This document shows, in pieces, positions 1 through 64,000 of a DNA stretch of 64,000 nt (positions are counted from its first letter, which is position 1; every line of letters begins with the position of its first letter). The position numbers and the translations under genes were made by a program. The stretch spans positions 128,001 to 192,000 of the forward strand of contig JBEKDT010000004.1 of assembly GCA_050014195.1 (NCBI GenBank), given 5' to 3'. This stretch comes from Desulfomonilia bacterium. Its GTDB lineage: Bacteria > Desulfobacterota > Desulfomonilia > UBA1062. The notes beneath the pieces were generated by a model. That model saw nothing but the letters and a program-made list of their open reading frames with translations. It did not search any database and had not been told where the DNA came from.

Positions 1-3529
<3,529 letters not shown>

Positions 3530-3536
<7 letters not shown>

Positions 3537-6500
3537 TTCCTTGCCTCCATCCGGTCGATGAGCGGTCCGTACACCTGCACCGCCATTTCCCGGAACTCAT
3601 CATCCAGGGGATCAATGCCTGCAAAGCAGAGGTGCATGGCTGCATCCCCCGCCTCGGCCATCCCCTGCCACCCCCCGGCCCAGGCCTTGCGGGCCTCCTG
3701 CATGGCCCTGTCCGGATTGAGAGTCTTCTTCACCACCTCTGCATAGGCGTACGAGCTCCTGGGGAAGAGGTGCACCGGCCGGCACAGGCCCTGCCAGTAC
3801 ATGTCCAGGAGCGCCTTCAGCACGACAAACGGCTCCTCCACTGCGCTGAACCGAGCCTGCCCTGCCTTGTGGATGTGCAGTCCCGTCACCTGCGCACCCG
3901 GGCTCATAGCCTGGAGCAGGAGCAGGCTGACCCAGGCCCGCATCAGGTCGCTCGGTGTGATGTCGGCATAGCGGAACGAGAGGAATCCTTGTGCCTCAAG
4001 GCTATCCACGGCCCCGAAGATCGTAAAGGCGTCCACCGCCACTGTCACGTCCTTCCTCATCATCCCGGCGCCCGTCATGGCCCGCCTGATGAGCGGGAGG
4101 AAGGCATCGATCTCACCGGCGATGCCGGATAGCGCCAGCTCGCCCGGCAGGCCGTGGGGCAGGTCCCCCTCGGCCCTGAGCCGCGACAAATCCATCTCCA
4201 CACCCTTGCCTGCGAGCCTCTCCGCAAGGACCCGCTGCTGCAGGGTGTATCGCTCCAGGCCGGTCATGGCAAAGGGCTCCCGGTCGAGCAGGGCCTCCTC
4301 CTCCCGGGGCAGCATGGCGCCGAGCCTATGCCTCAGGAAGAACCGAGCCGGGCCCCGGAAGAACTCCAGGAGGCGCTCCATGTCCACGATCCGCCACTCC
4401 TTCTCGGGCTCGGAGAGCCGCATTGCGCTGACCGGCCCTGCATGCCCATCCATGCGCAGCGCCCTGGCAGCTAAGGCATTGTCCTTGGAATAGCTGAACA
4501 GGCCCGTGCCTGCTGTGAAGTATTTCGGGTTGAAGGCCTGGAGGCAGTGGCGCACCACCACATGTTTGCTCACCGGTCCCTCCGGGGTCACAAAGGCCCG
4601 GTCCAGGTACTCCAGCAGGCTGCTCACCACCACCGAGGGCGGGATCGAGGCATTGTCCTGTATGCCCTGGCCCACGTGGCTGATGCAGAGCACGTCTCTG
4701 GCCGAGAGCAGGGCCTCGAGGAAGAGATAGAGGTCGTCTTCGCGCCTGGAGCGGTCGCCCTTGCGCGCCTGCATGGCCATAAGGTCGAGCCCGCTTGCAT
4801 AATCCCTGCGGGGGAAGGATTCATGGTTCATGCCCATGAGGCAGATCACCTTGAACGGGATGCTCCGCATGGGCAGCATGGAGCAGAAGGTGACCCCGCG
4901 CTCTAAGAAACCCGCCCCTTCCGCGGCATGGCTGAAGGCCTTAGCCAGGTGGTGCCGTACCACGTCGATGGTCACCTTGCCGGTGAATCCAGCATCCCGG
5001 GCGATCTTCTCCAGGTTCCGCACCGCTGACTTCAGCCGCAGGAGCTCCTGCACGGTCTCTTCATCCGCAGCAAAGAGGTCATCGATGATCTTCAGAAGCA
5101 CCTCCGACCACTCGCCCAATCCCCTTTCCTGCCTGAGCTCCTCCACACCCGAAAAGAGCCGGTGCACGAAGTCCACAAAGCTGCCCAGAAGCTCTGCCGA
5201 GGCAGGGTCCATGTCAATCAGCGGCGCAATGCCTTCGAAAAGTCCCTCATCGTCCCCTGCCATGGCATAGCCCAGCAGGAGCCTCTTCAGGCCAAAGCCC
5301 CAGGTGTTCTCCTCGAACCCGGGCAGGCCCATTTCCTCTTTTTCCTTGCCGTCCCTACCCCACCTGATGTTGGCATCTGTTACCCACGTATGGGCCTTCC
5401 GCACTGCCTCCTCATCCATGTTGAACCGGCTGCGCACCGGCGCCTTGTCGAGGAGGTCCATGACGAGCGACGCCTCGAAGCGCTGGCTAGGCAGGTCGAG
5501 GACGGCCATGAGCGCATCCGCGAGCTGGGAGCTCCTCCTGAACGACCGGTCCGAGATGCTGTAGGGGATGCGGCGGCTATCATCCCCAGCCATATCGAAC
5601 ACGGCGCGGATGAAGGGCGCATACGCCTCGATGTCAGGCGCCATGACCAGCACGTCCCGGGGCTCAAGGCCTTCGATCATTACCTTATCTTCCTCTCCCC
5701 TGGTGGGAGAGGATTGAGGAGAGGGGGGATTCTCGAAAAGCGCAAGCAGCGTGTCCAGGAGCACCTCCACTTCCCGCATGGGGCTGTGGCAGGAATGGAT
5801 CTGAATGGAGCAGTCCCAGGGCTCCACCTCCACCAAACCCTCTTCGCCGGGCTGCCTCAGGTTCAGGATGTCGTCCTGGACTTTGGTAAGCATGGTGGAA
5901 CGCTCACCATCATCGAACAGGTCCGTCTCCTCGGGGTCGAGGTCGAGGACCATGTCCAGGAAGTTCCTGCCGAGCCTGCCCATGCCTGCCAGGAGGTCGT
6001 TGCGCGATTCCAGGTGCAGGTCCGTCTCCGGAACCTTGCCCGCGATCCTCGTGATGCGCCTCTCCGGCATGATGTCTGCCCAGTATTCTCTGCAGGGGTT
6101 CAGGCAGTAGAGGGTGACATCGATGAGCTCTGCAAGACCTTTCAGCACCTCCAGGTGAAATGCAGGAAGATACGAGATGCCGAAGATGGACACCCGCTGG
6201 GGCAGCTGCGAGACGTCCGCCTTGGCAAGGCCGCGGCTGAAGAGCTGCTTGAGCCGGGCCCGGTGGTTCGCATCGACCCCTTCGATTATCTTTTTCCAGA
6301 GCACTGCCTGCCAGTTCTCCGGGTAGCCTGTCGGCGCGACCTTGCCCTCTTCCCATCCGAGCACGAGCTCGGGCCTGAATATGACGTACTGGTCAAAGAT
6401 GTTCGCCATCATGGCGCTGAACTGGTAGAGCTTCATGCCTGCTGTGTCGCCCTGGAGGTAGTCCCTGATCCGGCTGAAACCGACTTGGCTGAGGAGCCCT

Positions 6501-6802
6501 GGCAGGCAGTCCATGATGCATAAGCCGAGTGCATCCTTTTCGAACAAAGCGGGCTGTGTGAAACCCGGCAGGATGCGCGAGAACATGTCCAGCACAAAGG
6601 CATTGGGAAAGGGCCAGCTCACGTTCGCGCATATGCCGCTGCCGCGCGCCAGCTCCATGGAGAGCCAGCGCTGCATGCCGCGGCTCTGCACCACGATGAC
6701 CTCTGGGGCCAGCGGCGAAGAGAGCGGCTCGGCCAAGGACGCAGCAAGGGCCTGCGAAAGGACCTCGAGCCGGTTGCTCTCAATGAGTCTCAGGCCTGAC
6801 AA
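3530..6802 (-). CDS. recC: Exodeoxyribonuclease V gamma subunit
   Basis: 1090 aa; SNRLEVL, IVVQSRGMQRWL, NPCREYW, CHSPMREVEVL, PMRSIPFKVICLMGMN motifs; TTG start with GGAGG RBS; directly upstream of recB. Confidence 0.97.
5689..5730. repeat. Same palindromic element family, in-frame inside recC (opposite orientation)
   Basis: Minus strand reads atcccccctctcctcaatcctctcccaccaggggagaggaag and encodes NPPSPQSSPTRGEE. Confidence 0.75.
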
Positions 6803-6838
6803 CAGACGCCTCCGTGCATGGAATTAAAAAGTGGGGAT

Positions 6839-6847
6839 AGTATAGCA
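6839..6847 (-). promoter_or_regulatory. Candidate extended -10 promoter of recC
   Basis: Minus strand TGCTATACT (TGnTATAAT-like) ~37 nt upstream of the start; conserved as TGTTATACT in the relic copy at 15872-15880. Confidence 0.45.
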
Positions 6848-6877
6848 TGGAAGACTCGTTCTGTGGGTGGAGAAATG

Positions 6878-6906
6878 TGGCAAAAAAGGGGACATTTATT
6901 TTTACT
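6878..6906. repeat. REP-like motif A (tggcaaaaaaggggacatttattttttac)
   Basis: Near-identical copy at 37951-37978. Confidence 0.65.
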
Positions 6907-7003
6907 TCACCTATGGTCGTAAGAAATCGGCATTAAGCAATAGGACCGAATTTATACACCGCACTTTTTACGGCACCACTCAGCCATAAGAGCGAAGATA
7001 GGA

Positions 7004-7052
7004 AGATGGGAGTCAGGTCTTGCTTTTTGACTATTCCGTGTGAATCCGGGGA
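7004..7052. repeat. REP-like motif B, copy 1
   Basis: agatgggagtcaggtcttgctttttgactattccg..atccgggga; direct-repeat copy at 25192-25240. Confidence 0.7.
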
Positions 7053-7075
7053 TAAATTGATAAACATCCCCTTTC

Positions 7076-7360
7076 TTATGCTGCACGGCTCAGGCTGATG
7101 CGCATACCTGCCCTGGTCGCCAGAGTGATGAGCATCTCCAGGCTGAACTTCTCCCACTTGCCCCGGACAAGGTCCGATACCCGGGACTGGCTGATGCCGA
7201 GCATCTGAGCTGCCTGGGCCTGCGTGACCTTCTTCGCCTCTATGAGTGTGCGCAGGTCAGCCATTAGATCGGCACGCATCTTCAATATCGCTGCCTCGTC
7301 CGGGGCGAACCCCAGGTCGGTGAATACATTTCCCGAAGATTTCGTTGAGGTCTTTTTCAT
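7076..7360 (-). CDS. HigA-like XRE HTH antitoxin
   Basis: SSGNVFTDLGF N-terminus, TQAQAAQMLGISQSRVSDL HTH, FSLEML; downstream of a RelE-like toxin. Confidence 0.88.
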   Translation of the reverse strand: MKKTSTKSSGNVFTDLGFAPDEAAILKMRADLMADLRTLIEAKKVTQAQAAQMLGISQSRVSDLVRGKWEKFSLEMLITLATRAGMRISLSRAA

Positions 7361-7363
7361 ATA

Positions 7364-7678
7364 CTACACTCCTATCTGTTTGTATCTCATGCGGGCCAGC
7401 TCTATATCCTTCAGGTTTGTCTTTCTCCCTTTCTTGTGAAACGAGTGCAGAACATAGACAGCATCCGCACGTTTCGCCACGTAGATGATCCGCCATTCTC
7501 CAAGCACATGTATGCGGATCTCCTTCACACCTTTTCCTATTGTCTGCATGGGCTTCCAGTCACTGGGTTCTAAACCACATTGCACGGCGTAGAGCTCAAA
7601 GCCTACAGCCCTACGCACTTCCATGGGAAAATCACGCAGGTTATCAAGGCTTGATCCCATGAACAATAGAGCCTTCAT
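7364..7678 (-). CDS. RelE/HigB-like (Gp49/DUF891) toxin
   Basis: FMGSSLDNLRDFP, WKPMQTIGKGVKEIRI, YVLHSFHKK; toxin-first order typical of higBA. Confidence 0.88.
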   Translation of the reverse strand: MKALLFMGSSLDNLRDFPMEVRRAVGFELYAVQCGLEPSDWKPMQTIGKGVKEIRIHVLGEWRIIYVAKRADAVYVLHSFHKKGRKTNLKDIELARMRYKQIGV

Positions 7679-7882
7679 GGGATTATTATATAAGTTTTTA
7701 TATATCTGGCAACATTAATTTCATACGGACAACCAACCCCCTTATGCCTTGGAGTGGAGAATAATATACTGCTATTTTAGGGATTGACAGACGGAAACAA
7801 ATCTGTCTAAAAATGTGCCTCATGTAGTCTTTGTTATGTTTACCCTCGCAAAACTCTTGCGAGACTGAGGAGGTTGTTTCCA

Positions 7883-10800
7883 ATGAACAACACTTGCCGT
7901 GTCAGGACACGTGTCTATTCGTTTGTTCCCAGGCTGGTGTCGGTCTTGTTCCTCATCTTTCTCTTCCTTGTACCGCTGAGCCCGTCAAAGACGAGTGGAA
8001 AATCTGCTGAAATAACCTGCACCCCTGATCCCCATAACGAGATCGCCACCGACAAGAACCTTCCGCTCGGGTGCGAGATGACCCTGAGCAGTTCTTTTTA
8101 CCACGAGATCCAGGGCAATCCCCTTCTGTATGAATGGTACGGACCGTTCTCTCCGAGCACCATATCGGAGCCGGAAGTGTTCATGCCCGAAGGGACTCAT
8201 GCAGTCTCCCTGCTTACCTTTGACGGCGTGCAACGCTCTGCCCCCCACGTCCTCTACATCACGGTCGATCCGGCATTCTCCATTTCCGCCGCTGCAAAGA
8301 AGGGGAAGGTAGTTGTCACGTGGCCCCATGTGCAGGGGGCCACTCGCTTTGACATCTACCGCGCCAAAGAGAGCGACCCTAGCCGATTCGAAAAGATTGC
8401 AGAGCTCCCGGCAGCAACAACCTCCTATACGAATGTAAACCTATGCGATGCAACCTATCTGTATGCCGTGGGTGCGTTGTCAAACAGGCAGTGGCTGTAT
8501 TCTCAGGTCAAGAGCTCTCATCCGTATTTAACATCCCCGATGTGCAATTACCCGCCTGTCATATACTCCGCACCCATAACCAAGGGCATTGTGGGCCTGA
8601 AATACACCTACGACGTGCAGGGGTCAGATCCCTTGGGGGACATGCTCACCTACAGCCTCTTAAGCCCACCGGCGGGCATGAGGATAAACTCCCAGAGCGG
8701 TCTCATCGAATGGACACCTCCTTCCCTGGGAGACTATGAGGTTACGGTCAAGGTGAAGGACTGCAAGGGCTCATACAAGATACAAAAATTCATCATTGAG
8801 GTGGATGAGCTCCCCGACATCAACAGGAACCCCATTGCCGATGCAGGCGGCCCATATGCCGCAGAGGTGGGCCAGCCGATATCTTTTGACGGCTCTTCAT
8901 CCTATGACCCTGACGGCGATCCCCTCCTGTATGCATGGATCTTCGGAGACGGCTCAAGCGGAAACGGGGCCTCTCCGAGCCATGCATATGGTGCTCCCGG
9001 AACATACCAGGTTACGCTCACGGTCTCTGACGGAAGGGGCGGAACCGCGACCGATGCAACCACAGCAAGCATTCAGCAGTGCCTGCCGCCAACAGTAGGC
9101 TTCTCTTCGAACCCGGCGGCCATACGGCAGGGCGAGTCATGCACCTTGCTCTGGACATCCAAGAATGCCTCCACCCTCAGTATCGACCACGGCATCGGAG
9201 ACGTGGGTGCATCGGGAACCATCACAATACAGCCACAGGCCACTACCACCTACACGATCACCGCAACAGGCCGCTGCGGGACGGCTGCAGAGTCTGTCAC
9301 CGTCATTGTCCATTCTCCGCCTGTTGTTCATTTGACCGCTGTCCCGGGGTCCATTGCGGCAGGGCAGACATCTAAGCTCTCCTGGACATCCGAGAATGCG
9401 GATACGGTAACCATCGACCAGGGCATCGGCCCGGTGACGCCGAACGGCTCTCTCGCCGTAGCTCCCACATCTACCACAACCTACACCATTACTGCTTCCG
9501 GGCCCGGAGGGACTGCAACCGATAGTGCAACAATCACGGTATACCAGCCGCCGCATGTAAGCCTGACCTCCCAACCCCAAGCAATCGCCGAAGGCGGGGC
9601 ATCAATACTCACCTGGACATCCGAGAATGCCGACTCTGCCTTCCTGGATAACGGCCTGGGCAATGTCGCCGTGAACGGATCGCTGGCGGTTTCCCCTGCA
9701 GAGACGACAACCTACGCAATAACGGTCCAGGGTCCCGGAGGCACGGCAACAGCCAGTGCTTCAGTAACCGTGCTTCACAAGCCGGCAGTCATCATTGCGG
9801 CCTCACCCGACACCATCGACGCAGGCGAGACCGCCACCCTGACTTGGACTTCCACCAATGCCGATTCCGCATCCCTTGACCAGGGCATAGGGGCCGTGGA
9901 GGTGAACGGCAGCCTGCAGGTGAGCCCATCCGAGACGACCACCTATACCATCACTGCAACAAGCCCCGGAGGCATTGCAACCGCCTCTGTGCCGGTCGGG
10001 GTCAACCACCCGCAGCTGCAAAGAAAGGCCTGCGCATACATCACGAACATGGAGAGCGGTGATGTCACGGTGGTGGATATCTCCACGAACAGTATCATAA
10101 CCCGTATCCCGGTGGGCACGGCACCCTACGGCGTTGCCGTGAGCCCTGACGGCGACCGGGTATATATCGCATGTGGAGGGAGTGACGGCGGGATATATGT
10201 CATTGATACCATTACCAATACGGTGGCAGGCACCATAGAAGGAATATATGCGACCACCCTGGCAGTGAACCCGGATGGATCGATCATCTATGCCGTGTCA
10301 GCCGTTGACGGGACACTCACGGCTATCGATGCACATTCCCATGGGGTCATCGGGGTCGTTCAGACAGGACCGTCGCCTTTCGGGATAGCTGTAAAACCCG
10401 ATGGAACAAGGATCTACATCACATCCATGGAAGATGGCACCATGAGGGTGATCGATGCTGCAACCTTGGCAGTCATAGACACCGTGCAGATTGTATACAC
10501 GGGGAAGCCCCTCTGGGATGTCGAGGTGAGCCCCGACGGGGCATTTGTGTATGTGGTGTCGAGTGATTCATGCCTCCTCGCCGTCATCGACACGAACACG
10601 GATGCTTTCGTGAACTCACATTTTTACATGCCCGAGAGGCATCTCGGAAGATGTTATCTTGCTGTGAGCCCTGATGGAAACCGCATATACCTGAGCATAA
10701 ACAATAGCACCTATTCCGCAGGATCGGTCTATGTCATTGACACACTCTCCCTTGGTGTTGTGAACAGGATTACCGCAGTATCCCCTTCGGACCTGTCATT

Positions 10801-12712
10801 CACCCCGGACGGAACATTCCTTTATGTGCCCGATAGCGGGGCAAACGGCGTCATGGTCATCGATTCCGGGTCAGACTCAGCGGCTGCTTTCCTGGGAGAC
10901 GATTTCAGCCGCCCCACGACCTGCGGCCATTTCATCACGAAACATAGGGAGCGGATTACCGGCAGGATCGTGGCCGATGGCGCGGGGGTCGAGGGAATCA
11001 TGGTCACGCTCACCGATGGCCGCATGACCTGGAGCTGTCCGACCGATGCACAGGGACGCTACATTTTCTATGCACCGCCCGGCAGCTATACCCTTTTCTT
11101 TTCCGGCAGGGGATATGCATTCGCGCAGCAGAACCTGGCAGTGAATGTCAGCGACAGGGAGATATCCATCACGGATACCGAGGTGCTTCTGGGCGTGAAG
11201 ATATGGTCGGAGCCCGGTTCAATAGCATCCGGACGAACGGCACTCCTGCTCTGGAGCTCGATCAAGGCTTCAAGCATCACCATAGACCAGGGCATCGGCA
11301 GTGTGGGAACGAGCGGTTCTTACGCAATATCTCCAAACGAGACCACGACCTATACGATAACCGCTTTTGACGGCCAGGGCAGGACAGTGACTGACCAGGT
11401 GACGGTGACCGTCTTCCCTCAGCCCCAGGTGAATATCAGTGCGGAGCCGCAGGTAATTTTGAAAGGACAGCCTGCCACCCTGTCATGGACGAGCACCAAT
11501 GCGGATACACTTACCTTGGGGCCATACGGATGGAATCTGGAGAACATCGGCTCTATCACGGTATTCCCTCAGGAGACCACGACCTACACCATTACCGCTT
11601 CAGGTCCGGGCGGGATTGCCACCGCCTCTGCCACTGTGACCGTGTATGAGCCGCCCCAGGTCACTATCTCAGCAAACCCCCAGACCATCTATGCAGGTGA
11701 ATCCTCTCTTCTCACCTGGTCCTCTTCCAATGTAGATCATGTCAGCATCGACAACGGCATCGGCAATGTGGAACCCGGCGGCTCAATGACCGTGAACCCC
11801 GCAAAGACCACGACTTATACCATCACCGCATCAGGCCCGGGCGGGGTCGCCGAGGCTTCAGCCACCCTGACCGTGAACAGCATCATCAGCCTCCACATCG
11901 ATTCCCCGGCAGAGGGAGCCCTCATCGACAGGCCGGACATCCTGGTGAAAGGCACCATGACAAACGTATACGGCAATGAGACCGGGGTGACGGTGAATGG
12001 GGTTCCGGCTGTCATTCATGGGGACAGGTTCTTTGTGAATCATGTGCCGCTCTCTCCAGGAGAGAATTCTCTGATAGTGCGGGCCGCCGATGTTCAAGGG
12101 AATGCTTCCGAAGTCGTTATTCCCCTTGATTGCGAGGTTACAGGGCCTTACATCACCCTGTCCGTCAATGATGCCGCGGGTATTTCACCATTCGAGTCAA
12201 TATTGAGGGTGGAGTCCTTCTTCGAGCCTGACAGCCTTACCTTCTCAGATTCCGGTCCCGGACAGATCGAGTATCTTGACGGATCGGATACGAATGAACG
12301 GCTCATAAAAATCCCAAATGCCGGAGTCTATTTCATTACGGCAAGGGTTTATAAAACCGGGGTGCTCTATACAGATACAATAGGGACTGTTGTACATGAC
12401 CGGACAGAACTTGATGGGATGCTCAGGCAGAAGTGGGCAGGCATGCGCACTGCCCTCCTGAATAATGATATTGATACGGCAGTGAAAGACATATCAAGCA
12501 GGACAAAAAATATATACCGGAATGCATTTGGCTATCTCACCGACAGCCAAAGAAGCAGCCTGGTGAATGAAATTGGTGACATCCGGCTCATCAAGATGAG
12601 AGGCACCGGAGTGGAATATGACATCCAGACAACAAGGGATGGTACCCTTTACTCATACATTCTTCTCTTCGATCTGGACGAAGACGGGATGTGGAAGGTC
12701 GCAAACTTTTGA
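7883..12712 (+). CDS. Large secreted multidomain surface protein (FN3/Ig-like, PKD, 7 Ig-like repeats, YVTN beta-propeller)
   Basis: ATG 7883 after GAGGAGG; hydrophobic N-terminus; PKD motif ADAGGPY..FDGSSSYDPDGDPLLYAWIFGDG; seven ~77-aa repeats W.S.NA..ID.GIG.V...GS..P..TTTYTITA; AYITN / AVSPDG propeller blades. Confidence 0.85.
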   Translation: MNNTCRVRTRVYSFVPRLVSVLFLIFLFLVPLSPSKTSGKSAEITCTPDPHNEIATDKNLPLGCEMTLSSSFYHEIQGNPLLYEWYGPFSPSTISEPEVFMPEGTHAVSLLTFDGVQRSAPHVLYITVDPAFSISAAAKKGKVVVTWPHVQGATRFDIYRAKESDPSRFEKIAELPAATTSYTNVNLCDATYLYAVGALSNRQWLYSQVKSSHPYLTSPMCNYPPVIYSAPITKGIVGLKYTYDVQGSDPLGDMLTYSLLSPPAGMRINSQSGLIEWTPPSLGDYEVTVKVKDCKGSYKIQKFIIEVDELPDINRNPIADAGGPYAAEVGQPISFDGSSSYDPDGDPLLYAWIFGDGSSGNGASPSHAYGAPGTYQVTLTVSDGRGGTATDATTASIQQCLPPTVGFSSNPAAIRQGESCTLLWTSKNASTLSIDHGIGDVGASGTITIQPQATTTYTITATGRCGTAAESVTVIVHSPPVVHLTAVPGSIAAGQTSKLSWTSENADTVTIDQGIGPVTPNGSLAVAPTSTTTYTITASGPGGTATDSATITVYQPPHVSLTSQPQAIAEGGASILTWTSENADSAFLDNGLGNVAVNGSLAVSPAETTTYAITVQGPGGTATASASVTVLHKPAVIIAASPDTIDAGETATLTWTSTNADSASLDQGIGAVEVNGSLQVSPSETTTYTITATSPGGIATASVPVGVNHPQLQRKACAYITNMESGDVTVVDISTNSIITRIPVGTAPYGVAVSPDGDRVYIACGGSDGGIYVIDTITNTVAGTIEGIYATTLAVNPDGSIIYAVSAVDGTLTAIDAHSHGVIGVVQTGPSPFGIAVKPDGTRIYITSMEDGTMRVIDAATLAVIDTVQIVYTGKPLWDVEVSPDGAFVYVVSSDSCLLAVIDTNTDAFVNSHFYMPERHLGRCYLAVSPDGNRIYLSINNSTYSAGSVYVIDTLSLGVVNRITAVSPSDLSFTPDGTFLYVPDSGANGVMVIDSGSDSAAAFLGDDFSRPTTCGHFITKHRERITGRIVADGAGVEGIMVTLTDGRMTWSCPTDAQGRYIFYAPPGSYTLFFSGRGYAFAQQNLAVNVSDREISITDTEVLLGVKIWSEPGSIASGRTALLLWSSIKASSITIDQGIGSVGTSGSYAISPNETTTYTITAFDGQGRTVTDQVTVTVFPQPQVNISAEPQVILKGQPATLSWTSTNADTLTLGPYGWNLENIGSITVFPQETTTYTITASGPGGIATASATVTVYEPPQVTISANPQTIYAGESSLLTWSSSNVDHVSIDNGIGNVEPGGSMTVNPAKTTTYTITASGPGGVAEASATLTVNSIISLHIDSPAEGALIDRPDILVKGTMTNVYGNETGVTVNGVPAVIHGDRFFVNHVPLSPGENSLIVRAADVQGNASEVVIPLDCEVTGPYITLSVNDAAGISPFESILRVESFFEPDSLTFSDSGPGQIEYLDGSDTNERLIKIPNAGVYFITARVYKTGVLYTDTIGTVVHDRTELDGMLRQKWAGMRTALLNNDIDTAVKDISSRTKNIYRNAFGYLTDSQRSSLVNEIGDIRLIKMRGTGVEYDIQTTRDGTLYSYILLFDLDEDGMWKVANF

Positions 12713-12797
12713 ACTATCCCGTTGCGATTGAACATCTGCTAAGGGGTTGTGATGGTATCATTACAGGTACTACAGGGCTTGTTTTGAAAAAGGGGGA

Positions 12798-13547
12798 ATG
12801 GGAATGCTGACAAAAAAGGCATGTCTGATACTGACCATGGCGATGCTTCCTCTCGGTCTTATGGGTGCAGACCTGTTCGGGAATGTGACATTCAGGGGCA
12901 AGGTGATCGATGCAGACACCCTCAAACCCATCGAAGGGGCGGTGGTAGTGGCCGAGTGGGAGAAATGCCACCCAGGGATAGGTGAAGGCTCATTATGTGA
13001 TTTCAAGATGGTTAAAGAGACACTGACAAATGCTTCTGGTGAGTGGAGCATCACAGGGCCACAAGGTGATAGTTTACCTAGTAAGACTCGGGAGATTCTC
13101 GGGTTCATCGTATCATGGACAGCACCGCCTCGTTTTCAGATCTACAAACAAGGGTACTGCAGACTTCACCAGAAACCAGGCGGATTACATGCATATCCAT
13201 ATGTAAATAAAGAAAAGAGGTTGGAAGGGATCGTATTGGTCCGCATGGGTGATACGAAAGAAGAGGAAAATGAATTTATGAAACAATATCTTCTAGAAGG
13301 TTTCGTTCCTTTTATTCCAGTTAAGGATCCGGAGAGGAAGCTTCGGGAGCTGAATTTCGACTTTCGATACCCTCCTGATGTTATGAGTATAAGGGATGTT
13401 TGGGAAAACACTATGTATGATGTAATCGGTTTAAAGAAGGCAGTGACACAAGAAGAAAAGAAGGAAGCGGAAATATTGCCTGCCACTGTAGATCATTGGA
13501 TTTATCTGCCTCTGTTAAGGAAGACAGTTGAAAATAGTATGAAATGA
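12798..13547 (+). CDS. Exported protein with carboxypeptidase-regulatory-like N-terminal domain
   Basis: Signal-like N-terminus, then FRGKVIDADTLKPIEGAVVVAEW. Confidence 0.7.
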   Translation: MGMLTKKACLILTMAMLPLGLMGADLFGNVTFRGKVIDADTLKPIEGAVVVAEWEKCHPGIGEGSLCDFKMVKETLTNASGEWSITGPQGDSLPSKTREILGFIVSWTAPPRFQIYKQGYCRLHQKPGGLHAYPYVNKEKRLEGIVLVRMGDTKEEENEFMKQYLLEGFVPFIPVKDPERKLRELNFDFRYPPDVMSIRDVWENTMYDVIGLKKAVTQEEKKEAEILPATVDHWIYLPLLRKTVENSMK

Positions 13548-13572
13548 TTGCTGAAGAGGAGGTCTTGGTGAA

Positions 13573-15741
13573 ATGAAGAGGATATGGTTAATTGTATTCT
13601 GTGGGGTCAGTCTTCTCAACCTTGTTGTAATGCATATGGACTGCTTTTGTTACAATGTGAATGATCATGGGGAAATGTGTAATTTTGTATCAGATAACAC
13701 TGTTGATGGTTTTTCTTTTGACCAATACCTGAAACACAATCTCGGTTTTGACCTCGGCAAGGATCAGTATTTCACTGAAGCCCCGATCATGGCACTATTC
13801 TGGTTCGGCATCTTTGCAAAGGAACCGGTTAATGCAAAAGAGTGTCTTGCCCAGGGAGCGAGAGACGAAGACTCTCCAGTCATTCGTTGCAAAAACCATT
13901 TTCACGACCCCTCAATGACTTGGGATCTAGCTGGGTTAAATAGGGGTGAAGGCTTAGAGGGTGGTAAGTCATCGATACTCTGGGCACAGCTTGGGCAGGG
14001 AACACAGGATTATGGTGCGTATAGCTGGCATGATGCACGGCAATACTTTTACAAAGCGCTTACCACAACAGATCCTAATGAGAAAGGCATGAACCTTATG
14101 ATGACGTTTCAGGCAGTCGGTCACCTCATGCACCTGATTCAGGATGCCTCAGTGCCGGAACATGTGAGAGATAATTCTCATATCACAGGATATAATTACG
14201 AAAAATATGTGTCAGTATATTGCAATCCAAAATCTGATAAATACAATACCTTTCTGAATTGGCTAAACGATAATACAGGATACACCTTCAACGACTCTGC
14301 CTTCAATCTGCCGAGCAACAGCGAAGCCCCGATCCCCATTGCGCGGATCGTGGATACAGACAGATATGGCGGCACGAACCCCTCCATCACCATGGAGCAG
14401 CCCATCGGCATCTCGGAATATACAAATGCAAACTATTTCAGCAAGGACACGATCTTCACATTAGATAAATATCCTTTCCCCAATTGGGGAAGCGTGGATA
14501 CCGGTGCAGTGCTCATCCAGAACCCGAGGAATTCATCCGGAGAAATACACAGGCAATATCTTCTTAAAGTGCAGGACGGAGATTCAGGTTATCGCCTCTG
14601 CACGGCACCTCTGCTTGCCGGTCAGGTCCCTGACACGGCCGAGTATCTGGCCCCCATGCTGGATGACTCCGTATATGGAGACTATGCCGCGCGGCTGGTT
14701 CCCCGGGCCGTGTCTTATTCGGCCGGGCTGCTCAAGTATTTTTTCAGGGGTACCCTTGAGATCTCGCTGCCAGCGAGCGGTGTGTATGCATTCACTTCAA
14801 CTGAACCTGCAGACCCGAGGTCAAAGGGGTTCAACAAGGTGTCCCTGATGGTAAAAAACTCTTCGAGCTCAGGTGAGCCGATGAACGCAGGGGGGATCGA
14901 ACTGGTGGTCCAGTACCGGTTCCTGACGAACGACCAGAATGCCGATGACCCTCGTTCGGCGGCACTGGACCCCTTTGTCATGTACCCGGCATCGAACCTG
15001 CCTGCCCTCAGCAAACCCATATACCTTGTGAAGGCCTTGGATTCGAATAAAGATCATCGCATAACCACTGACCCGCAATTGCTTGAATTCAACCTCGATA
15101 ACGACGAGATCCCGCTCTGGGCAATAGATGTAAGACTGTATGTCGTGTACAAGGGCAAGCTCGGTACGACCGGCAGCGGGGGATATGAGGAAGATTCCGC
15201 GGTATGCGTAGGATACAAGAATATCAATGAACCTACTTCATTGGATATCATCAATGACACAGATACGGTCTGTAAAAATGATGAATGGTGTGAAGCATCC
15301 GATGTCGAGAATGTTAAACCCAAATATATTACGAGCTTCTATCTTCGATTCTCACCGGAAGCCCAACCCCAGGATGCATCCCCTGCAGAGGGAGAACATA
15401 TTTATGCGCTCAGCAATATTAACCCCGGGAAATACAAGAGAGTCTATCTGCTGAGCGATAATACGTACAGCGAGAGTGTCCATTATTCTTATCACTTTGC
15501 CGGAGAAAGCGATATGTATGAGGGTTCAAGCACCTATCAGAGGACAGCCATCAAGAATGGGATATATCGCGATGACATCAATGATACGGTGATAAGATAT
15601 TACCCCATATTCGATGATTTCAGAAATATTACTTATTGGAACATGTTCTACTTCCTCAATTTCGACATATGTACTTTGAGCTCATGCCCGGAAGGTTGTG
15701 ATAATGCCGATAATCCCTTTGATCTTGAATTGATGTTATAA
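13573..15741 (+). CDS. Secreted protein with Zn-dependent phospholipase C / P1-nuclease-like N-terminal domain
   Basis: Signal peptide, then YNVNDH, EDS, NHFHDP, GHLMHLIQDASVPEH, YEKY, matching the Zn-ligand spacing of the PLC/P1 fold; the C-terminal ~330 aa are unassigned. Confidence 0.65.
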   Translation: MKRIWLIVFCGVSLLNLVVMHMDCFCYNVNDHGEMCNFVSDNTVDGFSFDQYLKHNLGFDLGKDQYFTEAPIMALFWFGIFAKEPVNAKECLAQGARDEDSPVIRCKNHFHDPSMTWDLAGLNRGEGLEGGKSSILWAQLGQGTQDYGAYSWHDARQYFYKALTTTDPNEKGMNLMMTFQAVGHLMHLIQDASVPEHVRDNSHITGYNYEKYVSVYCNPKSDKYNTFLNWLNDNTGYTFNDSAFNLPSNSEAPIPIARIVDTDRYGGTNPSITMEQPIGISEYTNANYFSKDTIFTLDKYPFPNWGSVDTGAVLIQNPRNSSGEIHRQYLLKVQDGDSGYRLCTAPLLAGQVPDTAEYLAPMLDDSVYGDYAARLVPRAVSYSAGLLKYFFRGTLEISLPASGVYAFTSTEPADPRSKGFNKVSLMVKNSSSSGEPMNAGGIELVVQYRFLTNDQNADDPRSAALDPFVMYPASNLPALSKPIYLVKALDSNKDHRITTDPQLLEFNLDNDEIPLWAIDVRLYVVYKGKLGTTGSGGYEEDSAVCVGYKNINEPTSLDIINDTDTVCKNDEWCEASDVENVKPKYITSFYLRFSPEAQPQDASPAEGEHIYALSNINPGKYKRVYLLSDNTYSESVHYSYHFAGESDMYEGSSTYQRTAIKNGIYRDDINDTVIRYYPIFDDFRNITYWNMFYFLNFDICTLSSCPEGCDNADNPFDLELML

Positions 15742-15803
15742 CTGCAGGTTGGCCTGAATAATCGATTCACCTATCACCGGGTGGCACGGGCAAAGGCGCA
15801 GGC

Positions 15804-15913
15804 CCGGTTGCTCTCAATGAGTCTCAGGCCTGACAACAGACACATCCCCACATGGAATGAAAAGTGGGGGTAGTATAACATGGATGGCTCGTTTCGTGGG
15901 TGAGGAAATGTGG
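15804..15913 (-). repeat. Relic copy of recC 5' end and upstream promoter region
   Basis: 15804-15841 is identical to 6770-6807; similarity continues to 15913 (= 6880). Confidence 0.92.
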
Positions 15914-16018
15914 GAGATCATTCCAAAGTCGAGAATCCCATTTTCCTCTCCAAACCTCTGTTACTCACCTTGACACTGGTCACTGATGAAGGCATGATAT
16001 AATTATTGAGAGGTAAGT

Positions 16019-16228
16019 ATGAGAATATATACAGCGGTAATTGAAAAATGTAGCGATACAGGATTGTATGTCGGATACGTACCTGGTTTCGCCGGTGCCC
16101 ACTCTCAGGCTGAAAGTCTCGATGAGCTCAAGGACAATCTAAAGGAGGTCATCGAGATGTTGTTGGAAGAAGGAGAACCCGACCTTGAGGCCGAGTTTGT
16201 TGGAACCCAGACAATTCAAGTTGCCTGA
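16019..16228 (+). CDS. hicB: HicB-family antitoxin (short form)
   Basis: YTAVIEK..GLYVGYVPGFAGAHSQAESLDEL..NLKEVIEM. Confidence 0.9.
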   Translation: MRIYTAVIEKCSDTGLYVGYVPGFAGAHSQAESLDELKDNLKEVIEMLLEEGEPDLEAEFVGTQTIQVA

Positions 16229-16230
16229 TC

Positions 16231-16464
16231 ATGGTGAAGCCACCCATATTAAAACCCAAAGAGGTGGTGATTCTTCTTGAAAAAAAAGGTTTTACCGAAG
16301 TCCGCCAGAGAGGTTCACATAAACAATACCGCCACCCGGACGGCAGATACACAACTGTCCCCTTCCACCCCGGCCGTGATATTTCTCCTATACTGCTGAA
16401 ACAGATCGCCAAGGACATTGGGCTAACTGTCGAAGAATTGGTATCCTCCTCAGATTCGAAATAA
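16231..16464 (+). CDS. hicA: HicA-family mRNA interferase toxin
   Basis: GFTEVRQRGSHKQYRHPDGRYTTVPFH motif. Confidence 0.92.
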   Translation: MVKPPILKPKEVVILLEKKGFTEVRQRGSHKQYRHPDGRYTTVPFHPGRDISPILLKQIAKDIGLTVEELVSSSDSK

Positions 16465-16491
16465 TTTCTCCTCACAGGGTCTTTCAGCAGT

Positions 16492-16516
16492 GAATTAGGT
16501 ATTGTGTCCCCGGAAT
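16492..16516. repeat. REP-like motif E (inverted partner of 24493-24517)
   Basis: gaattaggtattgtgtccccggaat; its reverse complement matches 24493-24517 at 24/25 nt. Confidence 0.8.
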
Positions 16517-16535
16517 CGGCCCATTATGACTGTGG

Positions 16536-16564
16536 TTGACAGATATACAACATCCAGTTAATGT
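16536..16564 (+). promoter_or_regulatory. Candidate sigma70 promoter of the cyclase-rSAM pair
   Basis: TTGACA-17 nt-TAATGT. Confidence 0.45.
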
Positions 16565-16739
16565 CATTAATATCATATTGAGATCAGATCTTATTTCAAC
16601 ATGTACTGGGGCTAATATAACCATTGTATATTGGGAAGAGAATTGAAAAATTCAATGATCACCTCAAAGAATTTATTATGATGAGGGTTTATCCCAAGAA
16701 GAATGTGTCCATAACATAAAATGTTGAGGAGGATGTGGT

Positions 16740-17378
16740 ATGAAGAAATTTGATCCATTTGATTTTCCAGAGGAACAGATACCAAAACATTCTAAGGTTG
16801 TTAATGTGGTATGTTTTTTTGATGTAGTTGAATTTACAAAAGAGACTACTAATAAAGATATGCAAAATATCATAAGGAAAATTGAAGAAGATATGTCGGA
16901 TTTACTTTATAATGGTTTTAACTGGAATGAAAAAGGAAGAGATAAGTACGACGAGCCTATTCACAATGATCTTATTCTAATCCCAACTGGCGATGGTTAC
17001 GGTATAGGATTCAACCCCGGCCTCGACGATAAAAGAATATTAGATACAATAACTAGTATATATAAGCAGTTGCTCGCGGATAATGGTTTGAAAATCCGGA
17101 TGGGTGTAGCTAAGGGGCCCAATGTAAGACATATAGACAAGAACGATGTTGTTAATCTCTTCGGATATGGTATAAATTTAGCGGCCAGAGTTATAAATGT
17201 GGCAAAACCAAATCAAATTCTTTTACACTCTGTTTATGCTGAAGAACTTGGCCAGGCTACAAAGATGTCTGATCTATGCAAGATTGAAAAGCCTATGCCT
17301 AGCAAACACGGAGAAAGCATTATCGTCTATAATTATTATAGAAGTGGCGAGTTTGGCATCCCACATCCCAAACAATAA
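16740..17378 (+). CDS. Stand-alone class III adenylate/guanylate cyclase-like protein
   Basis: FFDVVEFT and PTGDG metal-binding aspartates, IRMGVAKGP, GYGINLAARV (N..R transition-state residues); GAGGAGG RBS; AT-rich. Confidence 0.82.
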   Translation: MKKFDPFDFPEEQIPKHSKVVNVVCFFDVVEFTKETTNKDMQNIIRKIEEDMSDLLYNGFNWNEKGRDKYDEPIHNDLILIPTGDGYGIGFNPGLDDKRILDTITSIYKQLLADNGLKIRMGVAKGPNVRHIDKNDVVNLFGYGINLAARVINVAKPNQILLHSVYAEELGQATKMSDLCKIEKPMPSKHGESIIVYNYYRSGEFGIPHPKQ

Positions 17379-17400
17379 TTAATAAATAACAATAAAAAAT

Positions 17401-18474
17401 ATGGAATACTATCTCTTTGTAACACATGCATGCAATATGAGATGCGCTTATTGCTCATCTCAAAGAGTATTATCTTCAAATAGCAATTCATTGTTAACCG
17501 ATGAAAAGGTAGATCAAGTTCTGGAATACATAAAAGAGAATCAAAATGGAGTTGAAGATACACTTGTTTTCTTTGGTGGTGAGCCATTATTAGAACATCA
17601 TTTGATCGAAGATATTATGAATAAGAGCAAAAACTTAAAACTAAAATATATGCTCTATTCTAATGGTTTATTAATTAACAAAGTTCCTCTTGCCCTTTTA
17701 AACTCACTCGACGCCATTTTTATATCTCTAGACGGAGATAAAACCGCGCATGATAAATATAGAGGGTTGGGAACATATGATAAGATAATTGATAACCTTA
17801 AGTACCTAAAAGCAAATGATGTTTCTTTTACAATTGGAAGGATCACTGTTGAAGAAGAGACAAATCTTTATGAATCTGTCACAAACATCTTACCACATGT
17901 CAATTCAGTATTTTGGCAAATCGTTAATAAACCAAATTTTACCAATCCAACCAAATTTATTAAAAATTATAAAGATGAACTAAATATTCTTTTTAAATAT
18001 TGGTTAGATAATTTTAGTAAAGGCAATTTAATTAATATAATCCCCTTCTTAGCCGTTGTTGATTATTTGGCATTTAACAACCGTAGGAGCCATTCATTTA
18101 GATGTGGGGCGGGTAGTAATTTTCAGGCAATTGATATTGATGGTAAAATATATTGGTGTGATGAGTATGTTGGTGATCCAGCTGGCGTAATAGGCAATAT
18201 TAAAAACCATAAAAATAACAATCATTACATATGCCACAGGGATATCTTTGAGAATTGCAAAACTTGTGATTTGGGGGATATTTGTTTGGGTAGATGTAGA
18301 AAATGTCTAACTGACTATAAAGCCGAGCACGTAGCAATGTATTGCGAGTTAACAAAGCATCTTATTAATTTAATTAAAGATAATTTAACAGAAGTTAATC
18401 AAATAATTACTAATTATAATTATAACAGCAATACTTTTTACAATATTACTCATTGCACGGAAGAAATTCCTTAA
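17401..18474 (+). CDS. Radical SAM/SPASM protein (AF0577-family-like)
   Basis: CNMRCAYC, FFGGEPLL, ISLDG, SPASM cysteines CGAG..C..CKTC..C.GRC, C-terminal EEIP; very AT-rich. Confidence 0.85.
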   Translation: MEYYLFVTHACNMRCAYCSSQRVLSSNSNSLLTDEKVDQVLEYIKENQNGVEDTLVFFGGEPLLEHHLIEDIMNKSKNLKLKYMLYSNGLLINKVPLALLNSLDAIFISLDGDKTAHDKYRGLGTYDKIIDNLKYLKANDVSFTIGRITVEEETNLYESVTNILPHVNSVFWQIVNKPNFTNPTKFIKNYKDELNILFKYWLDNFSKGNLINIIPFLAVVDYLAFNNRRSHSFRCGAGSNFQAIDIDGKIYWCDEYVGDPAGVIGNIKNHKNNNHYICHRDIFENCKTCDLGDICLGRCRKCLTDYKAEHVAMYCELTKHLINLIKDNLTEVNQIITNYNYNSNTFYNITHCTEEIP

Positions 18475-18540
18475 TCTTTTAAATCGCTTATAGTCCCTAT
18501 AAGCCTACACCCTAAACCCACCGTTTATCTCATCCGCGAA

Positions 18541-18602
18541 AAAGATGGGGTCAGAGTCCATTTTCTTCTTTAGAAAAATAAATCGTTTCTGACCCTATTT
18601 TT
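18541..18602. repeat. REP-like palindrome family C (GGGGTCAGA...TCTGACCC)
   Basis: Inverted arms; relatives at 25257-25282 (half), 28614-28660 and 43441-43490. Confidence 0.8.
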
Positions 18603-18603
18603 C

Positions 18604-18749
18604 CGGCTCTGCACTACAATGACCTCGGGGGTGAGCGGCGAGGAGAGCTGCTCGGACAAGGACGCAGCAAGTGCCTGTGAAAGTACCTCGAGCCGGTTGC
18701 TCTCAATGAGTCTCAGGCCTGGCAACAGACGCCTCCGTGCATGGAATTA
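18604..18749 (-). pseudogene. Diverged recC 5' fragment (41 codons + RBS)
   Basis: 134/146 nt identical to 6681-6826; reads MPGLRLIESNRLEVLSQALAASLSEQLSSPLTPEVIVVQSR, then runs into palindrome C. Confidence 0.93.
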
Positions 18750-19625
18750 CTTTTGCCAGAACCTTTTTATGATTATCTGCCGGGCATAATCTGCAGATTT
18801 TGGTTTGGCAGGGAACAGGCCCAAGACATTTGTTGGGACACCCTCAGGAAATCTATTAAGAATACAAGCGCCACTGGTACCACACCTCTCAAGCACATTT
18901 GTCCAGACACCCTTGGGTGACATTCGCAATGGTTCAACCCATTTTAATGAAGCGCTTTGCCAATTACTCTTGAACTGGGGATCCCATAAATTATTGTCTT
19001 CGAATAACAATTGTCCAGTCTTGGGATTCACAAATGCAAACTTCGAAGTACCATGTGTTGATGAGTGATAAACCCCGAGAACCGCAACTACACAAATGTT
19101 GTTGTTAGTAAAACTTAAATCACTGAGGATCTTATAAGCATATATCTGGTAGTCGAAAAGCTCCTCAGGTTTACCTGTAAGTAAGGAGAACTCATTTCGA
19201 TTAGTACCCTTAAATGACAATTCGAAAATAAATGGTTGATTAGGATCTTTGGTTAGGATGTCTAGTGATACAACCCCTTTACCTATTTCAATACCATTTG
19301 TCTGAATCAAGATAGGGACTTTGTATGGCTGATATGCTTCACTTAAACCGTTTAGAACATCAATTAAGCTCGACCACTGGAGTGTAGGTTCACCGCCAGT
19401 GAAACGGATGAAAGCCTTACCTTTGTCGTATAGAATACTTCGTGTCCCATCTATTATTTCTTTTGAAGATAATACATGCGAAGGATCATCTGTCTCCATT
19501 GGCCTAGATGCTGGACTCCAGCAAAAGTGGCAACTGAGATTACATCCCGAAAAATCCCACCGGATTTCCTGATACTCTCCATAGAAGAAACTTCCGGGTG
19601 AGTACTTCTTTCTTATCCTGAGCAT
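18747..19625 (-). CDS. Radical SAM protein (COG5014-like, no SPASM)
   Basis: FYG....GCNLSCHFCWS, RFTGGEPTL, IQTNGI; last gene of the MTase-HerA-NurA operon. Confidence 0.8.
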   Translation of the reverse strand: MLRIRKKYSPGSFFYGEYQEIRWDFSGCNLSCHFCWSPASRPMETDDPSHVLSSKEIIDGTRSILYDKGKAFIRFTGGEPTLQWSSLIDVLNGLSEAYQPYKVPILIQTNGIEIGKGVVSLDILTKDPNQPFIFELSFKGTNRNEFSLLTGKPEELFDYQIYAYKILSDLSFTNNNICVVAVLGVYHSSTHGTSKFAFVNPKTGQLLFEDNNLWDPQFKSNWQSASLKWVEPLRMSPKGVWTNVLERCGTSGACILNRFPEGVPTNVLGLFPAKPKSADYARQIIIKRFWQK

Positions 19626-19736
19626 CCTTTGGATACCTCTTTTTAAAAAGTACTTTATTGTATGGTTAAGGTCTCATTTACTATTTCAGTAGATTCTCTT
19701 TGGCAAAGGTTTGTAAAATTTTTTGGCTAGGAAAAT

Positions 19737-21029
19737 CTAAACTGATACCAACTTGTTTGCTAGAGCAACTGGAATAAGAGAGTTATCATACATGTTACAC
19801 CTGAGTTCAGCGATTAGAGAGAGGATCTCCTCCAAGTGTGGTATGTCTGCTGATCTTGGTTCTGCAAGATAAGAGGTTGCAGGAACAGTTAAAACGTGCA
19901 TTTCTCCACCAGAAGCTCGGTAAAATATTTTCTGGCCGTAATAGGTGTTCTGGCCATAAGATACCCCAGCTTCACCCGGTATGATATACTTACGAATATA
20001 TGAGTCTCCAACTATGAAATATGATCCCTGTTCCATACAATCCTGGATAGCTGCTGCATGCTCGACGAATGCGCCGCTCTTTTCAAGACCTGCTAAACGA
20101 ACTGTTGGACCAGTAGGTCCTCCAGGCTGGCTTAGCAAGTGTGAAATAAGCTCTCTCATAGGTTTGTAAAGGGGCGCCACTAGACCGAAAAAGGCGAGAG
20201 GACCATCTTTGATGAAGAGTATGTTTCGCATTAGGCTTGGCTTGAGGTGTTCAAGAATGTCATGGAATAGATGTACTAAGATGAGCTGCTCAAGCATTGT
20301 CATTAAATAAGAAATTATTCCACCTGCTCCGAGTTCTTCGTCAATGCGCTCATGTAATCTAAAAGTGTCTGTCAGGTATATTGGTTGATTGCATCCAGGG
20401 CATTTTTTATTAGTTGGATCACCATACTTAAAAGTAATATTGTCATGACCACAATTGTATGGGCAGTGAGCTATTGTTTCTTCATAGTTATTGTCTTGTT
20501 TACGCATCCAGCGACGGAAGAGAAACCATTGAAGACTGTCGATAAGCTTTTCACCTTCACCATGTTCCTTAATAAAAAAATCATATATGGTTCGCCGGAT
20601 TGTTGCAGACAGGGACGTTTGATCTTTATGACGAATACCCTTTGTTGGTATAACAAGTGAGTAGCGCTCTATCTTCTTTAGCCGTGCTAGATCTTCTGGG
20701 GCAATAAACCTTTTGCAATCAAGGGATCGTAGGTCTGAAAGCTCAAATAGTAATGGACCGAATGTAAAGAATGTAATCGAAGCTGAAGGATACTCTTCAC
20801 GCACAAAGGTTTCAGTAAAACCACCATCAATTGCAATTACTGCTGAGACTTCAGAAGTATCTACATTGTCAAGAATGGTCAGATAAGGCTCTAAAAACAG
20901 AGAGTCAGGTGCTGAAGGAATGATGCATTGATCAATATAAGCCTGAACATTAGGATTCTTGATTATTTCAACATGAGCGATCTTACTTGCTCGTTCAATT
21001 GGTTTACGGCCCTTTGATGAATATCCCAC
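19737..21029 (-). CDS. nurA: NurA-family nuclease (C-terminus probably frameshifted)
   Basis: AIDGG, IKDGPL, GLEKSG, IPVALANKLVS motifs; CPYNC/CPGC Zn ribbon; directly downstream of HerA. Confidence 0.8.
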   Translation of the reverse strand: MGYSSKGRKPIERASKIAHVEIIKNPNVQAYIDQCIIPSAPDSLFLEPYLTILDNVDTSEVSAVIAIDGGFTETFVREEYPSASITFFTFGPLLFELSDLRSLDCKRFIAPEDLARLKKIERYSLVIPTKGIRHKDQTSLSATIRRTIYDFFIKEHGEGEKLIDSLQWFLFRRWMRKQDNNYEETIAHCPYNCGHDNITFKYGDPTNKKCPGCNQPIYLTDTFRLHERIDEELGAGGIISYLMTMLEQLILVHLFHDILEHLKPSLMRNILFIKDGPLAFFGLVAPLYKPMRELISHLLSQPGGPTGPTVRLAGLEKSGAFVEHAAAIQDCMEQGSYFIVGDSYIRKYIIPGEAGVSYGQNTYYGQKIFYRASGGEMHVLTVPATSYLAEPRSADIPHLEEILSLIAELRCNMYDNSLIPVALANKLVSV

Positions 21030-21031
21030 CT

Positions 21032-22960
21032 TTATTGCCCCTTCAACACTGTGAATCGATCAATTTGAACAGGTACAATGAAGGCATTGGAATATGTCTT
21101 CATACGAATAAAGCCTTTGTCTGTTGTTCTTCGTAAGCTATCAACAAAGTCTTCATAATCGTAATACTTGGCTATCTCTCTTAATTCATCTCTGTTGTTT
21201 AGGTGTGAGACAAACCAGTTCTGGGTGTTCTTTAGCACGTTGGCCGAAATAGAACTTACCTCTTGCGTTGCATAGATCAATCCCAACCTGAGTTTAGCAC
21301 CTTCCTTTGCAATCCTGTTGTATATCAATGTTAAGTCAGCCTCATTCTTTTTAGGAAACAGGTTATGTGCTTCTTCGAAGTACATCTGAATGAAGTTAGC
21401 TGGTTCGTTGTTGATGAATCTTTTCATAGCATCACTGAAGATAGCTCCACATAGGCGATCAGAATACGTTCTCTGAATTTTAGGATCACCTTGCGACAGA
21501 TCAATAATTACAACCTTCCCTTCACGTAATAAATCAACTACCTCCTCTTCATAAGACTTCTGGAGTGTTGAGGTGTGAAGGTTGCGGATAGGTATTAGTT
21601 TTCGAAATCCAGCCTCACTTGCTTGATGTCCAGGAGAAGGTTTTCTTGTAAGGAACCTCATCAAGCTCTGCAAGTCATCATCAGCCCATTCGTGATTGTG
21701 ACTCGTTCGATAATTGCTGAAATATTGGTCGGTATTGTAATTATCCCAAACCCAGGTAAACCAACGTATAGTCTCGTCAACAGTAAGACCATCTTTCGGA
21801 TTCAATCCAACAGCATTGTTGATATGCTCCGTTCCAACAAATTTAATCTTATGTTTTTGAGGAATAGTGAAACCAGCATTGCCAAGTATAGCTTGGTAGC
21901 AGGCTTTACGCCTTCCATACCTTGTTGTTGCACTTACATCCTGTGAATCAGGTTCCTCCCAATTAACATTCAGGAAGGCTTGGGTATAAATTGCCCTGTC
22001 ATCTTGTAGGTTGGCCCTGATCATCTCAAAGCCTTCAAGAAGCTGCTTATAGAAATTGAGCTTCATTACTTTAAAGCCTGGTTTCTCGAGTATGCTGTAT
22101 CTAGTTACATCATCTTTGTAGAGGTTATAAATGGCGGTACCTTCATCTTGCTGATTGTCATTTGCGTACTCACCATTAACATCAAAGATGATCTGACCTA
22201 TCGGCCCAACTGTTTCTGTATCTAACATTTTCTCTAATGTAGTGATTTCAGCTGTGGCCTTGATTACCATCTTCACTGTATTGGATTTACCAGTACGTGT
22301 CATTCCAAATAGAGCTGTTCGTTTTCCTAGGTAGTCAAGTGCAGAAACATAAACTGGCACTGATGGTCCCTGGGTATGACGCTGACTAGATGCATATCGT
22401 ACCTCACCAATCCTCTGATCACCTGGTCCGCCTGGTAAACCAGCACCTTCTCTGAAGTTTACAATATATTCAAGCACTTTCCCAACTGGCTTATAGATCG
22501 AGTAGTTATTCGGACCATAAAAATTATCTACATCTGCACCAAAGCATGTCTTGCCGTCAGATATACGGTAGAAAGATCCTAGAACACGACATTCAAGGCC
22601 TGAAAACTGGAACTCATACCTAGTGTAGCTATCAAGTTGATTAATCGAAGATTCACTCTCTGCACGTTCTTTGTAGTGATCGACCATGGCAGCTACAACA
22701 TCTGAGTCAGAAGGAAGTGTTGTTGGGCCTAATACACGTAGAAGAATCAGTTCAGGATTCTCCTTATCATTATCAAATATGGCTGTGAGAAAAGAACCTG
22801 CCGGAATACCCCCAATCTTCTCTTTCCAATAATCATTTGATAGCACCTTCATTGTGTTAAAGTCGAAGTAAAAGGGGCGGCCAACAAAAGCCTCAGGCTT
22901 GGCTACATCATTGAATAAATCAACAGTTGCAAGCTCCTTTAGTCTTTCCTGAAGTGACAT
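21032..22960 (-). CDS. herA: HerA/FtsK-family ATPase (DUF87)
   Basis: Walker A GMTRTGKS, IIFDVNGEY, Walker B YFEEAH, RIAKEGAK, ATQ. Confidence 0.88.
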   Translation of the reverse strand: MSLQERLKELATVDLFNDVAKPEAFVGRPFYFDFNTMKVLSNDYWKEKIGGIPAGSFLTAIFDNDKENPELILLRVLGPTTLPSDSDVVAAMVDHYKERAESESSINQLDSYTRYEFQFSGLECRVLGSFYRISDGKTCFGADVDNFYGPNNYSIYKPVGKVLEYIVNFREGAGLPGGPGDQRIGEVRYASSQRHTQGPSVPVYVSALDYLGKRTALFGMTRTGKSNTVKMVIKATAEITTLEKMLDTETVGPIGQIIFDVNGEYANDNQQDEGTAIYNLYKDDVTRYSILEKPGFKVMKLNFYKQLLEGFEMIRANLQDDRAIYTQAFLNVNWEEPDSQDVSATTRYGRRKACYQAILGNAGFTIPQKHKIKFVGTEHINNAVGLNPKDGLTVDETIRWFTWVWDNYNTDQYFSNYRTSHNHEWADDDLQSLMRFLTRKPSPGHQASEAGFRKLIPIRNLHTSTLQKSYEEEVVDLLREGKVVIIDLSQGDPKIQRTYSDRLCGAIFSDAMKRFINNEPANFIQMYFEEAHNLFPKKNEADLTLIYNRIAKEGAKLRLGLIYATQEVSSISANVLKNTQNWFVSHLNNRDELREIAKYYDYEDFVDSLRRTTDKGFIRMKTYSNAFIVPVQIDRFTVLKGQ

Positions 22961-22975
22961 ATACTTTCATACCTC

Positions 22976-24211
22976 CTATGCCCAGTTCTTCGAGGATGAC
23001 CATTCAATCGGATTTAACCTAGGCAACTTTTTTTTGTTTGTTTTCTGGTGACCCAGGATAAGAATTCTATCAGTCTTTGTGGCCTGTCCACGGGTGTGCT
23101 TCCAGATACGGCTTACCTTATGCTCAGATGGTACTTCATCAACTATAACTGCAATACGATGCCAATCAAGCTTGGATGCAATTTCAGCCCAGACACACTC
23201 AGCAAGATTGGTAATTTTACCAGTACTCTTCTCCATGACATCACCAAAGATTAGACAGAGATATCCATCATCTCGTACGGCCTCCTTAAGTTGCTCTAGA
23301 ACTACATTCATGAATGCAAGGTATTTTCTAAGAGAACTTGTTGAGATAAGCTTTTGATCTACATTCTTAGAATCCTGCTTAAGCATCCATAAGCGTATCC
23401 AATTATATTTTCCATAACGTATAACACTTAAATATGGGGGTGAAGTGAAGACCAGCTTAGCTGGATTATTCCGAAGATCTTTTGGAAAAGGATCTCTCAC
23501 ATCTTGTCTCCAGGCATGTCCTCGTGTCCCATCTTCATTTGGTAAGTGCATCCTAGCCAACTTCGATTCCATTAAATCAAAGACATCAATATAAGGTGGA
23601 ATCAGTCCATTGTCTTTGATGTATCGACGTACGTATCCTGGTGCCATTGAGAATGTGTTTGGCATACTAATCGAAAGACCTCTTGCTGGTCTTCCTGGCT
23701 TATAATTCGCATGCATGATTCCAAGCAGTAGAGCCAATAAGAAACGATCAGTACGATCAGTGCTATTAAGCGAATCACGTAACCATAAGAGTTGCCCAAG
23801 AACAATTGGGTGATAAAGCATTTGGATGTCATCTGGAGCCTCTGCGGGGTTACCAGGGCAACATGCCTTACGGAGTATATGAATTCGGTCAAGAGCCTCT
23901 TTTTGAGAAGGTGGGTTTACCTTTGCACCAGTTAATATGTAAGCTAATGGGTTTGCATCAGAACCAAAGCCAATGCGCCCTAGACGGCATGCCTCCATGG
24001 GGGTTGTACCTCTACCTGAGAATGGATCATAAACGATATCCCCTGCATCAGTCAGCCAGCGGATGAAAACATGTGGAATATGTGGCGGGAACATAGCAAA
24101 ATAAGAGCAAAGAGAGTGCAAGGGATGGCCCCAGCGTCTTGGTGCTATATGCCACTGTTGATTAATATGGCTGGTACATACTTTTAAACTTCGGGCGTAA
24201 TTCTCAGACAA
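22976..24211 (-). CDS. DNA amino-methyltransferase (N4-C/N6-A)
   Basis: Motif I DPFSGRGTT near the N-terminus and catalytic TSPPY later (alpha order); TTG start with GGAGG RBS. Confidence 0.88.
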   Translation of the reverse strand: MSENYARSLKVCTSHINQQWHIAPRRWGHPLHSLCSYFAMFPPHIPHVFIRWLTDAGDIVYDPFSGRGTTPMEACRLGRIGFGSDANPLAYILTGAKVNPPSQKEALDRIHILRKACCPGNPAEAPDDIQMLYHPIVLGQLLWLRDSLNSTDRTDRFLLALLLGIMHANYKPGRPARGLSISMPNTFSMAPGYVRRYIKDNGLIPPYIDVFDLMESKLARMHLPNEDGTRGHAWRQDVRDPFPKDLRNNPAKLVFTSPPYLSVIRYGKYNWIRLWMLKQDSKNVDQKLISTSSLRKYLAFMNVVLEQLKEAVRDDGYLCLIFGDVMEKSTGKITNLAECVWAEIASKLDWHRIAVIVDEVPSEHKVSRIWKHTRGQATKTDRILILGHQKTNKKKLPRLNPIEWSSSKNWA

Positions 24212-24374
24212 AATATGACCTCCATACCCTATGCTCCCAACACCATATATAAATTAAGACACATGTTTGGAGTGGCTGAACAGAAAATACATTAATGATC
24301 AGCATAGAAACCCCTCGTTCTATTGAATAACATTACATTTTTCTTTTACTCCGCCGCTAAATAAGCGTCAATGG

Positions 24375-24444
24375 GAGAAATTGGGGACGGGTTCACATTA
24401 AACTTACCCAACTTTTGAAATATGAACCCGTCCTCGATTTCTCT
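24375..24444. repeat. ~68-nt hairpin element D (REPIN/MITE-like), copy 1
   Basis: Arms gaaattggggacgggttca / tgaacccgtcctcgatttc; inverted copy with conserved loop at 26324-26392, partial copy at 29098-29148. Confidence 0.88.
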
Positions 24445-24447
24445 CCT

Positions 24448-24480
24448 CTTTCTTTCAGGCAGGGCCTTTGAACAGTTCGG
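24448..24480 (-). repeat. Relic copy of the enoyl-CoA hydratase 3' end
   Basis: 30/33 nt identical to 25345-25377 (ELFKGPA* vs ELFKDPA*). Confidence 0.85.
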
Positions 24481-24610
24481 AATTCCGGGGGAATTCCGGG
24501 GACACAATACTTAATTCCGCATAAAATACGGGGACACCATACTAGTTTTTCAGCAATAGATAAATTGGGGCAAGCAAAAATAAAACTGCCCTTTTTTCCT
24601 GTCTCCCTTT
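24481..24610. repeat. Cluster of GGGGACA-type REP-like half-sites
   Basis: aattccgggg, attccggggacacaatacttaattc, cggggacaccatac, cctgtctcccttt. Confidence 0.7.
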
Positions 24611-24652
24611 ATGAATGTTGATTTTTAATTAATAATTAATTATATATTCATT

Positions 24653-24940
24653 ATGATCAGTTTCTCCTGGGACCACCGGAAGAGTGTTGCCAACAGACAG
24701 AAGCATGGTGTGTCCTTTGAAGAAGCCAAGACAGTGTTCTACGACGAGCATGCTGTCAGATACTATGACCCGGATCATTCAGGGGATGAAGACCGGTTCA
24801 TCATGCTGGGGCTCAGCTTGCACTTGCGGACTTTGGTGGTGCACCACAGTTATAGACAGGACAATTCGGTCATCAGGATCATATCGGCAAGGAAGGCCAC
24901 CGCATCGGAGGAAGAAGCCTACTGGAAGGAGCGACCATGA
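24653..24940 (+). CDS. brnT: BrnT-family toxin
   Basis: FSWD..K...N.QKHGVSFEEA, IRIISARKAT. Confidence 0.93.
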   Translation: MISFSWDHRKSVANRQKHGVSFEEAKTVFYDEHAVRYYDPDHSGDEDRFIMLGLSLHLRTLVVHHSYRQDNSVIRIISARKATASEEEAYWKERP

Positions 24941-25167
24941 GAAAAGAATACGATTTCAGCAAAATGAAAGCCCAGAAGAACCCGTACATCAAGGATTTGA
25001 AGACCCAGATAACCATACGCCTCGATAGAGAAACGGTGGAGTATTTCAAGGCGCTGGCCAAGAAAACCGGCATGTCCTACCAGAACCTGATAAACCTATA
25101 CCTGAGGGAATGCGCCCAGGCAAAGATGGAGCCCACCATCAAGTTTCACACCTCAGCGGGGTCATGA
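24937..25167 (+). CDS. brnA: BrnA-family antitoxin
   Basis: MRKEYDFS, ITIRLD..VEYFK, YQNLINLYL; ATGA overlap with brnT. Confidence 0.9.
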   Translation: MRKEYDFSKMKAQKNPYIKDLKTQITIRLDRETVEYFKALAKKTGMSYQNLINLYLRECAQAKMEPTIKFHTSAGS

Positions 25168-25191
25168 GATCGGTAACGGCGTATCCTTGGG

Positions 25192-25282
25192 AGATAGGGG
25201 GCAGGTCTTGCTTTTTGCCTATTCCGGCAATTCCGGGGACAGTAGACTACTATTGAAAAAATGGGTCAGAGTCCATCTTCTC
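25192..25282. repeat. REP-like motif B copy 2, plus E-like and C half-sites
   Basis: caggtcttgctttttgcctattccg (cf. 7014-7038), aattccggggaca, atgggtcagagtccat (cf. 18545-18561). Confidence 0.75.
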
Positions 25283-25351
25283 CATATCAACCGTGTGCTT
25301 TTCCGAGAAGCTCATCCCTCTCCCTTTCCCCCGGTAAAACTCTCCTTTCTT

Positions 25352-26110
25352 TCATGCAGGGTCTTTGAACAGCTCGGCATAGATCAGCGCCTGGTTGCGG
25401 TTCTCCACACCCAGGGCCTGCTCCAGGCCGCCGATGTCCATATTGATGTTGATTGCCTCCTTGGTCAGGCGCAACCCTGCCGGGTTCTTACCGTTCATGT
25501 TCCTCGCAAATTCCAGTGCGGTGTCCATCAGAATGTCCCGCTCGACCACGCGGCTGACAAACCCGAGACTCATGGCCTCCTGGGCTGACATGAAATTGCC
25601 GGTAAGCATGAATTCATAGGCCCGGCCCGCCCCGATCATGCGGGGCAGGAAGTAGCTGCAGGCCATGTCAGCACCCCCGAAGCCGATATTGATGTAGGCT
25701 GCCGAGAACCGGGCGTCAGAGCTTATGATGCGGATATCAGATGACAGGGCGAAGCTGAACCCGATCCCAGCGGCAGCACCATGAACGATGCAGACGATGA
25801 CCTGCGGAGCCTGCCGCATCCTGAGCATCAGCTTGGCCATACGGACCTGCGCGTGATAGAACTGATGGGAGTTCATCTTATGCCGGATCTCCATGGCCTC
25901 ATTCATGTCGAGTCCCGCGCAGAAACCTTTCTCTCCGTTTCCCTTCAAGATGATCACGTGAGTGTCCACATCGTTTTCACGCTCGGACCAGAAATGCTCC
26001 AGCTCCATCATCATGTGCTGATTTACTGCATTGTACTTCTCCGGACGGTTAAGAGACAGGATTCCGATGCCCGGCTCGCATGTTTCGTATCCGATCGTTT
26101 CGTAGCGCAT
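25352..26110 (-). CDS. Enoyl-CoA hydratase/isomerase family protein
   Basis: LNRPEKYNA, FCAGLD, GAAAGIGFSFALSSDIRI; start moved to ATG 26110 (GGAGG RBS). Confidence 0.92.
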   Translation of the reverse strand: MRYETIGYETCEPGIGILSLNRPEKYNAVNQHMMMELEHFWSERENDVDTHVIILKGNGEKGFCAGLDMNEAMEIRHKMNSHQFYHAQVRMAKLMLRMRQAPQVIVCIVHGAAAGIGFSFALSSDIRIISSDARFSAAYINIGFGGADMACSYFLPRMIGAGRAYEFMLTGNFMSAQEAMSLGFVSRVVERDILMDTALEFARNMNGKNPAGLRLTKEAININMDIGGLEQALGVENRNQALIYAELFKDPA

Positions 26111-26323
26111 GCAGACAACCTCCCCCACCAGAAAATGCCTGTGCCGATCAATGTACTTACATCTGTAACAGAGTATATGCATTTTATAAACGAACAAAAA
26201 GAGGACCGATTTATTTTCCAGCTTTCCTGGGTCGTCCTCGGCCACGCAATTCTATCCTGATCCTCAGACGGGATTCACCTTCATCAATGAATTTTCTCGG
26301 ACAAATCAATTGACCTCCATCGC

Positions 26324-26392
26324 AGAAATCGGGAACGGGTTCATATTTCAAAAGTTTGGGGTAAGTCTTAATGTGAACCCGTCCCCGATTCC
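26324..26392. repeat. Hairpin element D, copy 2
   Basis: Reverse complement aligns with 24377-24442, including the loop. Confidence 0.88.
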
Positions 26393-26448
26393 ATAGGTTT
26401 GCTTTCTTGGTTAAGAGTTCACTTCACAGGCGGGTCGTGAACGCGTGA

Positions 26449-26562
26449 TTATTTTTTGGACAGCTTGCTAATCACGACAACCAGCAGGACCACCACCAGT
26501 ACGCCGATCACCATCCAGACCCACATCCCTCCGCCCATTCATCCGTATGTATTGTTCATCAT
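26449..26562 (-). pseudogene. Small single-TM peptide ORF with in-frame TGA
   Basis: MMNNTYG*MGGGMWVWMVIGVLVVVLLVVVISKLSKK; AAGGGG RBS; TGA at 26539-26541. Confidence 0.5.
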
Positions 26563-26778
26563 AAAGCCCCTTTCGTTGCACTGCGCCTGGCCCACCACCG
26601 CCGGGCCAACAAGAACGTGAGCGGAGGTAGCAGCGTCATTTGGAGTAGCGGCCACAGCCCCGCACCAAGCACGGACACAACGGGCATGCGCTCCGTGTAC
26701 GATCAGCGCCTGACGGCACGTCCAATCTTGCTGTCCTGCAAGATTGTGATCTTCGGCCTTTCCTGCCTTCGCCGCTCT

Positions 26779-28116
26779 TTACCGCACCTGTTTGAAACCA
26801 CTACCCGGCACAAAGCAGTACGGGCATTGCTCAGGCGGTTCATCTCCCAGGTGTACATAACCGCACATGGGGCATCGCCAGGCCTTGGTGCCCTGCATGG
26901 TATCGTTGAATTCGCCTTTTTCATCCTCCCATCTGAGGATGGGCAGGTCGCTCAACGAAGGCATGACCGGTTTATAGGAACTGAAGAGGTGCCCGGAGAG
27001 GATCAGGTGCTGGATCTCCGATGTGCCTTCATAGATGCGCAGCAGACGGATGTCCCGCATGAGCTTCTCCACGGGATACATCTTGGTGTAGCCATACCCG
27101 GCCATGATTTGGACGGCATCGTTCACCACCTCGAAGGCGGTCTCGGTGGCATAGAGCTTGGCGATGGAGGCTGTGGTTTTGGTGACAACTCCCTGATCCA
27201 CCTCACAGGCGGCTTTCCAGGTCAGGAGCCGGGCCGTCTCGATCTTCATAAACATCTCGGCCAGTTTGAACTGGATGGCCTGATTGTTAGCGATGGGGGT
27301 CCCGAAGGTGTGGCGTTTCTTGGCATAGTCCAGGGCAAACTCCATGGCCGAGCGGGCCGCTCCCACGCCGAAAGCCCCGATGGCAGGCCTGGTCTGGTCA
27401 AAGGTTTTCATGGCCAGGATAAATCCTTCGCCGGGTTGGGCCAGGATATTTTCCTTGGGCACCCGCACATCCTTGAACTGGATGCCAGTCGTGTTTGAAC
27501 AGCGCTGCCCCAGCTTGGGGATGGTTTTGCCAATGGATACACCTTTGCCCTTCAGGTCCACCACAAAGGCCGCAATGCCCTGATGACTCAGTTTAGGGTC
27601 CGTGGTGGCAAAGACGCTCATGTAATCCGCTATGCCCCCGTTGGTGATCCAGTACTTGGTCCCGTTGAGGATATAATCGTCACCATCTTTTTGGGCACGG
27701 CATCGCATGCCGGCCACATCGGAACCCATGGTCGGTTCCGAGGTACCGAAGCAGATGAGTTTGAACTGTTTGGCGATCTCGGGGAGGTAGCGCTGCTTGA
27801 TCTGGTCTTTGTCCGAGAGCAGGATCGGGGCATATCCCAGGGAATTATCGTATAACGAGGTGGCCAGTCCGGAACAGCCGGCGGCGAATTCCTCGATGGC
27901 GATAACCCCGGCCAGGAGCCCGAGCCCCGGCCCGCCATATGCTTTGGGGATATCGGCATTCATCAGGCCTTGATCGAAGGCCTTGCGGAGCAGGAACAGC
28001 GGGATTTCGCCGCGTTCGTCATAGTACCAGGCAATCGGGAGAATCTCATGAAGCATGAACTCACGTGCGGCTTTCTGAACGGCCTTCAGTTCCTCGGTGA
28101 TCGTAAAGTCCAACAT
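26779..28116 (-). CDS. Acyl-CoA dehydrogenase with C-terminal rubredoxin-like domain
   Basis: SEPTMGSD, NGTKYWITNG, IYEGTSEIQ; tail WRCPMCGYVH..PPEQCPYC. Confidence 0.93.
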   Translation of the reverse strand: MLDFTITEELKAVQKAAREFMLHEILPIAWYYDERGEIPLFLLRKAFDQGLMNADIPKAYGGPGLGLLAGVIAIEEFAAGCSGLATSLYDNSLGYAPILLSDKDQIKQRYLPEIAKQFKLICFGTSEPTMGSDVAGMRCRAQKDGDDYILNGTKYWITNGGIADYMSVFATTDPKLSHQGIAAFVVDLKGKGVSIGKTIPKLGQRCSNTTGIQFKDVRVPKENILAQPGEGFILAMKTFDQTRPAIGAFGVGAARSAMEFALDYAKKRHTFGTPIANNQAIQFKLAEMFMKIETARLLTWKAACEVDQGVVTKTTASIAKLYATETAFEVVNDAVQIMAGYGYTKMYPVEKLMRDIRLLRIYEGTSEIQHLILSGHLFSSYKPVMPSLSDLPILRWEDEKGEFNDTMQGTKAWRCPMCGYVHLGDEPPEQCPYCFVPGSGFKQVR

Positions 28117-28319
28117 AGCTTTTCTCCTTTGGGCCTAGAGGACACCCTGCCTCACAGCCATAACAAGATCATGACTGCCGCGATTCCCTCCCACAAGCTT
28201 GGGATTAATATAGTAACCAGCAGGCCTGTGGGAAGCAAGGGAGGTGGATATGTCCCTTGCCTTCCGAAACTATCTTCCTAATATAACTTGGACAAGCTCA
28301 CCACGAGAGGAGATCATGC

Positions 28320-28556
28320 ATGACAAAATCAACAAAACTGGCACTCTTCGGACATAGGCAATGCGGGTCCAAATTTTTTACGCATCTGAACGACGAAAAA
28401 ATGCTCCAGTATAAAGGCATGTGTCCGAATCCCAGCTGCAACCACTATGTAGAGCTCCTCCCCGAAGAGCTCTACACTTCGACCGACAAGGCACGCCGGG
28501 ATTACATCAAGAAAAAGACTAACGGCGAGCATGATGATATTTTCTGGCATATGTGA
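28320..28556 (+). CDS. Small hypothetical protein, HxxC/CPNPSC putative Zn ribbon (paralog 1)
   Basis: GAGGAG RBS; clear paralog at 48000-48233. Confidence 0.85.
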   Translation: MTKSTKLALFGHRQCGSKFFTHLNDEKMLQYKGMCPNPSCNHYVELLPEELYTSTDKARRDYIKKKTNGEHDDIFWHM

Positions 28557-28613
28557 AAGCGTGGACCATGGAGCGTAGCAGACCATCCGTCACGCCTATG
28601 TTTTTGGAGGGGA

Positions 28614-28660
28614 AACGGGGTCAGAGACGATTTTTATAAATCGACTCCGACCTTGTTTTT
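28614..28660. repeat. REP-like palindrome family C
   Basis: ggggtcagagacgatttttataaatcgactccgacc; near reverse complement of 43446-43484. Confidence 0.8.
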
Positions 28661-28796
28661 CACATCGCTATCCAAAAGACAGCACGGTAACCGTGCTTTC
28701 GGAAATATGGCCTGTCTCCTCTTCGTATCGAGGCTGGTATAATGACTCATGTAACTAACTGGGAAAAGAGGCTGGATTCATCCTGGAGGTAACTCT

Positions 28797-28961
28797 ATGT
28801 CCTTGATAATTTATCTCATCGGTTTTGCTTTTGTCATTGGCGGCATTGCGTGGGCCCTTATTGTCGCGAAATTGAGCGCCGTTTATGTGATGATTGCTGT
28901 CGTCATACTTGTCGGTGTCGGTATCTTAACCGGGGTGACCCGTACCCGCACTAAAGATTGA
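28797..28961 (+). CDS. 54-aa two-TM small membrane protein (below the ORF-track cutoff)
   Basis: GGAGG RBS; MSLIIYLIGFAFVIGGIAWALIVAKLSAVYVMIAVVILVGVGILTGVTRTRTKD. Confidence 0.75.
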   Translation: MSLIIYLIGFAFVIGGIAWALIVAKLSAVYVMIAVVILVGVGILTGVTRTRTKD

Positions 28962-29097
28962 TCCGGAATTATTCCCTTTCCTTGAGTTTTTATTTTGATG
29001 ACCGAACTCTGCGAACCAGGGGAAAGAGAGAGGCCGCCGGTGATTTCGGATGAAGAGCCGATGGTAGTGTACACCGAAAGCAGGTGAACGAATATGA

Positions 29098-29148
29098 AGA
29101 AATCGGGGATGGGTTCATATTTCAAAAGTTTGGTGTAAATTCTTAATG
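29098..29148. repeat. Hairpin element D, truncated copy 3
   Basis: Matches 26324-26373; right arm missing, runs directly into the GGAGG RBS of the next gene. Confidence 0.8.
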
Positions 29149-29156
29149 GAGGCTTC

Positions 29157-30539
29157 ATGGATCTCACACCCCTGTTCGAACCAAAAAGTATCGCTGTCAT
29201 TGGCGTTTCCCTCACGAATGATCTCAATCCCGCGAATATCATTTACTATAAAAACTATCTGCGCTATCCCGTGAAAGCCTACGGGGTGAACCCGCGCGCC
29301 GGGCTCCTTAAGGGTCAACAGGCATATTCAAGCATCAGGGATGTTCCTGAACAAATCGATCTGGCAATCATTGCCGCCCAGGCGGAAAGGGTACCCTCCA
29401 TCATGGAAGAATGCATTAAAGCCGGAGTTAAGGGGGCTGCCATCATCTCCGGAGGCTTTGCTGAAATCGGCAGGGTTGATCTTCAGGACCGGATTGTAGC
29501 CATTGCCAAAGAAGCCGGATTCCCTTTTATTGGCCCTAACTGTCTGGGCATTTACTCAGCATCGCGCATGGATACTTTTTTCCTGCCCTCGGAGCGGATC
29601 GACACACCCAAGAAAGGCAATGTTGCTTTAATCAGCCAGAGCGGTGGTGTGCTCGTAGATCAGATGATCCGTTTTTCATCCGAGGGTGTGGGAATGTCGC
29701 TCGGCATAAGTATTGGCAATAAGGCCTTCATCAAGGAAAAAGACCTCCTGGACTACCTTGCCGATAAGCAGGAAACCAAGGTTATTTCATTTTATGTTGA
29801 AGGTTTTGGTGCTGATGAGGGCCGGGAATTTATGGAAAAAGCTCAAAAAACCGGCAAACCGGTGATTGTTCTCAAATCCGGCAAGTCACCCGGAGGCAGT
29901 CGCGCCATAACCAGCCACACCGCATCCCTGGCAGGTGATTACACCGTGTTTTCTTCCGTGCTTGCACAATACGGTCTTGTCGAAGCCAGGAATATGCTGG
30001 AGCTTGTCTACTTCAGTCAATCTCTAAGCGCATACCAAGTATCTACCAAAGGCCGCGTCGGTATACTTACAATCAGCGGCGGCCATGGTGCATTGGCGAC
30101 TGATATGTGCATGGAGCTGGGCCTTACGGTACCCACCCTGCATGAGGTAGATCAGGAGGCAATCCGGCAGGGACTATCGCCAAGCATTCAGTCTATCGCT
30201 TCATGCATTAACCCGGTGGACCTGACAGGCAGTGCGGTTGATCAGGATATCGCGTCGGCTGCCATGACCATGTCCCTGCTCAAAGATATCGACTGCCTCA
30301 TCATCCTCATCCTGCCATACGCCCCCGGCATGTCCCAGGACCTTGGCGCCATCCTCGGTTCAGTTCCGAGAAGATCGAATATGCCGCTTATTGCTTATCT
30401 TCCCAGGCTTGATAAATACAGAATCCTCATCGAGGGTTTTGAAATGAATAATGTCCCGGTTGCCCACAGCATCGAAGGTGCTATACACATGGCGAAAGCA
30501 TTGATGAAATATAAGGGTGGAGCCGGAACCAAGGGGTAG
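29157..30539 (+). CDS. Acetate/acyl-CoA ligase (ADP-forming) alpha-type subunit
   Basis: LFEPKSIAVIG, GPNCLG, SQSGG, phospho-His SHTASLAG, NPVDLTG. Confidence 0.9.
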   Translation: MDLTPLFEPKSIAVIGVSLTNDLNPANIIYYKNYLRYPVKAYGVNPRAGLLKGQQAYSSIRDVPEQIDLAIIAAQAERVPSIMEECIKAGVKGAAIISGGFAEIGRVDLQDRIVAIAKEAGFPFIGPNCLGIYSASRMDTFFLPSERIDTPKKGNVALISQSGGVLVDQMIRFSSEGVGMSLGISIGNKAFIKEKDLLDYLADKQETKVISFYVEGFGADEGREFMEKAQKTGKPVIVLKSGKSPGGSRAITSHTASLAGDYTVFSSVLAQYGLVEARNMLELVYFSQSLSAYQVSTKGRVGILTISGGHGALATDMCMELGLTVPTLHEVDQEAIRQGLSPSIQSIASCINPVDLTGSAVDQDIASAAMTMSLLKDIDCLIILILPYAPGMSQDLGAILGSVPRRSNMPLIAYLPRLDKYRILIEGFEMNNVPVAHSIEGAIHMAKALMKYKGGAGTKG

Positions 30540-30600
30540 ATAGGGGAATTCTAAGGGACAGCGGTTGTTTATCTATTACCGAGATCAGGAGGAAAAGAGA

Positions 30601-30987
30601 ATGGACGAGCAATTCAAACAACACGGGGCGTTTAGTTGGTGTGAGCTGATGACAACGGACGTGGCGGCGGCGAAAGTCTTCTACACCAAGTTGTTCGGAT
30701 GGGACAGTGAAGCCATGTCAATGCCGGGGATGACCTACACCGTGGTCAAAGCTGGAGGTAAGGGAATTGGAGGGATCATGGCGATGCCGAAAGATGCACC
30801 CAAGGGGATGCCTCCGATGTGGGGTGCCTACGTCACCGTCGATGATGTTGACCAGACTGCGAAGACTGCGGAAAAACTTGGCGCCAAGATATTGATGCCG
30901 CCCACCGACATTCCAACCGTCGGTCGATTTTGTGTGATTCAAGATCCGCAGGGTGCTGTAATCAGCGCCATTACCTATAAAATGTAA
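30601..30987 (+). CDS. VOC/glyoxalase family protein
   Basis: GAFSWCELMTTD, FYTKLFGW, VGRFCVIQDPQGA; ATG 30601 after AGGAGG. Confidence 0.9.
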   Translation: MDEQFKQHGAFSWCELMTTDVAAAKVFYTKLFGWDSEAMSMPGMTYTVVKAGGKGIGGIMAMPKDAPKGMPPMWGAYVTVDDVDQTAKTAEKLGAKILMPPTDIPTVGRFCVIQDPQGAVISAITYKM

Positions 30988-31137
30988 CTGTCGCGCAGGG
31001 TCGGCTGAGACAGGAATAGAAGCAAGAGGGAATAATAAAGGGACAGTGCCTATTTTCCTTCCTTCTATTTCTGTCTCCCTTGGGGAAGCGCCCGAAGGAA
31101 AGAGAATTTTCCTGCTTTCTCTCTTATGATCCCCCCT

Positions 31138-31983
31138 TCAATCCTCCCTATAAGGCCCATGCTGATGATACAAACCGGGGTGGTAATGTTCAGGGGGTTT
31201 GCCGTGCTCATCGCGGGGCAGTATAGGATCCCGTAGTCGCTTGATAGAGATGGCCTTCTCGGGGCAGGCATAGAAACAGAGCCCGCAGCCGAAGCAGTTC
31301 CCCTCGGTCCTGCTCCTGCCGTCCACGCTCCTGCGGGCCGAGAAGGGGCATGCCTCGATGCATTTCCCGCAGGCCTTGCACCTTTCAGAATCGGTTACCG
31401 CCATGAAGTAGCCGTCTATGAGCGGATAATTCCGCTGCGAGAGCTCGCGGTTGATGATGTAGGGCACGCAGCCGCACGTGCAGCAGTTGCAGATGACGTA
31501 TTCGTTGTAGAGATTGATCGGGCAGTAGATAAAGACCATGTGGAACATGCCGAGCTCATGGGTCTGCTTCACAATGGCCTTGGCCTCTTCCCTGGAGATC
31601 CGGCGGTACTGGTGGGGAAAGGCCTTCATCCAGGCATCGTACCCGGTGCGCATGACGATATCGGTCTCAAGGGGGTGGGGGCACGACCTGTGGCCCATCC
31701 GGCAGCGGCACGGGCCCACCGCGATGGGTCCTGTCAGGCCGTCGATCATGGCGAGCACCTCGCCAAAAGGCATGGGCCTGGCAGTGTCTCCCAGGTAGCC
31801 GAAGGGCCGGGCAAGCAGGAACCCCGCCACGGCACGGAACCAGCCCATGCGGCCGATCCATTTGAACCTGCCCCTCAAGAGGTGGAAACAGATCTTCAGG
31901 AGAGGGACCTCGATAAAGGCGAAGATATAGAGCGTGAAACGCCTGAAGCGGCTCTGCTCCGCAGTGATGCCGTGGACGAGCAT
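31138..31983 (-). CDS. 4Fe-4S dicluster-binding protein
   Basis: CRCR, ICNCCTCGC, CKACGKCIEACP, CFGCGLCFYACP. Confidence 0.88.
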   Translation of the reverse strand: MLVHGITAEQSRFRRFTLYIFAFIEVPLLKICFHLLRGRFKWIGRMGWFRAVAGFLLARPFGYLGDTARPMPFGEVLAMIDGLTGPIAVGPCRCRMGHRSCPHPLETDIVMRTGYDAWMKAFPHQYRRISREEAKAIVKQTHELGMFHMVFIYCPINLYNEYVICNCCTCGCVPYIINRELSQRNYPLIDGYFMAVTDSERCKACGKCIEACPFSARRSVDGRSRTEGNCFGCGLCFYACPEKAISIKRLRDPILPRDEHGKPPEHYHPGLYHQHGPYRED

Positions 31984-31989
31984 GCAGGC

Positions 31990-33327
31990 CTATTCCACCT
32001 TTTGGGCTTTGGAGAACATGCCCTTCGCCCCTATCACGCCCTTGAAGAATGTGAGGAGAACCGGCCGCAGGAATTTTGCCGCGATGAGCGGCTCCAGGGG
32101 CTTGAGCAGGGCAATGCGGTCTTTCCACTGCGGAAACTGATTCGGGTTCGCAGCGATCGGCTCCAGCCACATGCGGCCGTGAAAGCGGCCCATGTACGAG
32201 GCGCACTTGTACAGGGCCGTTGCCGTGATGAAGTCATCGGCCCGCTCACGCTCCCTCGCAACAGGCTGCTCGCCCGTTGCTTTCTGCAGCAGCTCCAGGA
32301 AGTAGTGCAGGGGCTGTGAATCGGGCCACAGGCGCTTGGCCGTGGAGAGCATGTGCGTGCATCCGGTGCAGAAGGTCACGAAGATGTCGGCCCTTGTTGC
32401 GAGCCCCTCCTCCACCCTGCGGTGGGCCACTTTAGCCATGCGTTCAACCTCAAAGGTCGTGCACCCGCAACCGAGACCGCAGCAGAGAGACGTCTTCCGG
32501 TTATGCCTCATCTCCACCGGGGTGAGTCCCAGCATGCTTAAAAGGTCGCGGGCCAGGTCGTAAAACTTGTCATTGTAAGGCCTGAAGAAACAGGGATCGT
32601 GCACCGCAGCGGTCCCTGAAAGACTGTTCGTTATCTTGATCTTCCCGGAGTCGATCCTTTCACGCAGCACCTCCAGCAGATGCACCACTTCGAAGCCATG
32701 ATCCACTCCCAGCTTCTCGGGGTGGAATCTGCCGAACATATAGTTACAGCCAGCGCAGAAGGTGACCATGCGCTGAAGCCCCATCTTCTTGAAATGGGTC
32801 TGGAGGCGCTCTGCGATCTCTTTCGTCGCGTCCATGAAGCCCATCTGGTAGTAATAGGTCCCGCAGCAGAGCTTCTGGCTGCCGTGGATCTTCATCCCAT
32901 CGAGCAGCTTTGTCTGCGTGATGAAGGGCAGCAAGGAGGTGTTGCAGCCCGGGAAGAGGATCTCATCGGCCTCGCACGGGCTCTCCCAATCGGTGAGAAG
33001 CTGCTTCTCGTCTGCGGGGAGACGTGCCTGGACGTAACTCCACAGGTTCGGCTGCAGATAAGGAAGAAGCACCCCGCCCTTTCTCGGCATCCCGGTAGCC
33101 CGGTATCTCTTCTCCAAGAGGCTCAGTATCAGGTCATACGGGTCATTCCCCTGGGGGCATAATTCCGTGCAGGCCAGGCAGCTTGCACAGCTCTCCAGAA
33201 GTCGCTGCGAGGGCGAACCGGCTATTGCCCGGACTATCTCTTCCTTCGCCTCTGTAAGCGGAAGCTCCATGAAAGGGCATTTATGAAGACAGATGCCGCA
33301 TTGTGTGCATGCCTGCTCGTCGAACAT
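31990..33327 (-). CDS. GlpC/HdrD-like Fe-S oxidoreductase with CCG domains
   Basis: Two CxxCxxCxxxCP motifs, two CCG motifs, HDPC. Confidence 0.88.
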   Translation of the reverse strand: MFDEQACTQCGICLHKCPFMELPLTEAKEEIVRAIAGSPSQRLLESCASCLACTELCPQGNDPYDLILSLLEKRYRATGMPRKGGVLLPYLQPNLWSYVQARLPADEKQLLTDWESPCEADEILFPGCNTSLLPFITQTKLLDGMKIHGSQKLCCGTYYYQMGFMDATKEIAERLQTHFKKMGLQRMVTFCAGCNYMFGRFHPEKLGVDHGFEVVHLLEVLRERIDSGKIKITNSLSGTAAVHDPCFFRPYNDKFYDLARDLLSMLGLTPVEMRHNRKTSLCCGLGCGCTTFEVERMAKVAHRRVEEGLATRADIFVTFCTGCTHMLSTAKRLWPDSQPLHYFLELLQKATGEQPVARERERADDFITATALYKCASYMGRFHGRMWLEPIAANPNQFPQWKDRIALLKPLEPLIAAKFLRPVLLTFFKGVIGAKGMFSKAQKVE

Positions 33328-33426
33328 CCGTTGCCTCCTTGTTCAGTTGCCTTCATTCAAAGTGATGGATCTTCCTTTAAATATTTTATAAAGAACCGTG
33401 CTTTCTCTTCATGATCCTCGGTCCGG

Positions 33427-34377
33427 TCACTTTATATCGAGGAACTTCTTCGCAGCGGCTGCGGTTCGAACCGGATCTTCTTCATGCGGTACATGGCCCA
33501 GTGTGTCGAATATCACGAGCTGGCTGCCTGTAATGTCATGGTGGAACCGCGCGGCGTTGTCGGGAGGAATCAATCGGTCGCGCCCGCCCCACAGGATCAG
33601 GGTCGGGAGCTTGAGTTCCCGGATGCGGTATGCGTCGCTTCCCGGCTGCGCCTGTTTGAACCGCTCAGCCAGGGCATGCCGGTTGCCCGCACGCAGGGTG
33701 ATCTCATAATACCTGTCTACCAGCTCCGGCGTCACCCGGCTCGGGTCGCCGTAGACCTCGCGTACGCTTGATGCTACGATATGGCGCGGCAGTGTTATGT
33801 CCAGCAGCCGGTTCAGCACCGGTATCCGGGCTATGCGGAAACCGATGGGGATCGAGGTGGAATTCCGAGGGTAACCGTTCGCGTCCACCAGGATAAGCTT
33901 GTCTATGCGGTCCGGCAAAGAAAGCGCGGTCTCCCATGCAACCCAGCCGCCGAACGAATTGCCCGCCAGCACACAGTGCCGTATGCCGAGCTTGTCCAAC
34001 ATCGCTCTCATGAAGCGCACATAGCTCGGAATCGTATAGTCACCGTCCGGCGAAGGACCGGTCAGGCCGAATCCGGGCAGGTCGAAACTGATCGTACGAC
34101 GCTGCCCCTTGAGTGAGTGCACCCACCCTTCCCAGGTATGGAGGCTCGACGAGGTGCCGTGGATCAGGATGATGGGACAAGGGTCACCCCGCGGGCCTTC
34201 ATCGCGCAGGTGCACCTTCATGCCGGCAACATCGAGGAATACTGACGGAGCCGGGGCCCAGCGTGCCTGAAGTTCGGAAACCGCTCGGTCGGGTGCGAAG
34301 GTGGCGGCTATGGATACCACAACCACGAGCACCAACGCGGCAAGGATTCCGGCAGCGATCTTTGCAGCAGTCTTCAT
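33427..34377 (-). CDS. Alpha/beta hydrolase with N-terminal anchor
   Basis: HGTSSS, DLPGFG, GNSFGG nucleophile elbow, GHVPHEE. Confidence 0.92.
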   Translation of the reverse strand: MKTAAKIAAGILAALVLVVVVSIAATFAPDRAVSELQARWAPAPSVFLDVAGMKVHLRDEGPRGDPCPIILIHGTSSSLHTWEGWVHSLKGQRRTISFDLPGFGLTGPSPDGDYTIPSYVRFMRAMLDKLGIRHCVLAGNSFGGWVAWETALSLPDRIDKLILVDANGYPRNSTSIPIGFRIARIPVLNRLLDITLPRHIVASSVREVYGDPSRVTPELVDRYYEITLRAGNRHALAERFKQAQPGSDAYRIRELKLPTLILWGGRDRLIPPDNAARFHHDITGSQLVIFDTLGHVPHEEDPVRTAAAAKKFLDIK

Positions 34378-34575
34378 GGCGTCTCCCCTTTTGGTGAAAC
34401 CGGTTCAGGTGATCTCCCCGGTGAATTCCAGGGACACCATGAGAATGTTATCTCAGAAGAAACCCCGGAATTCCAGTAAAAATAATGGCAGAGCCTTCGA
34501 TCCCTGCCATCATCATCCATGGTGTTTTTATATCGACCGACTCTACAATCTACCAGGGGATCTCAATATCGGTCC

Positions 34576-35004
34576 TTACGATTCCATCCTATCCTTGAGG
34601 TTCTCCATATTCATTTTGGTCTCTCGTTCGTTGCGTCTCAGGAGGACCTTCTCTGCTAACCTGCCCAGCACCGGCAAAGGGATGGAATAATCGATGTCCA
34701 GGTCCAGGATGGTGAAATCTCCTTTCGGCTCGAACTTGCAGGTCCAGATACTCTCGATACCCCCCTTGCTCTTGAGCACGAGTTTTTTCTCCGGGATATC
34801 TTCGGTAACGGTCGTCTCTCCGTCAAACTTCATGCCGGCCATCTTCCAGGACCACTTGAACTGTCTCCCCTGTCCGGAGCCCCTCACATCCCTTACATCG
34901 ATCATATTCGTGATGTGCTCCGGGGCATTCTCCGGATTGTCCAGGTATTCATAAACCTTCTTGACCGGCGCCTTGATCTCGATACTGCTGTGAATCTTCG
35001 GCAT
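34576..35004 (-). CDS. SRPBCC (polyketide cyclase/START-like) protein
   Basis: MPKIHSSIEIKAPVKKVYEYL..; start at ATG 35004 with AGGAGG. Confidence 0.85.
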   Translation of the reverse strand: MPKIHSSIEIKAPVKKVYEYLDNPENAPEHITNMIDVRDVRGSGQGRQFKWSWKMAGMKFDGETTVTEDIPEKKLVLKSKGGIESIWTCKFEPKGDFTILDLDIDYSIPLPVLGRLAEKVLLRRNERETKMNMENLKDRMES

Positions 35005-35423
35005 ACGTGCTTCCCTCCTTTTTCCATTTCGAATTCCCCATGGGATACCCCATGAGGTAAGACCGTGGAGATTCACCCCCTTTCTCCTTAGTATGGAAAG
35101 TCCTCATTCAAGCTCCATCCCAGTGCAGCGGGTATAAAATGGGTAATCAAAAGGTCGTGCGATCAGAATAACAATGTTGTGTGATCAGAAAATATCATGG
35201 CATGCATAAATACAGAGTACATTCTATAATGAGACTTCATAGTAATACGCCCGGCACCGGAGAAGTCAAGGGATGCAACATGACAAAAAAAGGTGAGCGT
35301 TTTATTTTTCACCGTGCCCCTTATCCCCCACCTTCACCCCTGACGATAGCAATAACTATCTTGACAGGATGCTCTTCCTGGAAAAAACCTTGTCCATAAA
35401 CACATTCTCCTTAGTTATTTTCC

Positions 35424-37493
35424 CTACCGGAGGACTACTACGGCATCTACCGCAATGAGCCCCTTGTCTGTCGCCATAAGCGGATTGATGTCGATCTCTG
35501 ATATACGGTTCCCGGCGGCCCCGAGTGCTCCAACCTTTACGATGATGTCGGCAAGCGCTTCGCGGTTGACCGGCGGCATGCCGCGGAAGCCGTCAAGCAA
35601 GCGCTGCCCCTTGATCCTGCCGATGATCCGGAGCGCCTCCTCGTGTGTGATGGGCGCAACGGCAAAGGCAACATCCTGAAAGGCCTCTGCCATTACCCCC
35701 CCGAGCCCGACCATCACGCATGCGCCAAATTGTTTATCCCGGAACATACCCACGATGATTTCCACTGATTTGCCCAGCTGTTTCTGGATGCACACCGTGC
35801 CTTTCCCATCCATTGCAGGCATGAGCTCTTTATAAGCACTGACTATTGCATGGCGGTTGTCGATATTCAGCCGCACAAGCCCGCGCTCGGTCTTGTGGGT
35901 AATGCCCGGCATAAGGCCCTTTACGACCACCGGATACCCGAGCCGCTCTGCTGCAGCTATGCAGGCATCCGGGCTTTCAGAGAGTATTTCCTCAACCACG
36001 GGTATGCCGTTTGCACGCAGCAGAGCCTTTGCAGCATGCTCGTCGAGAGGCCCCGGCTCTGCATGATCGATTTCCATGTTGGATCGTCTCGGTGCAATAA
36101 TCCCGCCCCCTAGTTCTTCTGACTTTCCCCTGAAGACAGCTGCCATGCACTCAACAGCACGGGACAACTCCTGGAATACAGGGATCCCGTACTGCCTGGC
36201 CTCTTCAAACACGCTAAACGCGGCATCGCGGCGCCCGAGAAGCCAGATAAAGACCGGTTTGCCGCTGCTGCGCGACTGTTCGGCAATATCCTTCAGGTTC
36301 ATCCCTATCCTTGAGCTCCCTGCCATGACCAGTATGAGCGCACCATCAATCCCCGGGTCATTGAAGAGGCTGCGGATAGATCTGCCGTACACATCCACGT
36401 CCGAACCCAGGTGCCGTTCAATGGCCGGCCAGATATCTACCGGATTATTCACAGGCATCCATAACGGGTATAGCTGCTGAAGGTCTTCTTTACACCGGGG
36501 AGAGAGTTCGGCAACCGAGAGGCCGTGCTCTTCAAGAAAATCCGCACTGACGATTCCGGCCCCGCCGCTGAAGGTTAGGACGGCAATACGCCCCGGTCCG
36601 GCAGGTTTCTTTGGATACGCGGCCAGTGAACGGCAGAGGTCCATCATCTGTTTGAAGTCCTTGGCCTCATGGACACCGGTCTGCGCAAGCACCCCCTCGA
36701 CTACGCGGTGGTTGCTCGCCATTGAGGCGGTATGGCTCATTGCAGCCTCGGCCCCCTTCCGGCTCTTGCCGCTCTTCAACACCACGAGGGGCTTGGTGCT
36801 GCTCCGGCATATTTCTGCAAAGCGTCTGGCCTGAGGGATCGATTCAAGGTACATCCCCACTACAGCCGTGTCAGGATCCTCAAAAAGCGCAGGAAGGATA
36901 TCGCACTCGTTCACGTCTATCTTGTTTCCTACGCTGCATACCTTGCTGATGCCCATGATGCCATGGCTCATGATATCAACCAGGAAGCCGGCAGAGAGCA
37001 TGCCGCTCTGCACAATGAGCGAAACATTGCCGGGTGTGAGCCCTGCCTGGAGATACGTTGGGTCCATGAAGGAAAAGACGTGTCTGTTGACTGCATCCAC
37101 CAGCCCCATGCAGTTGGGGCCCCAGATACGGATGCCTGTCTCTTTCCCGATCCTGACAAGCTCCTCCTGGAGCCTGCGCCCTTCTGAGCCTATCTCTGCA
37201 AAGCCGCCGGTTTCGATGATGACCCCTTTTACATGAGCCGATGCACAATCCCTTACTGCGCCCGGTACCGCTGCGGCTGGGACAAAGACAACGGCCAGGT
37301 CCACAGGCTTATTGATCTTGCCGACAGAGGCATAACATGTAAGCCCCTCGATCTCGTGGTAATTCGGATTTACCGGGAAGATATCTCCCTTATAACCGAT
37401 GATAAGGTTTCTCAGTATCGAATTCCCACCTTTTTGCCTGTTCGGCGTGGCCCCGATGACAGCTATTCCCTGTGGTTTGAAAAAGAATTCCAT
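35424..37493 (-). CDS. Acetate-CoA ligase (ADP-forming), fused alpha + ATP-grasp beta
   Basis: GPNCMG, SHTAS, C-terminal HKTERG, GLGG, DINP. Confidence 0.92.
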   Translation of the reverse strand: MEFFFKPQGIAVIGATPNRQKGGNSILRNLIIGYKGDIFPVNPNYHEIEGLTCYASVGKINKPVDLAVVFVPAAAVPGAVRDCASAHVKGVIIETGGFAEIGSEGRRLQEELVRIGKETGIRIWGPNCMGLVDAVNRHVFSFMDPTYLQAGLTPGNVSLIVQSGMLSAGFLVDIMSHGIMGISKVCSVGNKIDVNECDILPALFEDPDTAVVGMYLESIPQARRFAEICRSSTKPLVVLKSGKSRKGAEAAMSHTASMASNHRVVEGVLAQTGVHEAKDFKQMMDLCRSLAAYPKKPAGPGRIAVLTFSGGAGIVSADFLEEHGLSVAELSPRCKEDLQQLYPLWMPVNNPVDIWPAIERHLGSDVDVYGRSIRSLFNDPGIDGALILVMAGSSRIGMNLKDIAEQSRSSGKPVFIWLLGRRDAAFSVFEEARQYGIPVFQELSRAVECMAAVFRGKSEELGGGIIAPRRSNMEIDHAEPGPLDEHAAKALLRANGIPVVEEILSESPDACIAAAERLGYPVVVKGLMPGITHKTERGLVRLNIDNRHAIVSAYKELMPAMDGKGTVCIQKQLGKSVEIIVGMFRDKQFGACVMVGLGGVMAEAFQDVAFAVAPITHEEALRIIGRIKGQRLLDGFRGMPPVNREALADIIVKVGALGAAGNRISEIDINPLMATDKGLIAVDAVVVLR

Positions 37494-37540
37494 GTGTGCC
37501 TCCTGGTGTGTTTATGGTCCGAACAAACGGCGTACCTGGC

Positions 37541-37837
37541 TTACTGCTGAATCGAATAGTGGCGGTAAATCTCAAAGAAACAGTCGAGCTTTTCCCAGTC
37601 TGCCATTTCTTCCGTTTTCCTGCTGGCGCCCCATTTTACGAACCGCTTCCTGGCACGCTCAATGATAGCCAGGCCGAGATCGCACTTGGCAGGAAAATGG
37701 TAATGTATGGCAGCGTTCTTTATTCCTAAAGAGACGGCTATGTTGGCATAACTGAAGCCGTTAAAGCCCTGCACAAGGAGCAGCTTTTCTCCAAGATCGA
37801 TTATCTTTGATCTCGTATCACCCGGCGATCTGCCCAC
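37541..37837 (-). CDS. TetR-family regulator, apparently C-terminally truncated
   Basis: GFNGFSYANIA..GIKNAAIHYHFPAK HTH; only 98 aa. Confidence 0.75.
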   Translation of the reverse strand: MGRSPGDTRSKIIDLGEKLLLVQGFNGFSYANIAVSLGIKNAAIHYHFPAKCDLGLAIIERARKRFVKWGASRKTEEMADWEKLDCFFEIYRHYSIQQ

Positions 37838-37857
37838 AACAATCTCCTTGTAACCTT

Positions 37858-37875
37858 ACTTACTAGTTAGTAAGT
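37858..37875. promoter_or_regulatory. Candidate TetR operator
   Basis: Perfect dyad ACTTACTA-GT-TAGTAAGT 20 nt upstream of the TetR start. Confidence 0.6.
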
Positions 37876-37950
37876 TTGCTGTCAAGTGATGATTTATTGT
37901 CTTTGAATACTTTGATAAAATGTAATTATTTCTTTGGAATGGAGCCCGAT

Positions 37951-37978
37951 TGGCAAAAAGGGGATATTTATTTTTTAG
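37951..37978. repeat. REP-like motif A, copy 2
   Basis: tggcaaaaaggggatatttattttttag vs 6878-6906. Confidence 0.65.
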
Positions 37979-38182
37979 GAATAGAAAATATTTCTGGCCC
38001 CTGTTCCTGCTGGACCAGTGCTTCCGTGGGTCTCACGCTGGCCTCCTTTTTTTGGTGGACCCAGTTATCTTACCATCACGAGCAGCATCTTGAACCTGGA
38101 TCTGAGAATCATGGGACCTGTCTAACAGGCAATGGCCGGGAACTCCTTGATCCAGGTCAAGAAAAGGGGTGCGTTTCTCTTT

Positions 38183-38719
38183 TCAACCCGCAGCTGCCGC
38201 GAGCACTGCATCCAGGTCCGCATGGTCCCCGGCGAATTTATTGCGGTGCTGGAATATGAGCTTTTTACCCGGGCCCAGGACAAAGACGCCGCCCTGCTGC
38301 CAATTATCACCGTCCATGCGGCCCTGGCGGAAACCTTCTCTCATGGCCTGGATGCCGCGGATCAGAGATGCAGGGCCCAGCGTTTTCCAGAAGCCGCGCT
38401 CGAGCTTGAAGGCCCTGTACGCGCTGAGGTCCTGGTTGACAAACATCTCTCCGGTGAAATGGAGCTTCTCGATGAAATGCCTCGCACCTTCGGGGCTACC
38501 GCTCCCGATGGCAACCAGTGGTATTCCGGCCTCATCCAGTTTTTCCTTGATGCCCATGAGGGCAGCAGCCTGCTGCCGTGCGAACATTCAGCCGAAATGG
38601 CGGAGAAAGGCAAGCACGATGCGCCTGCCCGCCCATAGTGACTCAAGCTTGACCTCATTTTGCTCAAGAGACAGTACAGTTACGCCATCAATACGGGGCT
38701 TCAGTTCATCATAGGTCAT
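38183..38719 (-). CDS. AhpC/TSA (PRXL2/SelU-like) probable selenoprotein, in-frame UGA at 38588-38590
   Basis: Two track ORFs abut in frame: LAFLRHFG-TGA-MFARQQA...QQGGVFV; RBS before ATG 38719; hairpin 10 nt after the UGA. Confidence 0.82.
38561..38577 (-). promoter_or_regulatory. Candidate bacterial SECIS
   Basis: GGCAGCA-GGC-TGCTGCC stem-loop with G in the loop, starting 11 nt 3' of the UGA. Confidence 0.65.
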
Positions 38720-38960
38720 CGCTCCCTCCTGTGCATGCATGGTGTGGATCGGGGTTAATGCCAGCGGGGACAACAGGGCTTTCTCCGCCACGGACAGGAC
38801 CGCACATCTTGTCTCCTTGTGCCATAAGGTTACCCGGCCGGCCTCCTCTCTCTCTACTGTATAAAGGGGGCATTTCGATTTTCAAGACTGAGCGGGGAAT
38901 AACAAGCTCTCTCCCTTCGGTCAAGATGACAATGAAAGAGAAGATACGATGCGCTACCTT

Positions 38961-39000
38961 ATCCCCCTCTACCTGTCCTTCTCCCGCAGGGGAGAAGGGA
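38961..39000. repeat. CCCTCTCCC-type palindromic element (intergenic)
   Basis: atccccctctacctgtccttctcccgcaggggagaaggga. Confidence 0.75.
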
Positions 39001-39111
39001 CTTGGTTGTGTCATTCCGTGGACATTCCCAGGGACAATATGCTGAATTGCAATGAAAAGGGCCTGAGACGATTTTCTTTTTGATCGTATCCGACCCCATG
39101 TATTCCCCTCC

Positions 39112-41076
39112 TCACACCTCGATGGCATCCCCTGCGATGAGCTCTTCAACGGTGATCGCCTCGGCCAGGATAGTGCCGATGGTCTTTGAAAAGATTGCCG
39201 GGTCGTCCACTTTTGAGCCTTCGGCAATGAGCGCCAGGTCTAAGAGGAGACGGGCATAGTCCTTCAGGAGCGGGTCCTTCCTGTTCTTCTCGAACATGAA
39301 CTTGATGTTGGACACGGCCGGGTGGTCTATATTGAGCTCGAGGATCCTCTTGGCAGGCTCGGTCTTCTGCCCCGTCGCCTTCATGATCTTCTCCAGATAG
39401 GGGCTCATGTCATAGGTCTCGCCGGACAGGCAGGCAAGCGAGTCCTTGAGGTGGGTGGAGGCCTTCACTTCCTTTACCCTGTCTTTCAGCTCTTCTTTCA
39501 GGAATCCGAAGAAGTCGCCAAACTCGTGCTTTTTCTTCTCATCCACCGTGCCGAGGCTGAGGTCGCCCTTTTCCGCGCTCACGAATTTCTTATTGTCAAA
39601 TTCCCTCAAGACCTGCACGACAAACTCATCTATGGGGTCTGTCATGAGCACCACCTCAATCCCCTTTTCCTTGAGGCGCTCCAGATGGGGGCTGTTCAGC
39701 AGGGCGGCGGTATTCTCACCGGTGATGTAATAGATTGCATCCTGGTCCGGCTGCATGCGGGAAGTATAATCGGCCAGCGAGACATATTTTCCATCGGAGT
39801 TCGTGGTCTGATACCTCAGGAGCTTCGCAATCCTGTCCCGGTTGTCGTGGTCGGTGGGAATGCCGATCTTCATGACGGGTCCGAACTCGGCATAGAATTG
39901 GTCATACTTTTCCTTGTCCATGCCCTCGAGGAGGTCGAAGATCCGCTTGATGAGGTTCTTGCGGATGTTGACTACCAAGCTGTCCCGCTGGAGGATCTCG
40001 CGGCTGATATTGAGGTTCAGGTCAGGGGCATCGACCACGCCCTGAATGAAGCTGAAGTATTCGGGCATGAGTTCCTTGCAGTCATCCATGATGAACACGC
40101 GCTTGCAGTAGAGGTGTATCCCGTGCCTGCGCTCGCGCATGGTAAAGTCGAGCGGCAGCTTGGAGGGGACGTACAGCAGGGCATTATATTCAGTCGTGCC
40201 TTCGAATTTGATGTGGATGTGCTCCAAGGGCGGGTTCCAGTCATGGCTGATGTGCTTGTAGAACTCGGTGTACTCCTCATCGGTGACCTCGACCTTGCTC
40301 CTGGCCCAGATGGCCTTCATGGAGTTGAGCGTCTCTTCACGCTTCACCTTCCTGGTCGTCTCGCCGATGGTGTTCCCGCTGCTATCCTTTAAGAGCTCGG
40401 CATCAGGGATCGGCTCGTCGCGCTCCACATCCATAACAATAGGGTAGTTCACAAAGTCGGAATGGCGCTTCACCACGCCTCTGATGGTCCATTCGTCGGT
40501 ATAGTCGGGTTCGTCTTCGAGGCGTTCTTTGAGCTTGAGGGTGACCGACGTGCCCCTACCCTTCTTGGTCGTCTCTTCGATGGTGTAGGATCCGTCCCCC
40601 GTGGATTCCCACTTCGTCGCGCTCGAAGCGCCTGCCGCCTTCGTGATGAGGGTGACGTTCTCCGCCACGATGAACGAGCTGTAGAACCCCACGCCGAACT
40701 GGCCGATGAGCTCGGGCGCGATGCTCTGGCTCTTCTTCATGGTATCGATGGCATCGAGAAAGGCCTTGGTGCCGCTCTGGGCAATGGTCCCGATGTTTTC
40801 CACCACCTCGTCAAAGGTCATGCCGATCCCATTGTCCTCGATAGTGATGGTCCCGGCCTTGCGGTCGGGGATAATCCTGATCTTGAATTCGGTGTCTTTC
40901 CCTAAGATGTCGGGTTCGGTCTGCGACTTGAACCTAATCTTGTCGATAGCGTCCGAGGCGTTCGAGATGAGCTCGCGCAAAAAGATCTCGGGATGCGAGT
41001 ACAGCGAGTTGATGATCAGCTTCAGAACCTTGACGACCTCTGCCTTGAACTGATGTGTCTCTTTCTTATGCTCCAT
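39112..41076 (-). CDS. htpG: Hsp90 chaperone HtpG
   Basis: [38 protein letters not shown]. Confidence 0.97.
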
Positions 41077-41312
41077 GGCACCTCTCCGTTTGTTCCAGTA
41101 TATGAATTATGTCGGATATCATTGGATTACATAGGTATTCATCGCCCAAAAATCAAGGCATAACTATAAACGGTTCGTGCCGGATTCAAATATGAAGGTG
41201 ATCGTCTCCGGTTAACATTCCTTGATGGTTCTTGGCAGGGATGATAAGGATGAACATGTTAGGGTTTTTCCGGATGAAACCCTGTGGTGTGTTCATAATG
41301 GAGGGGAAGGCC

Positions 41313-42728
41313 ATGCAAGATGATCTTCGTGAGCTGTTTTTTCCCGGGTCAATAGCGCTTGTCGGCATCCCGAGAGGGCTCAAGAGCGGCAAGGTGTTTC
41401 TGCTGGGGCTCCTCGATCAGGGTTTTGCCGGGCCGATATATCTCATTCACCCTACAGCCGCCGATATCGATGGCTATAAGGCATACCCAAGCCTGCTCAA
41501 TGTGCCGGGTCCTGTGGACATGGCTATTGTAATGTCTCCGAAAGAGACGATCTTAGCGGTGCTGGCCGAATGTTCCCAAAAGAAGGTGAAGGCGGTGATT
41601 CTCTACACGTCGGGCTTTTCCGAGCTGGACAGTGAGAGGGGGCGGTCCGATGAAGCACGCATGAAAAACCTCGCTCGCGATGGGGGCTTTCGCATCCTGG
41701 GGCCCAACTGCATGGGTATATATTCCCCGGGCTCGCACCTTGCTCCCTTTCCGGGGATGCCCAAGACCATGGGAGACCTCGGGTTTCTCAGCCAGAGCGG
41801 GTCGCTGGTGAATTTCTTTGTGAATCTGTGCTCCGGGAAAGGCATGTTTTTCAGCCATGTGGTCAGTTATGGCAACAGTGCGGATGTGGGCCTCTCAGAC
41901 CTCATCGAGTGGATGGCCAGGGATGATCATACCCGCCTCATCTGCTCCTATTGCGAAGGGATGCAGGACCCGCGGCGGCTCATTGCCGTACTGAAGGAAG
42001 CCACATCAAGAAAGCCTTTGATCATGTGGAAGGTGGGCCTTACCGAGGCAGGCTCCCGGGCAGCGGCATCGCACACCGGTTCGCTGACAGGCCGGAAAGA
42101 TCTGTGGACGAGCATGTTCCGGCAGTTTCACATCCTTGATGTGTATGACATCGAAGAGATGCTCGATCTGGTCATGGCCTTTTACCACCTGAGGCCGCGA
42201 GTTAAAGGAAGGGTGGTCATCGTGTCCGGACCCGGCGGTCCTGCGGTGTCTGCAGCAGATGCCGCTGAAAGGAACGGGCTTACTATGGCCTCACTTGGGG
42301 AAGATGCTGTCCGCAAACTCAAGTCCATGCTCCCGCCCACCGGGACATCCCCGGCCAACCCTATCGATGTGGGGCTGAGTGCATCATTCGACCTCAGGCT
42401 CTACCAGGAGGCCCTCGACATCATCCTGGACGACCCGGGTGTTGATGCAATAGTGATGCTCGGTGGCGGCGCCTCAACCGAGATGAGCGCTGAATATATT
42501 CAGGGACTCATCGCATCAAAGGAGCGCTCTGACAAGCATGTGTTGGCCATCGCCTACCCCGGTTTCGTCCAGATCGATCAGGAAGATCTGCTCAAGCCTT
42601 TGCACGAGCACGGCATCCCGGTGTACCCGACCCCGGAGCGTGCACTGAAGGCATACGCCAGGATGATCGACTATTATCAGTACCAGGCCGGAAGCGAAAA
42701 AGAGACAAATTTATTTTTAAAGAGGTAA
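41313..42728 (+). CDS. Acetate/acyl-CoA ligase (ADP-forming) alpha-type subunit
   Basis: GPNCMG, SQSGS, SHTGSL, NPID; start ATG 41313 after GGAGG. Confidence 0.88.
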   Translation: MQDDLRELFFPGSIALVGIPRGLKSGKVFLLGLLDQGFAGPIYLIHPTAADIDGYKAYPSLLNVPGPVDMAIVMSPKETILAVLAECSQKKVKAVILYTSGFSELDSERGRSDEARMKNLARDGGFRILGPNCMGIYSPGSHLAPFPGMPKTMGDLGFLSQSGSLVNFFVNLCSGKGMFFSHVVSYGNSADVGLSDLIEWMARDDHTRLICSYCEGMQDPRRLIAVLKEATSRKPLIMWKVGLTEAGSRAAASHTGSLTGRKDLWTSMFRQFHILDVYDIEEMLDLVMAFYHLRPRVKGRVVIVSGPGGPAVSAADAAERNGLTMASLGEDAVRKLKSMLPPTGTSPANPIDVGLSASFDLRLYQEALDIILDDPGVDAIVMLGGGASTEMSAEYIQGLIASKERSDKHVLAIAYPGFVQIDQEDLLKPLHEHGIPVYPTPERALKAYARMIDYYQYQAGSEKETNLFLKR

Positions 42729-42899
42729 GTGCAAGACTAAAAAACTATAAGCCTGGTAACTACTTACGCGGGTATACACTCCAGCAGAAATGACACCCTG
42801 TTGCTTTTTACGACTATCGCATTAATAATATAGAATCCCAAAAAAATAATCTCAAAAAGCTGCTCCTGAGACCAAGAACCAAACCGAGGAGGACAAAAG

Positions 42900-43415
42900 A
42901 TGAAAATACTTTGCCTATTCCTTACTTTGGCAGTACTCATGATGGCCCAGACCCAGATCGCTTATTCCGGATCTTCTATGAAGGCATCCAGCACTGCAGA
43001 ACTGATCATACACCTGCAGCCGCACCTTGACCCTGAAATAGCCGCCATCCATGCAAAGTACATTGATAAATATGCAAGCAAATGGAATGTGGACCGGCTG
43101 AAGGTGATCAGCATAGCCCACCAGGAATCGCAGTTCAGGGCCGATGCACAGAGTTCCGTTGGCTGTATCGGCGCAATGCAGGTGAATCCGAAGACTCACC
43201 AGGACAAGCTGAAGAGGAGGGGGATCACCTGGCATGACCTGTATTTCTTAAGGAACAACTATGATATCGGCTCGGAGATATTGCATGACTGCCTGAAGTC
43301 GTCACGAAACTTTGATGAGGCCCTGAACAAGTACAGCGGGGGGAGCAAAAAATACACGAGTGAGGTAAAAAAGATCTACGGAATGCTCTATCGATGGAGG
43401 TTCATGACAAGCTGA
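42900..43415 (+). CDS. Secreted SLT-domain lytic transglycosylase
   Basis: Signal peptide; QESQF catalytic Glu, GAMQV, ALNKYSGG. Confidence 0.85.
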   Translation: MKILCLFLTLAVLMMAQTQIAYSGSSMKASSTAELIIHLQPHLDPEIAAIHAKYIDKYASKWNVDRLKVISIAHQESQFRADAQSSVGCIGAMQVNPKTHQDKLKRRGITWHDLYFLRNNYDIGSEILHDCLKSSRNFDEALNKYSGGSKKYTSEVKKIYGMLYRWRFMTS

Positions 43416-43440
43416 TTTTCCGCGGATAAACAGATGGAAA

Positions 43441-43490
43441 CAGATGGGGTCAGGGTCGATTTATGAAAAATCGTCTCTGACCCTAAAATT
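43441..43490. repeat. REP-like palindrome family C between convergent genes
   Basis: ggggtcagggtcgatttatgaaaaatcgtctctgaccc. Confidence 0.8.
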
Positions 43491-43519
43491 TAGAAATTTA
43501 GGGTGTTTTCCCGCTACGG

Positions 43520-44263
43520 TTATCTGAGAACGGGCCTGATGTCGTGGATGTCAAGGCTCACCAGGGTCGGCCAGGGAAGAGGCCTGCTGCCGATGAGGAG
43601 CGGATATACCCGCCTTTTGACCGGCGCCTTGATACCGCCGAAGTCCTTGTAGTCGTCGCATAGGTGCGCTGCATGCGCCCAGGGGCCGACGACCCGGGCG
43701 GTATAATCCAGCCGCCTCAGATACCGGTGTTCATCGAAATAAAAGATCTGGGTCTGGCTATGGGTGGGGATGTCTCGCGGAAACTTCACCTTCAGGCGCG
43801 ACCACGATGCATGTGCAACTCTGAAGGGTTCAAGCATTTCGAACTCAAAGCCTTTGTGCAGAAAGAGAAACGGTGCGGTCAGGTAGTTCCACGTGGCATA
43901 GCCGCCGAAATAGATGAAATCAAGGTCATCCCATGCAAACTGGCGGCTTATCTTGGTGAATGCAGCCCTGGGATTATTCCTCGTTGCAACGAGATTTCCT
44001 TGGGGGTCTCTGATGTTCACCTCCTCATTCCCTATGAGTTCGCTGGTGAACCCCTCGCGGGGAAAATCGAAGAAGATGAACCTGGGCTCATGGGCAAAGG
44101 CCCGCATGCGCACGCGGTGAAGAGCCGGCCTTCGCTTTGCCTTGAACAGGAAGCCTGATACAGTGATCACGGCATCGAGCGCATCGAGGCTGTTCCACAA
44201 GGCCTCGCCGCCATGCACATCTATCACTTCCCGAATCAACCGTTCAGGGTCATAGTTATTCAT
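43520..44263 (-). CDS. Hypothetical protein
   Basis: 247 aa ORF with RBS; HGG..W, WDDLDFIYFGGYATWNYL, RRLDY; no function recognised. Confidence 0.75.
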   Translation of the reverse strand: MNNYDPERLIREVIDVHGGEALWNSLDALDAVITVSGFLFKAKRRPALHRVRMRAFAHEPRFIFFDFPREGFTSELIGNEEVNIRDPQGNLVATRNNPRAAFTKISRQFAWDDLDFIYFGGYATWNYLTAPFLFLHKGFEFEMLEPFRVAHASWSRLKVKFPRDIPTHSQTQIFYFDEHRYLRRLDYTARVVGPWAHAAHLCDDYKDFGGIKAPVKRRVYPLLIGSRPLPWPTLVSLDIHDIRPVLR

Positions 44264-44405
44264 GGCTATTATCCTTTCTCTCCATGTAGTAAGGCCACAG
44301 AGTCCGGAATCAATACCTGGGGTACTCCTGGGGCACCTTGTTTGATTCAGGATTCGAAGTTTTCGCGGGGAATGAGGTTAATCTGTAGATTTTGAAACAC
44401 TCCAC

Positions 44406-44448
44406 CTCCCCCTCATCGCAGTCCTTCTCACGCAAGGGGAGAAGGGAC
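44406..44448. repeat. CCCTCTCCC-type palindromic element (intergenic)
   Basis: ctccccctcatcgcagtccttctcacgcaaggggagaagggac. Confidence 0.7.
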
Positions 44449-44510
44449 CCGTTTTTGTCATTTCGAACTTCAGTGAGAAATCTTGGTTTTAAGATCTCTC
44501 ACCACTGCAT

Positions 44511-46055
44511 CTAGTGGATCGGCAGGGTGGAGACCCCTTCTTTCGGCCGTTTCAGGAAAAAGACGAACGGCAATGCGCAGATCACAAAGATTGCAGAGAC
44601 AAAAAACGTATCCACGAAAGAAGCCAGGGCCGCCTCTCTCACGAGCTGCTGGTAAACAACACCGTGAACGGTAAGGTCGGATGCAGCACCGGTCTTTACC
44701 TGTATAAGCGGCATGATTTTCTGCACTGCCAATCGAAAGCGGGGATCAAAGGGATTGAGGACCTCGGAAAGGCGGGACTGGTGGAACTGGGTCCGTCTGG
44801 AAAAGAGCGTTATCATGAGTGCAGCCCCGGAACTGAGCGAGATGTTTCTCATCAGGGCGAATACGCTGGTGGCATTCCCTATGTCCTCATTTTCAATAGA
44901 TGCAAAGGACAGGCTTAAGAGCGGAACCACAAGCATGCCCATGCCTAAGCCCATGACGACCCTCGTCCACGCGACGGTTTCATAATCAATGTAGAGGTTG
45001 ATGCTGAGCAGCATATACATGGAGTAGGCCGCGACACAGATGCCGGCAAAGAGAATCAGCTTGGGATTGACCTTTTCGACCAGCTTCCCCACCACGGCCA
45101 TTGCCACGAGCATGCCGATCCCGCCAGGCATCAGGGCTAACCCGGCGTGCAGTGCATTATAGCCCATGAGCTGCTGTAGGAACAGCGGCAGCATGATGAG
45201 GCTTCCCATGAACATGCTGAATGCACATGCCTGGATAATGATCCCTGCAGTGAACGAACGATCCCTGAATACCCTTAAGTTCACTATGGGGTCACGTGCC
45301 TTGAACTCGACTATGACAAAGAGAACCAGGGAGACGACGGTTAGTATCGTAAGCGTTGTGATAAGGTACGATGAGAACCAGTCCTCGCGCTGGCCGTGGT
45401 CGAGGACGACCTGCAGGCAGCCTATCCCGACAACGATAAGGGCAATGCCCCAGTAATCGATCTTTTCTTTTATGCTAGTGAGTTTTTTCAGATAGGGCGG
45501 GTCCTGTATGAACAGGTTCATCAAGAAGATGGAGAGGACACCGATGGGGATGTTTATATAGAATATCCACGGCCACGACCAGTTGTCGGTGATCCAGCCG
45601 CCCAGGACCGGTCCTGCGATGGGGCCGACCATCACACCGATGCCGAATACCGCCATGGCTATCCCGTATTCGGCAGGGGGAAATGCCTCGAGCAGTATCG
45701 CCTGTGAAAGGGGCTGCAGACCGCCGCCCGCTATTCCCTGAAGAACCCTGAAAAACACCAGGGCCTCGATACTCTTTGAACTCCCGCACAGAAAGGAGCT
45801 GATCGTAAAGAGGATGACCGATGCCGTCAGATAGCGTTTCCTGCCGATAAGCCGGCTCAGCCAGCCGGTCAAAGGGATGATGACGGCGTTGGCCACGAGA
45901 TACGCGGTGATGGACCAGGTGGCCTCATCCACCCCTGCGGACAGGCTGCCGCGGATATGGTCAAGGGCAACGTTTACGACGGAGATGTCCAGAACTTCCA
46001 GAAGGGTTGGAAGTATGACCGTCAGTGCGACAATCCACTTATTTACCGGATTCAT
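44511..46055 (-). CDS. DHA2/EmrB-family MFS efflux permease
   Basis: LDISVVNVAL, WSITAYL, FRVLQG, GPVLGGWITDN, WIFYINIPIG. Confidence 0.93.
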   Translation of the reverse strand: MNPVNKWIVALTVILPTLLEVLDISVVNVALDHIRGSLSAGVDEATWSITAYLVANAVIIPLTGWLSRLIGRKRYLTASVILFTISSFLCGSSKSIEALVFFRVLQGIAGGGLQPLSQAILLEAFPPAEYGIAMAVFGIGVMVGPIAGPVLGGWITDNWSWPWIFYINIPIGVLSIFLMNLFIQDPPYLKKLTSIKEKIDYWGIALIVVGIGCLQVVLDHGQREDWFSSYLITTLTILTVVSLVLFVIVEFKARDPIVNLRVFRDRSFTAGIIIQACAFSMFMGSLIMLPLFLQQLMGYNALHAGLALMPGGIGMLVAMAVVGKLVEKVNPKLILFAGICVAAYSMYMLLSINLYIDYETVAWTRVVMGLGMGMLVVPLLSLSFASIENEDIGNATSVFALMRNISLSSGAALMITLFSRRTQFHQSRLSEVLNPFDPRFRLAVQKIMPLIQVKTGAASDLTVHGVVYQQLVREAALASFVDTFFVSAIFVICALPFVFFLKRPKEGVSTLPIH

Positions 46056-46920
46056 TTTGAGTGAAGATGGTGGGGATGCACGACATGCCTATATGCATTT
46101 TGTGTTTGTCACACGTCCCGTTGTCGAAAACGATCTTGACCGGAATCCGCTGGACGACCTTCACATAATTGCCGAGGGCGTTCTCGGGGGGAAAGAGAGA
46201 AAACGCCGAGCCGGTCCCTGCCATGATGCTTTCCACCTTCCCGGTGAAAATACTACCCGGATAGGTATCCACCTTAATCTCTGCACGCTGGCCCACTTTT
46301 ACATTCTTTAACTGTGTCTCCTTATAATTCGCGGTCACCCACACATCACCCATGTCTACCACTGCCATGAGCGGCTGGCCCGCTTGTATCTGATTGCCTG
46401 ATTCAACCGATTTCTTCGTTACATAGCCGTCGGAGGGGGCATATACTTTTGTATATTCCAGGTTGTGCCTGGCGATCTTCAGCTGTGCCTCGGCCGCATT
46501 CACTTGGGCTTTTGCCAGATTATAGGCAGTGCAGGCATTTTCATAGCGCTCTTTGGGTAGAATCTCCTTCAGGTATAAGGCCTCTGCCCGCACCCTGTCG
46601 CGTGAAGCCTGCTCCAGAAGGGCCTTCTTCACATCAAGGCCTGCCTGGGCATCGTTTACCTTCAGCTCATAATCCACAGGGTCGATCTCGAAGAGAAGCT
46701 CTCCCTTTTTCACACCCTGGTTATCATCGACATGCACCTCTTTGACCGTGCCGCCGACCTTGGCGGCAATGGTGTAGAACCTGCCATCCACATACGCATC
46801 GTCCGTGGTGACCCGGCTGAGACCCTTGATTACGTACAGGGCGAGAAATATGACGGCCGTTATTGCAACGACACCGGCCAGACACATGAATACCTTCTTT
46901 TTATTGTTCTTAAGGTTCAT
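46039..46920 (-). CDS. EmrA/HlyD-family periplasmic adaptor
   Basis: TDDAYV, ANYKETQL, FSLFPPENALGNYVKVVQRIPVKI. Confidence 0.93.
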   Translation of the reverse strand: MNLKNNKKKVFMCLAGVVAITAVIFLALYVIKGLSRVTTDDAYVDGRFYTIAAKVGGTVKEVHVDDNQGVKKGELLFEIDPVDYELKVNDAQAGLDVKKALLEQASRDRVRAEALYLKEILPKERYENACTAYNLAKAQVNAAEAQLKIARHNLEYTKVYAPSDGYVTKKSVESGNQIQAGQPLMAVVDMGDVWVTANYKETQLKNVKVGQRAEIKVDTYPGSIFTGKVESIMAGTGSAFSLFPPENALGNYVKVVQRIPVKIVFDNGTCDKHKMHIGMSCIPTIFTQNESGK

Positions 46921-47584
46921 TTTTTACCACCGTTCTCTTTTTCAGTTTTTTCTTTTCATCCGGATATATGATGATGTTTTCGAAGGTAATCTGCATGATC
47001 GTCTCGACGTTCTTTGCATACGGATGCCTCACCGGGTCTTCGAGCCAGAGGAAGAGGAACGCGTTTGTCAGGCTGTCAACGGCGACGGCAAGATAGTACG
47101 GCTCCATCAGTTGTCTGAACAGCCCTCTTTTAATCCCGCTCTCAAACACGTCGGCGAGCTTTTGAAGGAAATCTTCATAGATGGCGCGGAGCTCAACATC
47201 GAGGCCGGACTTGATGTCGAAGCTGGATTTGCGCGTCTCTGCGAAATAGAGCCTCAGCAAGGACCTGTTGTTCTCAAAAATCCTTCCCTTGGCCGATACA
47301 TAGGCGCGGATCCGCTCCACCTCGTCTCCCGGGCTGTCAAGAGCCTTTATCAGCTCACGGTGAAACTCATGGACGTAATCGCTGACCAGCGCGCTGTACA
47401 GGTCTTCCTTGTCCTTAAAGAAATTATAGAGTGAACCGATGGAGAACCCCGATTCCTCGGCTATCGTGTGCATGGAGACATTGTGGTATCCGTAGGCTGA
47501 AAAAAGCTCCAGGGCTGTCTTAAGAATCAGAGTGCGATTATACGATCTCAGGTGTGCACGCCTGGATACTGCCTTGAGATGCAT
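46910..47584 (-). CDS. TetR/AcrR regulator of the efflux operon
   Basis: ALELFSAYGY..IAEESGFSIGSLYNFFKDKEDLY; start uncertain (47584 chosen). Confidence 0.88.
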   Translation of the reverse strand: MHLKAVSRRAHLRSYNRTLILKTALELFSAYGYHNVSMHTIAEESGFSIGSLYNFFKDKEDLYSALVSDYVHEFHRELIKALDSPGDEVERIRAYVSAKGRIFENNRSLLRLYFAETRKSSFDIKSGLDVELRAIYEDFLQKLADVFESGIKRGLFRQLMEPYYLAVAVDSLTNAFLFLWLEDPVRHPYAKNVETIMQITFENIIIYPDEKKKLKKRTVVKNEP

Positions 47585-47631
47585 AGAAACCCCTTCTTCA
47601 AATACAAGCAAAAATAAAATCCATTAATTGA

Positions 47632-47664
47632 TGAACATCATGTCATTGTATGAACATAGTGTCA
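47632..47664. promoter_or_regulatory. Tandem candidate operator sites
   Basis: TGAACATCATGTCA and TGAACATAGTGTCA upstream of the TetR gene. Confidence 0.45.
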
Positions 47665-47999
47665 ATATTTATAATTATATTCTATTGTATCTCGAGATGA
47701 CATCATTGACAATTGAATTCCAAATAAATTTGGAGAGATTATCAATCTTTAAGGTTCCTGACAAACCCCGGACCCACAACTGTTGTTTATTTTCCTGTGA
47801 ACTTACCTTTTTGTGGCATTTTTATGGAACGTTATATCCCTTAACAAGGTTTCATGAGATAAATTGAAATACATCTATCTATATATTTTAACAGGCGTTT
47901 CAGGTGATATGTCTGTTGTTGATGAGGCATATTCCCACCCTGGCACGTTTATTGAATAATAATCAAATGTTGCGGATGAAGTCGAATGGGAGATACGAC

Positions 48000-48233
48000 A
48001 TGAAAGAAGCTCATAGAGTGGCTCTTTACGGACATGGCCTCTGCAGGTCAAAATTTTTCACAGAGATCGATGATACGATTGCCCATCAGTACAAGGGGAA
48101 GTGCCCGAATCCCAGTTGTAATCGCCGGGTGGCACTCTTCCCTGAAAAACTCTTCACATCGACCGACAAGGCAAGGAGGGAATACATCAAAAAGGCTAGG
48201 GATGAACGCAGCTCCATCTATTGGCAGAAGTGA
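48000..48233 (+). CDS. Small hypothetical protein, HxxC/CPNPSC putative Zn ribbon (paralog 2)
   Basis: ATG 48000 after GGGAG; aligns end to end with 28320-28556. Confidence 0.85.
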   Translation: MKEAHRVALYGHGLCRSKFFTEIDDTIAHQYKGKCPNPSCNRRVALFPEKLFTSTDKARREYIKKARDERSSIYWQK

Positions 48234-48286
48234 GTCATTGAATCATATCGCTCTTCCTGGGCTCTGCCAGTAAGTATTTTTTATTG

Positions 48287-49087
48287 TCACTTTTCCAGTA
48301 ACGAACGCACCAGATTGTACGTGGAGAACTGGTTATTTGTGAGCTGGGCAAAGGGGTGTTCACCCCCGAATTCCTGCTGCATGATCTCCTCAACAGTCAT
48401 ACCTGAGCGATAGAGCCTTTGAACCTTTGCTGCAAGGTCCGTGAGGTAGCTGATGCACTGCCCCAGGGCCTTTCTCCCGTCCTGAACGATCTTTCCCACT
48501 GCGGTGAACAGGACGAGCCGTTCGGTTGGAAGCTCGATGACCTTGCGCATGGACTCTATAAGCTGCCCGATATTCTCCTCGGGCCTGATAAACTTCGGAT
48601 TTTCTCTGGCAAAGAGGTCGCCCGTGAAGCACCATCCCTCTGAGGGCTCAAGTAGGCAGATGTGACCCGCACAGTGGCCAGGGGTCTCCACGACCCGGAA
48701 GGCGTAGTGATCCGTGTTCATGATATCAGGGATGGGTTTTATCGTGGTGGGCACCGGGTAGCCCCAGGCGATCTCCTGGTAGGGATAGAGATCGAACCTA
48801 TGAGCGATCAGGGGGATGGATACCGGGTGTGCATAGATATCCACACCGAAGCGCACCATGATGTCATGATTCCCGCCCATATGGTCTTCATGATAGTGGG
48901 TGTTGACCACCTGATCGAGTCCTTTCCCTTCCAGGAAAGAAGCGAGTTCCTGCGAGGTATGGCTGCACCCGGTGTCTATGAGGAGCCCGTCCACCAGGTG
49001 GGCCGCCACCCAGTAGACAGGCTTTCCGTCGAGTTCCCTGCTCATGCGTATCTGGGTTACCTGCTCAAATTCTGCTGTCTCTATCAC
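48287..49087 (-). CDS. Metallo-beta-lactamase fold hydrolase
   Basis: LIDTG, THYHEDHMGG, TPGHCAGH, FTGD. Confidence 0.9.
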   Translation of the reverse strand: MIETAEFEQVTQIRMSRELDGKPVYWVAAHLVDGLLIDTGCSHTSQELASFLEGKGLDQVVNTHYHEDHMGGNHDIMVRFGVDIYAHPVSIPLIAHRFDLYPYQEIAWGYPVPTTIKPIPDIMNTDHYAFRVVETPGHCAGHICLLEPSEGWCFTGDLFARENPKFIRPEENIGQLIESMRKVIELPTERLVLFTAVGKIVQDGRKALGQCISYLTDLAAKVQRLYRSGMTVEEIMQQEFGGEHPFAQLTNNQFSTYNLVRSLLEK

Positions 49088-49130
49088 TGCTTCTCCTCTG
49101 ATTATGGGTGTCTTTCATTGCTTTTCCTAT

Positions 49131-49148
49131 TAGTTTTGTACCCAACCA
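49131..49148. promoter_or_regulatory. Candidate MarR box upstream of the MBL gene
   Basis: TAGTTTTGTACCCAACCA resembles the reverse complement of 49603-49620. Confidence 0.5.
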
Positions 49149-49171
49149 TAAGGGATGAACAAATGTCCTTG

Positions 49172-49600
49172 CTAAAGGTTCTTGTAAACCTTCTCTATGA
49201 GCCTGAACAACGTCTGCTTCTCTTCCTCGCTGAACCCCTCGAACAGCTTTGTATTCATCTTTTTCGATATCTGAAACAGGACAGGCCTGAGCTTCTTTGC
49301 CTTGGCAGTCAGGGTCAGGTACGTGTAGCGTCCGTCGCTCACATCCTTTTCCTTCATGATATAGCCGCCTGACTCCAGTTTGTTGATGACCGAAGAAATC
49401 GTCGACTTGTCCTTGATGGTATGTTTTGCAACCTCCTGCAGGGTGACGGTACCCTTCCGGTCAAGGACAAAGAGGATATCCCCGTAGGAAGGCGCAATGC
49501 CGTCTATTTTTTTCTTCGAGAGTTCCTTGCTTAGAAACTTGAAGAGCCGCTGGCGGATGTTAGTGATGATGTAAAGGAAGTTGGTGTCACTAATCTCCAT
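49172..49600 (-). CDS. MarR-family regulator
   Basis: DKSTISSVINKLESGGYI, DGRYTYLTLT. Confidence 0.92.
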   Translation of the reverse strand: MEISDTNFLYIITNIRQRLFKFLSKELSKKKIDGIAPSYGDILFVLDRKGTVTLQEVAKHTIKDKSTISSVINKLESGGYIMKEKDVSDGRYTYLTLTAKAKKLRPVLFQISKKMNTKLFEGFSEEEKQTLFRLIEKVYKNL

Positions 49601-49602
49601 AA

Positions 49603-49637
49603 TGGTTTTGTATAAAACTAATTTGGCCCGGTGTCAA
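49603..49637 (-). promoter_or_regulatory. marR-like promoter with overlapping dyad
   Basis: Minus strand TTGACA-17 nt-TATACA, ending 8 nt before the ATG; dyad TAGTTTTATACAAAACCA. Confidence 0.5.
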
Positions 49638-49973
49638 TTCTCCATTCCCTGACCTTTGCCGCACAGGCACCTCGATGTACCTTCCGGGGACTTCAATCTA
49701 ATGTTAAATCAAGGATTTTAAAAAACACGTCTCACCGCGAAGATAACTTTATGACACGAAGGAGGAAATTCTTTTGAACTCTCAAACCCTAGTCATTGGC
49801 CGTGCCATCGAGGTACATCGTATTCGTGGCCCTCTCATTGCTGGAATAGACTTTTAAGCCCCGGCAACCTCTCTTACCCCCTACATGACTGATTCTTAAT
49901 GTCATATCATATAATAGGCTCTTGAACAGTTCCCGAGCATGGTATAGGAAGGTGCAGAAATAACAGTCTCTCC

Positions 49974-51482
49974 ATGATGAATAGAGGGATATACTTACCA
50001 GGATCTATGGCACATATCGACACTATTTTCCTCGACCATGCCGCCACAACCCCGGTACACCCGGAGGTGCTGGGTTTGATGCTGCCCTATTTCGGCAATT
50101 ACTTCGGCACGCCGTCGAACCCGTTTGGCTTCGGCGATGCCCCGAGGGAGGCCCTTGATAAGGCCCGTTTTCGCGTCGCTCAGCTCATCGGCGCACAAGG
50201 GCATGAAATCATCTTCACCTCTTCGGGCACCGAGGCCAATAACCTGGCCATCCTGGGGGTTGCCTCCGCACGAAGAGGGTTGAAAAATCATATCATCACA
50301 AGCACCATCGAGCATGCCTCGGTGCTGAATACCATACATCATCTCACAGGGACCGGTCTCGAGGTGACGGAAATCGGGGTAGATGCACAGGGGGTCGTCG
50401 ATCCTGCCTCCGTTCAAGCGGCCATTAAGGATGACACCATACTCATCAGCATCATGCATGCAAGCAATGAGACCGGATCAATCCAGCCTGTCAGGGAAAT
50501 CGGGCACATTGCCAAAGACAAAGGTATCACATTCCACTGTGATTGCATCCAGAGCGCGGGCAGGATCGAAGTCGATGTGAACACTCTGAATGCGGACCTG
50601 CTCAGTATCTCCTCTCATAAGCTCTACGGCCCCAAGGGTGTAGGGGCATTGTATGTGAGGGAGGGTACGGCCATCTCCCCCATCATCTTCGGGTCGGATC
50701 AGGAAAGAGGCCTGAGACCGGGCACCCAAAATATACCCGGTATTGTCGGATTCGGCATGGCCTGCGAGAAGGCACGAATAGATCTGGATAAGAATGCCCG
50801 GCACATCGTACATTTAAGGGATATGTTTGAGAAGGCGCTCCATGAGAGGTTACCGGGCGTCCGGATCAATGATAAAGATGCACTGCGCCTCCCCCACATA
50901 TCGAGCATTTCCTTTGAAGGAGTTCAGGCCGATGCCCTGGCTGCCTGGCTCGACCTGATGGGTATCACGGTCTCCGCCAGGACACTATTCTACTCGAAGA
51001 GGTCGTCTCATGCGCTCTCGGCGCTCCATATCCCCCCTGACCTGGCCTCTGGTACCATCCGGTTCAGTCTGGGCTGGGAAAACACCGTATTAGAGATCGA
51101 AAGGGTAGTTAACACCGTTCAGCAAACCGTCATCCGCCTGAGGGAGTTTGTAGGGGGTTTGGACAATGATGAATCCTGCATCGTGACCTTTGCAGCCGGA
51201 GATGATTTGGCTCACGCCCTTCGATCTCTGGAAAATGAAGGCATCCCCTGTATAGTCACTGCACGGCCGGTAGAGTTCGCACATCTGACAGGGACTCGGA
51301 CAGCGCTGGCCATACCCTGCTCAATGCAGGACGAAGCAGGCAGACTCCTGGGCTCACAAGGCATCAGCATCACCGGTATGCACCGCATCAAGGGCCTCTG
51401 CAGGCTCAGGGCTGAGAAAGAAGAGCAGTTCTGGAAAACTCTTGGCCGGATCAAAGAAGGGAAGAAACCGAATAAATGCTGA
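49974..51482 (+). CDS. NifS/IscS-like class V PLP protein lacking the catalytic Cys, with C-terminal extension
   Basis: FLDHAATTP, FTSSGTEANN, SSHKLYGPKG, RPGTQN; expected SSGSAC reads VSARTLFY; start may be 50007. Confidence 0.85.
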   Translation: MMNRGIYLPGSMAHIDTIFLDHAATTPVHPEVLGLMLPYFGNYFGTPSNPFGFGDAPREALDKARFRVAQLIGAQGHEIIFTSSGTEANNLAILGVASARRGLKNHIITSTIEHASVLNTIHHLTGTGLEVTEIGVDAQGVVDPASVQAAIKDDTILISIMHASNETGSIQPVREIGHIAKDKGITFHCDCIQSAGRIEVDVNTLNADLLSISSHKLYGPKGVGALYVREGTAISPIIFGSDQERGLRPGTQNIPGIVGFGMACEKARIDLDKNARHIVHLRDMFEKALHERLPGVRINDKDALRLPHISSISFEGVQADALAAWLDLMGITVSARTLFYSKRSSHALSALHIPPDLASGTIRFSLGWENTVLEIERVVNTVQQTVIRLREFVGGLDNDESCIVTFAAGDDLAHALRSLENEGIPCIVTARPVEFAHLTGTRTALAIPCSMQDEAGRLLGSQGISITGMHRIKGLCRLRAEKEEQFWKTLGRIKEGKKPNKC

Positions 51483-51583
51483 TGGTCGACCATACGCATC
51501 CCTTGGCATTTCCGTTCTTGGTCCGAAGTCCGGCTCGGAACTGGTAACGATCCCAAAAAGGAAAGAGGGTAATACAAAGCATT

Positions 51584-53173
51584 ATGCAAAAAAAAGACAT
51601 TGCACTGCTCATTATGGCACCATTACTCATGTTCGTGGGCGTCTTCGACCATTCACTGTGGACGCCGGATGAGCCTCGGGTGGCCGAGATCGCCCGCACC
51701 ATGGCAGTAACCGGGGATTACCTTATACCCCACCTCGCAAAAGATCCCTTCCTCGAGCAACCGCCCCTGTACTACGCGGTGACCGGTCTTTTCTGGCACA
51801 TCTTCGGTACAGGGAATGAGGGCTTCGGAAGGCTCTCCTCGGTCTTTTTTGCCTTGGGCTCGCTGCTGGTGGTGTTCTTCGGGATGCGATCTCTTTACAG
51901 CAGCCAGGCGGCGGCCCTGACATCACTCATACTTGCAACCACGGTCGGTTTCTTTACGATCTCTCACCGGATCATTGTCGACAATGCCCTTGCCTTTTTC
52001 ATCACTGCGGCACTTTTCTCATTCCTCCTGGCCTACCAAGGCATACTCAAGAAGGGTTACCCGCTCTTCTGGTTATGCCTTGCAGGCGCTTTCCTCATCA
52101 AGGGCTTCATCGGGCTTGCCCTCCCCGGCCTTGCCGTTATGCTCTTCGTTCTCTGGCAGAGGGATTTTGCTGTCATAAAAAGGGCATGGGTGATCCCCGG
52201 TATCCTTGTCGTGATCGCGGTCATAGCGGCATGGGGGGTTGTCCTCTATCAAAGAGGGGGAACAGCATTCCTCTACACCTTCTTCCTCTATAATAACCTC
52301 GGGAGGTTCTTGAACGTCGGCGGCATTTATAATGGAGGCCATGTCCAGCCGTTCTACCATTATTTAGGCGTGATCTTCTCCGACGGACTGCCCTGGTCGC
52401 TGATCCTCTTGCCGGCACTCGTCTTCCTGAAAAGACCCGATGAGAGATTACGGATCTTTTACTGCTGGTTCTTCGGCGGACTCATCCTCTTGAGCCTCTC
52501 TTCCACGAAACGCAACCTCTATTTTCTTCCCATGTACCCCGCCCTGGCGGCCATGGTAGCTGTCTGGATCGAGAGGACGGCGATACAAGGCGCCTCCCTC
52601 TGGGAGCGCCGCTGGCTGTTTGGCGTCGCCACGCTGGTAGGGCTTGCAGGTCTTGGCCTGCCGGTGGCTTATGTGAAGATAGGCGGATCATGGCCTGCAG
52701 CCATTTTCATGTTTCTCCTGTCCATGGTGCTGCTGTGGGGCTTTTTCAGGTCATTGCCCTTCACCCTATCGGAGCGTATTGTCTGCAGCTGGGCGGTACT
52801 GATCATTGCATGGTCGACACTGATCTTTCCCCAGTTGGACACCCTCAAGACCTACAAACCGTTCTTCCGGGAGGCAGGCAGGATTGCAGGAAAAGACACG
52901 GTCATCGGATACAACCTTAACGAGACCATGCAGGCCTTCAGCCCATTCTACGGCGGATTCCCGGTAGAGAATATCTCTGATCGAAATCAGTTTTCGCAGA
53001 TTGTTACCACAGGCAAGGCACAGTATGTCTTGTTCCAGCCAAAGAAGAATGATATGGATTTGAGTCATCTCCTGGAATTAAACGGCCAGAGGCTACTGAA
53101 AATAGAAAACCAGGAGAAAAGGCCCACCGAGTTCTGGCGCCTTTCAAGACCTTTACCCGCACAGAAAGGATAA
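51584..53173 (+). CDS. arnT: ArnT/GT39-family membrane glycosyltransferase
   Basis: WTPDEPRVAEIAR, FLEQPPLYY, KG, STKRNLYFLP; first gene of the arn cluster. Confidence 0.8.
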   Translation: MQKKDIALLIMAPLLMFVGVFDHSLWTPDEPRVAEIARTMAVTGDYLIPHLAKDPFLEQPPLYYAVTGLFWHIFGTGNEGFGRLSSVFFALGSLLVVFFGMRSLYSSQAAALTSLILATTVGFFTISHRIIVDNALAFFITAALFSFLLAYQGILKKGYPLFWLCLAGAFLIKGFIGLALPGLAVMLFVLWQRDFAVIKRAWVIPGILVVIAVIAAWGVVLYQRGGTAFLYTFFLYNNLGRFLNVGGIYNGGHVQPFYHYLGVIFSDGLPWSLILLPALVFLKRPDERLRIFYCWFFGGLILLSLSSTKRNLYFLPMYPALAAMVAVWIERTAIQGASLWERRWLFGVATLVGLAGLGLPVAYVKIGGSWPAAIFMFLLSMVLLWGFFRSLPFTLSERIVCSWAVLIIAWSTLIFPQLDTLKTYKPFFREAGRIAGKDTVIGYNLNETMQAFSPFYGGFPVENISDRNQFSQIVTTGKAQYVLFQPKKNDMDLSHLLELNGQRLLKIENQEKRPTEFWRLSRPLPAQKG

Positions 53174-54300
53174 TGACTATGGCAGACTTCATCCCCATGA
53201 GCAGACCATATTTTGGTAACGAAGAAGTCGAGGCGGTGACCGAGGTCATCAAGTCAGGCTGGATCACGACCGGGCCCAAGTGCGCCCGGTTCGAGGAGGA
53301 TTTCGCACATTACACGGGCTCGGGGCATGCACTGGCGCTGAGTTCGGGCACGGCAGGCATGCACCTCCTGTTCAAGGCATTGGGCATCGGAGCGGGCGAT
53401 GAGGTCATCACCCCTTCCATGACCTTTGCATCCACGGTGAACCAGATTGTACTGGCAGGGGCCAGGCCCGTATTCGTTGATGTGGACTACGAGACCCTGC
53501 TGGTGAAGCCTCAGGAAATCGAGAAGTGCGTCACCAAGAAAACCAAGGCGGTGATCCCTGTGCACTTCGCAGGCGCGCCTGCGGACATGGACGCCATAGA
53601 AGCCGTATGTGGCAATATCCCGATCATCGAGGATGCGGCCCATGCCGTAGGCACCTTTTACAAGGGCAGGCACATCGGATATCGCAACCTGGCCGTATTC
53701 TCGTTCCACCCCATCAAGAACATCACCACTGCCGAAGGAGGGATGATCACCGGCGGCTCCAAGGATTTGTTGGAGAAGCTGAAACTGCTGAAATTCCATG
53801 GTATCGAGCGGGACGCCTGGAAGCGCTACGGCAAGGCGTCAGACCCCACCTATGATATTGAAGAGCCGGCGTTCAAGTACAACATGACGGATATCCAGGC
53901 GGCGCTGGGCATCGTACAACTGGCCAAAATTGGGGAGATCAACGCTCATCGGACACGCATCGCCGAACGCTATCGGGATGCCCTCTCCCGGGTCAAGGGC
54001 CTCGACCTGCCGGGTGTGCCCACCTATGATCACGTCCACTCCTGGCACCTCTTTGTCATTAAGACCCGCACCGTTGACCGGAAGACCCTCATGCAGGAGC
54101 TTGCGGAGCGGGGTATCGGCTACGGCCTCCACTTCCCGGCATGCCATACCTTAAAATATGTCAAGAAACTCTTCGGGAAGATAGACCTGCCTGAGACCGA
54201 GACTGCATCGGAGCGTATCTTGAGCATCCCGCTGTATCCTTCCATGGATGATTCCCAGGTGGAGAGAGTTATCACTGCACTCAAGGAGATCTTTCTATGA
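53173..54300 (+). CDS. arnB: UDP-4-amino-4-deoxy-L-arabinose aminotransferase
   Basis: SGWITTGPK, IEDAAHAVG, FSFHPIKNITTAEGG. Confidence 0.9.
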   Translation: MTMADFIPMSRPYFGNEEVEAVTEVIKSGWITTGPKCARFEEDFAHYTGSGHALALSSGTAGMHLLFKALGIGAGDEVITPSMTFASTVNQIVLAGARPVFVDVDYETLLVKPQEIEKCVTKKTKAVIPVHFAGAPADMDAIEAVCGNIPIIEDAAHAVGTFYKGRHIGYRNLAVFSFHPIKNITTAEGGMITGGSKDLLEKLKLLKFHGIERDAWKRYGKASDPTYDIEEPAFKYNMTDIQAALGIVQLAKIGEINAHRTRIAERYRDALSRVKGLDLPGVPTYDHVHSWHLFVIKTRTVDRKTLMQELAERGIGYGLHFPACHTLKYVKKLFGKIDLPETETASERILSIPLYPSMDDSQVERVITALKEIFL

Positions 54301-54334
54301 AAAGGGCAATCTTTCTGCAGGAGGCTACAAGACC

Positions 54335-55264
54335 ATGAGCCAGGCCAAGATCTCGGTCGTCATACCGGTGTATAACGAGGAGAAGGGACTGCCAAAACTC
54401 TTCGAGCGCCTGCTGCCGGTGATGGAGGGCATGAATAGGGATTACGAGGTTGTCCTGGTGGATGATGGAAGCGCTGATGAGTCCCTGAAAATCCTTAAGC
54501 ACCATGCATCGGAAAGGGTAATCGTCGTGGAACTCTCAAGGAACTACGGCCAGCACTCAGCCATATTCGCCGGCTTTGAGACGAGTACGGGGGAGATCAT
54601 CGTCACCATGGATGCAGACCTCCAGAACCCGCCCGAGGAGATCCCCCGGCTGGTGGATGTGATGGAAAAAGGCAACTACGAGGTAGTGGGTACGGTGAGG
54701 ATGATGAGGCAGGACACGGCCTTCCGCAAGACGGCGAGCCGGATCGTCAATGCCATCACAAGGCGTATCACGGGCGTGCAGCTGAACGACTGGGGATGCA
54801 TGCTCAGGGCTTACAAGAGACACGTGGTGGAGTACATGATTTCGAGCCATGAGCACTCCACCTTCATACCTGCCCTTGCCACCAGCTTTGCCAAGGATAT
54901 TGCCGAGATCGAGGTGAAGCACGAAGAGCGCTTTGCAGGTGAGACCAAATATTCGCTTTCAAAGCTTATCTCTCTGCAATTCGACCTGGTGACATCCTTC
55001 TCTGATTTTCCCCTGAAGGCAATGCTCTATACCGGCTTTGTCCTGGCCTTTCTCGGCATCGGCTTCGGCACCTTTCTTGCGGTGGCCAGGCTTGCCTTCG
55101 GTGCCGAGTGGGCGGCACAAGGTATATTCACCCTGTTCGCCATCCTGTTCTTCTTCATCGGCGCACAGTTCCTGGCCTTTGGCGTTATGGGCGAGTATGT
55201 AGGCAGGATCTATAAGGAGGTCAAGCAGCGGCCCCCTTATACCATCAGGAGGATATACCGTTGA
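54335..55264 (+). CDS. arnC: Undecaprenyl-phosphate Ara4FN transferase
   Basis: SVVIPVYNEE, RNYGQHSAI, DADLQNPPEEIPRL, STFIPALA; ATG 54335. Confidence 0.9.
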   Translation: MSQAKISVVIPVYNEEKGLPKLFERLLPVMEGMNRDYEVVLVDDGSADESLKILKHHASERVIVVELSRNYGQHSAIFAGFETSTGEIIVTMDADLQNPPEEIPRLVDVMEKGNYEVVGTVRMMRQDTAFRKTASRIVNAITRRITGVQLNDWGCMLRAYKRHVVEYMISSHEHSTFIPALATSFAKDIAEIEVKHEERFAGETKYSLSKLISLQFDLVTSFSDFPLKAMLYTGFVLAFLGIGFGTFLAVARLAFGAEWAAQGIFTLFAILFFFIGAQFLAFGVMGEYVGRIYKEVKQRPPYTIRRIYR

Positions 55265-56175
55265 AGGCCCTTGTGTTTGCCTACCACAACATGGGCATTA
55301 TCGGCATCAAGAGACTTAAGGAAGCGGGTTTTGAGATACCGCTCGTGTTCTCCCATGAAGACGACCCGAACGAGAACGTGTGGTTCGGCTCCGTACCGGG
55401 GCTCTGCCGGGAGCTTGCCATCCCGTGCGTCTGCCCAAGGGACCCCAACCAGTATGGATGGATCGAGCGGATCAAGGCGGCAAAGCCGGACATCATTTTC
55501 AGTTTCTATTATCGGTTTATGCTTAAAAGCGCGATCCTTTCCATCCCGCCGCTGGGCGCCTACAACCTTCACGGTTCATATCTCCCGCAGTATCGCGGCC
55601 GGTGCCCGGTAAACTGGGTCATCATCAACGGGGAGCATACCACCGGTGTGACGCTCCACGAAATGGAGGAAAAGCCCGATGCCGGCGCCATCGTGACCCA
55701 GAAGACGGTCGAGATCTCCCGGGAGGACACGGCCCTGACTCTCTACAAAAAACTCGAACAGGCTGCTGATGTCATGCTTGCCGAGATCCTCCCGCACATG
55801 ATTATCGGCGACATTAAAAAGATACCTATGGACCTATCCAAAGGCTCGTACTATGGCGGCAGAAAGCCTGAAGACGGCCGCATCTTCTGGGACAGGCCCG
55901 CCGAGGAGATCTATAACCTTATCCGTGCCGTCACCAGGCCCTACCCCGGCGCCTTCGGCTTTATCGGCGATGAGATGGTCACCTTCTGGTGGGCTGAGCC
56001 GGCGAACGACATTCAACTGGAGCCGGGCAAGATCGTTTTTCAGGAAGATACTATTTTGATAGGCACCGGTTACGGATGTATAAGGCCGCTTGAGATAGAG
56101 GTAAACGGCAGGGTCCTGAAGGACTTGAGCCTTCATACCTATTTAAAAGACCACGAAGGAGAAATCGTACAATGA
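55261..56175 (+). CDS. arnA: UDP-Ara4N formyltransferase (ArnA N-terminal domain as a separate gene)
   Basis: VFAYHNMG, FSFYYR, NLHGSYLPQYRGRCPVNW, RAVTRPYPGAF. Confidence 0.88.
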   Translation: MKALVFAYHNMGIIGIKRLKEAGFEIPLVFSHEDDPNENVWFGSVPGLCRELAIPCVCPRDPNQYGWIERIKAAKPDIIFSFYYRFMLKSAILSIPPLGAYNLHGSYLPQYRGRCPVNWVIINGEHTTGVTLHEMEEKPDAGAIVTQKTVEISREDTALTLYKKLEQAADVMLAEILPHMIIGDIKKIPMDLSKGSYYGGRKPEDGRIFWDRPAEEIYNLIRAVTRPYPGAFGFIGDEMVTFWWAEPANDIQLEPGKIVFQEDTILIGTGYGCIRPLEIEVNGRVLKDLSLHTYLKDHEGEIVQ

Positions 56176-57203
56176 AGGTACTCATTCTGGGCGTGAACGG
56201 ATTCATCGGCTCGCACCTGAGCGAACGTATCATGAAAGAAACGGACTGGAACGTCTATGGCATGGATCTGGGCGACAACAAGCTCAGGGCCGTGATCAGC
56301 AACGATCGGTTCCACTTCATCGAGGGTGACATCGCGATTAACAAGGAGTGGATCGAGTACCACATCAAAAAGTGCGACGTGGTCCTGCCGCTCGTGGCCA
56401 TCGCCACACCAAAGACCTACGTGGAGAGGCCCTTGAGCGTGTTCGAGCTGGACTTTGAGGAGAACTTGCGGATCATCCGCCAGTGCGTGAAATACGGCAA
56501 GCGGGTGATCTTCCCCTCCACCTCGGAGGTATACGGCATGAGCACAGACGAGGCCTTTGACGAATATTCATCACCGCTCGTGCTGGGTCCCATCCCCATG
56601 CAGCGGTGGATCTACTCATGCTCGAAACAGCTTTTAGACAGGGTTATCTGGGCCTACGGCTCCCGGGGTGAGCTTGACTTCACGTTGATAAGGCCCTTCA
56701 ACTGGATCGGACCACGCCTGGATTCCCTGGAGACGGCTAAAGAGGGTTCCTCCAGGGTCGTCACCCAGTTCATTGCATCCCTTGTGTTCAAAACCGCAAT
56801 CGCCCTGGTGGACGGCGGCATGCAGAGCAGGTCCTTCACCTATATAGACGACGGGATCGCCGCACTCATGAAGATCCTGCACAACGAAGGCGGCAAGGCG
56901 AGCGGCCAGATCTTCAACATCGGCAACCCTGCCAACAACCTCACCATCAAGGACCTGGCCCACAAGCTCCTTGAGATGTTCAAACAGCACCCCAGCCATA
57001 AGAAGGACAAGACCTTTTCCGAGATCATCATCAAGCCTTCAGGGGAATTCTATGGAAAGGGATACCAGGACATCCAGACCAGGGTCCCTTCCATTAAGAA
57101 TGCCATGACCAGGCTCGGCTGGAAACCCGAAGTGAGTCTCGATGAGGCCCTCAAGCGGACGCTTGACAGCTTCCTTGAAGAGATAGAAAGCAGCAATGAC
57201 TGA
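56172..57203 (+). CDS. arnA: UDP-glucuronate oxidase/decarboxylase (ArnA C-terminal domain as a separate gene)
   Basis: VLILGVNGFIG, PLVAIATP, RWIYSCSKQLLDRVIW, RPFNWIGPRLD. Confidence 0.92.
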   Translation: MKVLILGVNGFIGSHLSERIMKETDWNVYGMDLGDNKLRAVISNDRFHFIEGDIAINKEWIEYHIKKCDVVLPLVAIATPKTYVERPLSVFELDFEENLRIIRQCVKYGKRVIFPSTSEVYGMSTDEAFDEYSSPLVLGPIPMQRWIYSCSKQLLDRVIWAYGSRGELDFTLIRPFNWIGPRLDSLETAKEGSSRVVTQFIASLVFKTAIALVDGGMQSRSFTYIDDGIAALMKILHNEGGKASGQIFNIGNPANNLTIKDLAHKLLEMFKQHPSHKKDKTFSEIIIKPSGEFYGKGYQDIQTRVPSIKNAMTRLGWKPEVSLDEALKRTLDSFLEEIESSND

Positions 57204-58050
57204 TCTGGCCCTCAAGGTGGACGTGGACACCTTCCGGGGCATGAAGGAAGGTGTGCCCGCCTTGGCGGCTATTCTAGGCGAATTCAACCTTCAGGCGAGC
57301 TTCTTCATCAGCTACGGTCCGGACAGGTCGGGCCTGGCCATGCTGCAGCTCCTCCGGCCCTCATTCTTGAAAAAGATGATCCGCACGAATGCACCCGGAC
57401 TCTATGGGTGGAAGACCGCGCTCTACGGCACCCTGCTTCCAGCACCCATGATCGGCACTGCCTTTCCGGAAGTGATCAGGGGGCTCATGAAGGCCGGCCA
57501 CGAGATCGCCTGCCATGCCTGGGACCACCGTATCTGGCAGGATTGGCTCTTTCTTATGAGCCGGTCATCCATTGAGACATGGTTTCAGAAGATGGTCGAT
57601 GCACACAAAGGGGTTACAGGCTTGCAGCCCAAGGCCTTCGGCGCGCCCAGCTGGATGATGGACCCTCGATCACTGAAGGTCGTTACCGCTTATAATCTTT
57701 CATACCTGAGCTGTACCCGTGCCTCAGCGCCGTTTGTCTTTGCGGAGAATTCCATGCTGGAGATCCCTTCGAACCTGCCGTGTATCGAGGAAGTCGGCGT
57801 TCAGGACGTGACAGCGTCCATCAAAGAGAAGGCCGGAAGCCCTGTTCCCCAGGTCCTGCCCGTCCATGCCGAGGTGGAGGGCATGGTGTACCAGAGGCAA
57901 TTCAGAGACATGCTGGAGTCTGCCCTTTCACTGGGATTTACCATACGTCCGTTACAGCATATTGCATCGGATCTTGAAAAGGGTAGGCTCCCAATACGCC
58001 CTCTCACCATGGGCCTGATCCCCGGCAGGGCCTTCCGCTGCGCGGTGTAA
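57196..58050 (+). CDS. arnD: Ara4FN deformylase (polysaccharide deacetylase fold)
   Basis: LKVDVDTFRG, GPDRSG, HAWDH..WQD, HAEVEG. Confidence 0.85.
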   Translation: MTDLALKVDVDTFRGMKEGVPALAAILGEFNLQASFFISYGPDRSGLAMLQLLRPSFLKKMIRTNAPGLYGWKTALYGTLLPAPMIGTAFPEVIRGLMKAGHEIACHAWDHRIWQDWLFLMSRSSIETWFQKMVDAHKGVTGLQPKAFGAPSWMMDPRSLKVVTAYNLSYLSCTRASAPFVFAENSMLEIPSNLPCIEEVGVQDVTASIKEKAGSPVPQVLPVHAEVEGMVYQRQFRDMLESALSLGFTIRPLQHIASDLEKGRLPIRPLTMGLIPGRAFRCAV

Positions 58051-58071
58051 TTCCTATAAGAAATAGACGCT

Positions 58072-58146
58072 GTAGGAGCGGCTTCATCCGCGACCCTGCA
58101 CAGGCAGGGATACATCGAATCGTGTCGCGCCTAAAGGCGCTCCTAC
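58072..58146. repeat. GTAG-type REP doublet (REPIN) between convergent genes
   Basis: GTAGGAGCGGCTTCATCCGCGAC ... GTCGCGCCTAAAGGCGCTCCTAC. Confidence 0.8.
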
Positions 58147-58220
58147 TCAAGCCATACCCACCGGCCGGCCGCTGTTATGGGTGCGTATGCACTATCCGGT
58201 TTACATCCGCCCCGCCTTCC

Positions 58221-58832
58221 CTACTCCTCCCGCTTGCGCATCTTTGACACGAAGCGCTCCCACCTGCGCGGACCCGGCAGCCGGTAGGGCGTAACCGCCT
58301 CGCTTACGAAACGCACATCCTCCACCGAGTAGAAGGCTAAAGGGTTGTGCTGCTTGATGATCTCCACGATATGCTCGATGTTGCTGCGCTCCACAATGGA
58401 CATGATGACCTTCACCGGACCGGTCACCCCTTCGGCATCAATGATGGTAAGCCCGTATCCTGCGGACCTGAGGAAAGTGATCAGATCATCGGCATCTCTT
58501 CTCGTGATGATGCGGATGATCACCTTGCCGATAGAGAGCCTGTTTTCGATGAGAATGCCTACATAATTGCCTGTAGCAAAGCCCGCGGCATAGGCGATCA
58601 TGCAGAAGGGGTTGCCCAGGTGCTGAAAGATCTGACGGATGGCCATGAGCCAGATCAGAACCTCGAAGAACCCGATGACGGTTGCATAATGTTTCAGGTG
58701 CCTGTTGATGAAGATAATGCGGATGGTGTCCAGGCTCACATCCATGATACGGGCAATGAAGATGAGGATGGGAAGTACCACCCAGGTGTACATCGTAGAA
58801 TCGAAGAATGCAGGCATTGCCATATCCCTCAT
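58221..58832 (-). CDS. DUF2179/UPF0316-family membrane protein
   Basis: IFIARIMDVSLDTIRI, GFFEVLIW, YAAGFATGNYVG. Confidence 0.85.
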   Translation of the reverse strand: MRDMAMPAFFDSTMYTWVVLPILIFIARIMDVSLDTIRIIFINRHLKHYATVIGFFEVLIWLMAIRQIFQHLGNPFCMIAYAAGFATGNYVGILIENRLSIGKVIIRIITRRDADDLITFLRSAGYGLTIIDAEGVTGPVKVIMSIVERSNIEHIVEIIKQHNPLAFYSVEDVRFVSEAVTPYRLPGPRRWERFVSKMRKREE

Positions 58833-59217
58833 GCCCCCTTACGACGGCCAAGAAGAAAGCATATACCTGTTATCCTGTACCACCTCTTCATGGGAATGGG
58901 AATACCCTGTAGGGTAAAAGTATACGCTCTGTTCAACCAGGACGATAAGAATCAAACTCTATGGTACTGGGCAACAATTACTATCCGGCTAAAGAGCCGG
59001 CCATCCGAAGTCAAACTACAAAAAAAATCTTAAAATTATATTGCCTAGTGCTGGGTTTTCATTATTATTAAACTATAGAGGTCATAGTATAGCTCGGTTG
59101 TTTAGGTGAAATGAAATACTTGCAGCGGATTTTACCTCCTGGTTTGAGATCGCAAGTATGGCGTTGAAAAATTTCTTGCGTGCTCTTCGGGCCAACTGAG
59201 ATGAAAGGAGCGCTTTG

Positions 59218-59472
59218 ATGGCGGAGAGTGAATATCATGTAATCGAGCTCGTCGGAACAAGCTCTGAGTCATGGGAGAGGGCGGCGGCGGCCGCAATTGA
59301 GACTGCATCGAAACTGTTGAGAGACACACGGATCGCCGAGGTGGTTCAGCTGGACATGAAGACCGATGACAACAACAAGCCTGTATACCGGGCGAGGTTA
59401 AGGGTGTCTTTCAGGTATCACCTTATCTTTTCCCTTACACCGAAGTTTCATAAACGTTCGAACCACTGGTAG
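59218..59472 (+). CDS. Dodecin-family flavin-binding protein with C-terminal extension
   Basis: YHVIELVGTSSESWERAA, RIAEV, YRARLRVSF. Confidence 0.85.
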   Translation: MAESEYHVIELVGTSSESWERAAAAAIETASKLLRDTRIAEVVQLDMKTDDNNKPVYRARLRVSFRYHLIFSLTPKFHKRSNHW

Positions 59473-59556
59473 CCTTGTCGATTTTGGTGTTGGGTATACA
59501 CTTTTATATATGGGCGGTTTTATCATGGTGACAGTAAAGATGAAAGGAGAGCATTT

Positions 59557-59772
59557 ATGCCAGAGAGCGTCTACAAAGTGATCGAAATCATTGGGACCAG
59601 CCCGGTGTCATGGGAGAAGGCGGCTGAAGCGGCAATCAAGACAGCTTCGAAGTCAATAAAGGACCTGCGCATCGCCGAGGTGGTTGAACTGGACCTTCAG
59701 ATCGAGAACGGCAAGGTGAGCAACTACCGCACGAAATTGAGCATCTCTTTCAAATACCAGGGCAAAGAGTAA
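59557..59772 (+). CDS. Dodecin-family flavin-binding protein
   Basis: VYKVIEIIGTSPVSWEKAA, LRIAEV, YRTKLSISFKY. Confidence 0.92.
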   Translation: MPESVYKVIEIIGTSPVSWEKAAEAAIKTASKSIKDLRIAEVVELDLQIENGKVSNYRTKLSISFKYQGKE

Positions 59773-60036
59773 CCCGGGCCTGCATGTAGGGGGTCATTCC
59801 CGGCCGGGCCGCACAAGTGCGGCAGCCCATGCAAGTACGGAGCTCTACAATCGTGTTTCATACATCGCGGACTTCGCTCCTCATACGGTTTTTCTCGCTG
59901 AGATTGCAGGACTCATGGTAAGGTAAAGTCATAGCTGAAGGCTTTACCATATTAAGTTTGTGCAATCGGCCATAGCTATCGCAAATTACTTTGGCGAGGA
60001 GAAGGTTTCTTAAGTCATATGCCCAGGGGGATAAAG

Positions 60037-60936
60037 ATGCTCAAAAAAATTTTTCTCTCAGCAATGCTGCTGACTTTTACCGTTTCGCTGTCCGCACAGG
60101 ATTTGAAGCCGATCAAACTCCCGCCGCCGCAGCTCTACGAAGGTAAAACATTGATGCTCTCGTTGAAGGAGAGAAAATCGACACGATCGTTCAGCACGAT
60201 CAAATTGCCTCTGAATGTGCTTTCAGATCTGCTCTGGGCCGCCTGCGGGATAAACCGTCCCGAAACCGGGCGGCGTACCGCGCCGTCCGCCTCGAACTGG
60301 CAGGAGATAGACATCTATGTGGCCACATCCGACGGTCTCTTTCTTTATGATGTGAAGGAGCATGCACTAAACCCCGTCATTCAACAGGACATCCGATCCC
60401 TTACCGGCAAACAGTCTTTTGCAGGCGAGGCACCGGTGGACCTGGTCTATGTTGCCGACTTCTCGAGAATGGGCGGTGCGAATGCCGAGGAAAGGAATTT
60501 TTACTCCGCAGCCGATACGGGTTTCATCAGCCAGAATGTGTATCTCTATTGTGCCTCCGCCGGATTGGTAACGGTCGTAAGAGGTTCCGTCGAGAGGGAC
60601 GAACTGGCGTCAGCCATGAAACTGCGCAACAACCAGAAAATCATCCTGGCTCAGACTGTGGGTTATCCGGCGGGATTTATCGCCCGGAAGGGCCCCGGTG
60701 TGTTCAACCTCAACAAGGTATCGTATGAACAGCTCAAAGCGTTTCCCTTGTTAACCGAGCCGATTGCAAGAAGAATTGTCGATTATCGGTTCACCTACGG
60801 TCACTTTAACAGCATCAATGACCTCATTAAGGTACGGGGCGTAACCTGGAAACTTATCGATAAGATCAAGCCATATCTTGTACTCGAAGGGGATACGACT
60901 TTCGACCTTACAAGTTTTAGAAATACAGGGAGCTGA
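60037..60936 (+). CDS. Exported nitroreductase-fold (SagB/ThcOx-like) protein fused to a helix-hairpin-helix domain
   Basis: Signal peptide, RKSTRSF, RTAPSASNWQE, DTGFISQNVYL, QTVGYP; tail NLNKVSYEQL..ARRIVDYR..F.SINDLIKVRGV. Confidence 0.85.
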   Translation: MLKKIFLSAMLLTFTVSLSAQDLKPIKLPPPQLYEGKTLMLSLKERKSTRSFSTIKLPLNVLSDLLWAACGINRPETGRRTAPSASNWQEIDIYVATSDGLFLYDVKEHALNPVIQQDIRSLTGKQSFAGEAPVDLVYVADFSRMGGANAEERNFYSAADTGFISQNVYLYCASAGLVTVVRGSVERDELASAMKLRNNQKIILAQTVGYPAGFIARKGPGVFNLNKVSYEQLKAFPLLTEPIARRIVDYRFTYGHFNSINDLIKVRGVTWKLIDKIKPYLVLEGDTTFDLTSFRNTGS

Positions 60937-60967
60937 AAATAGCATTCCTGGAGAGGATTGGTGTGCT

Positions 60968-61273
60968 ATGGTTATTGTCCATGTCTTTGTCCGTGTAAAG
61001 CAAGAGGCAATCGAGGCATTCAAGGACGCATCGAGGGAAAATGCAAGAAACAGCGTATTGGAGCCCGGCGTTGCGCGATTTGATGTCATGCAACAGAATG
61101 ATACTCCTGAGAGGTTCCTGCTCGTGGAGGTCTATCGGTCAGAGGTTGCGACATCCCAGCACAAGCAGACTTCCCACTACGGACAATGGAGGGATACGGT
61201 GGATTCCATGATGGCAGAGCCGAGGTACAGCATCAGGTATACAAACGTCTTTCCCGAAGATGCTGCTTGGTGA
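60968..61273 (+). CDS. ABM-family monooxygenase (LsrG-like)
   Basis: NSVLEPGVARFDV, FLLVEVYR, HKQTSHY..WRD. Confidence 0.88.
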   Translation: MVIVHVFVRVKQEAIEAFKDASRENARNSVLEPGVARFDVMQQNDTPERFLLVEVYRSEVATSQHKQTSHYGQWRDTVDSMMAEPRYSIRYTNVFPEDAAW

Positions 61274-61319
61274 TACATGATATCACAAGAAATAATCCAT
61301 TTTTAAGAGGTCTACTGCC

Positions 61320-62474
61320 ATGCGTTTCGAGTTCGCCACTGCTGAGAGGATCATCTTCGGCCCGGGCAGCATCAATGAGATCATCGATGCCGCCTCTTCC
61401 ATGGGGAAAAGGTGCCTGGTCGTCACCGGAAAGAAGGGGCTCAGGTGGTCGCAACTGCTCGACAGGCTCAGAAACAGATACGTCACCCCCATTCTCTATT
61501 CCGTCCCTAAAGAACCAACGACGCAAACGGTTATGCAGGGGGTTTTGGCTGCACGCGAGAATGCATGCGACTGCGTCATCGCCATAGGAGGCGGCAGTGT
61601 CATAGACTCGGGCAAGGCCATAGCAGCACTTCTAACGAATACGGGTGAGCTCTCTGACTACCTTGAGGTCGTGGGCAAGGCCATGCCGCTCACAAGGCCG
61701 CCGGCACCGTACATTGCAGTTCCAACGACAGCCGGCACCGGCAGCGAGGTGACGAAAAATGCGGTCATCATCTCCGAAGAGCATGGGGTAAAAGTGAGTT
61801 TGCGCTCCGCCTTCTTGCTTCCGCGCCTGGTCATAGTGGACCCTGAACTCACCCATTCACTATCCCCTGAGGTCACTGCAAGCACCGGCCTTGATGCCCT
61901 TACACAACTTCTGGAATCCTATGTCTCAAACAGTGCGAACCCCCTGACCGACAGTATCTGCCGGGAAGGTCTTGAGCGGGCATCAAGGTCCCTCAAGGCA
62001 GCATATGAGGACGGCAGCAATGCAGCGGCCCGGGAAGACATGGCACTGGCGAGCCTCTTCAGCGGGATTGCCCTGGCCAATGCAAAGCTCGGGGCGGTCC
62101 ACGGATTTGCAGCGGCAGCAGGAGGCCAGTGCCGGTCACCCCACGGACTCATCTGTGCAAGCCTCCTGCCGCACGTGGTGGAGATGAACGTGCAGGCCCT
62201 TAAAAATCGCGCCCCCGACGCTTATGCACTCAAGCGCTTTGATGAGGTGGCACAAATCATCACCGGGATAACATACGCCCGGGCGGGAGATGCGATTGAC
62301 TGGATCCATGAGCTCTGTTCCCATATGAAGGTACCGACGCTTTCATTCATTGGGATCCGTCAGGAGCACTTCTCGGGAATCGTTGCCAAGGCCCGGCGCG
62401 CAAGCAGCATGAAAGGCAACCCCATCGTGCTTACGGATGAGGAGCTTATGGCAATATTGGAAAAGGCGAGTTGA
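61320..62474 (+). CDS. Iron-containing alcohol dehydrogenase
   Basis: GGGSVID, PTTAGTGSEVT, DALTQLLE, GAVHG, HG. Confidence 0.93.
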   Translation: MRFEFATAERIIFGPGSINEIIDAASSMGKRCLVVTGKKGLRWSQLLDRLRNRYVTPILYSVPKEPTTQTVMQGVLAARENACDCVIAIGGGSVIDSGKAIAALLTNTGELSDYLEVVGKAMPLTRPPAPYIAVPTTAGTGSEVTKNAVIISEEHGVKVSLRSAFLLPRLVIVDPELTHSLSPEVTASTGLDALTQLLESYVSNSANPLTDSICREGLERASRSLKAAYEDGSNAAAREDMALASLFSGIALANAKLGAVHGFAAAAGGQCRSPHGLICASLLPHVVEMNVQALKNRAPDAYALKRFDEVAQIITGITYARAGDAIDWIHELCSHMKVPTLSFIGIRQEHFSGIVAKARRASSMKGNPIVLTDEELMAILEKAS

Positions 62475-62501
62475 ACGGTTATAAGAATTACGTACCGGGA
62501 A

Positions 62502-62560
62502 CAGGATTCCAGGTGCCGGGTTAAAGAAGACTATTCCTCGACCCGGAGCCTGAAGCCTTC
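62502..62560. terminator. Imperfect hairpin between convergent genes
   Basis: caggtgccgggtt ... gacccggagcctg inverted arms. Confidence 0.4.
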
Positions 62561-62626
62561 CTGGTTACTGAAAAAGGACACCTTAACCTGACGGCCTAAA
62601 AACAAGAATTCAATAGTCTGAAGAAG

Positions 62627-62812
62627 CTACTTCTCAGACTCATCGGCAACAAGCTGATCGGCATTCCGGATAAGCCTGGCAAGCGAATCGATTTTCTCCT
62701 CCAGTCTGTCGATTGTGACCTGCTGCTTGTATATCACGTCATTGAGTTTCTGAATCGTGTCTTCATGATAGGCCACCATGGTTTCCAGTGCAGTAAATCT
62801 CTTATCACTCAT
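62627..62812 (-). CDS. slyX: SlyX-family protein
   Basis: LETMVAYHEDTIQKLNDVIYKQQVTIDRL. Confidence 0.85.
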   Translation of the reverse strand: MSDKRFTALETMVAYHEDTIQKLNDVIYKQQVTIDRLEEKIDSLARLIRNADQLVADESEK

Positions 62813-62995
62813 ACTTCCCCCAATAGTGCCCTCTCATTCTCTTTCTCTGCCGTTTAGTTAACAATATATGCGGCTCGCTCAAGGAATCAACCTTTCGGAT
62901 AGAAAAAATGTATTGATCTCCGATGATCTCTGTGATGCATTTGGGGGCATTCATCCTTCTCGTCTACTCTAGCAGGAGCGAAGGCCCGCTGAGTA

Positions 62996-63496
62996 TCAAT
63001 CTTTGTCAGGGGCACCCTTCCCCATATATCCACCCGGCCTTTTCCTGATGCTATGGATAGTATGGGCATGGGCCACCTTCTCACCCGATTCATTGAAAAT
63101 ATCCGCCTCCAGAACGGCGGAATTCCTGCCCCGTGAAAGAATTCTGCCTTCCGCACGCAATAACCCTTTCGCAGCAGGCTTCAGATAGCTTACGTCAAGG
63201 TGCTGGGTCATGGCATACTCATCCCGATGAAGCGCCACGGTAAGAGATATCCCGCAGGCGGAATCGGCAAGGGAGGCAATGGCACCGCCATGGGTGTTCC
63301 CGTATAGGTTTGTATGCTGATCCTCAGATTTCATTATCATGATACATCCGTGCTGCGTGAACCCTATCACCTGCATCTGTACATGGCGATAGTAGGGAGA
63401 GCTGTTGACAAGCTCTCTCACCTTTTCCATGGAATCGGCTCGTCCCTCGGGTGTATCCATATCCTCATTCATCTCTCTCATCAATAAAGTCTCCAT
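62996..63496 (-). CDS. PaaI-family hotdog thioesterase
   Basis: NLYGNTHGGAIASLAD, VSYLKPA. Confidence 0.88.
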   Translation of the reverse strand: METLLMREMNEDMDTPEGRADSMEKVRELVNSSPYYRHVQMQVIGFTQHGCIMIMKSEDQHTNLYGNTHGGAIASLADSACGISLTVALHRDEYAMTQHLDVSYLKPAAKGLLRAEGRILSRGRNSAVLEADIFNESGEKVAHAHTIHSIRKRPGGYMGKGAPDKD

Positions 63497-63705
63497 TCAT
63501 ACGTAGATAACCATGTGCGTAAACTTGGCAAGCCTTGACGTGCACCAGGTGTACCTTGCATTGAACCATGGTTCGATACCTTAATGGCAGGCATCTTTTG
63601 GGGGTCCTAAAAAAAATCAAGAACCCTTTGGGGTAAGCACGATACCGGCATAACGGCTCAAGGAGGAAACGCCATTTATGCAGCAGTCCTTTCAGATGAG
63701 AAAGG

Positions 63706-64000
63706 TCAGACGACTACTACCGAATTTTCACTGTTCCCGTAAGGGCTTTTTACGTATTTGTCTGCGCAGTCGTCATTCTCCCAGGTAGAGCCGTTGAGCA
63801 GGTAGCGGTATTGATATTCTCTGCCCTTCTCGAGGTTGATACTCAGATTGAACGAACCGTCCTTTTGGAGTTTCATAGGGTGCGAGTTGGCATCCCAACC
63901 ATTAAATTCCCCCACAATATAGACAGAGCCTGCCGATCCGGCAATGTCTTTGGGGAGAGTAAAGGTAACCTTGCACACCGATTTGGTTTTCAAATACTGT
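63706..64000 (-). CDS. Isoamylase early-set / CBM48-like protein (5' end probably outside window)
   Basis: QYLKTKSVCKVTF, VGEFNGW, EYQYRYL..WEND..AD.Y; frame is open at the window edge. Confidence 0.85.
   Translation of the reverse strand, partial: QYLKTKSVCKVTFTLPKDIAGSAGSVYIVGEFNGWDANSHPMKLQKDGSFNLSINLEKGREYQYRYLLNGSTWENDDCADKYVKSPYGNSENSVVVV

Follow-up and report, generated by a model that had tools for sequence, protein, structure and literature searches.

An 18.5-kb island of defence and toxin-antitoxin genes, which lies between recC and an enoyl-CoA hydratase/isomerase gene in the genome of a Desulfomonilia bacterium (G000, 4.2 Mb), contains diverged copies of the ends of both flanking genes, which are alleles from other lineages stacked serially in one genome. 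The reading favoured here, to which a probability of about 0.5 is given, is additive insertion-duplication recombination of foreign alleles of the locus, with non-homologous ends that favoured the repeats of a Y1 transposase family. Defence islands are often found at chromosomal hotspots that have no integrase, and this locus offers a readable record of such growth. All positions are counted in the window, the whole 64,000-nt stretch of DNA analysed.

The recC hotspot and its cassettes

The hotspot lies on contig C4 of the assembly. Its left flank is recC (exonuclease V gamma; 3530..6802, minus strand; Pfam Exonuc_V_gamma at 2e-91 together with RecC_C), a gene with a match in 12 of the 14 other genomes of the genus. 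The native recC start, comprising the first 122 nt of the coding sequence and a conserved 78-nt upstream region (6681..6880, minus strand), is the source of both recC relics described below. In an alignment of 11 sequences, the 78-nt block is kept in G000, in its sister species G003 and in G007, G001 and G011, with variable DNA directly after it, and the region upstream of recC is a hypervariable insertion hotspot in the genus; the variable region adjoining recC is called the slot here. The right flank is the hydratase gene (25352..26245, minus strand), whose true start is probably at 26182 and whose G003 orthologue has 276 aa. A preliminary description of this DNA had treated the hydratase as a core flanking gene, a status that does not hold genus-wide, as the gene adjoins recC in G000 and G003 alone.

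Six cassettes fill the island. Cassette a (7076..7678, minus strand) is a HigBA-like pair (Gp49 toxin-like and HTH_37), and both G003 and G011 have this block in their slot at 84% identity. Cassette b (7874..15741, plus strand) encodes a 1612-aa PKD/Ig/beta-propeller protein along with two genes (249 and 722 aa) for which no family was found at E 0.001 or better. Cassette c (16019..16464, plus strand) is hicB-hicA, and cassette d (16740..18474, plus strand; GC 0.30-0.35) encodes a cyclase-like protein and a radical SAM/SPASM protein. Cassette e (18747..24211, minus strand) consists of a radical SAM gene, a 430-aa unknown, a HerA-like ATPase and an N6/N4 DNA methylase; the core of HerA and the 430-aa protein is widespread, with the methylase adjoining it in 31 of 38 loci from other phyla. 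Cassette f (24653..25167, plus strand) is brnT-brnA, in a block that is 94.8% identical in the G002 slot.

Relics of both flanking genes

Relic A (18604..18749, minus strand) carries the first 122 nt of the recC coding sequence and 24 nt upstream of it. It matches the native gene at 6681-6826 over 146 nt with 91.8% identity (E 3e-55) and is closer to the native recC of G003 (95.9%). Relic B (15804..15913, minus strand) holds the first 33 nt of the coding sequence and the 78-nt upstream block, and matches 6770-6880 over 111 nt with 86.5% identity (E 8e-31); it is G001-like, and its homology to the region upstream of the G001 recC extends to 15944, past the end of its homology within its own genome. 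On the other side of the island, a relic of the hydratase stop (24443..24483, minus strand) comprises 12 nt 3' of the stop and the last 29 nt of the coding sequence; here 24441-24483 matches 25340-25380 over 43 nt with 86% identity (E 2e-6), compared with 90% identity to the native end in G003. All of these relics are direct repeats that keep the native orientation and order. The claim of the preliminary description that the island holds extra, diverged copies of the flanking gene ends in native order was thus borne out, with E values from 3e-55 to 2e-6. Its further claim of a weak hydratase-like relic at 16474-16490 is weakened, as this segment belongs to a 41-nt unit that is repeated together with repeat E beside unrelated genes on another contig (C3:83136-83176) and is not secure as a relic formed in situ.

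A whole-genome search with 6681-6880 returned only three places, namely the native start and relics A and B. The three copies share a 55-nt core, of which 29 nt are identical in all three, and relic A has 89 nt of recC coding sequence to the left of this core. G003 and G004 possess independent relics of their own, with other truncation points. In recC, the truncation points lie at 122 and 33 nt in the G000 relics and at about 190 nt in the G003 relic, and on the hydratase side they lie 29 nt into the gene in G000 and 15 nt before the stop in G004. These differing points fit random fragment ends and argue against a fixed att core. Relic A and the native gene differ at just 12 places in 146 nt, which is too short to read the reciprocal hybrids of donor and recipient that a single crossover should leave. 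All the relics are of foreign type. Relics of both flanks from different species suggest that new material was added at the core genes and that older layers were pushed inwards.

Repeats at the cassette junctions

The elements between the cassettes belong to at least four unrelated families (E, E3, C, and P) and occur in both orientations. Next to recC stands the E3 motif AAAAAGGGGACATTTATTTTT (6883..6903, plus strand), a solo terminal repeat of the type associated with long-form Y1 transposases, with 3-4 copies in the genome; the identical 21-mer flanks a transposase remnant on contig C22, and an E3-type repeat flanks an intact long-form gene in G002. As the preliminary description had it, the homology between the native recC upstream region and relic B stops at this REP-like motif, ending at 6880, 2 nt before the 21-mer. 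Repeat F with an E-like head (7001..7052, plus strand) is a direct repeat (83%) of 25189-25239, near both ends of the island, and these are its only two good copies genome-wide. The second copy belongs to a composite block (25189..25281, plus strand) of F, a degenerate E, a single C unit and then the conserved region 3' of the hydratase gene, a block that G003 and G004 also have 3' of their hydratase gene.

Within the island, an E repeat with a 20-nt extension (16476..16516, minus strand) is a 96% inverted match to 24493-24517. The C palindrome (18541..18602, unstranded), a doublet of a low-copy repeat family with the core GGGGTCAG, abuts relic A, stopping 1 nt before it; allowing 2 mismatches gave 10 matches, of which 8 lie on contig C4 and about 8 were judged genuine. 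The P palindrome (24375..24443, unstranded), a hairpin doublet with further copies at 26324-26390 and 29096-29148 and 12 matches genome-wide (7 in doublets), ends at the left edge of the hydratase relic. Beyond that relic, with E beginning 0-5 nt from it, E1 and E2 follow in the same orientation (24481..24550, plus strand), and the head of E1 is duplicated in tandem over 11 nt. The stretch to the left of relic B (15786-15803) does not belong to a repeat family.

Three of the 11 copies of E in G000 fall in the island, an enrichment with P about 2e-5, and 69-76 copies occur in two genomes of another family. Copies of E are singlets or direct pairs in G000, while inverted doublets occur in G002, G007 and one metagenome contig, and in G002 and G007 small cassettes are separated by E arrays of one orientation. 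By DNA folding, P is strongly structured (-20 kcal/mol, z -6) and C moderately so (z -3), and no stable hairpin was found for E alone. The description of E as REP-like is genuine in that inverted copies flank a Y1 transposase gene, but it does not extend to a stable hairpin in E itself.

In G000, four of the six relic edges are no more than 5 nt away from the edge of a repeat family, compared with 7.8% of intergenic positions in the island (binomial P about 5e-4, in a post hoc comparison confined to the island in which two edges come from one relic). Repeats abut three of the five far-end junctions (G000 relic A, the G000 hydratase relic, and the G004 relic), and in all three the relic meets the outer side of the repeat; the far-end junctions of relic B in G000 and of the relic in G003 lack one, which shows that a repeat is not essential. 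Thus, the proposal that alleles were spliced in side by side at REP-like sites is upheld as regards foreign, stacked alleles, but the repeats account for only those three of the five junctions. CGG is present at all three G000 breakpoints.

Additive recombination as the preferred explanation

Under the preferred reading, the hotspot would grow by addition, without replacement of alleles. DNA of a related species, bearing another version of the locus and a short piece of a flanking gene, would be joined by homology either through 55-146 nt of the recC start and promoter block, which include the 29-nt identical core, or through 41 nt at the hydratase 3' end, and the second end of the incoming DNA would be joined without homology. 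This could take place by circularisation of a linear fragment followed by one crossover, or with homology at one end only. Each event would leave a working gene end beside the core gene and would shift the truncated copy and the older cargo inwards; cassette e, which is bordered by a recC relic to the left and a hydratase relic to the right, would be the oldest layer. The non-homologous ends would fall preferentially at the outer ends of the terminal-repeat or REP elements of the resident Y1 (RAYT/TIRYT) family, where nicks, breaks or hairpins probably form most readily.

The layout is that of a single crossover, in that the insert lies between direct repeats, with the distal copy cut short at the fragment end and the proximal gene intact. 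In the E. coli experiments on linear DNA reported in PMC3240628, most such DNA was circularised and then integrated through one crossover, which left part of the homologous gene duplicated; this route was about 10 times commoner there than homology-facilitated illegitimate recombination. The latter typically has 3-10 bp of microhomology and usually a deletion in the recipient, and the overlap at 18603/18604 and 24483/24484 is at most 1-2 nt. The preliminary description had inferred an accretion mechanism that it did not recognise as described; established single-crossover integration, as presented in PMC3240628, accounts for the relics. Against the preferred reading, the hydratase offers just 41 nt of homology for a crossover, and the three junctions that coincide with repeat ends are unaccounted for by a crossover model alone. 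A search for relatives with the cargo of one unit alone between hydratase and recC had been proposed; the ancestral arrangement sought, recC and hydratase with cassette e alone between them, was not found in the 14 other genomes of the genus, the 38 HerA loci and four metagenome contigs.

The Y1 transposase family and its possible role

A search for a Y1_Tnp/RAYT gene flanked by the motifs of the island, suggested as a check, was successful. On contig C5 of G000, a 155-aa protein scores 48.6 bits against Pfam Y1_Tnp (cut-off 23) and has HVHLL and YIELNP motifs, and inverted E copies lie 27 nt and 43 nt outside the open reading frame. The E core GGGGACAC and the C core both fit the TIRtron motif GGGGWSAS (PMC3733652), and the family thereby shows the features of TIRtrons/TIRYTs, namely a gene with terminal inverted repeats, GGGGWSAS, and dispersed E copies. 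Adjoining the hydratase gene, just beyond the right border drawn in the preliminary description, is what remains of a long-form Y1 (RAYT/TIRYT-type) transposase gene, 36 codons from its 3' end (26211..26321, minus strand); 25 of 34 residues are identical to the C-terminus of the intact long-form gene of G002 (E 2e-14), which has Y1_Tnp. Further transposase remnants lie on contigs C22 and C13. In G031, 24 transposase matches accompany 69 E motifs, numbers which indicate that the family can be active.

An alternative that refines the idea of the preliminary description, and which we regard as possible but unlikely, is that a Y1 (RAYT/TIRYT-type) HUH transposase itself makes the joints as part of an integrase-free platform for cassette capture. 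Acting on incoming or resident single-stranded DNA, the enzyme would cut an E- or C-type repeat at its outer end and transfer that end to the end of a flanking gene, with homology resolving the other end. The intact gene with its inverted E copies, the remnants, the shared GGGGWSAS core, the copy numbers in G031 and the same-orientation E arrays of G002 and G007 are all in its favour, as are CGG at the three G000 breakpoints and the consistent meeting of relic and outer repeat side, which resembles target DNA at a transposon end (for C by analogy only). However, two of the five junctions have no repeat, the repeats at the junctions are of different families (C, E1, E2), and E alone does not fold into a hairpin, the usual recognition target of such enzymes. 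Four sequencing runs showed no excision or skip joints, and the protein reaches 63.9 bits against the NCBIfam model of REP-associated tyrosine transposases (NF047646), below its cut-off of 80. RAYT-type enzymes are not known to move kilobase cargo, and the transposase is a candidate catalyst of the joints. In its broadest form, the proposal is that RAYT/TIRYT terminal repeats give and receive entire foreign alleles of the locus, with the enzyme joining a repeat end to a core gene and homology closing the other side, so that the arrays would constitute an integrase-free, integron-like platform for defence and toxin-antitoxin genes; this form is doubtful.

Other explanations

An improbable alternative to additive recombination is that a single 5.9-kb linear fragment from a G003-like donor, bearing relic A, cassette e and the hydratase relic, entered between resident C and E1 by two non-homologous joins and no homologous crossover. 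Both relics of the unit are G003-like along their length and both ends abut repeats, but two illegitimate joins would be needed in one event, and relic B, the G003 relic and the G004 relic, which come as one relic each, would be left unaccounted for.

Tandem accretion of integrase-less, CIME-like elements is less credible again. Accretion of such elements is reportedly listed in the literature, and here an integrase directed at the recC 5' end would act in trans on the 29-55-nt shared segment as its att core. That segment is common to the three recC copies, and the genome has 16 tyrosine-recombinase (PF00589) matches, none of them on contig C4. Yet no integrase was found in the recC slot of G000, G003 (7 ORFs) or G007, G002 and G011 (31 ORFs), and the relic edges differ at each event instead of forming constant repeat boundaries. 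The 89 nt of coding sequence to the left of the core in relic A would be needless for an att arm, an integrase targeting recC would leave the relics on the hydratase side unaccounted for, and no part of the recC start is better conserved across the genus than this shared core. Within the island, no integrase or transposase Pfam domain was found in the open reading frames, no tRNA was found, and a search of Rfam to E 0.1 gave no match, in agreement with the preliminary description; its statement that no transposase is visible applies inside these borders but not to the Y1 remnant just outside.

The locus is not an assembly chimera, and the units are stacked in series in one genome, as had been proposed. 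Although this is apparently a metagenome-assembled genome, with runs labelled peat and wetland, and short-word contigs end precisely at the shared repeat (6778-6798, 15812-15833, 18692-18714), it is very improbable that strain alleles were strung together over a shared 29-38-nt repeat, as the recC flank is covered to the same depth as each of the three segments, not to their summed depth (14.1 against 14.3, 14.5, and 13.7, with shared repeat words at 27-35, or 2-2.5 times, in run X5), the junctions of C with relic A and of the hydratase relic with E are spanned by contigs of runs not flagged as source (X18 records 13 and 16; X20 records 19 and 24), four metagenome contigs are colinear with 10736-26763 over 13.7-16 kb at 99.98% identity or more, and G003 bears a relic of its own.

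Relation to known systems

Integron cassette arrays and CALINs resemble the island in that their cassettes are self-contained or poor in promoters, short structured sites lie between them, and an integrase is not close by. Here, in contrast, cassette orientation is mixed, several site families occur along with gene-end relics, and no attC-type sites were found by comparison of repeat families and Rfam. Additive stacking without an integrase is retained from the preliminary description, while its term integron-like holds as an analogy only. Tandem accretion and CIMEs likewise stack elements at one site between direct repeats of a target-gene end, some without an integrase, but the island differs from them in its variable repeat edges, its relics of both flanks and the lack of an integrase in five genomes.

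REPIN-RAYT systems and TIRtrons/TIRYTs share with this genome a Y1 HUH gene between inverted, dispersed repeats and the GGGGWSAS core, and their hairpin-forming doublets and clusters have a counterpart, for E, in the inverted doublets of G002, G007 and one metagenome contig; in the accounts of mobility in PMC3116915 and PMC3733652 they move repeats alone, and kilobase cassettes and duplicated gene ends form no part of those accounts. In Neisseria, minimal mobile elements also occupy a slot between conserved genes with strain-specific cassettes, and short inverted-repeat arrays mark their end points (PMC1797815). For the NIME arrays and their dRS3 repeats, that article proposes an exchange in which one crossover is begun by a recombinase specific for the repeats and the rest is completed through homology, and suggests that genes flanked by arrays could be inserted into arrays. 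The idea of recombination assisted by repeat arrays had thus been proposed before. The same article states that NIME arrays are unseen outside Neisseria and that exchange is mostly allele replacement, whereas here the alleles are stacked with relics of their flanks and the repeats are those of a Y1 transposase family.

A further likeness is to insertion-duplication (Campbell-type) and homology-facilitated illegitimate recombination, which combine one homologous and one non-homologous join, leave a truncated second copy and use no dedicated recombinase gene (PMC3240628). Both are known from laboratory constructs, whereas here the process appears to be repeated in nature at both flanks, with donors of different species and a layered 18.5-kb island as the product, and its non-homologous ends favour transposase-associated repeats. 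The break points are linked statistically to repeats that belong to a HUH transposase of this genome, a testable candidate for what makes or directs the non-homologous joins.

The recC-hydratase locus and its cassettes

The host genome comprises 4.2 Mb in 29 contigs, and the metagenome runs containing the region are labelled peat or wetland. The locus is bracketed on the left by recC (3530-6802, minus strand) and on the right by an enoyl-CoA hydratase gene (25352-26245, minus strand), with six cassettes between them and a G+C content of 30-58% across 6.8-25.3 kb as opposed to 61-65% in the flanks. Cassette a is a HigBA-like pair (7076-7678), and cassette b (7874-15741) holds a 1612-aa PKD/beta-propeller protein together with two genes without a family at E <=0.001. 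The 1612-aa protein, of surface type, features two groups of Ig-like repeats (9150-11900) of ~231 nt (77 aa) with 60-77% nucleotide identity. These are followed by hicBA (cassette c, 16019-16464) and by cassette d (16740-18474), a very AT-rich segment (30-35% G+C) encoding a cyclase-like protein with a weak nucleotide-cyclase domain and a radical SAM/SPASM protein that matches prokaryotic viperin models below threshold. Cassette e (18747-24211) carries a second radical SAM gene, a 430-aa unknown, a HerA-like ATPase and a DNA methylase, and cassette f is brnTA (24653-25167).

The 430-aa protein has no match in Pfam, NCBIfam or PADLOC. Its gene and that of the HerA-like ATPase (19737-24211, minus strand) adjoin in most of 38 loci from Myxococcota, Acidobacteriota, Gemmatimonadota, Actinomycetota and others, with HerA at 52-78% amino-acid identity and a methylase beside the pair at 31 of the 38. 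The three genes are probably a widespread uncharacterised defence module, which at other loci does not include the adjacent radical SAM gene (18747-19625).

Conventional mobility functions were sought in the island and at related loci. No tRNA or tmRNA gene and no Rfam match was found, and no integrase, resolvase or DDE domain was detected in the island ORFs, in the seven ORFs of the recC-adjacent slot of the sister species (G003) or in the 31 ORFs of the slots of three further genomes of the genus (G007, G002 and G011), where G002 has the only transposase, a classical IS200-type gene. The absence of integrase, transposase and tRNA noted earlier for the island is thus borne out by ORF-domain, tRNA and Rfam searches.

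Diverged copies of the flanking gene ends

Repeat finding and self-BLAST confirmed the claim that the island contains extra diverged copies of both flanking gene ends in native orientation and order. Two are truncated copies of the recC start: relic A (18604-18749) repeats 6681-6826 over 146 nt at 91.8% identity (E 3e-55), and relic B (15804-15913) repeats 6770-6880 over 111 nt at 86.5% (E 8e-31). The third, a copy of the hydratase stop end (24441-24483), corresponds to 25340-25380 at 86% (E 2e-6). All three repeats are direct and ordered as in the native locus. The recC start occurs at only three places in the whole genome, namely the native gene and the two relics; the three copies have in common a 55-nt core that spans the start codon and includes 29 identical bases.

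A weak hydratase-like relic had also been described at 16474-16490. This stretch lies within a 41-nt unit (16476-16516) that is repeated together with motif E on contig C3 (C3:83136-83176), where the neighbours are unrelated AAA-ATPase and ORF6N genes. In both copies, E has on its inner side ~20 nt similar to the hydratase gene's final codons and stop, and on C3 the hydratase-like stretch is even in frame. The extended unit may have been left by an E element that was at one time mobilised together with part of the hydratase end.

The stacked structure is no assembly chimera. Short-word contigs from four public runs break only at a shared 22-38-nt repeat. The depths in run X5 are 14.1 for the recC flank, 14.3, 14.5 and 13.7 for the three segments, and 27-35 for the shared words; the flank depth is not the sum of the depths of the segments, which are thus not alternative strain alleles. 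The joint between the C repeat and relic A and that between relic and E are crossed by contigs of runs not flagged as source. A scan of metagenome contigs with an exact 28-nt word across the joint of relic A and cassette e returned four contigs, all colinear with 10736-26763 over 13.7-16 kb at >=99.98%. Joints that skip a unit were not found in the contigs of the four runs, an absence that says little because contigs lose rare variants. The head of the E copy beside the hydratase relic (E1, 24481-24503) is a tandem duplication of an 11-nt unit, and one metagenome contig has 13 extra letters of the same kind there, indicating that the unit copy number varies in the population.

Foreign origin and recurrence in relatives

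Judged by sequence, the relics are foreign alleles. Relic A has 95.9% identity to the native recC start of the sister species compared with 91.8% to its own, and the match of relic B to the recC upstream region of another genome of the genus (G001) continues ~30 nt past the end of similarity to its own upstream region. Similar events are seen elsewhere: the sister species has a 267-nt recC relic of its own, located behind a 1.6-kb cargo and beginning ~190 nt into the gene, and in G004 a block of 83 nt that lies downstream of the hydratase gene is duplicated. The truncation points differ at each event. A recC match is present in 12 of the 14 other genomes of the genus, and extra partial copies occur only in the genome studied here (two) and in the sister species (one). 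No donor state, with the cargo alone between intact genes, was recovered: none of the 38 HerA loci of the species collection has recC or hydratase nearby, and all four metagenome contigs of the 28-nt scan carry the stacked structure.

The hydratase gene is not a genus-wide flank. Among the other genomes of the genus, only the sister species has recC and a close hydratase orthologue on one contig, and G002 has no hydratase gene at its recC locus. The 4.9 kb to the right of the hydratase gene (26222-31087), containing an acyl-CoA dehydrogenase with a rubredoxin-like tail and copies of the P repeat at 26324-26390 and 29096-29148, is absent in the sister species, where the hydratase gene is followed directly by the counterpart of 31088, so that the variable zone lies on both sides of the gene. 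In G002, the equivalents of about 35 kb and 43.5 kb are joined via a transposase remnant and a C repeat. The hydratase gene of G004 (L060, G004:C135, ~1100) lacks 37 nt including the stop codon, almost exactly the segment kept as a relic in the present genome, and its reading frame is consequently longer by ~40 codons.

Repeats and a Y1 transposase

The core of motif E, CCGGGGACAC, has 11 copies within one mismatch in the genome, three of them inside the island where 0.05 are expected (Poisson P about 2e-5). The preliminary description had connected such repeats with single-strand transposases, and a Y1_Tnp gene flanked by the same motif does exist: on contig C5, a 155-aa gene lies between two inverted E copies. 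The protein scores 63.9 against an NCBIfam cut-off of 80 for REP-associated transposases, and E alone formed no hairpin in a fold test. Repeats of the TIRtron/TIRYT class are reported to share GGGGWSAS (Di Nocera et al., PMC3733652), a consensus matched by both E (GGGGACAC) and C (GGGGTCAG), and the C5 unit fits this class. P forms a strong hairpin doublet (z -6) and C a weaker one, eight of whose ten matches are on the contig of the window (C4).

Remnants of related genes are found on C22, flanked by a second E variant (E2) and by an exact 21-mer of 6883-6903, on C13, and beside the hydratase gene (26211-26321, minus strand). The last consists of the final 36 codons of a long-form Y1 transposase gene, with an E3-like repeat after it, and shares 25 of 34 residues with an intact 231-aa gene of G002; the same remnant is present in the recC slot of that genome (L063 3-69). 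Given this remnant, the GTG annotated as the start of the hydratase ORF (26245) probably lies too far upstream, the true start probably being 26182. A second putative transposase fragment of 21 aa (6928-6990) was too weak to retain (E 0.019).

In relatives, E occurs as inverted doublets and also as arrays of one orientation that lie between small cassettes. Two genomes from a different family hold 69-76 E copies each. One of these (G031, of the same class) has 24 Y1 transposase matches and 69 E-type motifs, and the element there behaves as an active insertion sequence would, rather than as a domesticated gene in single copy. Another abundant REP family, with core GTAGGAGCG (58070-58146, 3806-3820), whose 12-mers occur 40-53 times in the genome, is absent from the island junctions. 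Two other candidates were discarded: the stretch left of relic B, first taken for a repeat from short BLAST hits, has one weak further match and is therefore not accepted as one, and F, with two copies, is a local repeat and not a family. Profiling 12-mer abundance across the window gave too much noise at a threshold of 5 and brought out only the above REP family at 58070-58146.

Junctions and mechanism

Five far ends, i.e., the relic edges that would have been joined without homology, are readable, and three of them abut a repeat: relic A lies 1 nt from C, the hydratase relic 0-5 nt from E1, and the G004 relic against E2. Each touches the side that faces outwards in the transposase unit (3/3, for C by analogy only). 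Relic B and the relic of the sister species have no repeat at the far end, so that the earlier view of relics joined at REP-like repeats stands for the former three and not for these two. Four of the six relic edges in the present genome are within 5 nt of a repeat edge, compared with 7.8% of island intergenic positions (P about 5e-4, in a post hoc comparison). The break points 18604, 15804 and 24483 fall exactly at CGG or CCGG, and CCG or CGG precedes several E copies elsewhere, a pattern that may reflect a target preference, microhomology with the GGGG repeat head, or chance.

Additive integration is recognised by a short homologous segment that recurs, truncated and in direct orientation, on the far side of an insert; it would proceed either through one crossover with a circularised fragment or through recombination with homology at one end only. 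Linear DNA entering E. coli is reported to be mostly circularised and integrated by one crossover, with the homologous gene partly duplicated, an outcome ~10 times commoner than homology-facilitated illegitimate recombination (PMC3240628). Each event would have inserted foreign cargo beside recC or the hydratase gene and displaced the previous gene end inwards, and the differing truncation points would be the ends of the incoming fragments. Cassette e would be the oldest layer, as it is the sole unit with relics on both sides. Such additive recombination is given a probability of about 0.5. It leaves unexplained the coincidence of three far ends with repeat ends, for which nicking or breakage at repeats, by a resident Y1 enzyme or at hairpins, would be the obvious candidate, and a direct role of the repeats is a real possibility. 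A bolder alternative, that the Y1 enzyme directly catalyses the joints, is rather unlikely.

Relation to known systems and other sites

The closest published idea found is the Neisseria NIME/dRS3 hypothesis, in which a repeat-specific recombinase begins one crossover with incoming DNA and homology finishes the event; according to that account, NIME arrays had not been observed outside Neisseria (PMC1797815). REPIN-RAYT and TIRtron systems differ in that the available accounts concern movement of the repeats only (PMC3116915, PMC3733652). Integrase-free toxin-antitoxin islets have been ascribed to homologous recombination at flanking core genes, with palindromes at empty sites, some of them similar to Tn3 res sites (PMC13617665). 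No account of stacked flank relics with joints at REP/TIR repeats turned up in the limited literature covered, which is no proof of absence. The finding combines known kinds of process and element: hotspot turnover, insertion-duplication and RAYT/TIRYT repeats.

From 145 local repeat pairs listed genome-wide, two places were examined. At C15:86.6 kb, what E abuts is not a gene end but another miniature inverted-repeat element. The other, C4:47000-64000 (L105), is a second mosaic region on the contig of the window with several C repeats, where a PIN-type toxin gene has a truncated copy (50244-50449 vs 63168-63373, 78%), E2 lies at 50550, and a 140-nt upstream block is duplicated at 47721-47860 and 50597-50737.

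Follow-up and report, generated by a model that had tools for sequence, protein, structure and literature searches.

A class III nucleotide cyclase paired with a radical SAM/SPASM enzyme as the possible core of a Pycsar-related module

Organization of the locus

Within the 64,000-nt stretch of DNA analyzed here (the window), a gene for a small nucleotide cyclase is followed on the plus strand, after a gap of 22 nt, by a gene for a radical SAM (rSAM)/SPASM enzyme, and both reading frames lie where the initial annotation had placed them (Table 1). The unit was originally described as very AT-rich, and its GC fraction is indeed 0.30-0.36 over 16.5-18.5 kb, compared to 0.45-0.58 in the flanks (10-12 kb and beyond 25 kb). 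The promoter-like motif that had been assigned to the unit is present, although sites of this kind are no more frequent in the region than in shuffled sequences (14 vs 11.9 +/- 3.1), which leaves it as weak support for a dedicated promoter. Similarly, the suggestion that the unit is bounded by palindromes is weakly supported. Two hairpins lie 3' of the rSAM stop codon, the second with a U-run, and none of 200 shuffles folds equally well (z = -5.07), whereas the 281 nt located 5' of the pair carry no structure above chance (z = 0.54). The longer hairpin was missed by a simple terminator scan because its loop exceeds the size that such a scan allows. An Rfam search over 15.7-19.0 kb returned a single sub-threshold chance match and nothing else.

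Copies of a repeat derived from recC delimit a segment that contains hicBA, the cyclase gene, and the rSAM gene. The right-hand copy is placed in an open reading frame (ORF) for an N-terminal RecC fragment (PF04257, 34.3 bits, profile positions 1-39). In the window, HicAB lies to one side of the pair and an MTase-HerA operon to the other. A second rSAM gene (18747-19625) was rejected as a part of the module, since no locus other than copies identical to the window was found to carry it. The hicBA genes are also outside of the conserved module, though they share the repeat-bounded segment, and they were not seen beside the pair in the ORF maps of related loci.

Table 1. Positions of genes and sequence elements at the locus, numbered from the first letter of the window
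Feature	Coordinates	Strand	Remarks
Repeat copy 2	15804..15858	+	55 nt, duplicated 5' end of recC; left edge of 2.9-kb segment
hicBA toxin-antitoxin pair	16019..16464	+	hicB 16019-16228, hicA 16231-16464; within repeat-bounded segment
Promoter-like TTGAAA-18-AAGAAT	16643..16672	+	9/12 match; weak, not above chance
Shine-Dalgarno-like GAGGAGGA	16726..16733	+	Ends 6 nt ahead of cyclase ATG; read from sequence
Cyclase gene	16740..17378	+	212 aa
rSAM/SPASM gene	17401..18474	+	357 aa
Perfect 8-bp hairpin	18486..18504	+	Shortly 3' of rSAM stop
Long hairpin	18534..18606	+	13-bp inner stem, then UAUUUUU; terminator-like end of two-gene unit
RecC fragment ORF	18570..18725	-	51 aa, N-terminal fragment; repeat copy 3 placed in it
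Repeat copy 3	18693..18747	+	Same 55-nt recC repeat; right edge of 2.9-kb segment
Second rSAM gene	18747..19625		Rejected as module part

The cyclase

The first gene encodes a minimal, single-domain class III nucleotide cyclase whose catalytic set is intact. Its match to PF00211, one of the profiles that had been proposed as a check, reaches 26.6 bits, which exceeds the gathering score of 21.9, and is confined to residues 103-165. The AF2 model (pLDDT 89.7) forms one domain, and its top Foldseek matches are the catalytic domains of adenylyl and guanylyl cyclases (TM 0.56-0.68, probability 1.00). Neither this model nor a domain search revealed an additional domain or a transmembrane (TM) segment, in keeping with the initial view that the protein has no sensor or TM domain. 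Among 27 homologs, the residues D28, P82-T83-G84-D85-G86, R120, N139, G142, G144, A148, and R150 are invariant, and N146 is kept in all 14 of the rSAM-linked cyclases. We take D28 and D85 to be the metal-binding residues and N146 and R150 to be the transition-state residues; the LIPTGDG stretch, the two catalytic aspartates, and the N..R pair had been read correctly. Canonical class III cyclases select their base with Lys and Asp for ATP or with Glu and Cys for GTP. The positions that presumably correspond to the canonical Lys and Asp are instead occupied by I81, which is Ile or Val across the family, and by the invariant N139.

The cyclase family is small and discrete, comprising 62 clusters. 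No PADLOC model matched the window cyclase or its counterpart in locus L004 at E <= 1, and no NCBIfam model matched the window cyclase at E <= 0.01; as judged by these two model sets, the protein falls outside of PycC. No conserved Cys is present in the cyclase, and no radical-target-like residue was seen to be conserved solely in the rSAM-linked members. Searches of viral contigs found no relatives of the cyclase, and searches of plasmids returned no match to the cyclase or to the rSAM enzyme.

The radical SAM/SPASM enzyme

The second gene product belongs to the radical SAM/SPASM superfamily (PF04055, 64.6 bits). Its CX3CX2C motif (C11/C15/C18) is invariant in 45 sequences, as are the SPASM cysteines C235, C253, C286, C289, C295, C299, and C315 together with G248. 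The seven-cysteine SPASM motif has the general form C-x9-15-G-x4-C, gap, C-x2-C-x5-C-x3-C, gap, C. The C-terminus carries a conserved helical extension and a TEEIP tail, and a distant relative (G283) whose gene does not adjoin a cyclase gene shares a tail of this TE-x-IP type.

The best family for this enzyme is TIGR04084 (rSAM_AF0577), which is matched from end to end (profile positions 1-347 of 347). However, the score of 190.5 bits lies below the cutoff of 225, and thus the label "AF0577-like" is apt as a pointer to the nearest family and fails as a statement of membership. The rSAM partners at L002, L003, and L004 likewise find their best match in this family, again end to end, and with scores of 205.9, 172.2, and 152 bits they too remain under the cutoff. 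The cyclase-linked enzymes form a small, discrete bacterial subfamily of 65 clusters, all matched at E <= 8e-67, and the match that comes next is at 8e-23. Among large Atlas clusters, the closest comprise uncharacterized stand-alone archaeal genes for proteins of 353-374 aa. We know of no function for the TIGR04084 family, and no paper discussing TIGR04084/AF0577 was found among the matches listed. On viral contigs, only relatives with <=30% identity were recovered, all of them from other SPASM families.

When the predicted structure was compared with known folds, the best match was anSMEcpe (PDB 4K36-4K39; TM 0.73-0.75), which aligns over the full length with 22-24% identity, and CteB and ChlB were also among the best folds. 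The nucleoside- or nucleotide-acting enzymes BlsE, MoaA, and the viperins appear further down the list. Similarly, the best NCBIfam matches after TIGR04084 are all peptide or protein maturases, and the viperin and MoaA models cover the N-terminal rSAM core only, far below their cutoffs. No conserved small ORF that could encode a precursor peptide is present within 400 nt on either side of the pair in 14 loci, PycTM and TIR genes aside, and Pfam and NCBIfam profile searches recognized no cyclic nucleotide (cNMP)-binding domain in the rSAM enzyme. The predicted complex of the rSAM enzyme with the cyclase received a score of 0.00 and was used neither for nor against any reading.

Recurrence of the pair

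An rSAM homolog adjoins the cyclase gene in 19 of the 36 loci that were fetched with the cyclase profile, and merging copies reduces these to 14 distinct loci, window included. The initial annotation had treated an absence of adjacency in other genomes as grounds for abandoning a link between the two genes, and the adjacency proves to recur, with named records that span four phyla. Named hosts include Aminicenantales, Oscillospiraceae, and Paludibacteraceae, and a Desulfobaccales contig stops right at the cyclase gene. The spacing between the two genes ranges from an 11-nt overlap to a gap of about 80 nt, and the gene order is reversed in L004 and L019. The clade that contains the window cyclase has 19 rows, of which 14 are rSAM-linked, two are linked to HEAT-repeat proteins, and three are uninformative or different. 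Furthermore, the supported nodes of the cyclase tree recur in the rSAM tree (the window with L012, the L003-L022 group, and L004 with L019). The adjacency is not a chance neighborhood, and the two genes are inherited together.

The distribution is extremely patchy. Of the 52 genomes examined from the order, a single one has the cyclase, and the rSAM enzyme occurs in 4 of 401 genomes of the phylum sample. Two genomes of one genus (G191 and G125) carry an rSAM enzyme that is 43-44% identical and have no cyclase anywhere in the genome. Nearly all of the hosts are uncultured.

Effectors and neighboring genes

Pycsar systems are defined by the synthesis of cCMP or cUMP together with protection against phage, and their two-gene operons encode a PycTM or PycTIR effector. 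A comparison of the present locus with Pycsar had been drawn from the cyclase, with the remark that no TM or TIR effector is present here. That comparison is strengthened by L017, L018, and L022, in which the ORF directly 3' of the rSAM gene gives a full-length match to the PADLOC PycTM models (E 1e-14 to 1e-18) and ends the operon. A near-identical locus (L023) carries the start of the gene, its contig ending after the first 20 PycTM residues. PycTM is therefore found in three of the 14 distinct rSAM-linked loci, plus this gene start, and most of the others have no recognizable effector. The remark regarding the window also stands, because no PycTM or PycTIR gene is adjacent to the pair, and a search with PDLC02364 across all contigs of the genome, whose completeness is 100%, found no PycTM. 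The window's contig encodes neither a TIR_2 nor a cNMP-binding protein, matches being confined to other contigs, where six cNMP-binding proteins of Crp/Fnr size are located.

In sister lineages of the cyclase, a HEAT-repeat protein adjoins the cyclase (L005, L007, L015, L029, and L033), or a HEAT domain is fused to it (L030 and P0158). None of the six HEAT-linked cyclases has retained N146, and therefore they are possibly not functional analogs of the rSAM-linked enzymes. Fusions of TIR to the cyclase occur within the same family (P0129, P0152, and P0162). Among the genes that neighbor the pair are those for TIR_2 (L004 and L019), PIN_12 (L003), GmrSD (L014), HNH (L013), and an HD/dGTPase-like protein (L020). 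The TIR protein in L004 and L019 is encoded convergently with the pair and carries no cNMP-binding domain; it may therefore represent a separate system.

Relation to known systems

Like Pycsar, the window pair has a variable-island context and includes a class III cyclase that is small, stands alone, and retains its catalytic residues, and the similarity extends to the PycTM genes noted above. In contrast to Pycsar, however, an rSAM/SPASM gene is inserted beside the cyclase gene in loci of the window type, the window cyclase eludes the PADLOC models, and its genome provides no PycTM or PycTIR to accompany the pair. In the portions of PMC13069673 and PMC11224242 that discuss Pycsar clades A-F, no rSAM partner is shown, and the excerpts of literature joining Pycsar with radical SAM describe no such pair. 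Literature searches combining radical SAM, SPASM, adenylate cyclase, and anti-phage defense yielded nothing relevant, and those joining SPASM with CBASS found nothing. Thus, the pair is undescribed in the literature searched.

The rSAM enzyme shares with anSMEcpe a three-cluster rSAM/SPASM layout and the lack of an N-terminal leader-recognition domain. Enzymes of the anSME type act directly on a protein rather than on a leader-bearing peptide, and their sulfatase targets carry the motif Cys/Ser-X-Pro-X-Arg. The window enzyme differs in that it scores 99.1 against TIGR03942, far from the cutoff of 349.45, and in that its neighbors include a cyclase gene and no sulfatase gene. No Cys/Ser-X-Pro-X-Arg motif was noticed in the cyclase. 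Assignment as a maturase of ribosomal peptides (PapB, sactipeptide, or ranthipeptide type) was rejected, given that no precursor is co-encoded and that the PapB model scores 144 against 340.

Other defense systems offer more distant parallels. CBASS types II and III combine a signal synthase and a variable effector with Cap2/Cap3 or HORMA/TRIP13 proteins that modify or bind the synthase. The present module might follow a similar logic of synthase, effector, and an extra conserved control gene, but this would be a functional analogy only, as the protein families are unrelated and no CD-NTase, E1/E2, or HORMA gene is present at the window locus. The prokaryotic viperins (pVips) are likewise rSAM enzymes in defense islands, where they act on nucleotides, and PADLOC pVip models match the rSAM core (3.8e-19). 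That match is restricted to residues 6-182, however, and viperin folds rank well below anSME. Viperins have no SPASM domain, and the SPASM architecture, the core-only match, and a score of 63.4 against 180 for NF038283 led to the rejection of the window enzyme as a viperin. Also rejected as the same system was Ophion, an rSAM defense system that is made up of different genes (rSAM, PHP, and PRTase).

Possible roles of the pair

The comparative evidence makes it probable that the pair constitutes a defense-type cNMP module in which the rSAM partner is obligate, its anti-phage role being suggested by genomic context. This context includes the patchy occurrence of the cyclase within its order and the AT-rich, repeat-bounded nature of the unit. 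Our best reading, which is held tentatively, is more specific in proposing that an undescribed module related to Pycsar, mobile by horizontal transfer, has these two genes as its conserved core. The minimal cyclase would dimerize to produce a 3',5'-cyclic mononucleotide. With Ile or Val and Asn at the base-selecting positions, this product is unlikely to be plain cAMP or cGMP. The anSME-like rSAM enzyme would serve as an obligate accessory that modifies a protein, and this modification might switch on or prime the cyclase. The likeliest substrate would be the cyclase itself or another protein with which the cyclase is presented during infection. In sister lineages, the accessory place of the rSAM enzyme would be filled by the HEAT-repeat partner or the fused HEAT domain. 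Where PycTM is encoded, the nucleotide would open this membrane effector.

This gating role for the rSAM enzyme is less certain than the defense-type module itself and is likewise held tentatively. Three roles had been offered initially for the rSAM enzyme, namely, nucleotide modification, an effector function, and maturation of the cyclase. The comparative evidence leans toward a protein-directed accessory or regulatory enzyme because anSME and CteB are the closest folds, no precursor gene is present, and HEAT partners or fusions occur with sister cyclases. Further support is provided by the tight coupling or overlap of the two genes. Counting against the best reading are the genus with an orphan rSAM gene, the many loci that are without an effector, and the failure of PADLOC and NCBIfam models to match the cyclase. 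The same applies to the lack in the cyclase of a conserved Cys or of a typical radical target specific to rSAM-linked members, to the loss of N146 in HEAT-linked cyclases, and to the possibly separate nature of the TIR protein in L004 and L019. Because no PycTM is encoded genome-wide, and no TIR or cNMP-binding gene is located on the contig, an accessory role for the rSAM enzyme leaves the window copy without a known effector. Accordingly, either the read-out is encoded elsewhere, perhaps by one of the six cNMP-binding proteins, or this unit is incomplete.

The main rival to gating, which we regard as unlikely, is that the two enzymes together produce a modified nucleotide. The rSAM enzyme might alter an NTP before cyclization, or it might oxidize, cross-link, or otherwise rewrite the cNMP made by the cyclase, with radical oxidation and C-C/C-O cyclization as conceivable reactions. 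The outcome would be a novel messenger that escapes removal by phage cNMP phosphodiesterases or sponges, or else a nucleotide with direct antiviral action, and in the latter instance the two-gene unit would be self-sufficient. A self-sufficient product would fit the many loci, including the window, that have no separate effector, and full catalytic sets in both enzymes of all linked members, the non-canonical base-selecting positions, and the missing precursor peptide are all compatible with such chemistry. The low-ranking BlsE, MoaA, and viperin folds and the weak partial matches to viperin models can also be cited in its favor, but these models reach only the N-terminal core with scores far under their cutoffs (63 vs 180 for viperin), and proteins or peptides are the substrates of the nearest folds and families. 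Rewriting of the nucleotide also leaves the replacement by, or fusion to, HEAT repeats in sister cyclases unexplained, and it fits poorly with the genus in which the rSAM enzyme occurs without a cyclase.

More doubtful still is a non-immune function, in which the pair would be an accessory signaling or maturation unit in the physiology of anaerobes and its location in a variable island would reflect mobility only. Such a unit could be a redox- or SAM-sensing switch acting on a cNMP signal that is read by Crp-type regulators, for which the six Crp/Fnr-size proteins would be candidates, or the cyclase-like protein could be a substrate that the rSAM enzyme matures for some other purpose. The archaeal stand-alone relatives of the rSAM enzyme, the predominance of uncultured hosts, and the absence of close relatives on plasmids or viral contigs would be in accord with this view. 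PycTM genes in the same operon at several loci, TIR fusions in the same cyclase family, recurrent defense genes among the neighbors, and the very patchy spread of both genes argue against it. Least probable among the alternatives is that the rSAM enzyme is the effector, activated by the cNMP to harm the infected cell, with uncoupled SAM cleavage and radical damage as possible means. The enzyme would then occupy the slot of PycTM or PycTIR, mirroring the cyclase-effector layout of two-gene Pycsar operons, and would supply the effector that neither the window nor the genome otherwise offers. The conserved C-terminal extension and TEEIP tail might serve this function, except that such a tail also occurs in G283 without an adjacent cyclase. 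Moreover, the enzyme has no recognizable cNMP-binding domain, loci with PycTM downstream would encode two effectors per operon, and the HEAT-repeat proteins that take the same position are unlikely effectors.

Implications for cyclic-nucleotide immunity

Immunity mediated by cyclic nucleotides is a central theme of phage defense, as exemplified by CBASS, Pycsar, Thoeris, and type III CRISPR systems, and the pair looks like an undescribed variant of it. To our knowledge, the mechanism by which Pycsar cyclases are switched on has not been established. A cyclase family that travels with an rSAM/SPASM enzyme, or with a HEAT partner in sister lineages, offers a handle on how such cyclases are controlled. 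If the proposals above are true, control would be exerted by radical modification of a protein or the signal would be chemically rewritten, and either would represent new chemistry in bacterial immunity. Should the nucleotide be rewritten, the rSAM partner would become the first example of a SPASM enzyme in nucleotide immune signaling and would provide bacteria with a means to escape phage cNMP phosphodiesterases and sponges. In addition, the pair would supply the first functional context for relatives of the uncharacterized TIGR04084 family. The three-gene form, with cyclase, rSAM enzyme, and PycTM, is compact enough for direct testing. For the loci of the HEAT-linked sister cyclases, nine of the ten neighboring proteins tested as known effectors gave no PADLOC match, and the sole match was a mad8/HerA-like protein of 924 aa in L015.

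Organization of the gene pair

The initial annotation placed a nucleotide cyclase gene and a radical SAM/SPASM gene (rSAM) at 16740-18474 of the window, and both ORFs were confirmed there, on the plus strand, separated by an intergenic gap of 22 nt. The AT-richness of the pair also holds, with a GC content of 0.30-0.36 compared to 0.45-0.58 in the flanks (10-12 kb and past 25 kb). The regulatory signals fared less evenly. Promoter-like hexamers do exist at 16643-16672, but such sites are not enriched over chance in the pair's region (14 observed versus 11.9 +/- 3.1 expected from shuffled sequence). Likewise, palindromes had been proposed on both flanks. Two hairpins lie 3' of the rSAM stop, the second built on a 13-bp inner stem and trailed by a U-run, and their region folds far better than its shuffles (z = -5.07), but nothing beyond chance structure is seen in the 281 nt 5' of the cyclase (z = 0.54 versus shuffles). 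An Rfam search of the pair's region gave no meaningful match.

Positions of the gene pair, repeats and related loci
Feature	Location	Strand or orientation	Remarks
Cyclase ORF	16740-17378	+	212 aa
rSAM ORF	17401-18474	+	357 aa
Shine-Dalgarno-like GAGGAGGA	6 nt 5' of cyclase ATG	+	Strong; direct sequence reading
55-nt repeat, three copies	6770-6824, 15804-15858, 18693-18747		5' end of recC
recC, intact	3530-6802	minus	Headed by 55-nt copy 1
Orphan rSAM locus L122 (genome G191)	1498-3460		
Orphan rSAM locus L123 (genome G125)	1-1460		
TIR_2 protein	L004 and L019	Convergent to pair	Without cNMP-binding domain
PIN_12 protein	L003		Neighbour of pair
GmrSD	L014	Same strand as pair	38 nt upstream of pair
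HNH protein	L013		Neighbour of pair
HD/dGTPase-like protein	L020		Neighbour of pair

Properties of the two proteins

The cyclase matches PF00211 at 26.6 bits (Pfam threshold 21.9) over residues 103-165 only, and no PADLOC or NCBIfam model matches it. Its AlphaFold model, made with 27 homologues as input, is a confident single domain (pLDDT 89.7) that most resembles adenylyl and guanylyl cyclase catalytic domains. Residues D28, PTGDG (82-86, including D85), R120, N139 and R150 are invariant among the 27 homologues, and N146 is present in 14 of 14 rSAM-linked cyclases, which upholds the earlier reading of an intact Asp pair and Asn/Arg. In class III cyclases, D28 and D85 correspond to the metal-binding aspartates, and N146 and R150 to the Asn/Arg pair of the transition state, and the cyclase looks enzymatically active. 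At the base-selecting positions 81 and 139, Ile/Val and Asn are found versus the canonical Lys/Asp or Glu/Cys, and the product nucleotide therefore is not predictable. The family is small and discrete (62 clusters).

The rSAM carries CX3CX2C at residues 11-18, a complete seven-cysteine SPASM motif, and a conserved TEEIP at its C terminus; both cysteine motifs are invariant across 45 sequences. The label "AF0577-like" stands insofar as TIGR04084 is the best family and matches end-to-end, but the score of 190.5 bits falls below the cutoff of 225. All families ranking next are peptide or protein maturases. The closest structure to the rSAM model (pLDDT 92.3) is the anaerobic sulfatase maturase anSMEcpe (TM 0.73-0.75), followed by the sactipeptide enzyme CteB and ChlB, and the nucleotide-directed enzymes BlsE, MoaA and viperins hold lower ranks. 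In the Atlas, the closest large clusters consist of archaeal rSAM/SPASM proteins 353-374 aa long. This family also is small and discrete, with 65 clusters at E <= 8e-67 and the next match at 8e-23, a gap that can be trusted only as far as the word-index search that produced it. On the grounds of residue conservation, both enzymes of the pair are shown to be catalytically intact.

Recurrence of the pair

A cyclase-family profile retrieved 36 loci (29 metagenomic ones and seven on contigs of a one-genome-per-species set), and an rSAM homologue adjoins the cyclase in 19 of them. When copies are collapsed (L008-L011 match the window exactly, L016 duplicates L002, and L023 differs little from L022), 14 distinct loci with the adjacent genes are left, window included. 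Recurrence in other genomes, on which the initial annotation had made its reading depend, is thus borne out. Named hosts are MAGs of Aminicenantales, Oscillospiraceae and Paludibacteraceae, and a Desulfobaccales contig stops right at the cyclase. TIGR04084 is also the top family for the rSAM partners in L002, L003 and L004 (205.9, 172.2 and 152 bits). The spacing of the two genes ranges from overlap to ~80 nt, and their order is swapped in L004 and L019. Within the window's clade of the cyclase tree, 14 of 19 rows are rSAM-linked, and the supported groups of this tree are also recovered by the rSAM tree. The pair is shown to be co-inherited in loci with named records from four phyla.

The loci without an rSAM include six distinct ones with a HEAT-repeat partner, two with other neighbours (L026 and L027), and L024/L025 (3023-3505 and 1-585, respectively), where an N-terminally truncated cyclase (160-aa ORF) sits in a GC-rich context. 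The others are a locus cut by its contig end (L001) and fragments or very short contigs (L006/L036, L032, L034, L035).

In the portions available of the literature on Pycsar, CBASS and TIGR04084/AF0577, no description of a cyclase-rSAM/SPASM pair was found, and a listing in a large screen's supplement is possible. Pycsar clades A-F are described without such a partner in the available parts of PMC13069673 and PMC11224242. Ophion, which appears beside Pycsar in the radical SAM literature, is unrelated to the pair as far as the accessible text describes it.

Partners, orphans and fusions

The pair is sometimes found in an operon with PycTM, the Pycsar membrane effector. In L017, L018 and L022, the next ORF begins 15-18 nt past the rSAM stop and matches the three PADLOC PycTM models and the CBASS 2TM effector models along the full length of the models (E-values 1e-14 to 1e-19); the Pfam PycTM match is weak (18-22 bits, threshold 27.2). 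The initial 20 residues of a PycTM-type gene are visible at the contig end of L023. The ORFs after the rSAM in L012 (2332-2961) and L002 (7965-8558) match nothing in Pfam or PADLOC; the former, whose sequence reads as one transmembrane helix and a beta-rich domain, could be an unrecognised effector. An exhaustive cyclase-profile search gave 43 representatives at E <= 1e-30, three of them TIR fusions. Two (P0129, P0152) have an N-terminal TIR and a degenerate active site that lacks the metal-binding Asp, the Asn/Arg pair or both, and the third (P0162) has a C-terminal TIR and the full catalytic residue set.

Sister cyclases are accompanied by ~180-aa proteins of the HEAT/PBS-lyase repeat type, located 3' of the cyclase in L015, L029 and L007 and 5' in L005/L031 and L033; HEAT repeats are fused to the cyclase N terminus in L030 and P0158. 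HEAT-linked and rSAM-linked members are interleaved in the cyclase tree; partner swaps have therefore taken place. The HEAT-linked cyclases have Val or Ile at the N146 position (Asn kept in 0 of 6). No known effector model matched the other HEAT-locus neighbours tested. Together, the cyclase and HEAT-repeat protein form another cyclase-partner module that has no name yet.

The rSAM is able to persist on its own, as seen in G191 and G125, which belong to one genus: each encodes an rSAM of the cyclase-linked subfamily (43-44% identity) with the TEEIP tail, and no cyclase was found anywhere in either genome. In G191, the expected place of the cyclase, 5' of the rSAM, is taken by an AT-rich non-coding stretch of 870 nt; the G125 contig leaves only 368 nt 5' of the rSAM, with sequence shared with the G191 stretch. 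These orphans nest among cyclase-linked rSAMs in the rSAM tree, which fits secondary loss of the cyclase. Translations 3' of the G191 rSAM read as ferredoxin-like and aldehyde-oxidoreductase-like ORFs. A more distant relative (genome G283) lies at a contig start with a small ORF adjoining. Viral contigs and plasmids yielded no close relatives of the cyclase or rSAM.

Possible roles of the rSAM

The cyclase would make a non-canonical cNMP signal, with the rSAM as an obligate accessory enzyme. Tentatively favoured is a protein-directed role in which the rSAM gates the system, because the folds and families closest to it have protein or peptide substrates, because it lacks, like anSME, a leader-recognition domain, because no precursor peptide is encoded nearby, and because the two genes are translationally coupled. 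Furthermore, sister cyclases have a protein-binding HEAT module in the equivalent position, in some cases as a fusion. Rewriting of the nucleotide by the rSAM, the main rival, is rather unlikely, but it would best account for the two-gene loci without an effector, and most rSAM-linked loci have no recognisable one. The orphan rSAMs, the scarcity of recognisable effectors, the lack of a PADLOC or NCBIfam match for the cyclase and the absence of close relatives from viral contigs and plasmids all speak against a tight, self-evident system. That the rSAM is itself the effector is the least probable reading, and a non-immune role is improbable to a slightly lesser degree; the pair is located in variable, defence-rich DNA.

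Setting in the genome

The 4.2-Mb genome has one cyclase copy. Of 52 genomes from the order, one has the cyclase; of 401 genomes sampled across the phylum, four have a member of the rSAM subfamily. PycTM is absent from the whole genome, and the TIR_2 proteins (three) and cNMP-binding proteins (six) are all encoded on other contigs. The genome contains exactly three copies of a 55-nt sequence, all of them within the window and in a single orientation, with copy 3 inside a 51-aa RecC N-terminal fragment. Copies 2 and 3 enclose ~2.9 kb with hicBA, the cyclase and the rSAM. With the copies reading L+core+R, X+core+R and L+core+Y, the arrangement resembles two tandem insertions at a recC-proximal hotspot, of which this segment would be one. 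No integrase was seen among annotated ORFs on either side, and the window has no tRNA gene. The variable island extends from recC to ~25 kb, where beta-oxidation genes start.

The neighbouring repeat-bounded segment (7874-15741) encodes a 1612-aa PKD/Ig/beta-propeller surface-type protein as well as 249-aa and 722-aa proteins without a Pfam match. Convergent to the pair is a four-gene minus-strand operon (18747-24211) whose products are a type II-like DNA methyltransferase of 411 aa, a 642-aa HerA-like ATPase, a protein of 430 aa without a family match, and another radical SAM protein, which is 292 aa long and lacks a SPASM domain. This operon may represent a defence system of its own, unnamed and associated with methylation.

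Follow-up and report, generated by a model that had tools for sequence, protein, structure and literature searches.

Four genes of low GC content follow each other on the minus strand of a Desulfomonilia contig and encode a DNA methyltransferase (MTase), a HerA-family translocase, a NurA-like nuclease and a radical SAM (rSAM) protein. The sequence-only reading of this stretch of DNA (the window, 64,000 nucleotides in total) proposed that all four form an undescribed restriction-like defence system. The locus raises two questions: which of the genes constitute a conserved unit, and whether this unit serves defence, DNA repair or DNA transfer.

The locus and its genomic setting

The features of the locus are:

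22976..24211, minus strand: MTase (PF01555 amino-methyltransferase), 411 aa, TTG start with GGAGG upstream, intact
21032..22960, minus strand: HerA-family DNA translocase ATPase (DUF87), 642 aa
19737..21029, minus strand: NurA-fold (RNase H-like) nuclease, 430 aa, frameshifted
19681..19736, minus strand: out-of-frame rest of the nurA C-terminus, stop at 19681
18747..19625, minus strand: radical SAM protein, 292 aa, CxxxCxxC at residues 28-35, intact
24653..25167, plus strand: BrnT/BrnA toxin-antitoxin pair, right edge of the low-GC island
16019..16464, plus strand: HicA toxin (16231-16464) and a 69-aa ORF directly upstream, left edge of the island
18604..18749, no strand assigned: intergenic repeat of the host, directly adjoining the stop codon of the rSAM gene

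The four co-oriented ORFs are separated by gaps of 15, 2 and 111 nt, and their GC content is 41-43% (GC3 33-39%), compared to 51-63% (GC3 56-82%) in seven flanking host genes, in agreement with the sequence-only reading. The host also possesses RecBC, as had been stated: recB (TIGR00609, above its cut-off) and recC (TIGR01450) are located at 3-6802. The 69-aa ORF upstream of HicA has no NCBIfam match and is, judged by its position, a probable HicB. Of the repeat next to the rSAM gene, a 146-nt copy (92% identity) is present at 6681-6826 and part of a copy at 15804-15858; it is therefore not an att site of the island; a 55-nt direct repeat (15804, 18693) was considered as attL/attR and ruled out by the longer copy at 6681-6826. 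No integrase is recognised among the ORFs of the island (15.7-25.2 kb), no tRNA is found in the window, the Rfam search gives 0 matches, and E. coli genomes yield no match at the DNA level. Scans for promoters (35 vs 26.3 in shuffled sequence, sd 5.8) and terminators (7 vs 7.7) are near shuffle level and give no signal at the start of the operon.

The suspected frameshift in nurA is real. It occurs near codon 430 and costs the protein its last ~19 conserved residues: the conserved C-terminal segment resumes in another frame, and 106 of 107 aligned homologs extend at least 10 residues past the end of the window protein. From the natural end of nurA the distance to the rSAM start is 55 nt, the value previously estimated for the repaired gene. 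A programmed frameshift was considered and dismissed, as no slippery heptamer is seen at the break (by eye). The catalytic residues D68 and D275 are retained. The copy is probably damaged; through the truncation the module has probably lost some or all of its activity in this Desulfomonilia genome, and the window's own genes are a poor test subject.

Conservation of the gene set

The conserved unit consists of the three genes MTase-HerA-NurA, not of four. The same MTase family adjoins HerA-NurA on a Deferribacter plasmid (37% identity, identical gene order) and on a plasmid of the haloarchaeon Halorarius (34% identity, different order). Thirty of 118 NurA homologs pair with one of 119 MTase homologs (drawn from the best 120 of 4405 matches), in the sense that their longest contigs are equally long; the chance expectation is a mean of 0.8 pairs with a maximum of 6 in 5000 (jitter null). 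Distances within the pairs are correlated (Spearman 0.72, 0 of 5000 permutations as high), and in a quick tree the MTase-linked NurA sequences are distributed over three distinct branches. The NurA family is large and numbers at least 1970 clusters when grouped at 90% identity and 896 representatives at 50%. The settings are mobile and defence-like, since HerA-NurA genes are found on plasmids, in a Vibrio prophage in the slot directly after the integrase, beside AbiTii in Nostoc and, in the window, on an island with toxin-antitoxin pairs on both edges. MTase-HerA-NurA is a widespread, co-evolving module, and its most likely function is the destruction of incoming DNA that lacks the mark.

Several observations count against a role of methylation as self mark. 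The remaining 88 of the 118 NurA homologs are unpaired with respect to the best 120 of 4405 MTase matches; of five plasmid HerA-NurA loci, the three from cyanobacteria come with an XRE HTH gene, and their plasmids lack an MTase homolog; in the Vibrio prophage, a convergent Dam-like gene is the only methylase at the locus; and within about 5 kb of nine more distant MTase homologs there is no HerA-NurA. The HTH-HerA-NurA operons of the three cyanobacterial plasmids and the Vibrio prophage suggest that HerA-NurA alone could be an anti-phage unit, acting by degradation of free ends or by abortive infection, with an MTase that does not gate it and, for example, protects the element from host restriction. 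Sir2-HerA and DUF4297-HerA, which work without a methylase, point in the same direction. Both are two-gene systems (PMC12948488). We nevertheless consider this reading unlikely: a single MTase family is tightly linked to and co-varies with the nuclease across bacteria and one haloarchaeon, with the genes arranged in two different orders, and the central region of the MTase is strongly conserved.

The rSAM gene has its own ribosome-binding site, no terminator-like site separates it from nurA, and in the window it is probably co-transcribed with the other three genes. Together with its orientation, its short distance to nurA, a GC content equal to that of the trio and the GreA/GreB C-terminal domain in 5 of its 77 matches, this favours a four-gene system in which the rSAM protein would add a modification or effector step. 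None of four GTDB loci with an rSAM ortholog (10 kb on either side in two of them, in the other two no more than about 1.3 kb upstream) contains any gene of the trio; the ortholog count leaves out 76 of the 80 loci returned, as their radical SAM proteins are distant (E above 1e-8). A homolog is likewise absent from all plasmid and phage records searched, including the seven with window-type HerA-NurA, and no pair with equally long contigs is formed with the 118 NurA and 119 MTase homologs. The protein forms its own small family, with 77 matches against at least 1970 for NurA. In the ortholog locus L006 an 81-nt attC-like hairpin (9891-9971, -16.8 kcal/mol) is situated directly upstream of the rSAM gene and a fragment of an integron integrase (TIGR02249, E 5e-38) nearby; this ortholog is an integron-type gene cassette. 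A candidate attC in locus L009 has matching ends and does not fold, and around the rSAM gene of the window no attC sites were found. The rSAM gene never co-occurs with the trio within the loci and homologs sampled, and its proposed role as fourth component is not supported in this sample: it is mobile, occurs by itself and does not belong to the conserved module. The four-gene model is largely refuted, and we give it very little credence.

The rSAM protein shares the radical SAM core with CxxxCxxC with PFL-activating enzyme, QueE and viperins, and its fold is nearest to the first of these (Z 17.4, followed by QueE with 13.8 and viperin with 13.7). Assignment as a viperin was rejected (NF038283, 26.7 bits vs a cut-off of 180; fold nearest to PFL-activating enzyme). 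As to the COG5014-like assignment of the sequence-only reading, the JGI labels on homologs and the Atlas clusters are compatible with an uncharacterised radical SAM group rich in archaeal members.

The three proteins and their known relatives

Alpha-type m4C amino-methyltransferases have motif I ahead of motif IV, together with SPPY. The MTase of the window shows this order, with motif I DPFSGRGT (62-69) preceding motif IV TSPPY (256-260); DPFxGxGT and TSPPY are invariant in 31 aligned sequences, and the product is, by the SPPY motif, probably m4C. PADLOC, proposed earlier as a check, recognises the operon in part: the MTase matches model PDLC03325 over its full length (E 1e-38), HerA matches weakly, and the nuclease has no model. 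Because PADLOC 2.0 contains no NurA-like model, defence inventories based on it miss the NurA family.

HerA (Walker A GMTRTGKS, Walker B YFEEAH) has TdpA as its top PDB sequence match (E 3e-16 with the single sequence); with a profile the match is E 2.5e-21, mainly over the ATPase core, compared to 1.4e-12 for the next HerA. Models of antiphage Sir2-HerA and DUF4297-HerA match weakly (38-47 bits vs cut-offs of 800-850). These systems likewise employ a HerA ATPase against phages; the partners in the window are a NurA-fold nuclease and an MTase, with no Sir2 or DUF4297. The NurA protein has no Pfam, NCBIfam or PADLOC match, and sequence searches against the PDB give nothing significant. Its identification as NurA is borne out by the fold and by PF09376 matches in 13 of 89 distant homologs. 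The best structural match of the NurA model is TdpB (8wfd_G, Z 17.7, rmsd 4.9 Å over 294 aligned residues) at 11% structural identity, compared to Z 8-11.7 for repair-type NurA chains; an 89-sequence profile reaches TdpB with E 0.16, a remote similarity that is not significant.

The fold and the DG catalytic motifs are shared with archaeal and Deinococcus HerA-NurA, and the folds of both proteins would also fit an accessory complex of the archaeal HerA-NurA type for resection of double-strand breaks. The presence of RecBC in the host and the lack of a recognised mre11 or rad50 gene beside the pair in the seven loci inspected (window included) make a repair role unlikely. HerA scores 30-31 bits with the repair HerA models vs cut-offs of 800-970, the structural match to repair-type NurA is lower than that to TdpB, and the genes are MTase-linked and mobile, in a low-GC location; we regard this explanation as very improbable.

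TdpA and TdpB (structures of TdpABC: PDB 8wet, 8wfd, 8y1k) are thus the closest solved relatives of the window's HerA and NurA. An and colleagues are said to have described TdpABC in 2025 as a phosphorothioate-based system. It is classed as phosphorothioate-based antiviral restriction-modification in two papers (PMC13223576, in a table; PMC12914056). Both systems combine a HerA translocase, a NurA-fold nuclease and one modification gene. The modifier in the window is a PF01555 amino-methyltransferase, however, with no TdpC among the four ORFs; HerA has EGAK where TdpA has EGRK, and NurA exceeds TdpB by about 75 aa and contains an insert with four cysteines (a putative Zn ribbon). Judged by the EGAK ATPase motif and the Zn-ribbon NurA, the clade to which the trio belongs is distinct.

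A second relative is the tdt operon of ICETh1 in Thermus thermophilus HB27, with the order TthHB27I/Tth111II - nurA - tdtA - TTC1880, unlike that of the window (PMC5365140, as for all statements on ICETh1 below). The likeness is at the level of domains only: a NurA-like nuclease, a HerA-like ATPase and a ~410-aa PF01555 methylase (TTC1880 410 aa vs 411 aa here) in one operon of a low-GC mobile region. A sequence search with the window genes gives no Thermus plasmid match. The published role of the operon is DNA donation, an ability that is lost in tdtA and nurA mutants (PMC5365140), and the passages on it describe no test of defence; the donation role counts against a defence reading. Together with the three shared domain types and the tight gaps in one operon, it suggests a transjugation-type machine that pumps chromosomal fragments to competent neighbours. 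We consider such a function improbable for the window: the type IIG restriction enzyme, required for efficient donation in Thermus (PMC5365140), is missing from the operon, neither this enzyme nor an integrase or att sites at a tRNA, all part of the Thermus element, are recognised at 15.7-25.2 kb, and the proteins differ in size (HerA 642 aa here and 568 aa in Thermus, NurA about 449 and 377 aa). Among the strains listed is TTC1880::kat, and transfer is described as little affected when the methylase is lost (PMC5365140), which again speaks for HerA-NurA acting alone. With this knockout and the MTase-less cyanobacterial copies, strict restriction-modification dependence is doubtful.

The architecture of the trio is already published for ICETh1, and a HerA/NurA defence gated by a modification is published as TdpABC, so that the operon is undescribed only in part. 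No named MTase-HerA-NurA defence system was found in the literature; the primary TdpABC paper, Iyer et al. 2004 and supplements may describe variants.

A proposed mechanism and its meaning

We favour, with slightly better than even confidence, a horizontally acquired three-gene defence against incoming DNA that resembles TdpABC and employs base methylation as self mark. A TdpAB-like restriction module is indicated by TdpA and TdpB as top PDB matches, the linkage and co-variation with the MTase, and the mobile, defence-like settings; the restriction-like defence proposed by the sequence-only reading is retained in this form, without the rSAM component. The MTase would methylate a host site, probably as m4C: the enzyme class follows from its motifs, and the target and base are our inference. 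A HerA hexamer and a NurA dimer would thread onto free DNA ends and pump the duplex into the nuclease. The fold homology of the pair is established, and loading at ends is suggested by other HerA-NurA complexes; for HerA of D. radiodurans, loading by threading from broken ends has been proposed (PMC9960219). Unmethylated linear phage or transferred DNA would be degraded, and at breaks in host DNA methylated sites would slow or stop the motor, by analogy to TdpAB. End-loading would make the nuclease tolerable without its methylase. Against this mechanism counts that no methylation-reading domain was identified. The rSAM gene would have arrived downstream independently, as a mobile gene.

A wider reading is possible, though we put it at clearly below even chances: a single family of end-loading HerA-NurA machines would have become coupled to two chemically distinct self marks, sulfur in the backbone for TdpABC and a methylated base here. 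With methylation as the mark, it would be a widespread restriction system that PADLOC does not see, and self and non-self would be told apart by the motor and not by a sequence-specific endonuclease. Within this reading, Thermus transjugation could be a by-product of a defence module that shreds and exports DNA, and MTase-less copies could borrow orphan methylation of the host. If methylation gates the translocase-nuclease, the module would show an end-resection machine turning into a restriction system. It would also allow a direct comparison with TdpAB, with the question of how a motor that grips the backbone senses a methylated base, and the donation operon of ICETh1 would gain a defence reading.

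Gene organization and genomic setting

A low-GC stretch at about 15.7-24.7 kb of the window holds the four co-oriented genes described in the sequence-only reading, with gaps of 15, 2 and 111 nt between consecutive ORFs:

24211-22976, minus strand: ORF1, PF01555 amino-methyltransferase (MTase)
22960-21032, minus strand: ORF2, HerA, DUF87 ATPase
21029-19737, minus strand: ORF3, NurA, fold assigned from a structure model
19625-18747, minus strand: ORF4, radical SAM protein

Their GC content is 41-43% (GC3 33-39%), compared to 51-63% (GC3 56-82%) for seven host genes, and the edges of the island bear toxin-antitoxin genes (HicA and BrnT/BrnA). The host also encodes RecBC, as proposed earlier (recB and recC, 3-6802); the many acyl-CoA enzyme genes nearby suggest an anaerobic fatty-acid degrader.

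The remaining neighborhood contains several further elements. The plus-strand region 7874-15741 consists of a gene for a 1612-aa repeat-rich protein, probably a surface protein, followed by low-GC genes of 249 aa and 722 aa that have no Pfam match over cut-off. Also on the plus strand, 16740-18474 accommodates two genes that are 22 nt apart. The upstream one resembles class III nucleotide cyclases (PF00211, E 5e-6; no match in the plasmid search), and the downstream one is a radical SAM/SPASM gene of TIGR04084/AF0577-like type (190 bits against a cut-off of 225). With GC contents of 36% and 31%, the lowest of the window, the two may be partners in signalling or defence. A 146-nt host repeat of unassigned class, without Rfam match, is found at 18604-18749 and 6681-6826 with a further, partial copy at 15804-15858; other short palindromic repeats are located at 24375-24443, 26316-26390, 29098-29134 and 16492-16516.

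Co-occurrence of the MTase, HerA and NurA genes

This HerA-NurA combination is present on five plasmids. A Deferribacter plasmid has the order MTase-HerA-NurA, with HerA interrupted by an IS element (window-family MTase, 37% identity); a Halorarius plasmid has the order HerA-NurA-MTase (window-family MTase, 34% identity); three cyanobacterial plasmids harbor HTH-HerA-NurA and no MTase homolog. NurA is also found in two Vibrio phage records. One of these, a prophage (locus L086, 1309-5751), carries an integrase followed by a split HerA and NurA, a convergent Dam-like MTase and, further along, Shedu- and Gabija-labelled genes.

As a proxy for co-location we used equal size of the longest contigs between protein-search homologs, excluding the window proteins and one window-NurA fragment. 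Missed pairs are expected, since the best 120 of 1970 NurA matches and the best 120 of 4405 MTase matches were compared. Within these sets, 30 of 118 NurA homologs find a partner among the 119 MTase homologs (0.8 on average under the null), as do 21 of 54 on contigs of at least 8 kb; together with the Deferribacter and Halorarius trios, this bears out a conserved three-gene neighborhood. For one pair, a Myxococcota label was given independently for both proteins. Distances of NurA and MTase co-vary across the 30 pairs plus the window (Spearman 0.72), which means shared descent of both genes, not functional coupling. A quick, unrooted NurA tree distributes the MTase-linked sequences over three branches and groups the MTase-less sequences from cyanobacteria in a single branch, a pattern compatible with MTase loss.

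The sequence-only reading had included ORF4 in a four-gene restriction-like system. What speaks for its membership comes down to orientation, spacing, a GC content close to that of the trio and the absence of any terminator-like site. However, a GTDB scan retrieved four true orthologs among 80 loci, and none of the four has a trio gene nearby (two covered over 10 kb to either side, two over about 1.3 kb upstream). No homolog occurs in any plasmid or phage record searched, and in the co-location proxy 0 of 76 homologs (30 on contigs of at least 4.5 kb) pair with NurA or MTase homologs. We consider a four-gene system very improbable.

Instead we read ORF4 as a mobile stand-alone gene of a small family (77 matches among 769 candidates of 160-511 aa), with a possible defence role of its own as candidate function. 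Ortholog locus L006 (5774-11785) is an integron-like array with an integrase fragment, attC-like sites, MazEF and AbrB genes, the ortholog being located after an attC-like hairpin. The ortholog at locus L008 sits among resolvase, SRAP and IS genes; the copies in L006 (internal stop) and at a third locus, L009, are broken. The ORF4 model (pLDDT 96.3) is nearest to the PFL-activating enzyme (Z 17.4, rmsd 3.3 Å, 222 aligned), followed by QueE and viperin folds at Z 13.7-13.8. Assignment as a viperin was rejected, the score being far below the viperin HMM cut-off. Five of the 77 matches (homologs P0016, P0020, P0021, P0022 and P0024) carry a fused C-terminal GreA/GreB domain (PF01272).

Properties of the three proteins

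In ORF1, motif I precedes TSPPY, both invariant across 31 aligned sequences; by motif rules, the protein is an alpha-type amino-methyltransferase that probably forms m4C. Nine more distant homologs (at most 31% identity) have no clade HerA or NurA within about 5 kb. Distant homologs on rhizobial plasmids (loci L090, 3598-10324, and L095, 4971-10321) face a 1,400-aa AAA-domain gene, possibly another MTase-linked module, which in L090 adjoins an annotated anti-phage dGTPase.

ORF2 has intact Walker motifs, and its best PDB match is TdpA (profile E 2.5e-21 versus 1.4e-12 for the next). All seven clade HerA sequences examined carry EGAK or EAAK in place of the EGRK of TdpA, at what we take to be the arginine-finger position; due to this replacement, another residue may act in trans in this clade. 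The motif provides a usable clade signature as well as a mechanistic oddity.

ORF3 has no match in the domain and defence model libraries searched, and PF09376 is matched by 13 of 89 distant homologs. Its structure model (pLDDT 74.5) matches NurA-fold chains, best TdpB (Z 17.7 and 16.2; sequence profile E 0.16), versus Z 8-11.7 for repair-type NurA chains. A repair function of the trio appears highly unlikely. All 108 aligned sequences keep D68, 105 keep the second DG aspartate, and each of four cysteines is present in 90-94; at the motif III histidine position (motif from PMC13748450), 61 sequences have Asn and 42 have His.

The proposed nurA frameshift is confirmed: homologs continue about 19 residues beyond the window stop, with the corresponding sequence present in another frame. 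At least 10 extra C-terminal residues occur in 106 of 107 homologs, and one leucine of the lost segment is kept in 103 of 108 sequences. Since the 430-aa form, a cluster representative, recurs on 12 contigs, which may be re-assemblies of one population, a real mutation is more likely than a read error. The truncated protein retains its catalytic positions; judging from the truncation, the module is probably damaged in this genome.

Putative mechanism and relation to known systems

TdpAB reportedly degrades PT-free phage DNA and is said to originate from Thermus antranikianii. Like TdpABC, the module combines a HerA nearest to TdpA with a NurA structurally nearest to TdpB. TdpABC is a phosphorothioate (PT)-based antiviral system that requires one modification gene (PMC12914056; table of PMC13223576).

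A second precedent is the mobile element ICETh1 of T. thermophilus HB27, whose operon joins a NurA-like nuclease and the HerA-like TdtA to a type IIG restriction enzyme and a PF01555 methylase of 410 aa (PMC5365140). By published domain description the same three domain types share one operon, and the three-domain architecture is therefore already in print under another function. DNA donation there requires tdtA and nurA, the strain table lists TTC1880::kat, and a figure legend includes a T. antranikianii protein among the best TdtA homologs (PMC5365140); a later paper describes minor effects of methylase loss on transfer (PMC7767461). For the trio, donation is a rather improbable function, less likely, as are repair and a four-gene system, than the two defence explanations below.

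The description as undescribed stands in part: main texts yielded no named MTase-HerA-NurA defence system, and the accessible portions of PMC10853773, PMC12839542, PMC10910872, PMC7251087, PMC12948488, PMC4158269 and PMC3506569 hold nothing on such a module. In the suggested PADLOC comparison (version 2.0), none of the models for this nuclease family was NurA-like, and three of 89 members gave stray weak matches to unrelated models. For both reasons we regard the module as a variant of the TdpAB/TdtA-NurA kind that is linked to a methylase and belongs to a distinct large clade.

We lean towards an anti-phage function in which the MTase would methylate host DNA as a self mark, HerA-NurA would load at free ends and degrade both strands, and methylated sites would brake the motor. 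End-loading has been proposed for D. radiodurans HerA (PMC9960219) and both-strand degradation reported for Thermococcus HerA-NurA (PMC12977600). The present analysis establishes the folds and motifs, the linkage and co-variation of the genes and their mobile settings, from which the methylated base, gating by the mark and activity against phages are inferred. A HerA-NurA defence independent of methylation, which we hold to be unlikely, finds equal support in the copies that lack an MTase and in the listed Thermus methylase knockout. Under methylation-marked defence, a machine that loads at ends would leave an intact circular chromosome untouched, which would reconcile both observations. The system family is real and testable, but it has precedent and consists of three genes, not four.
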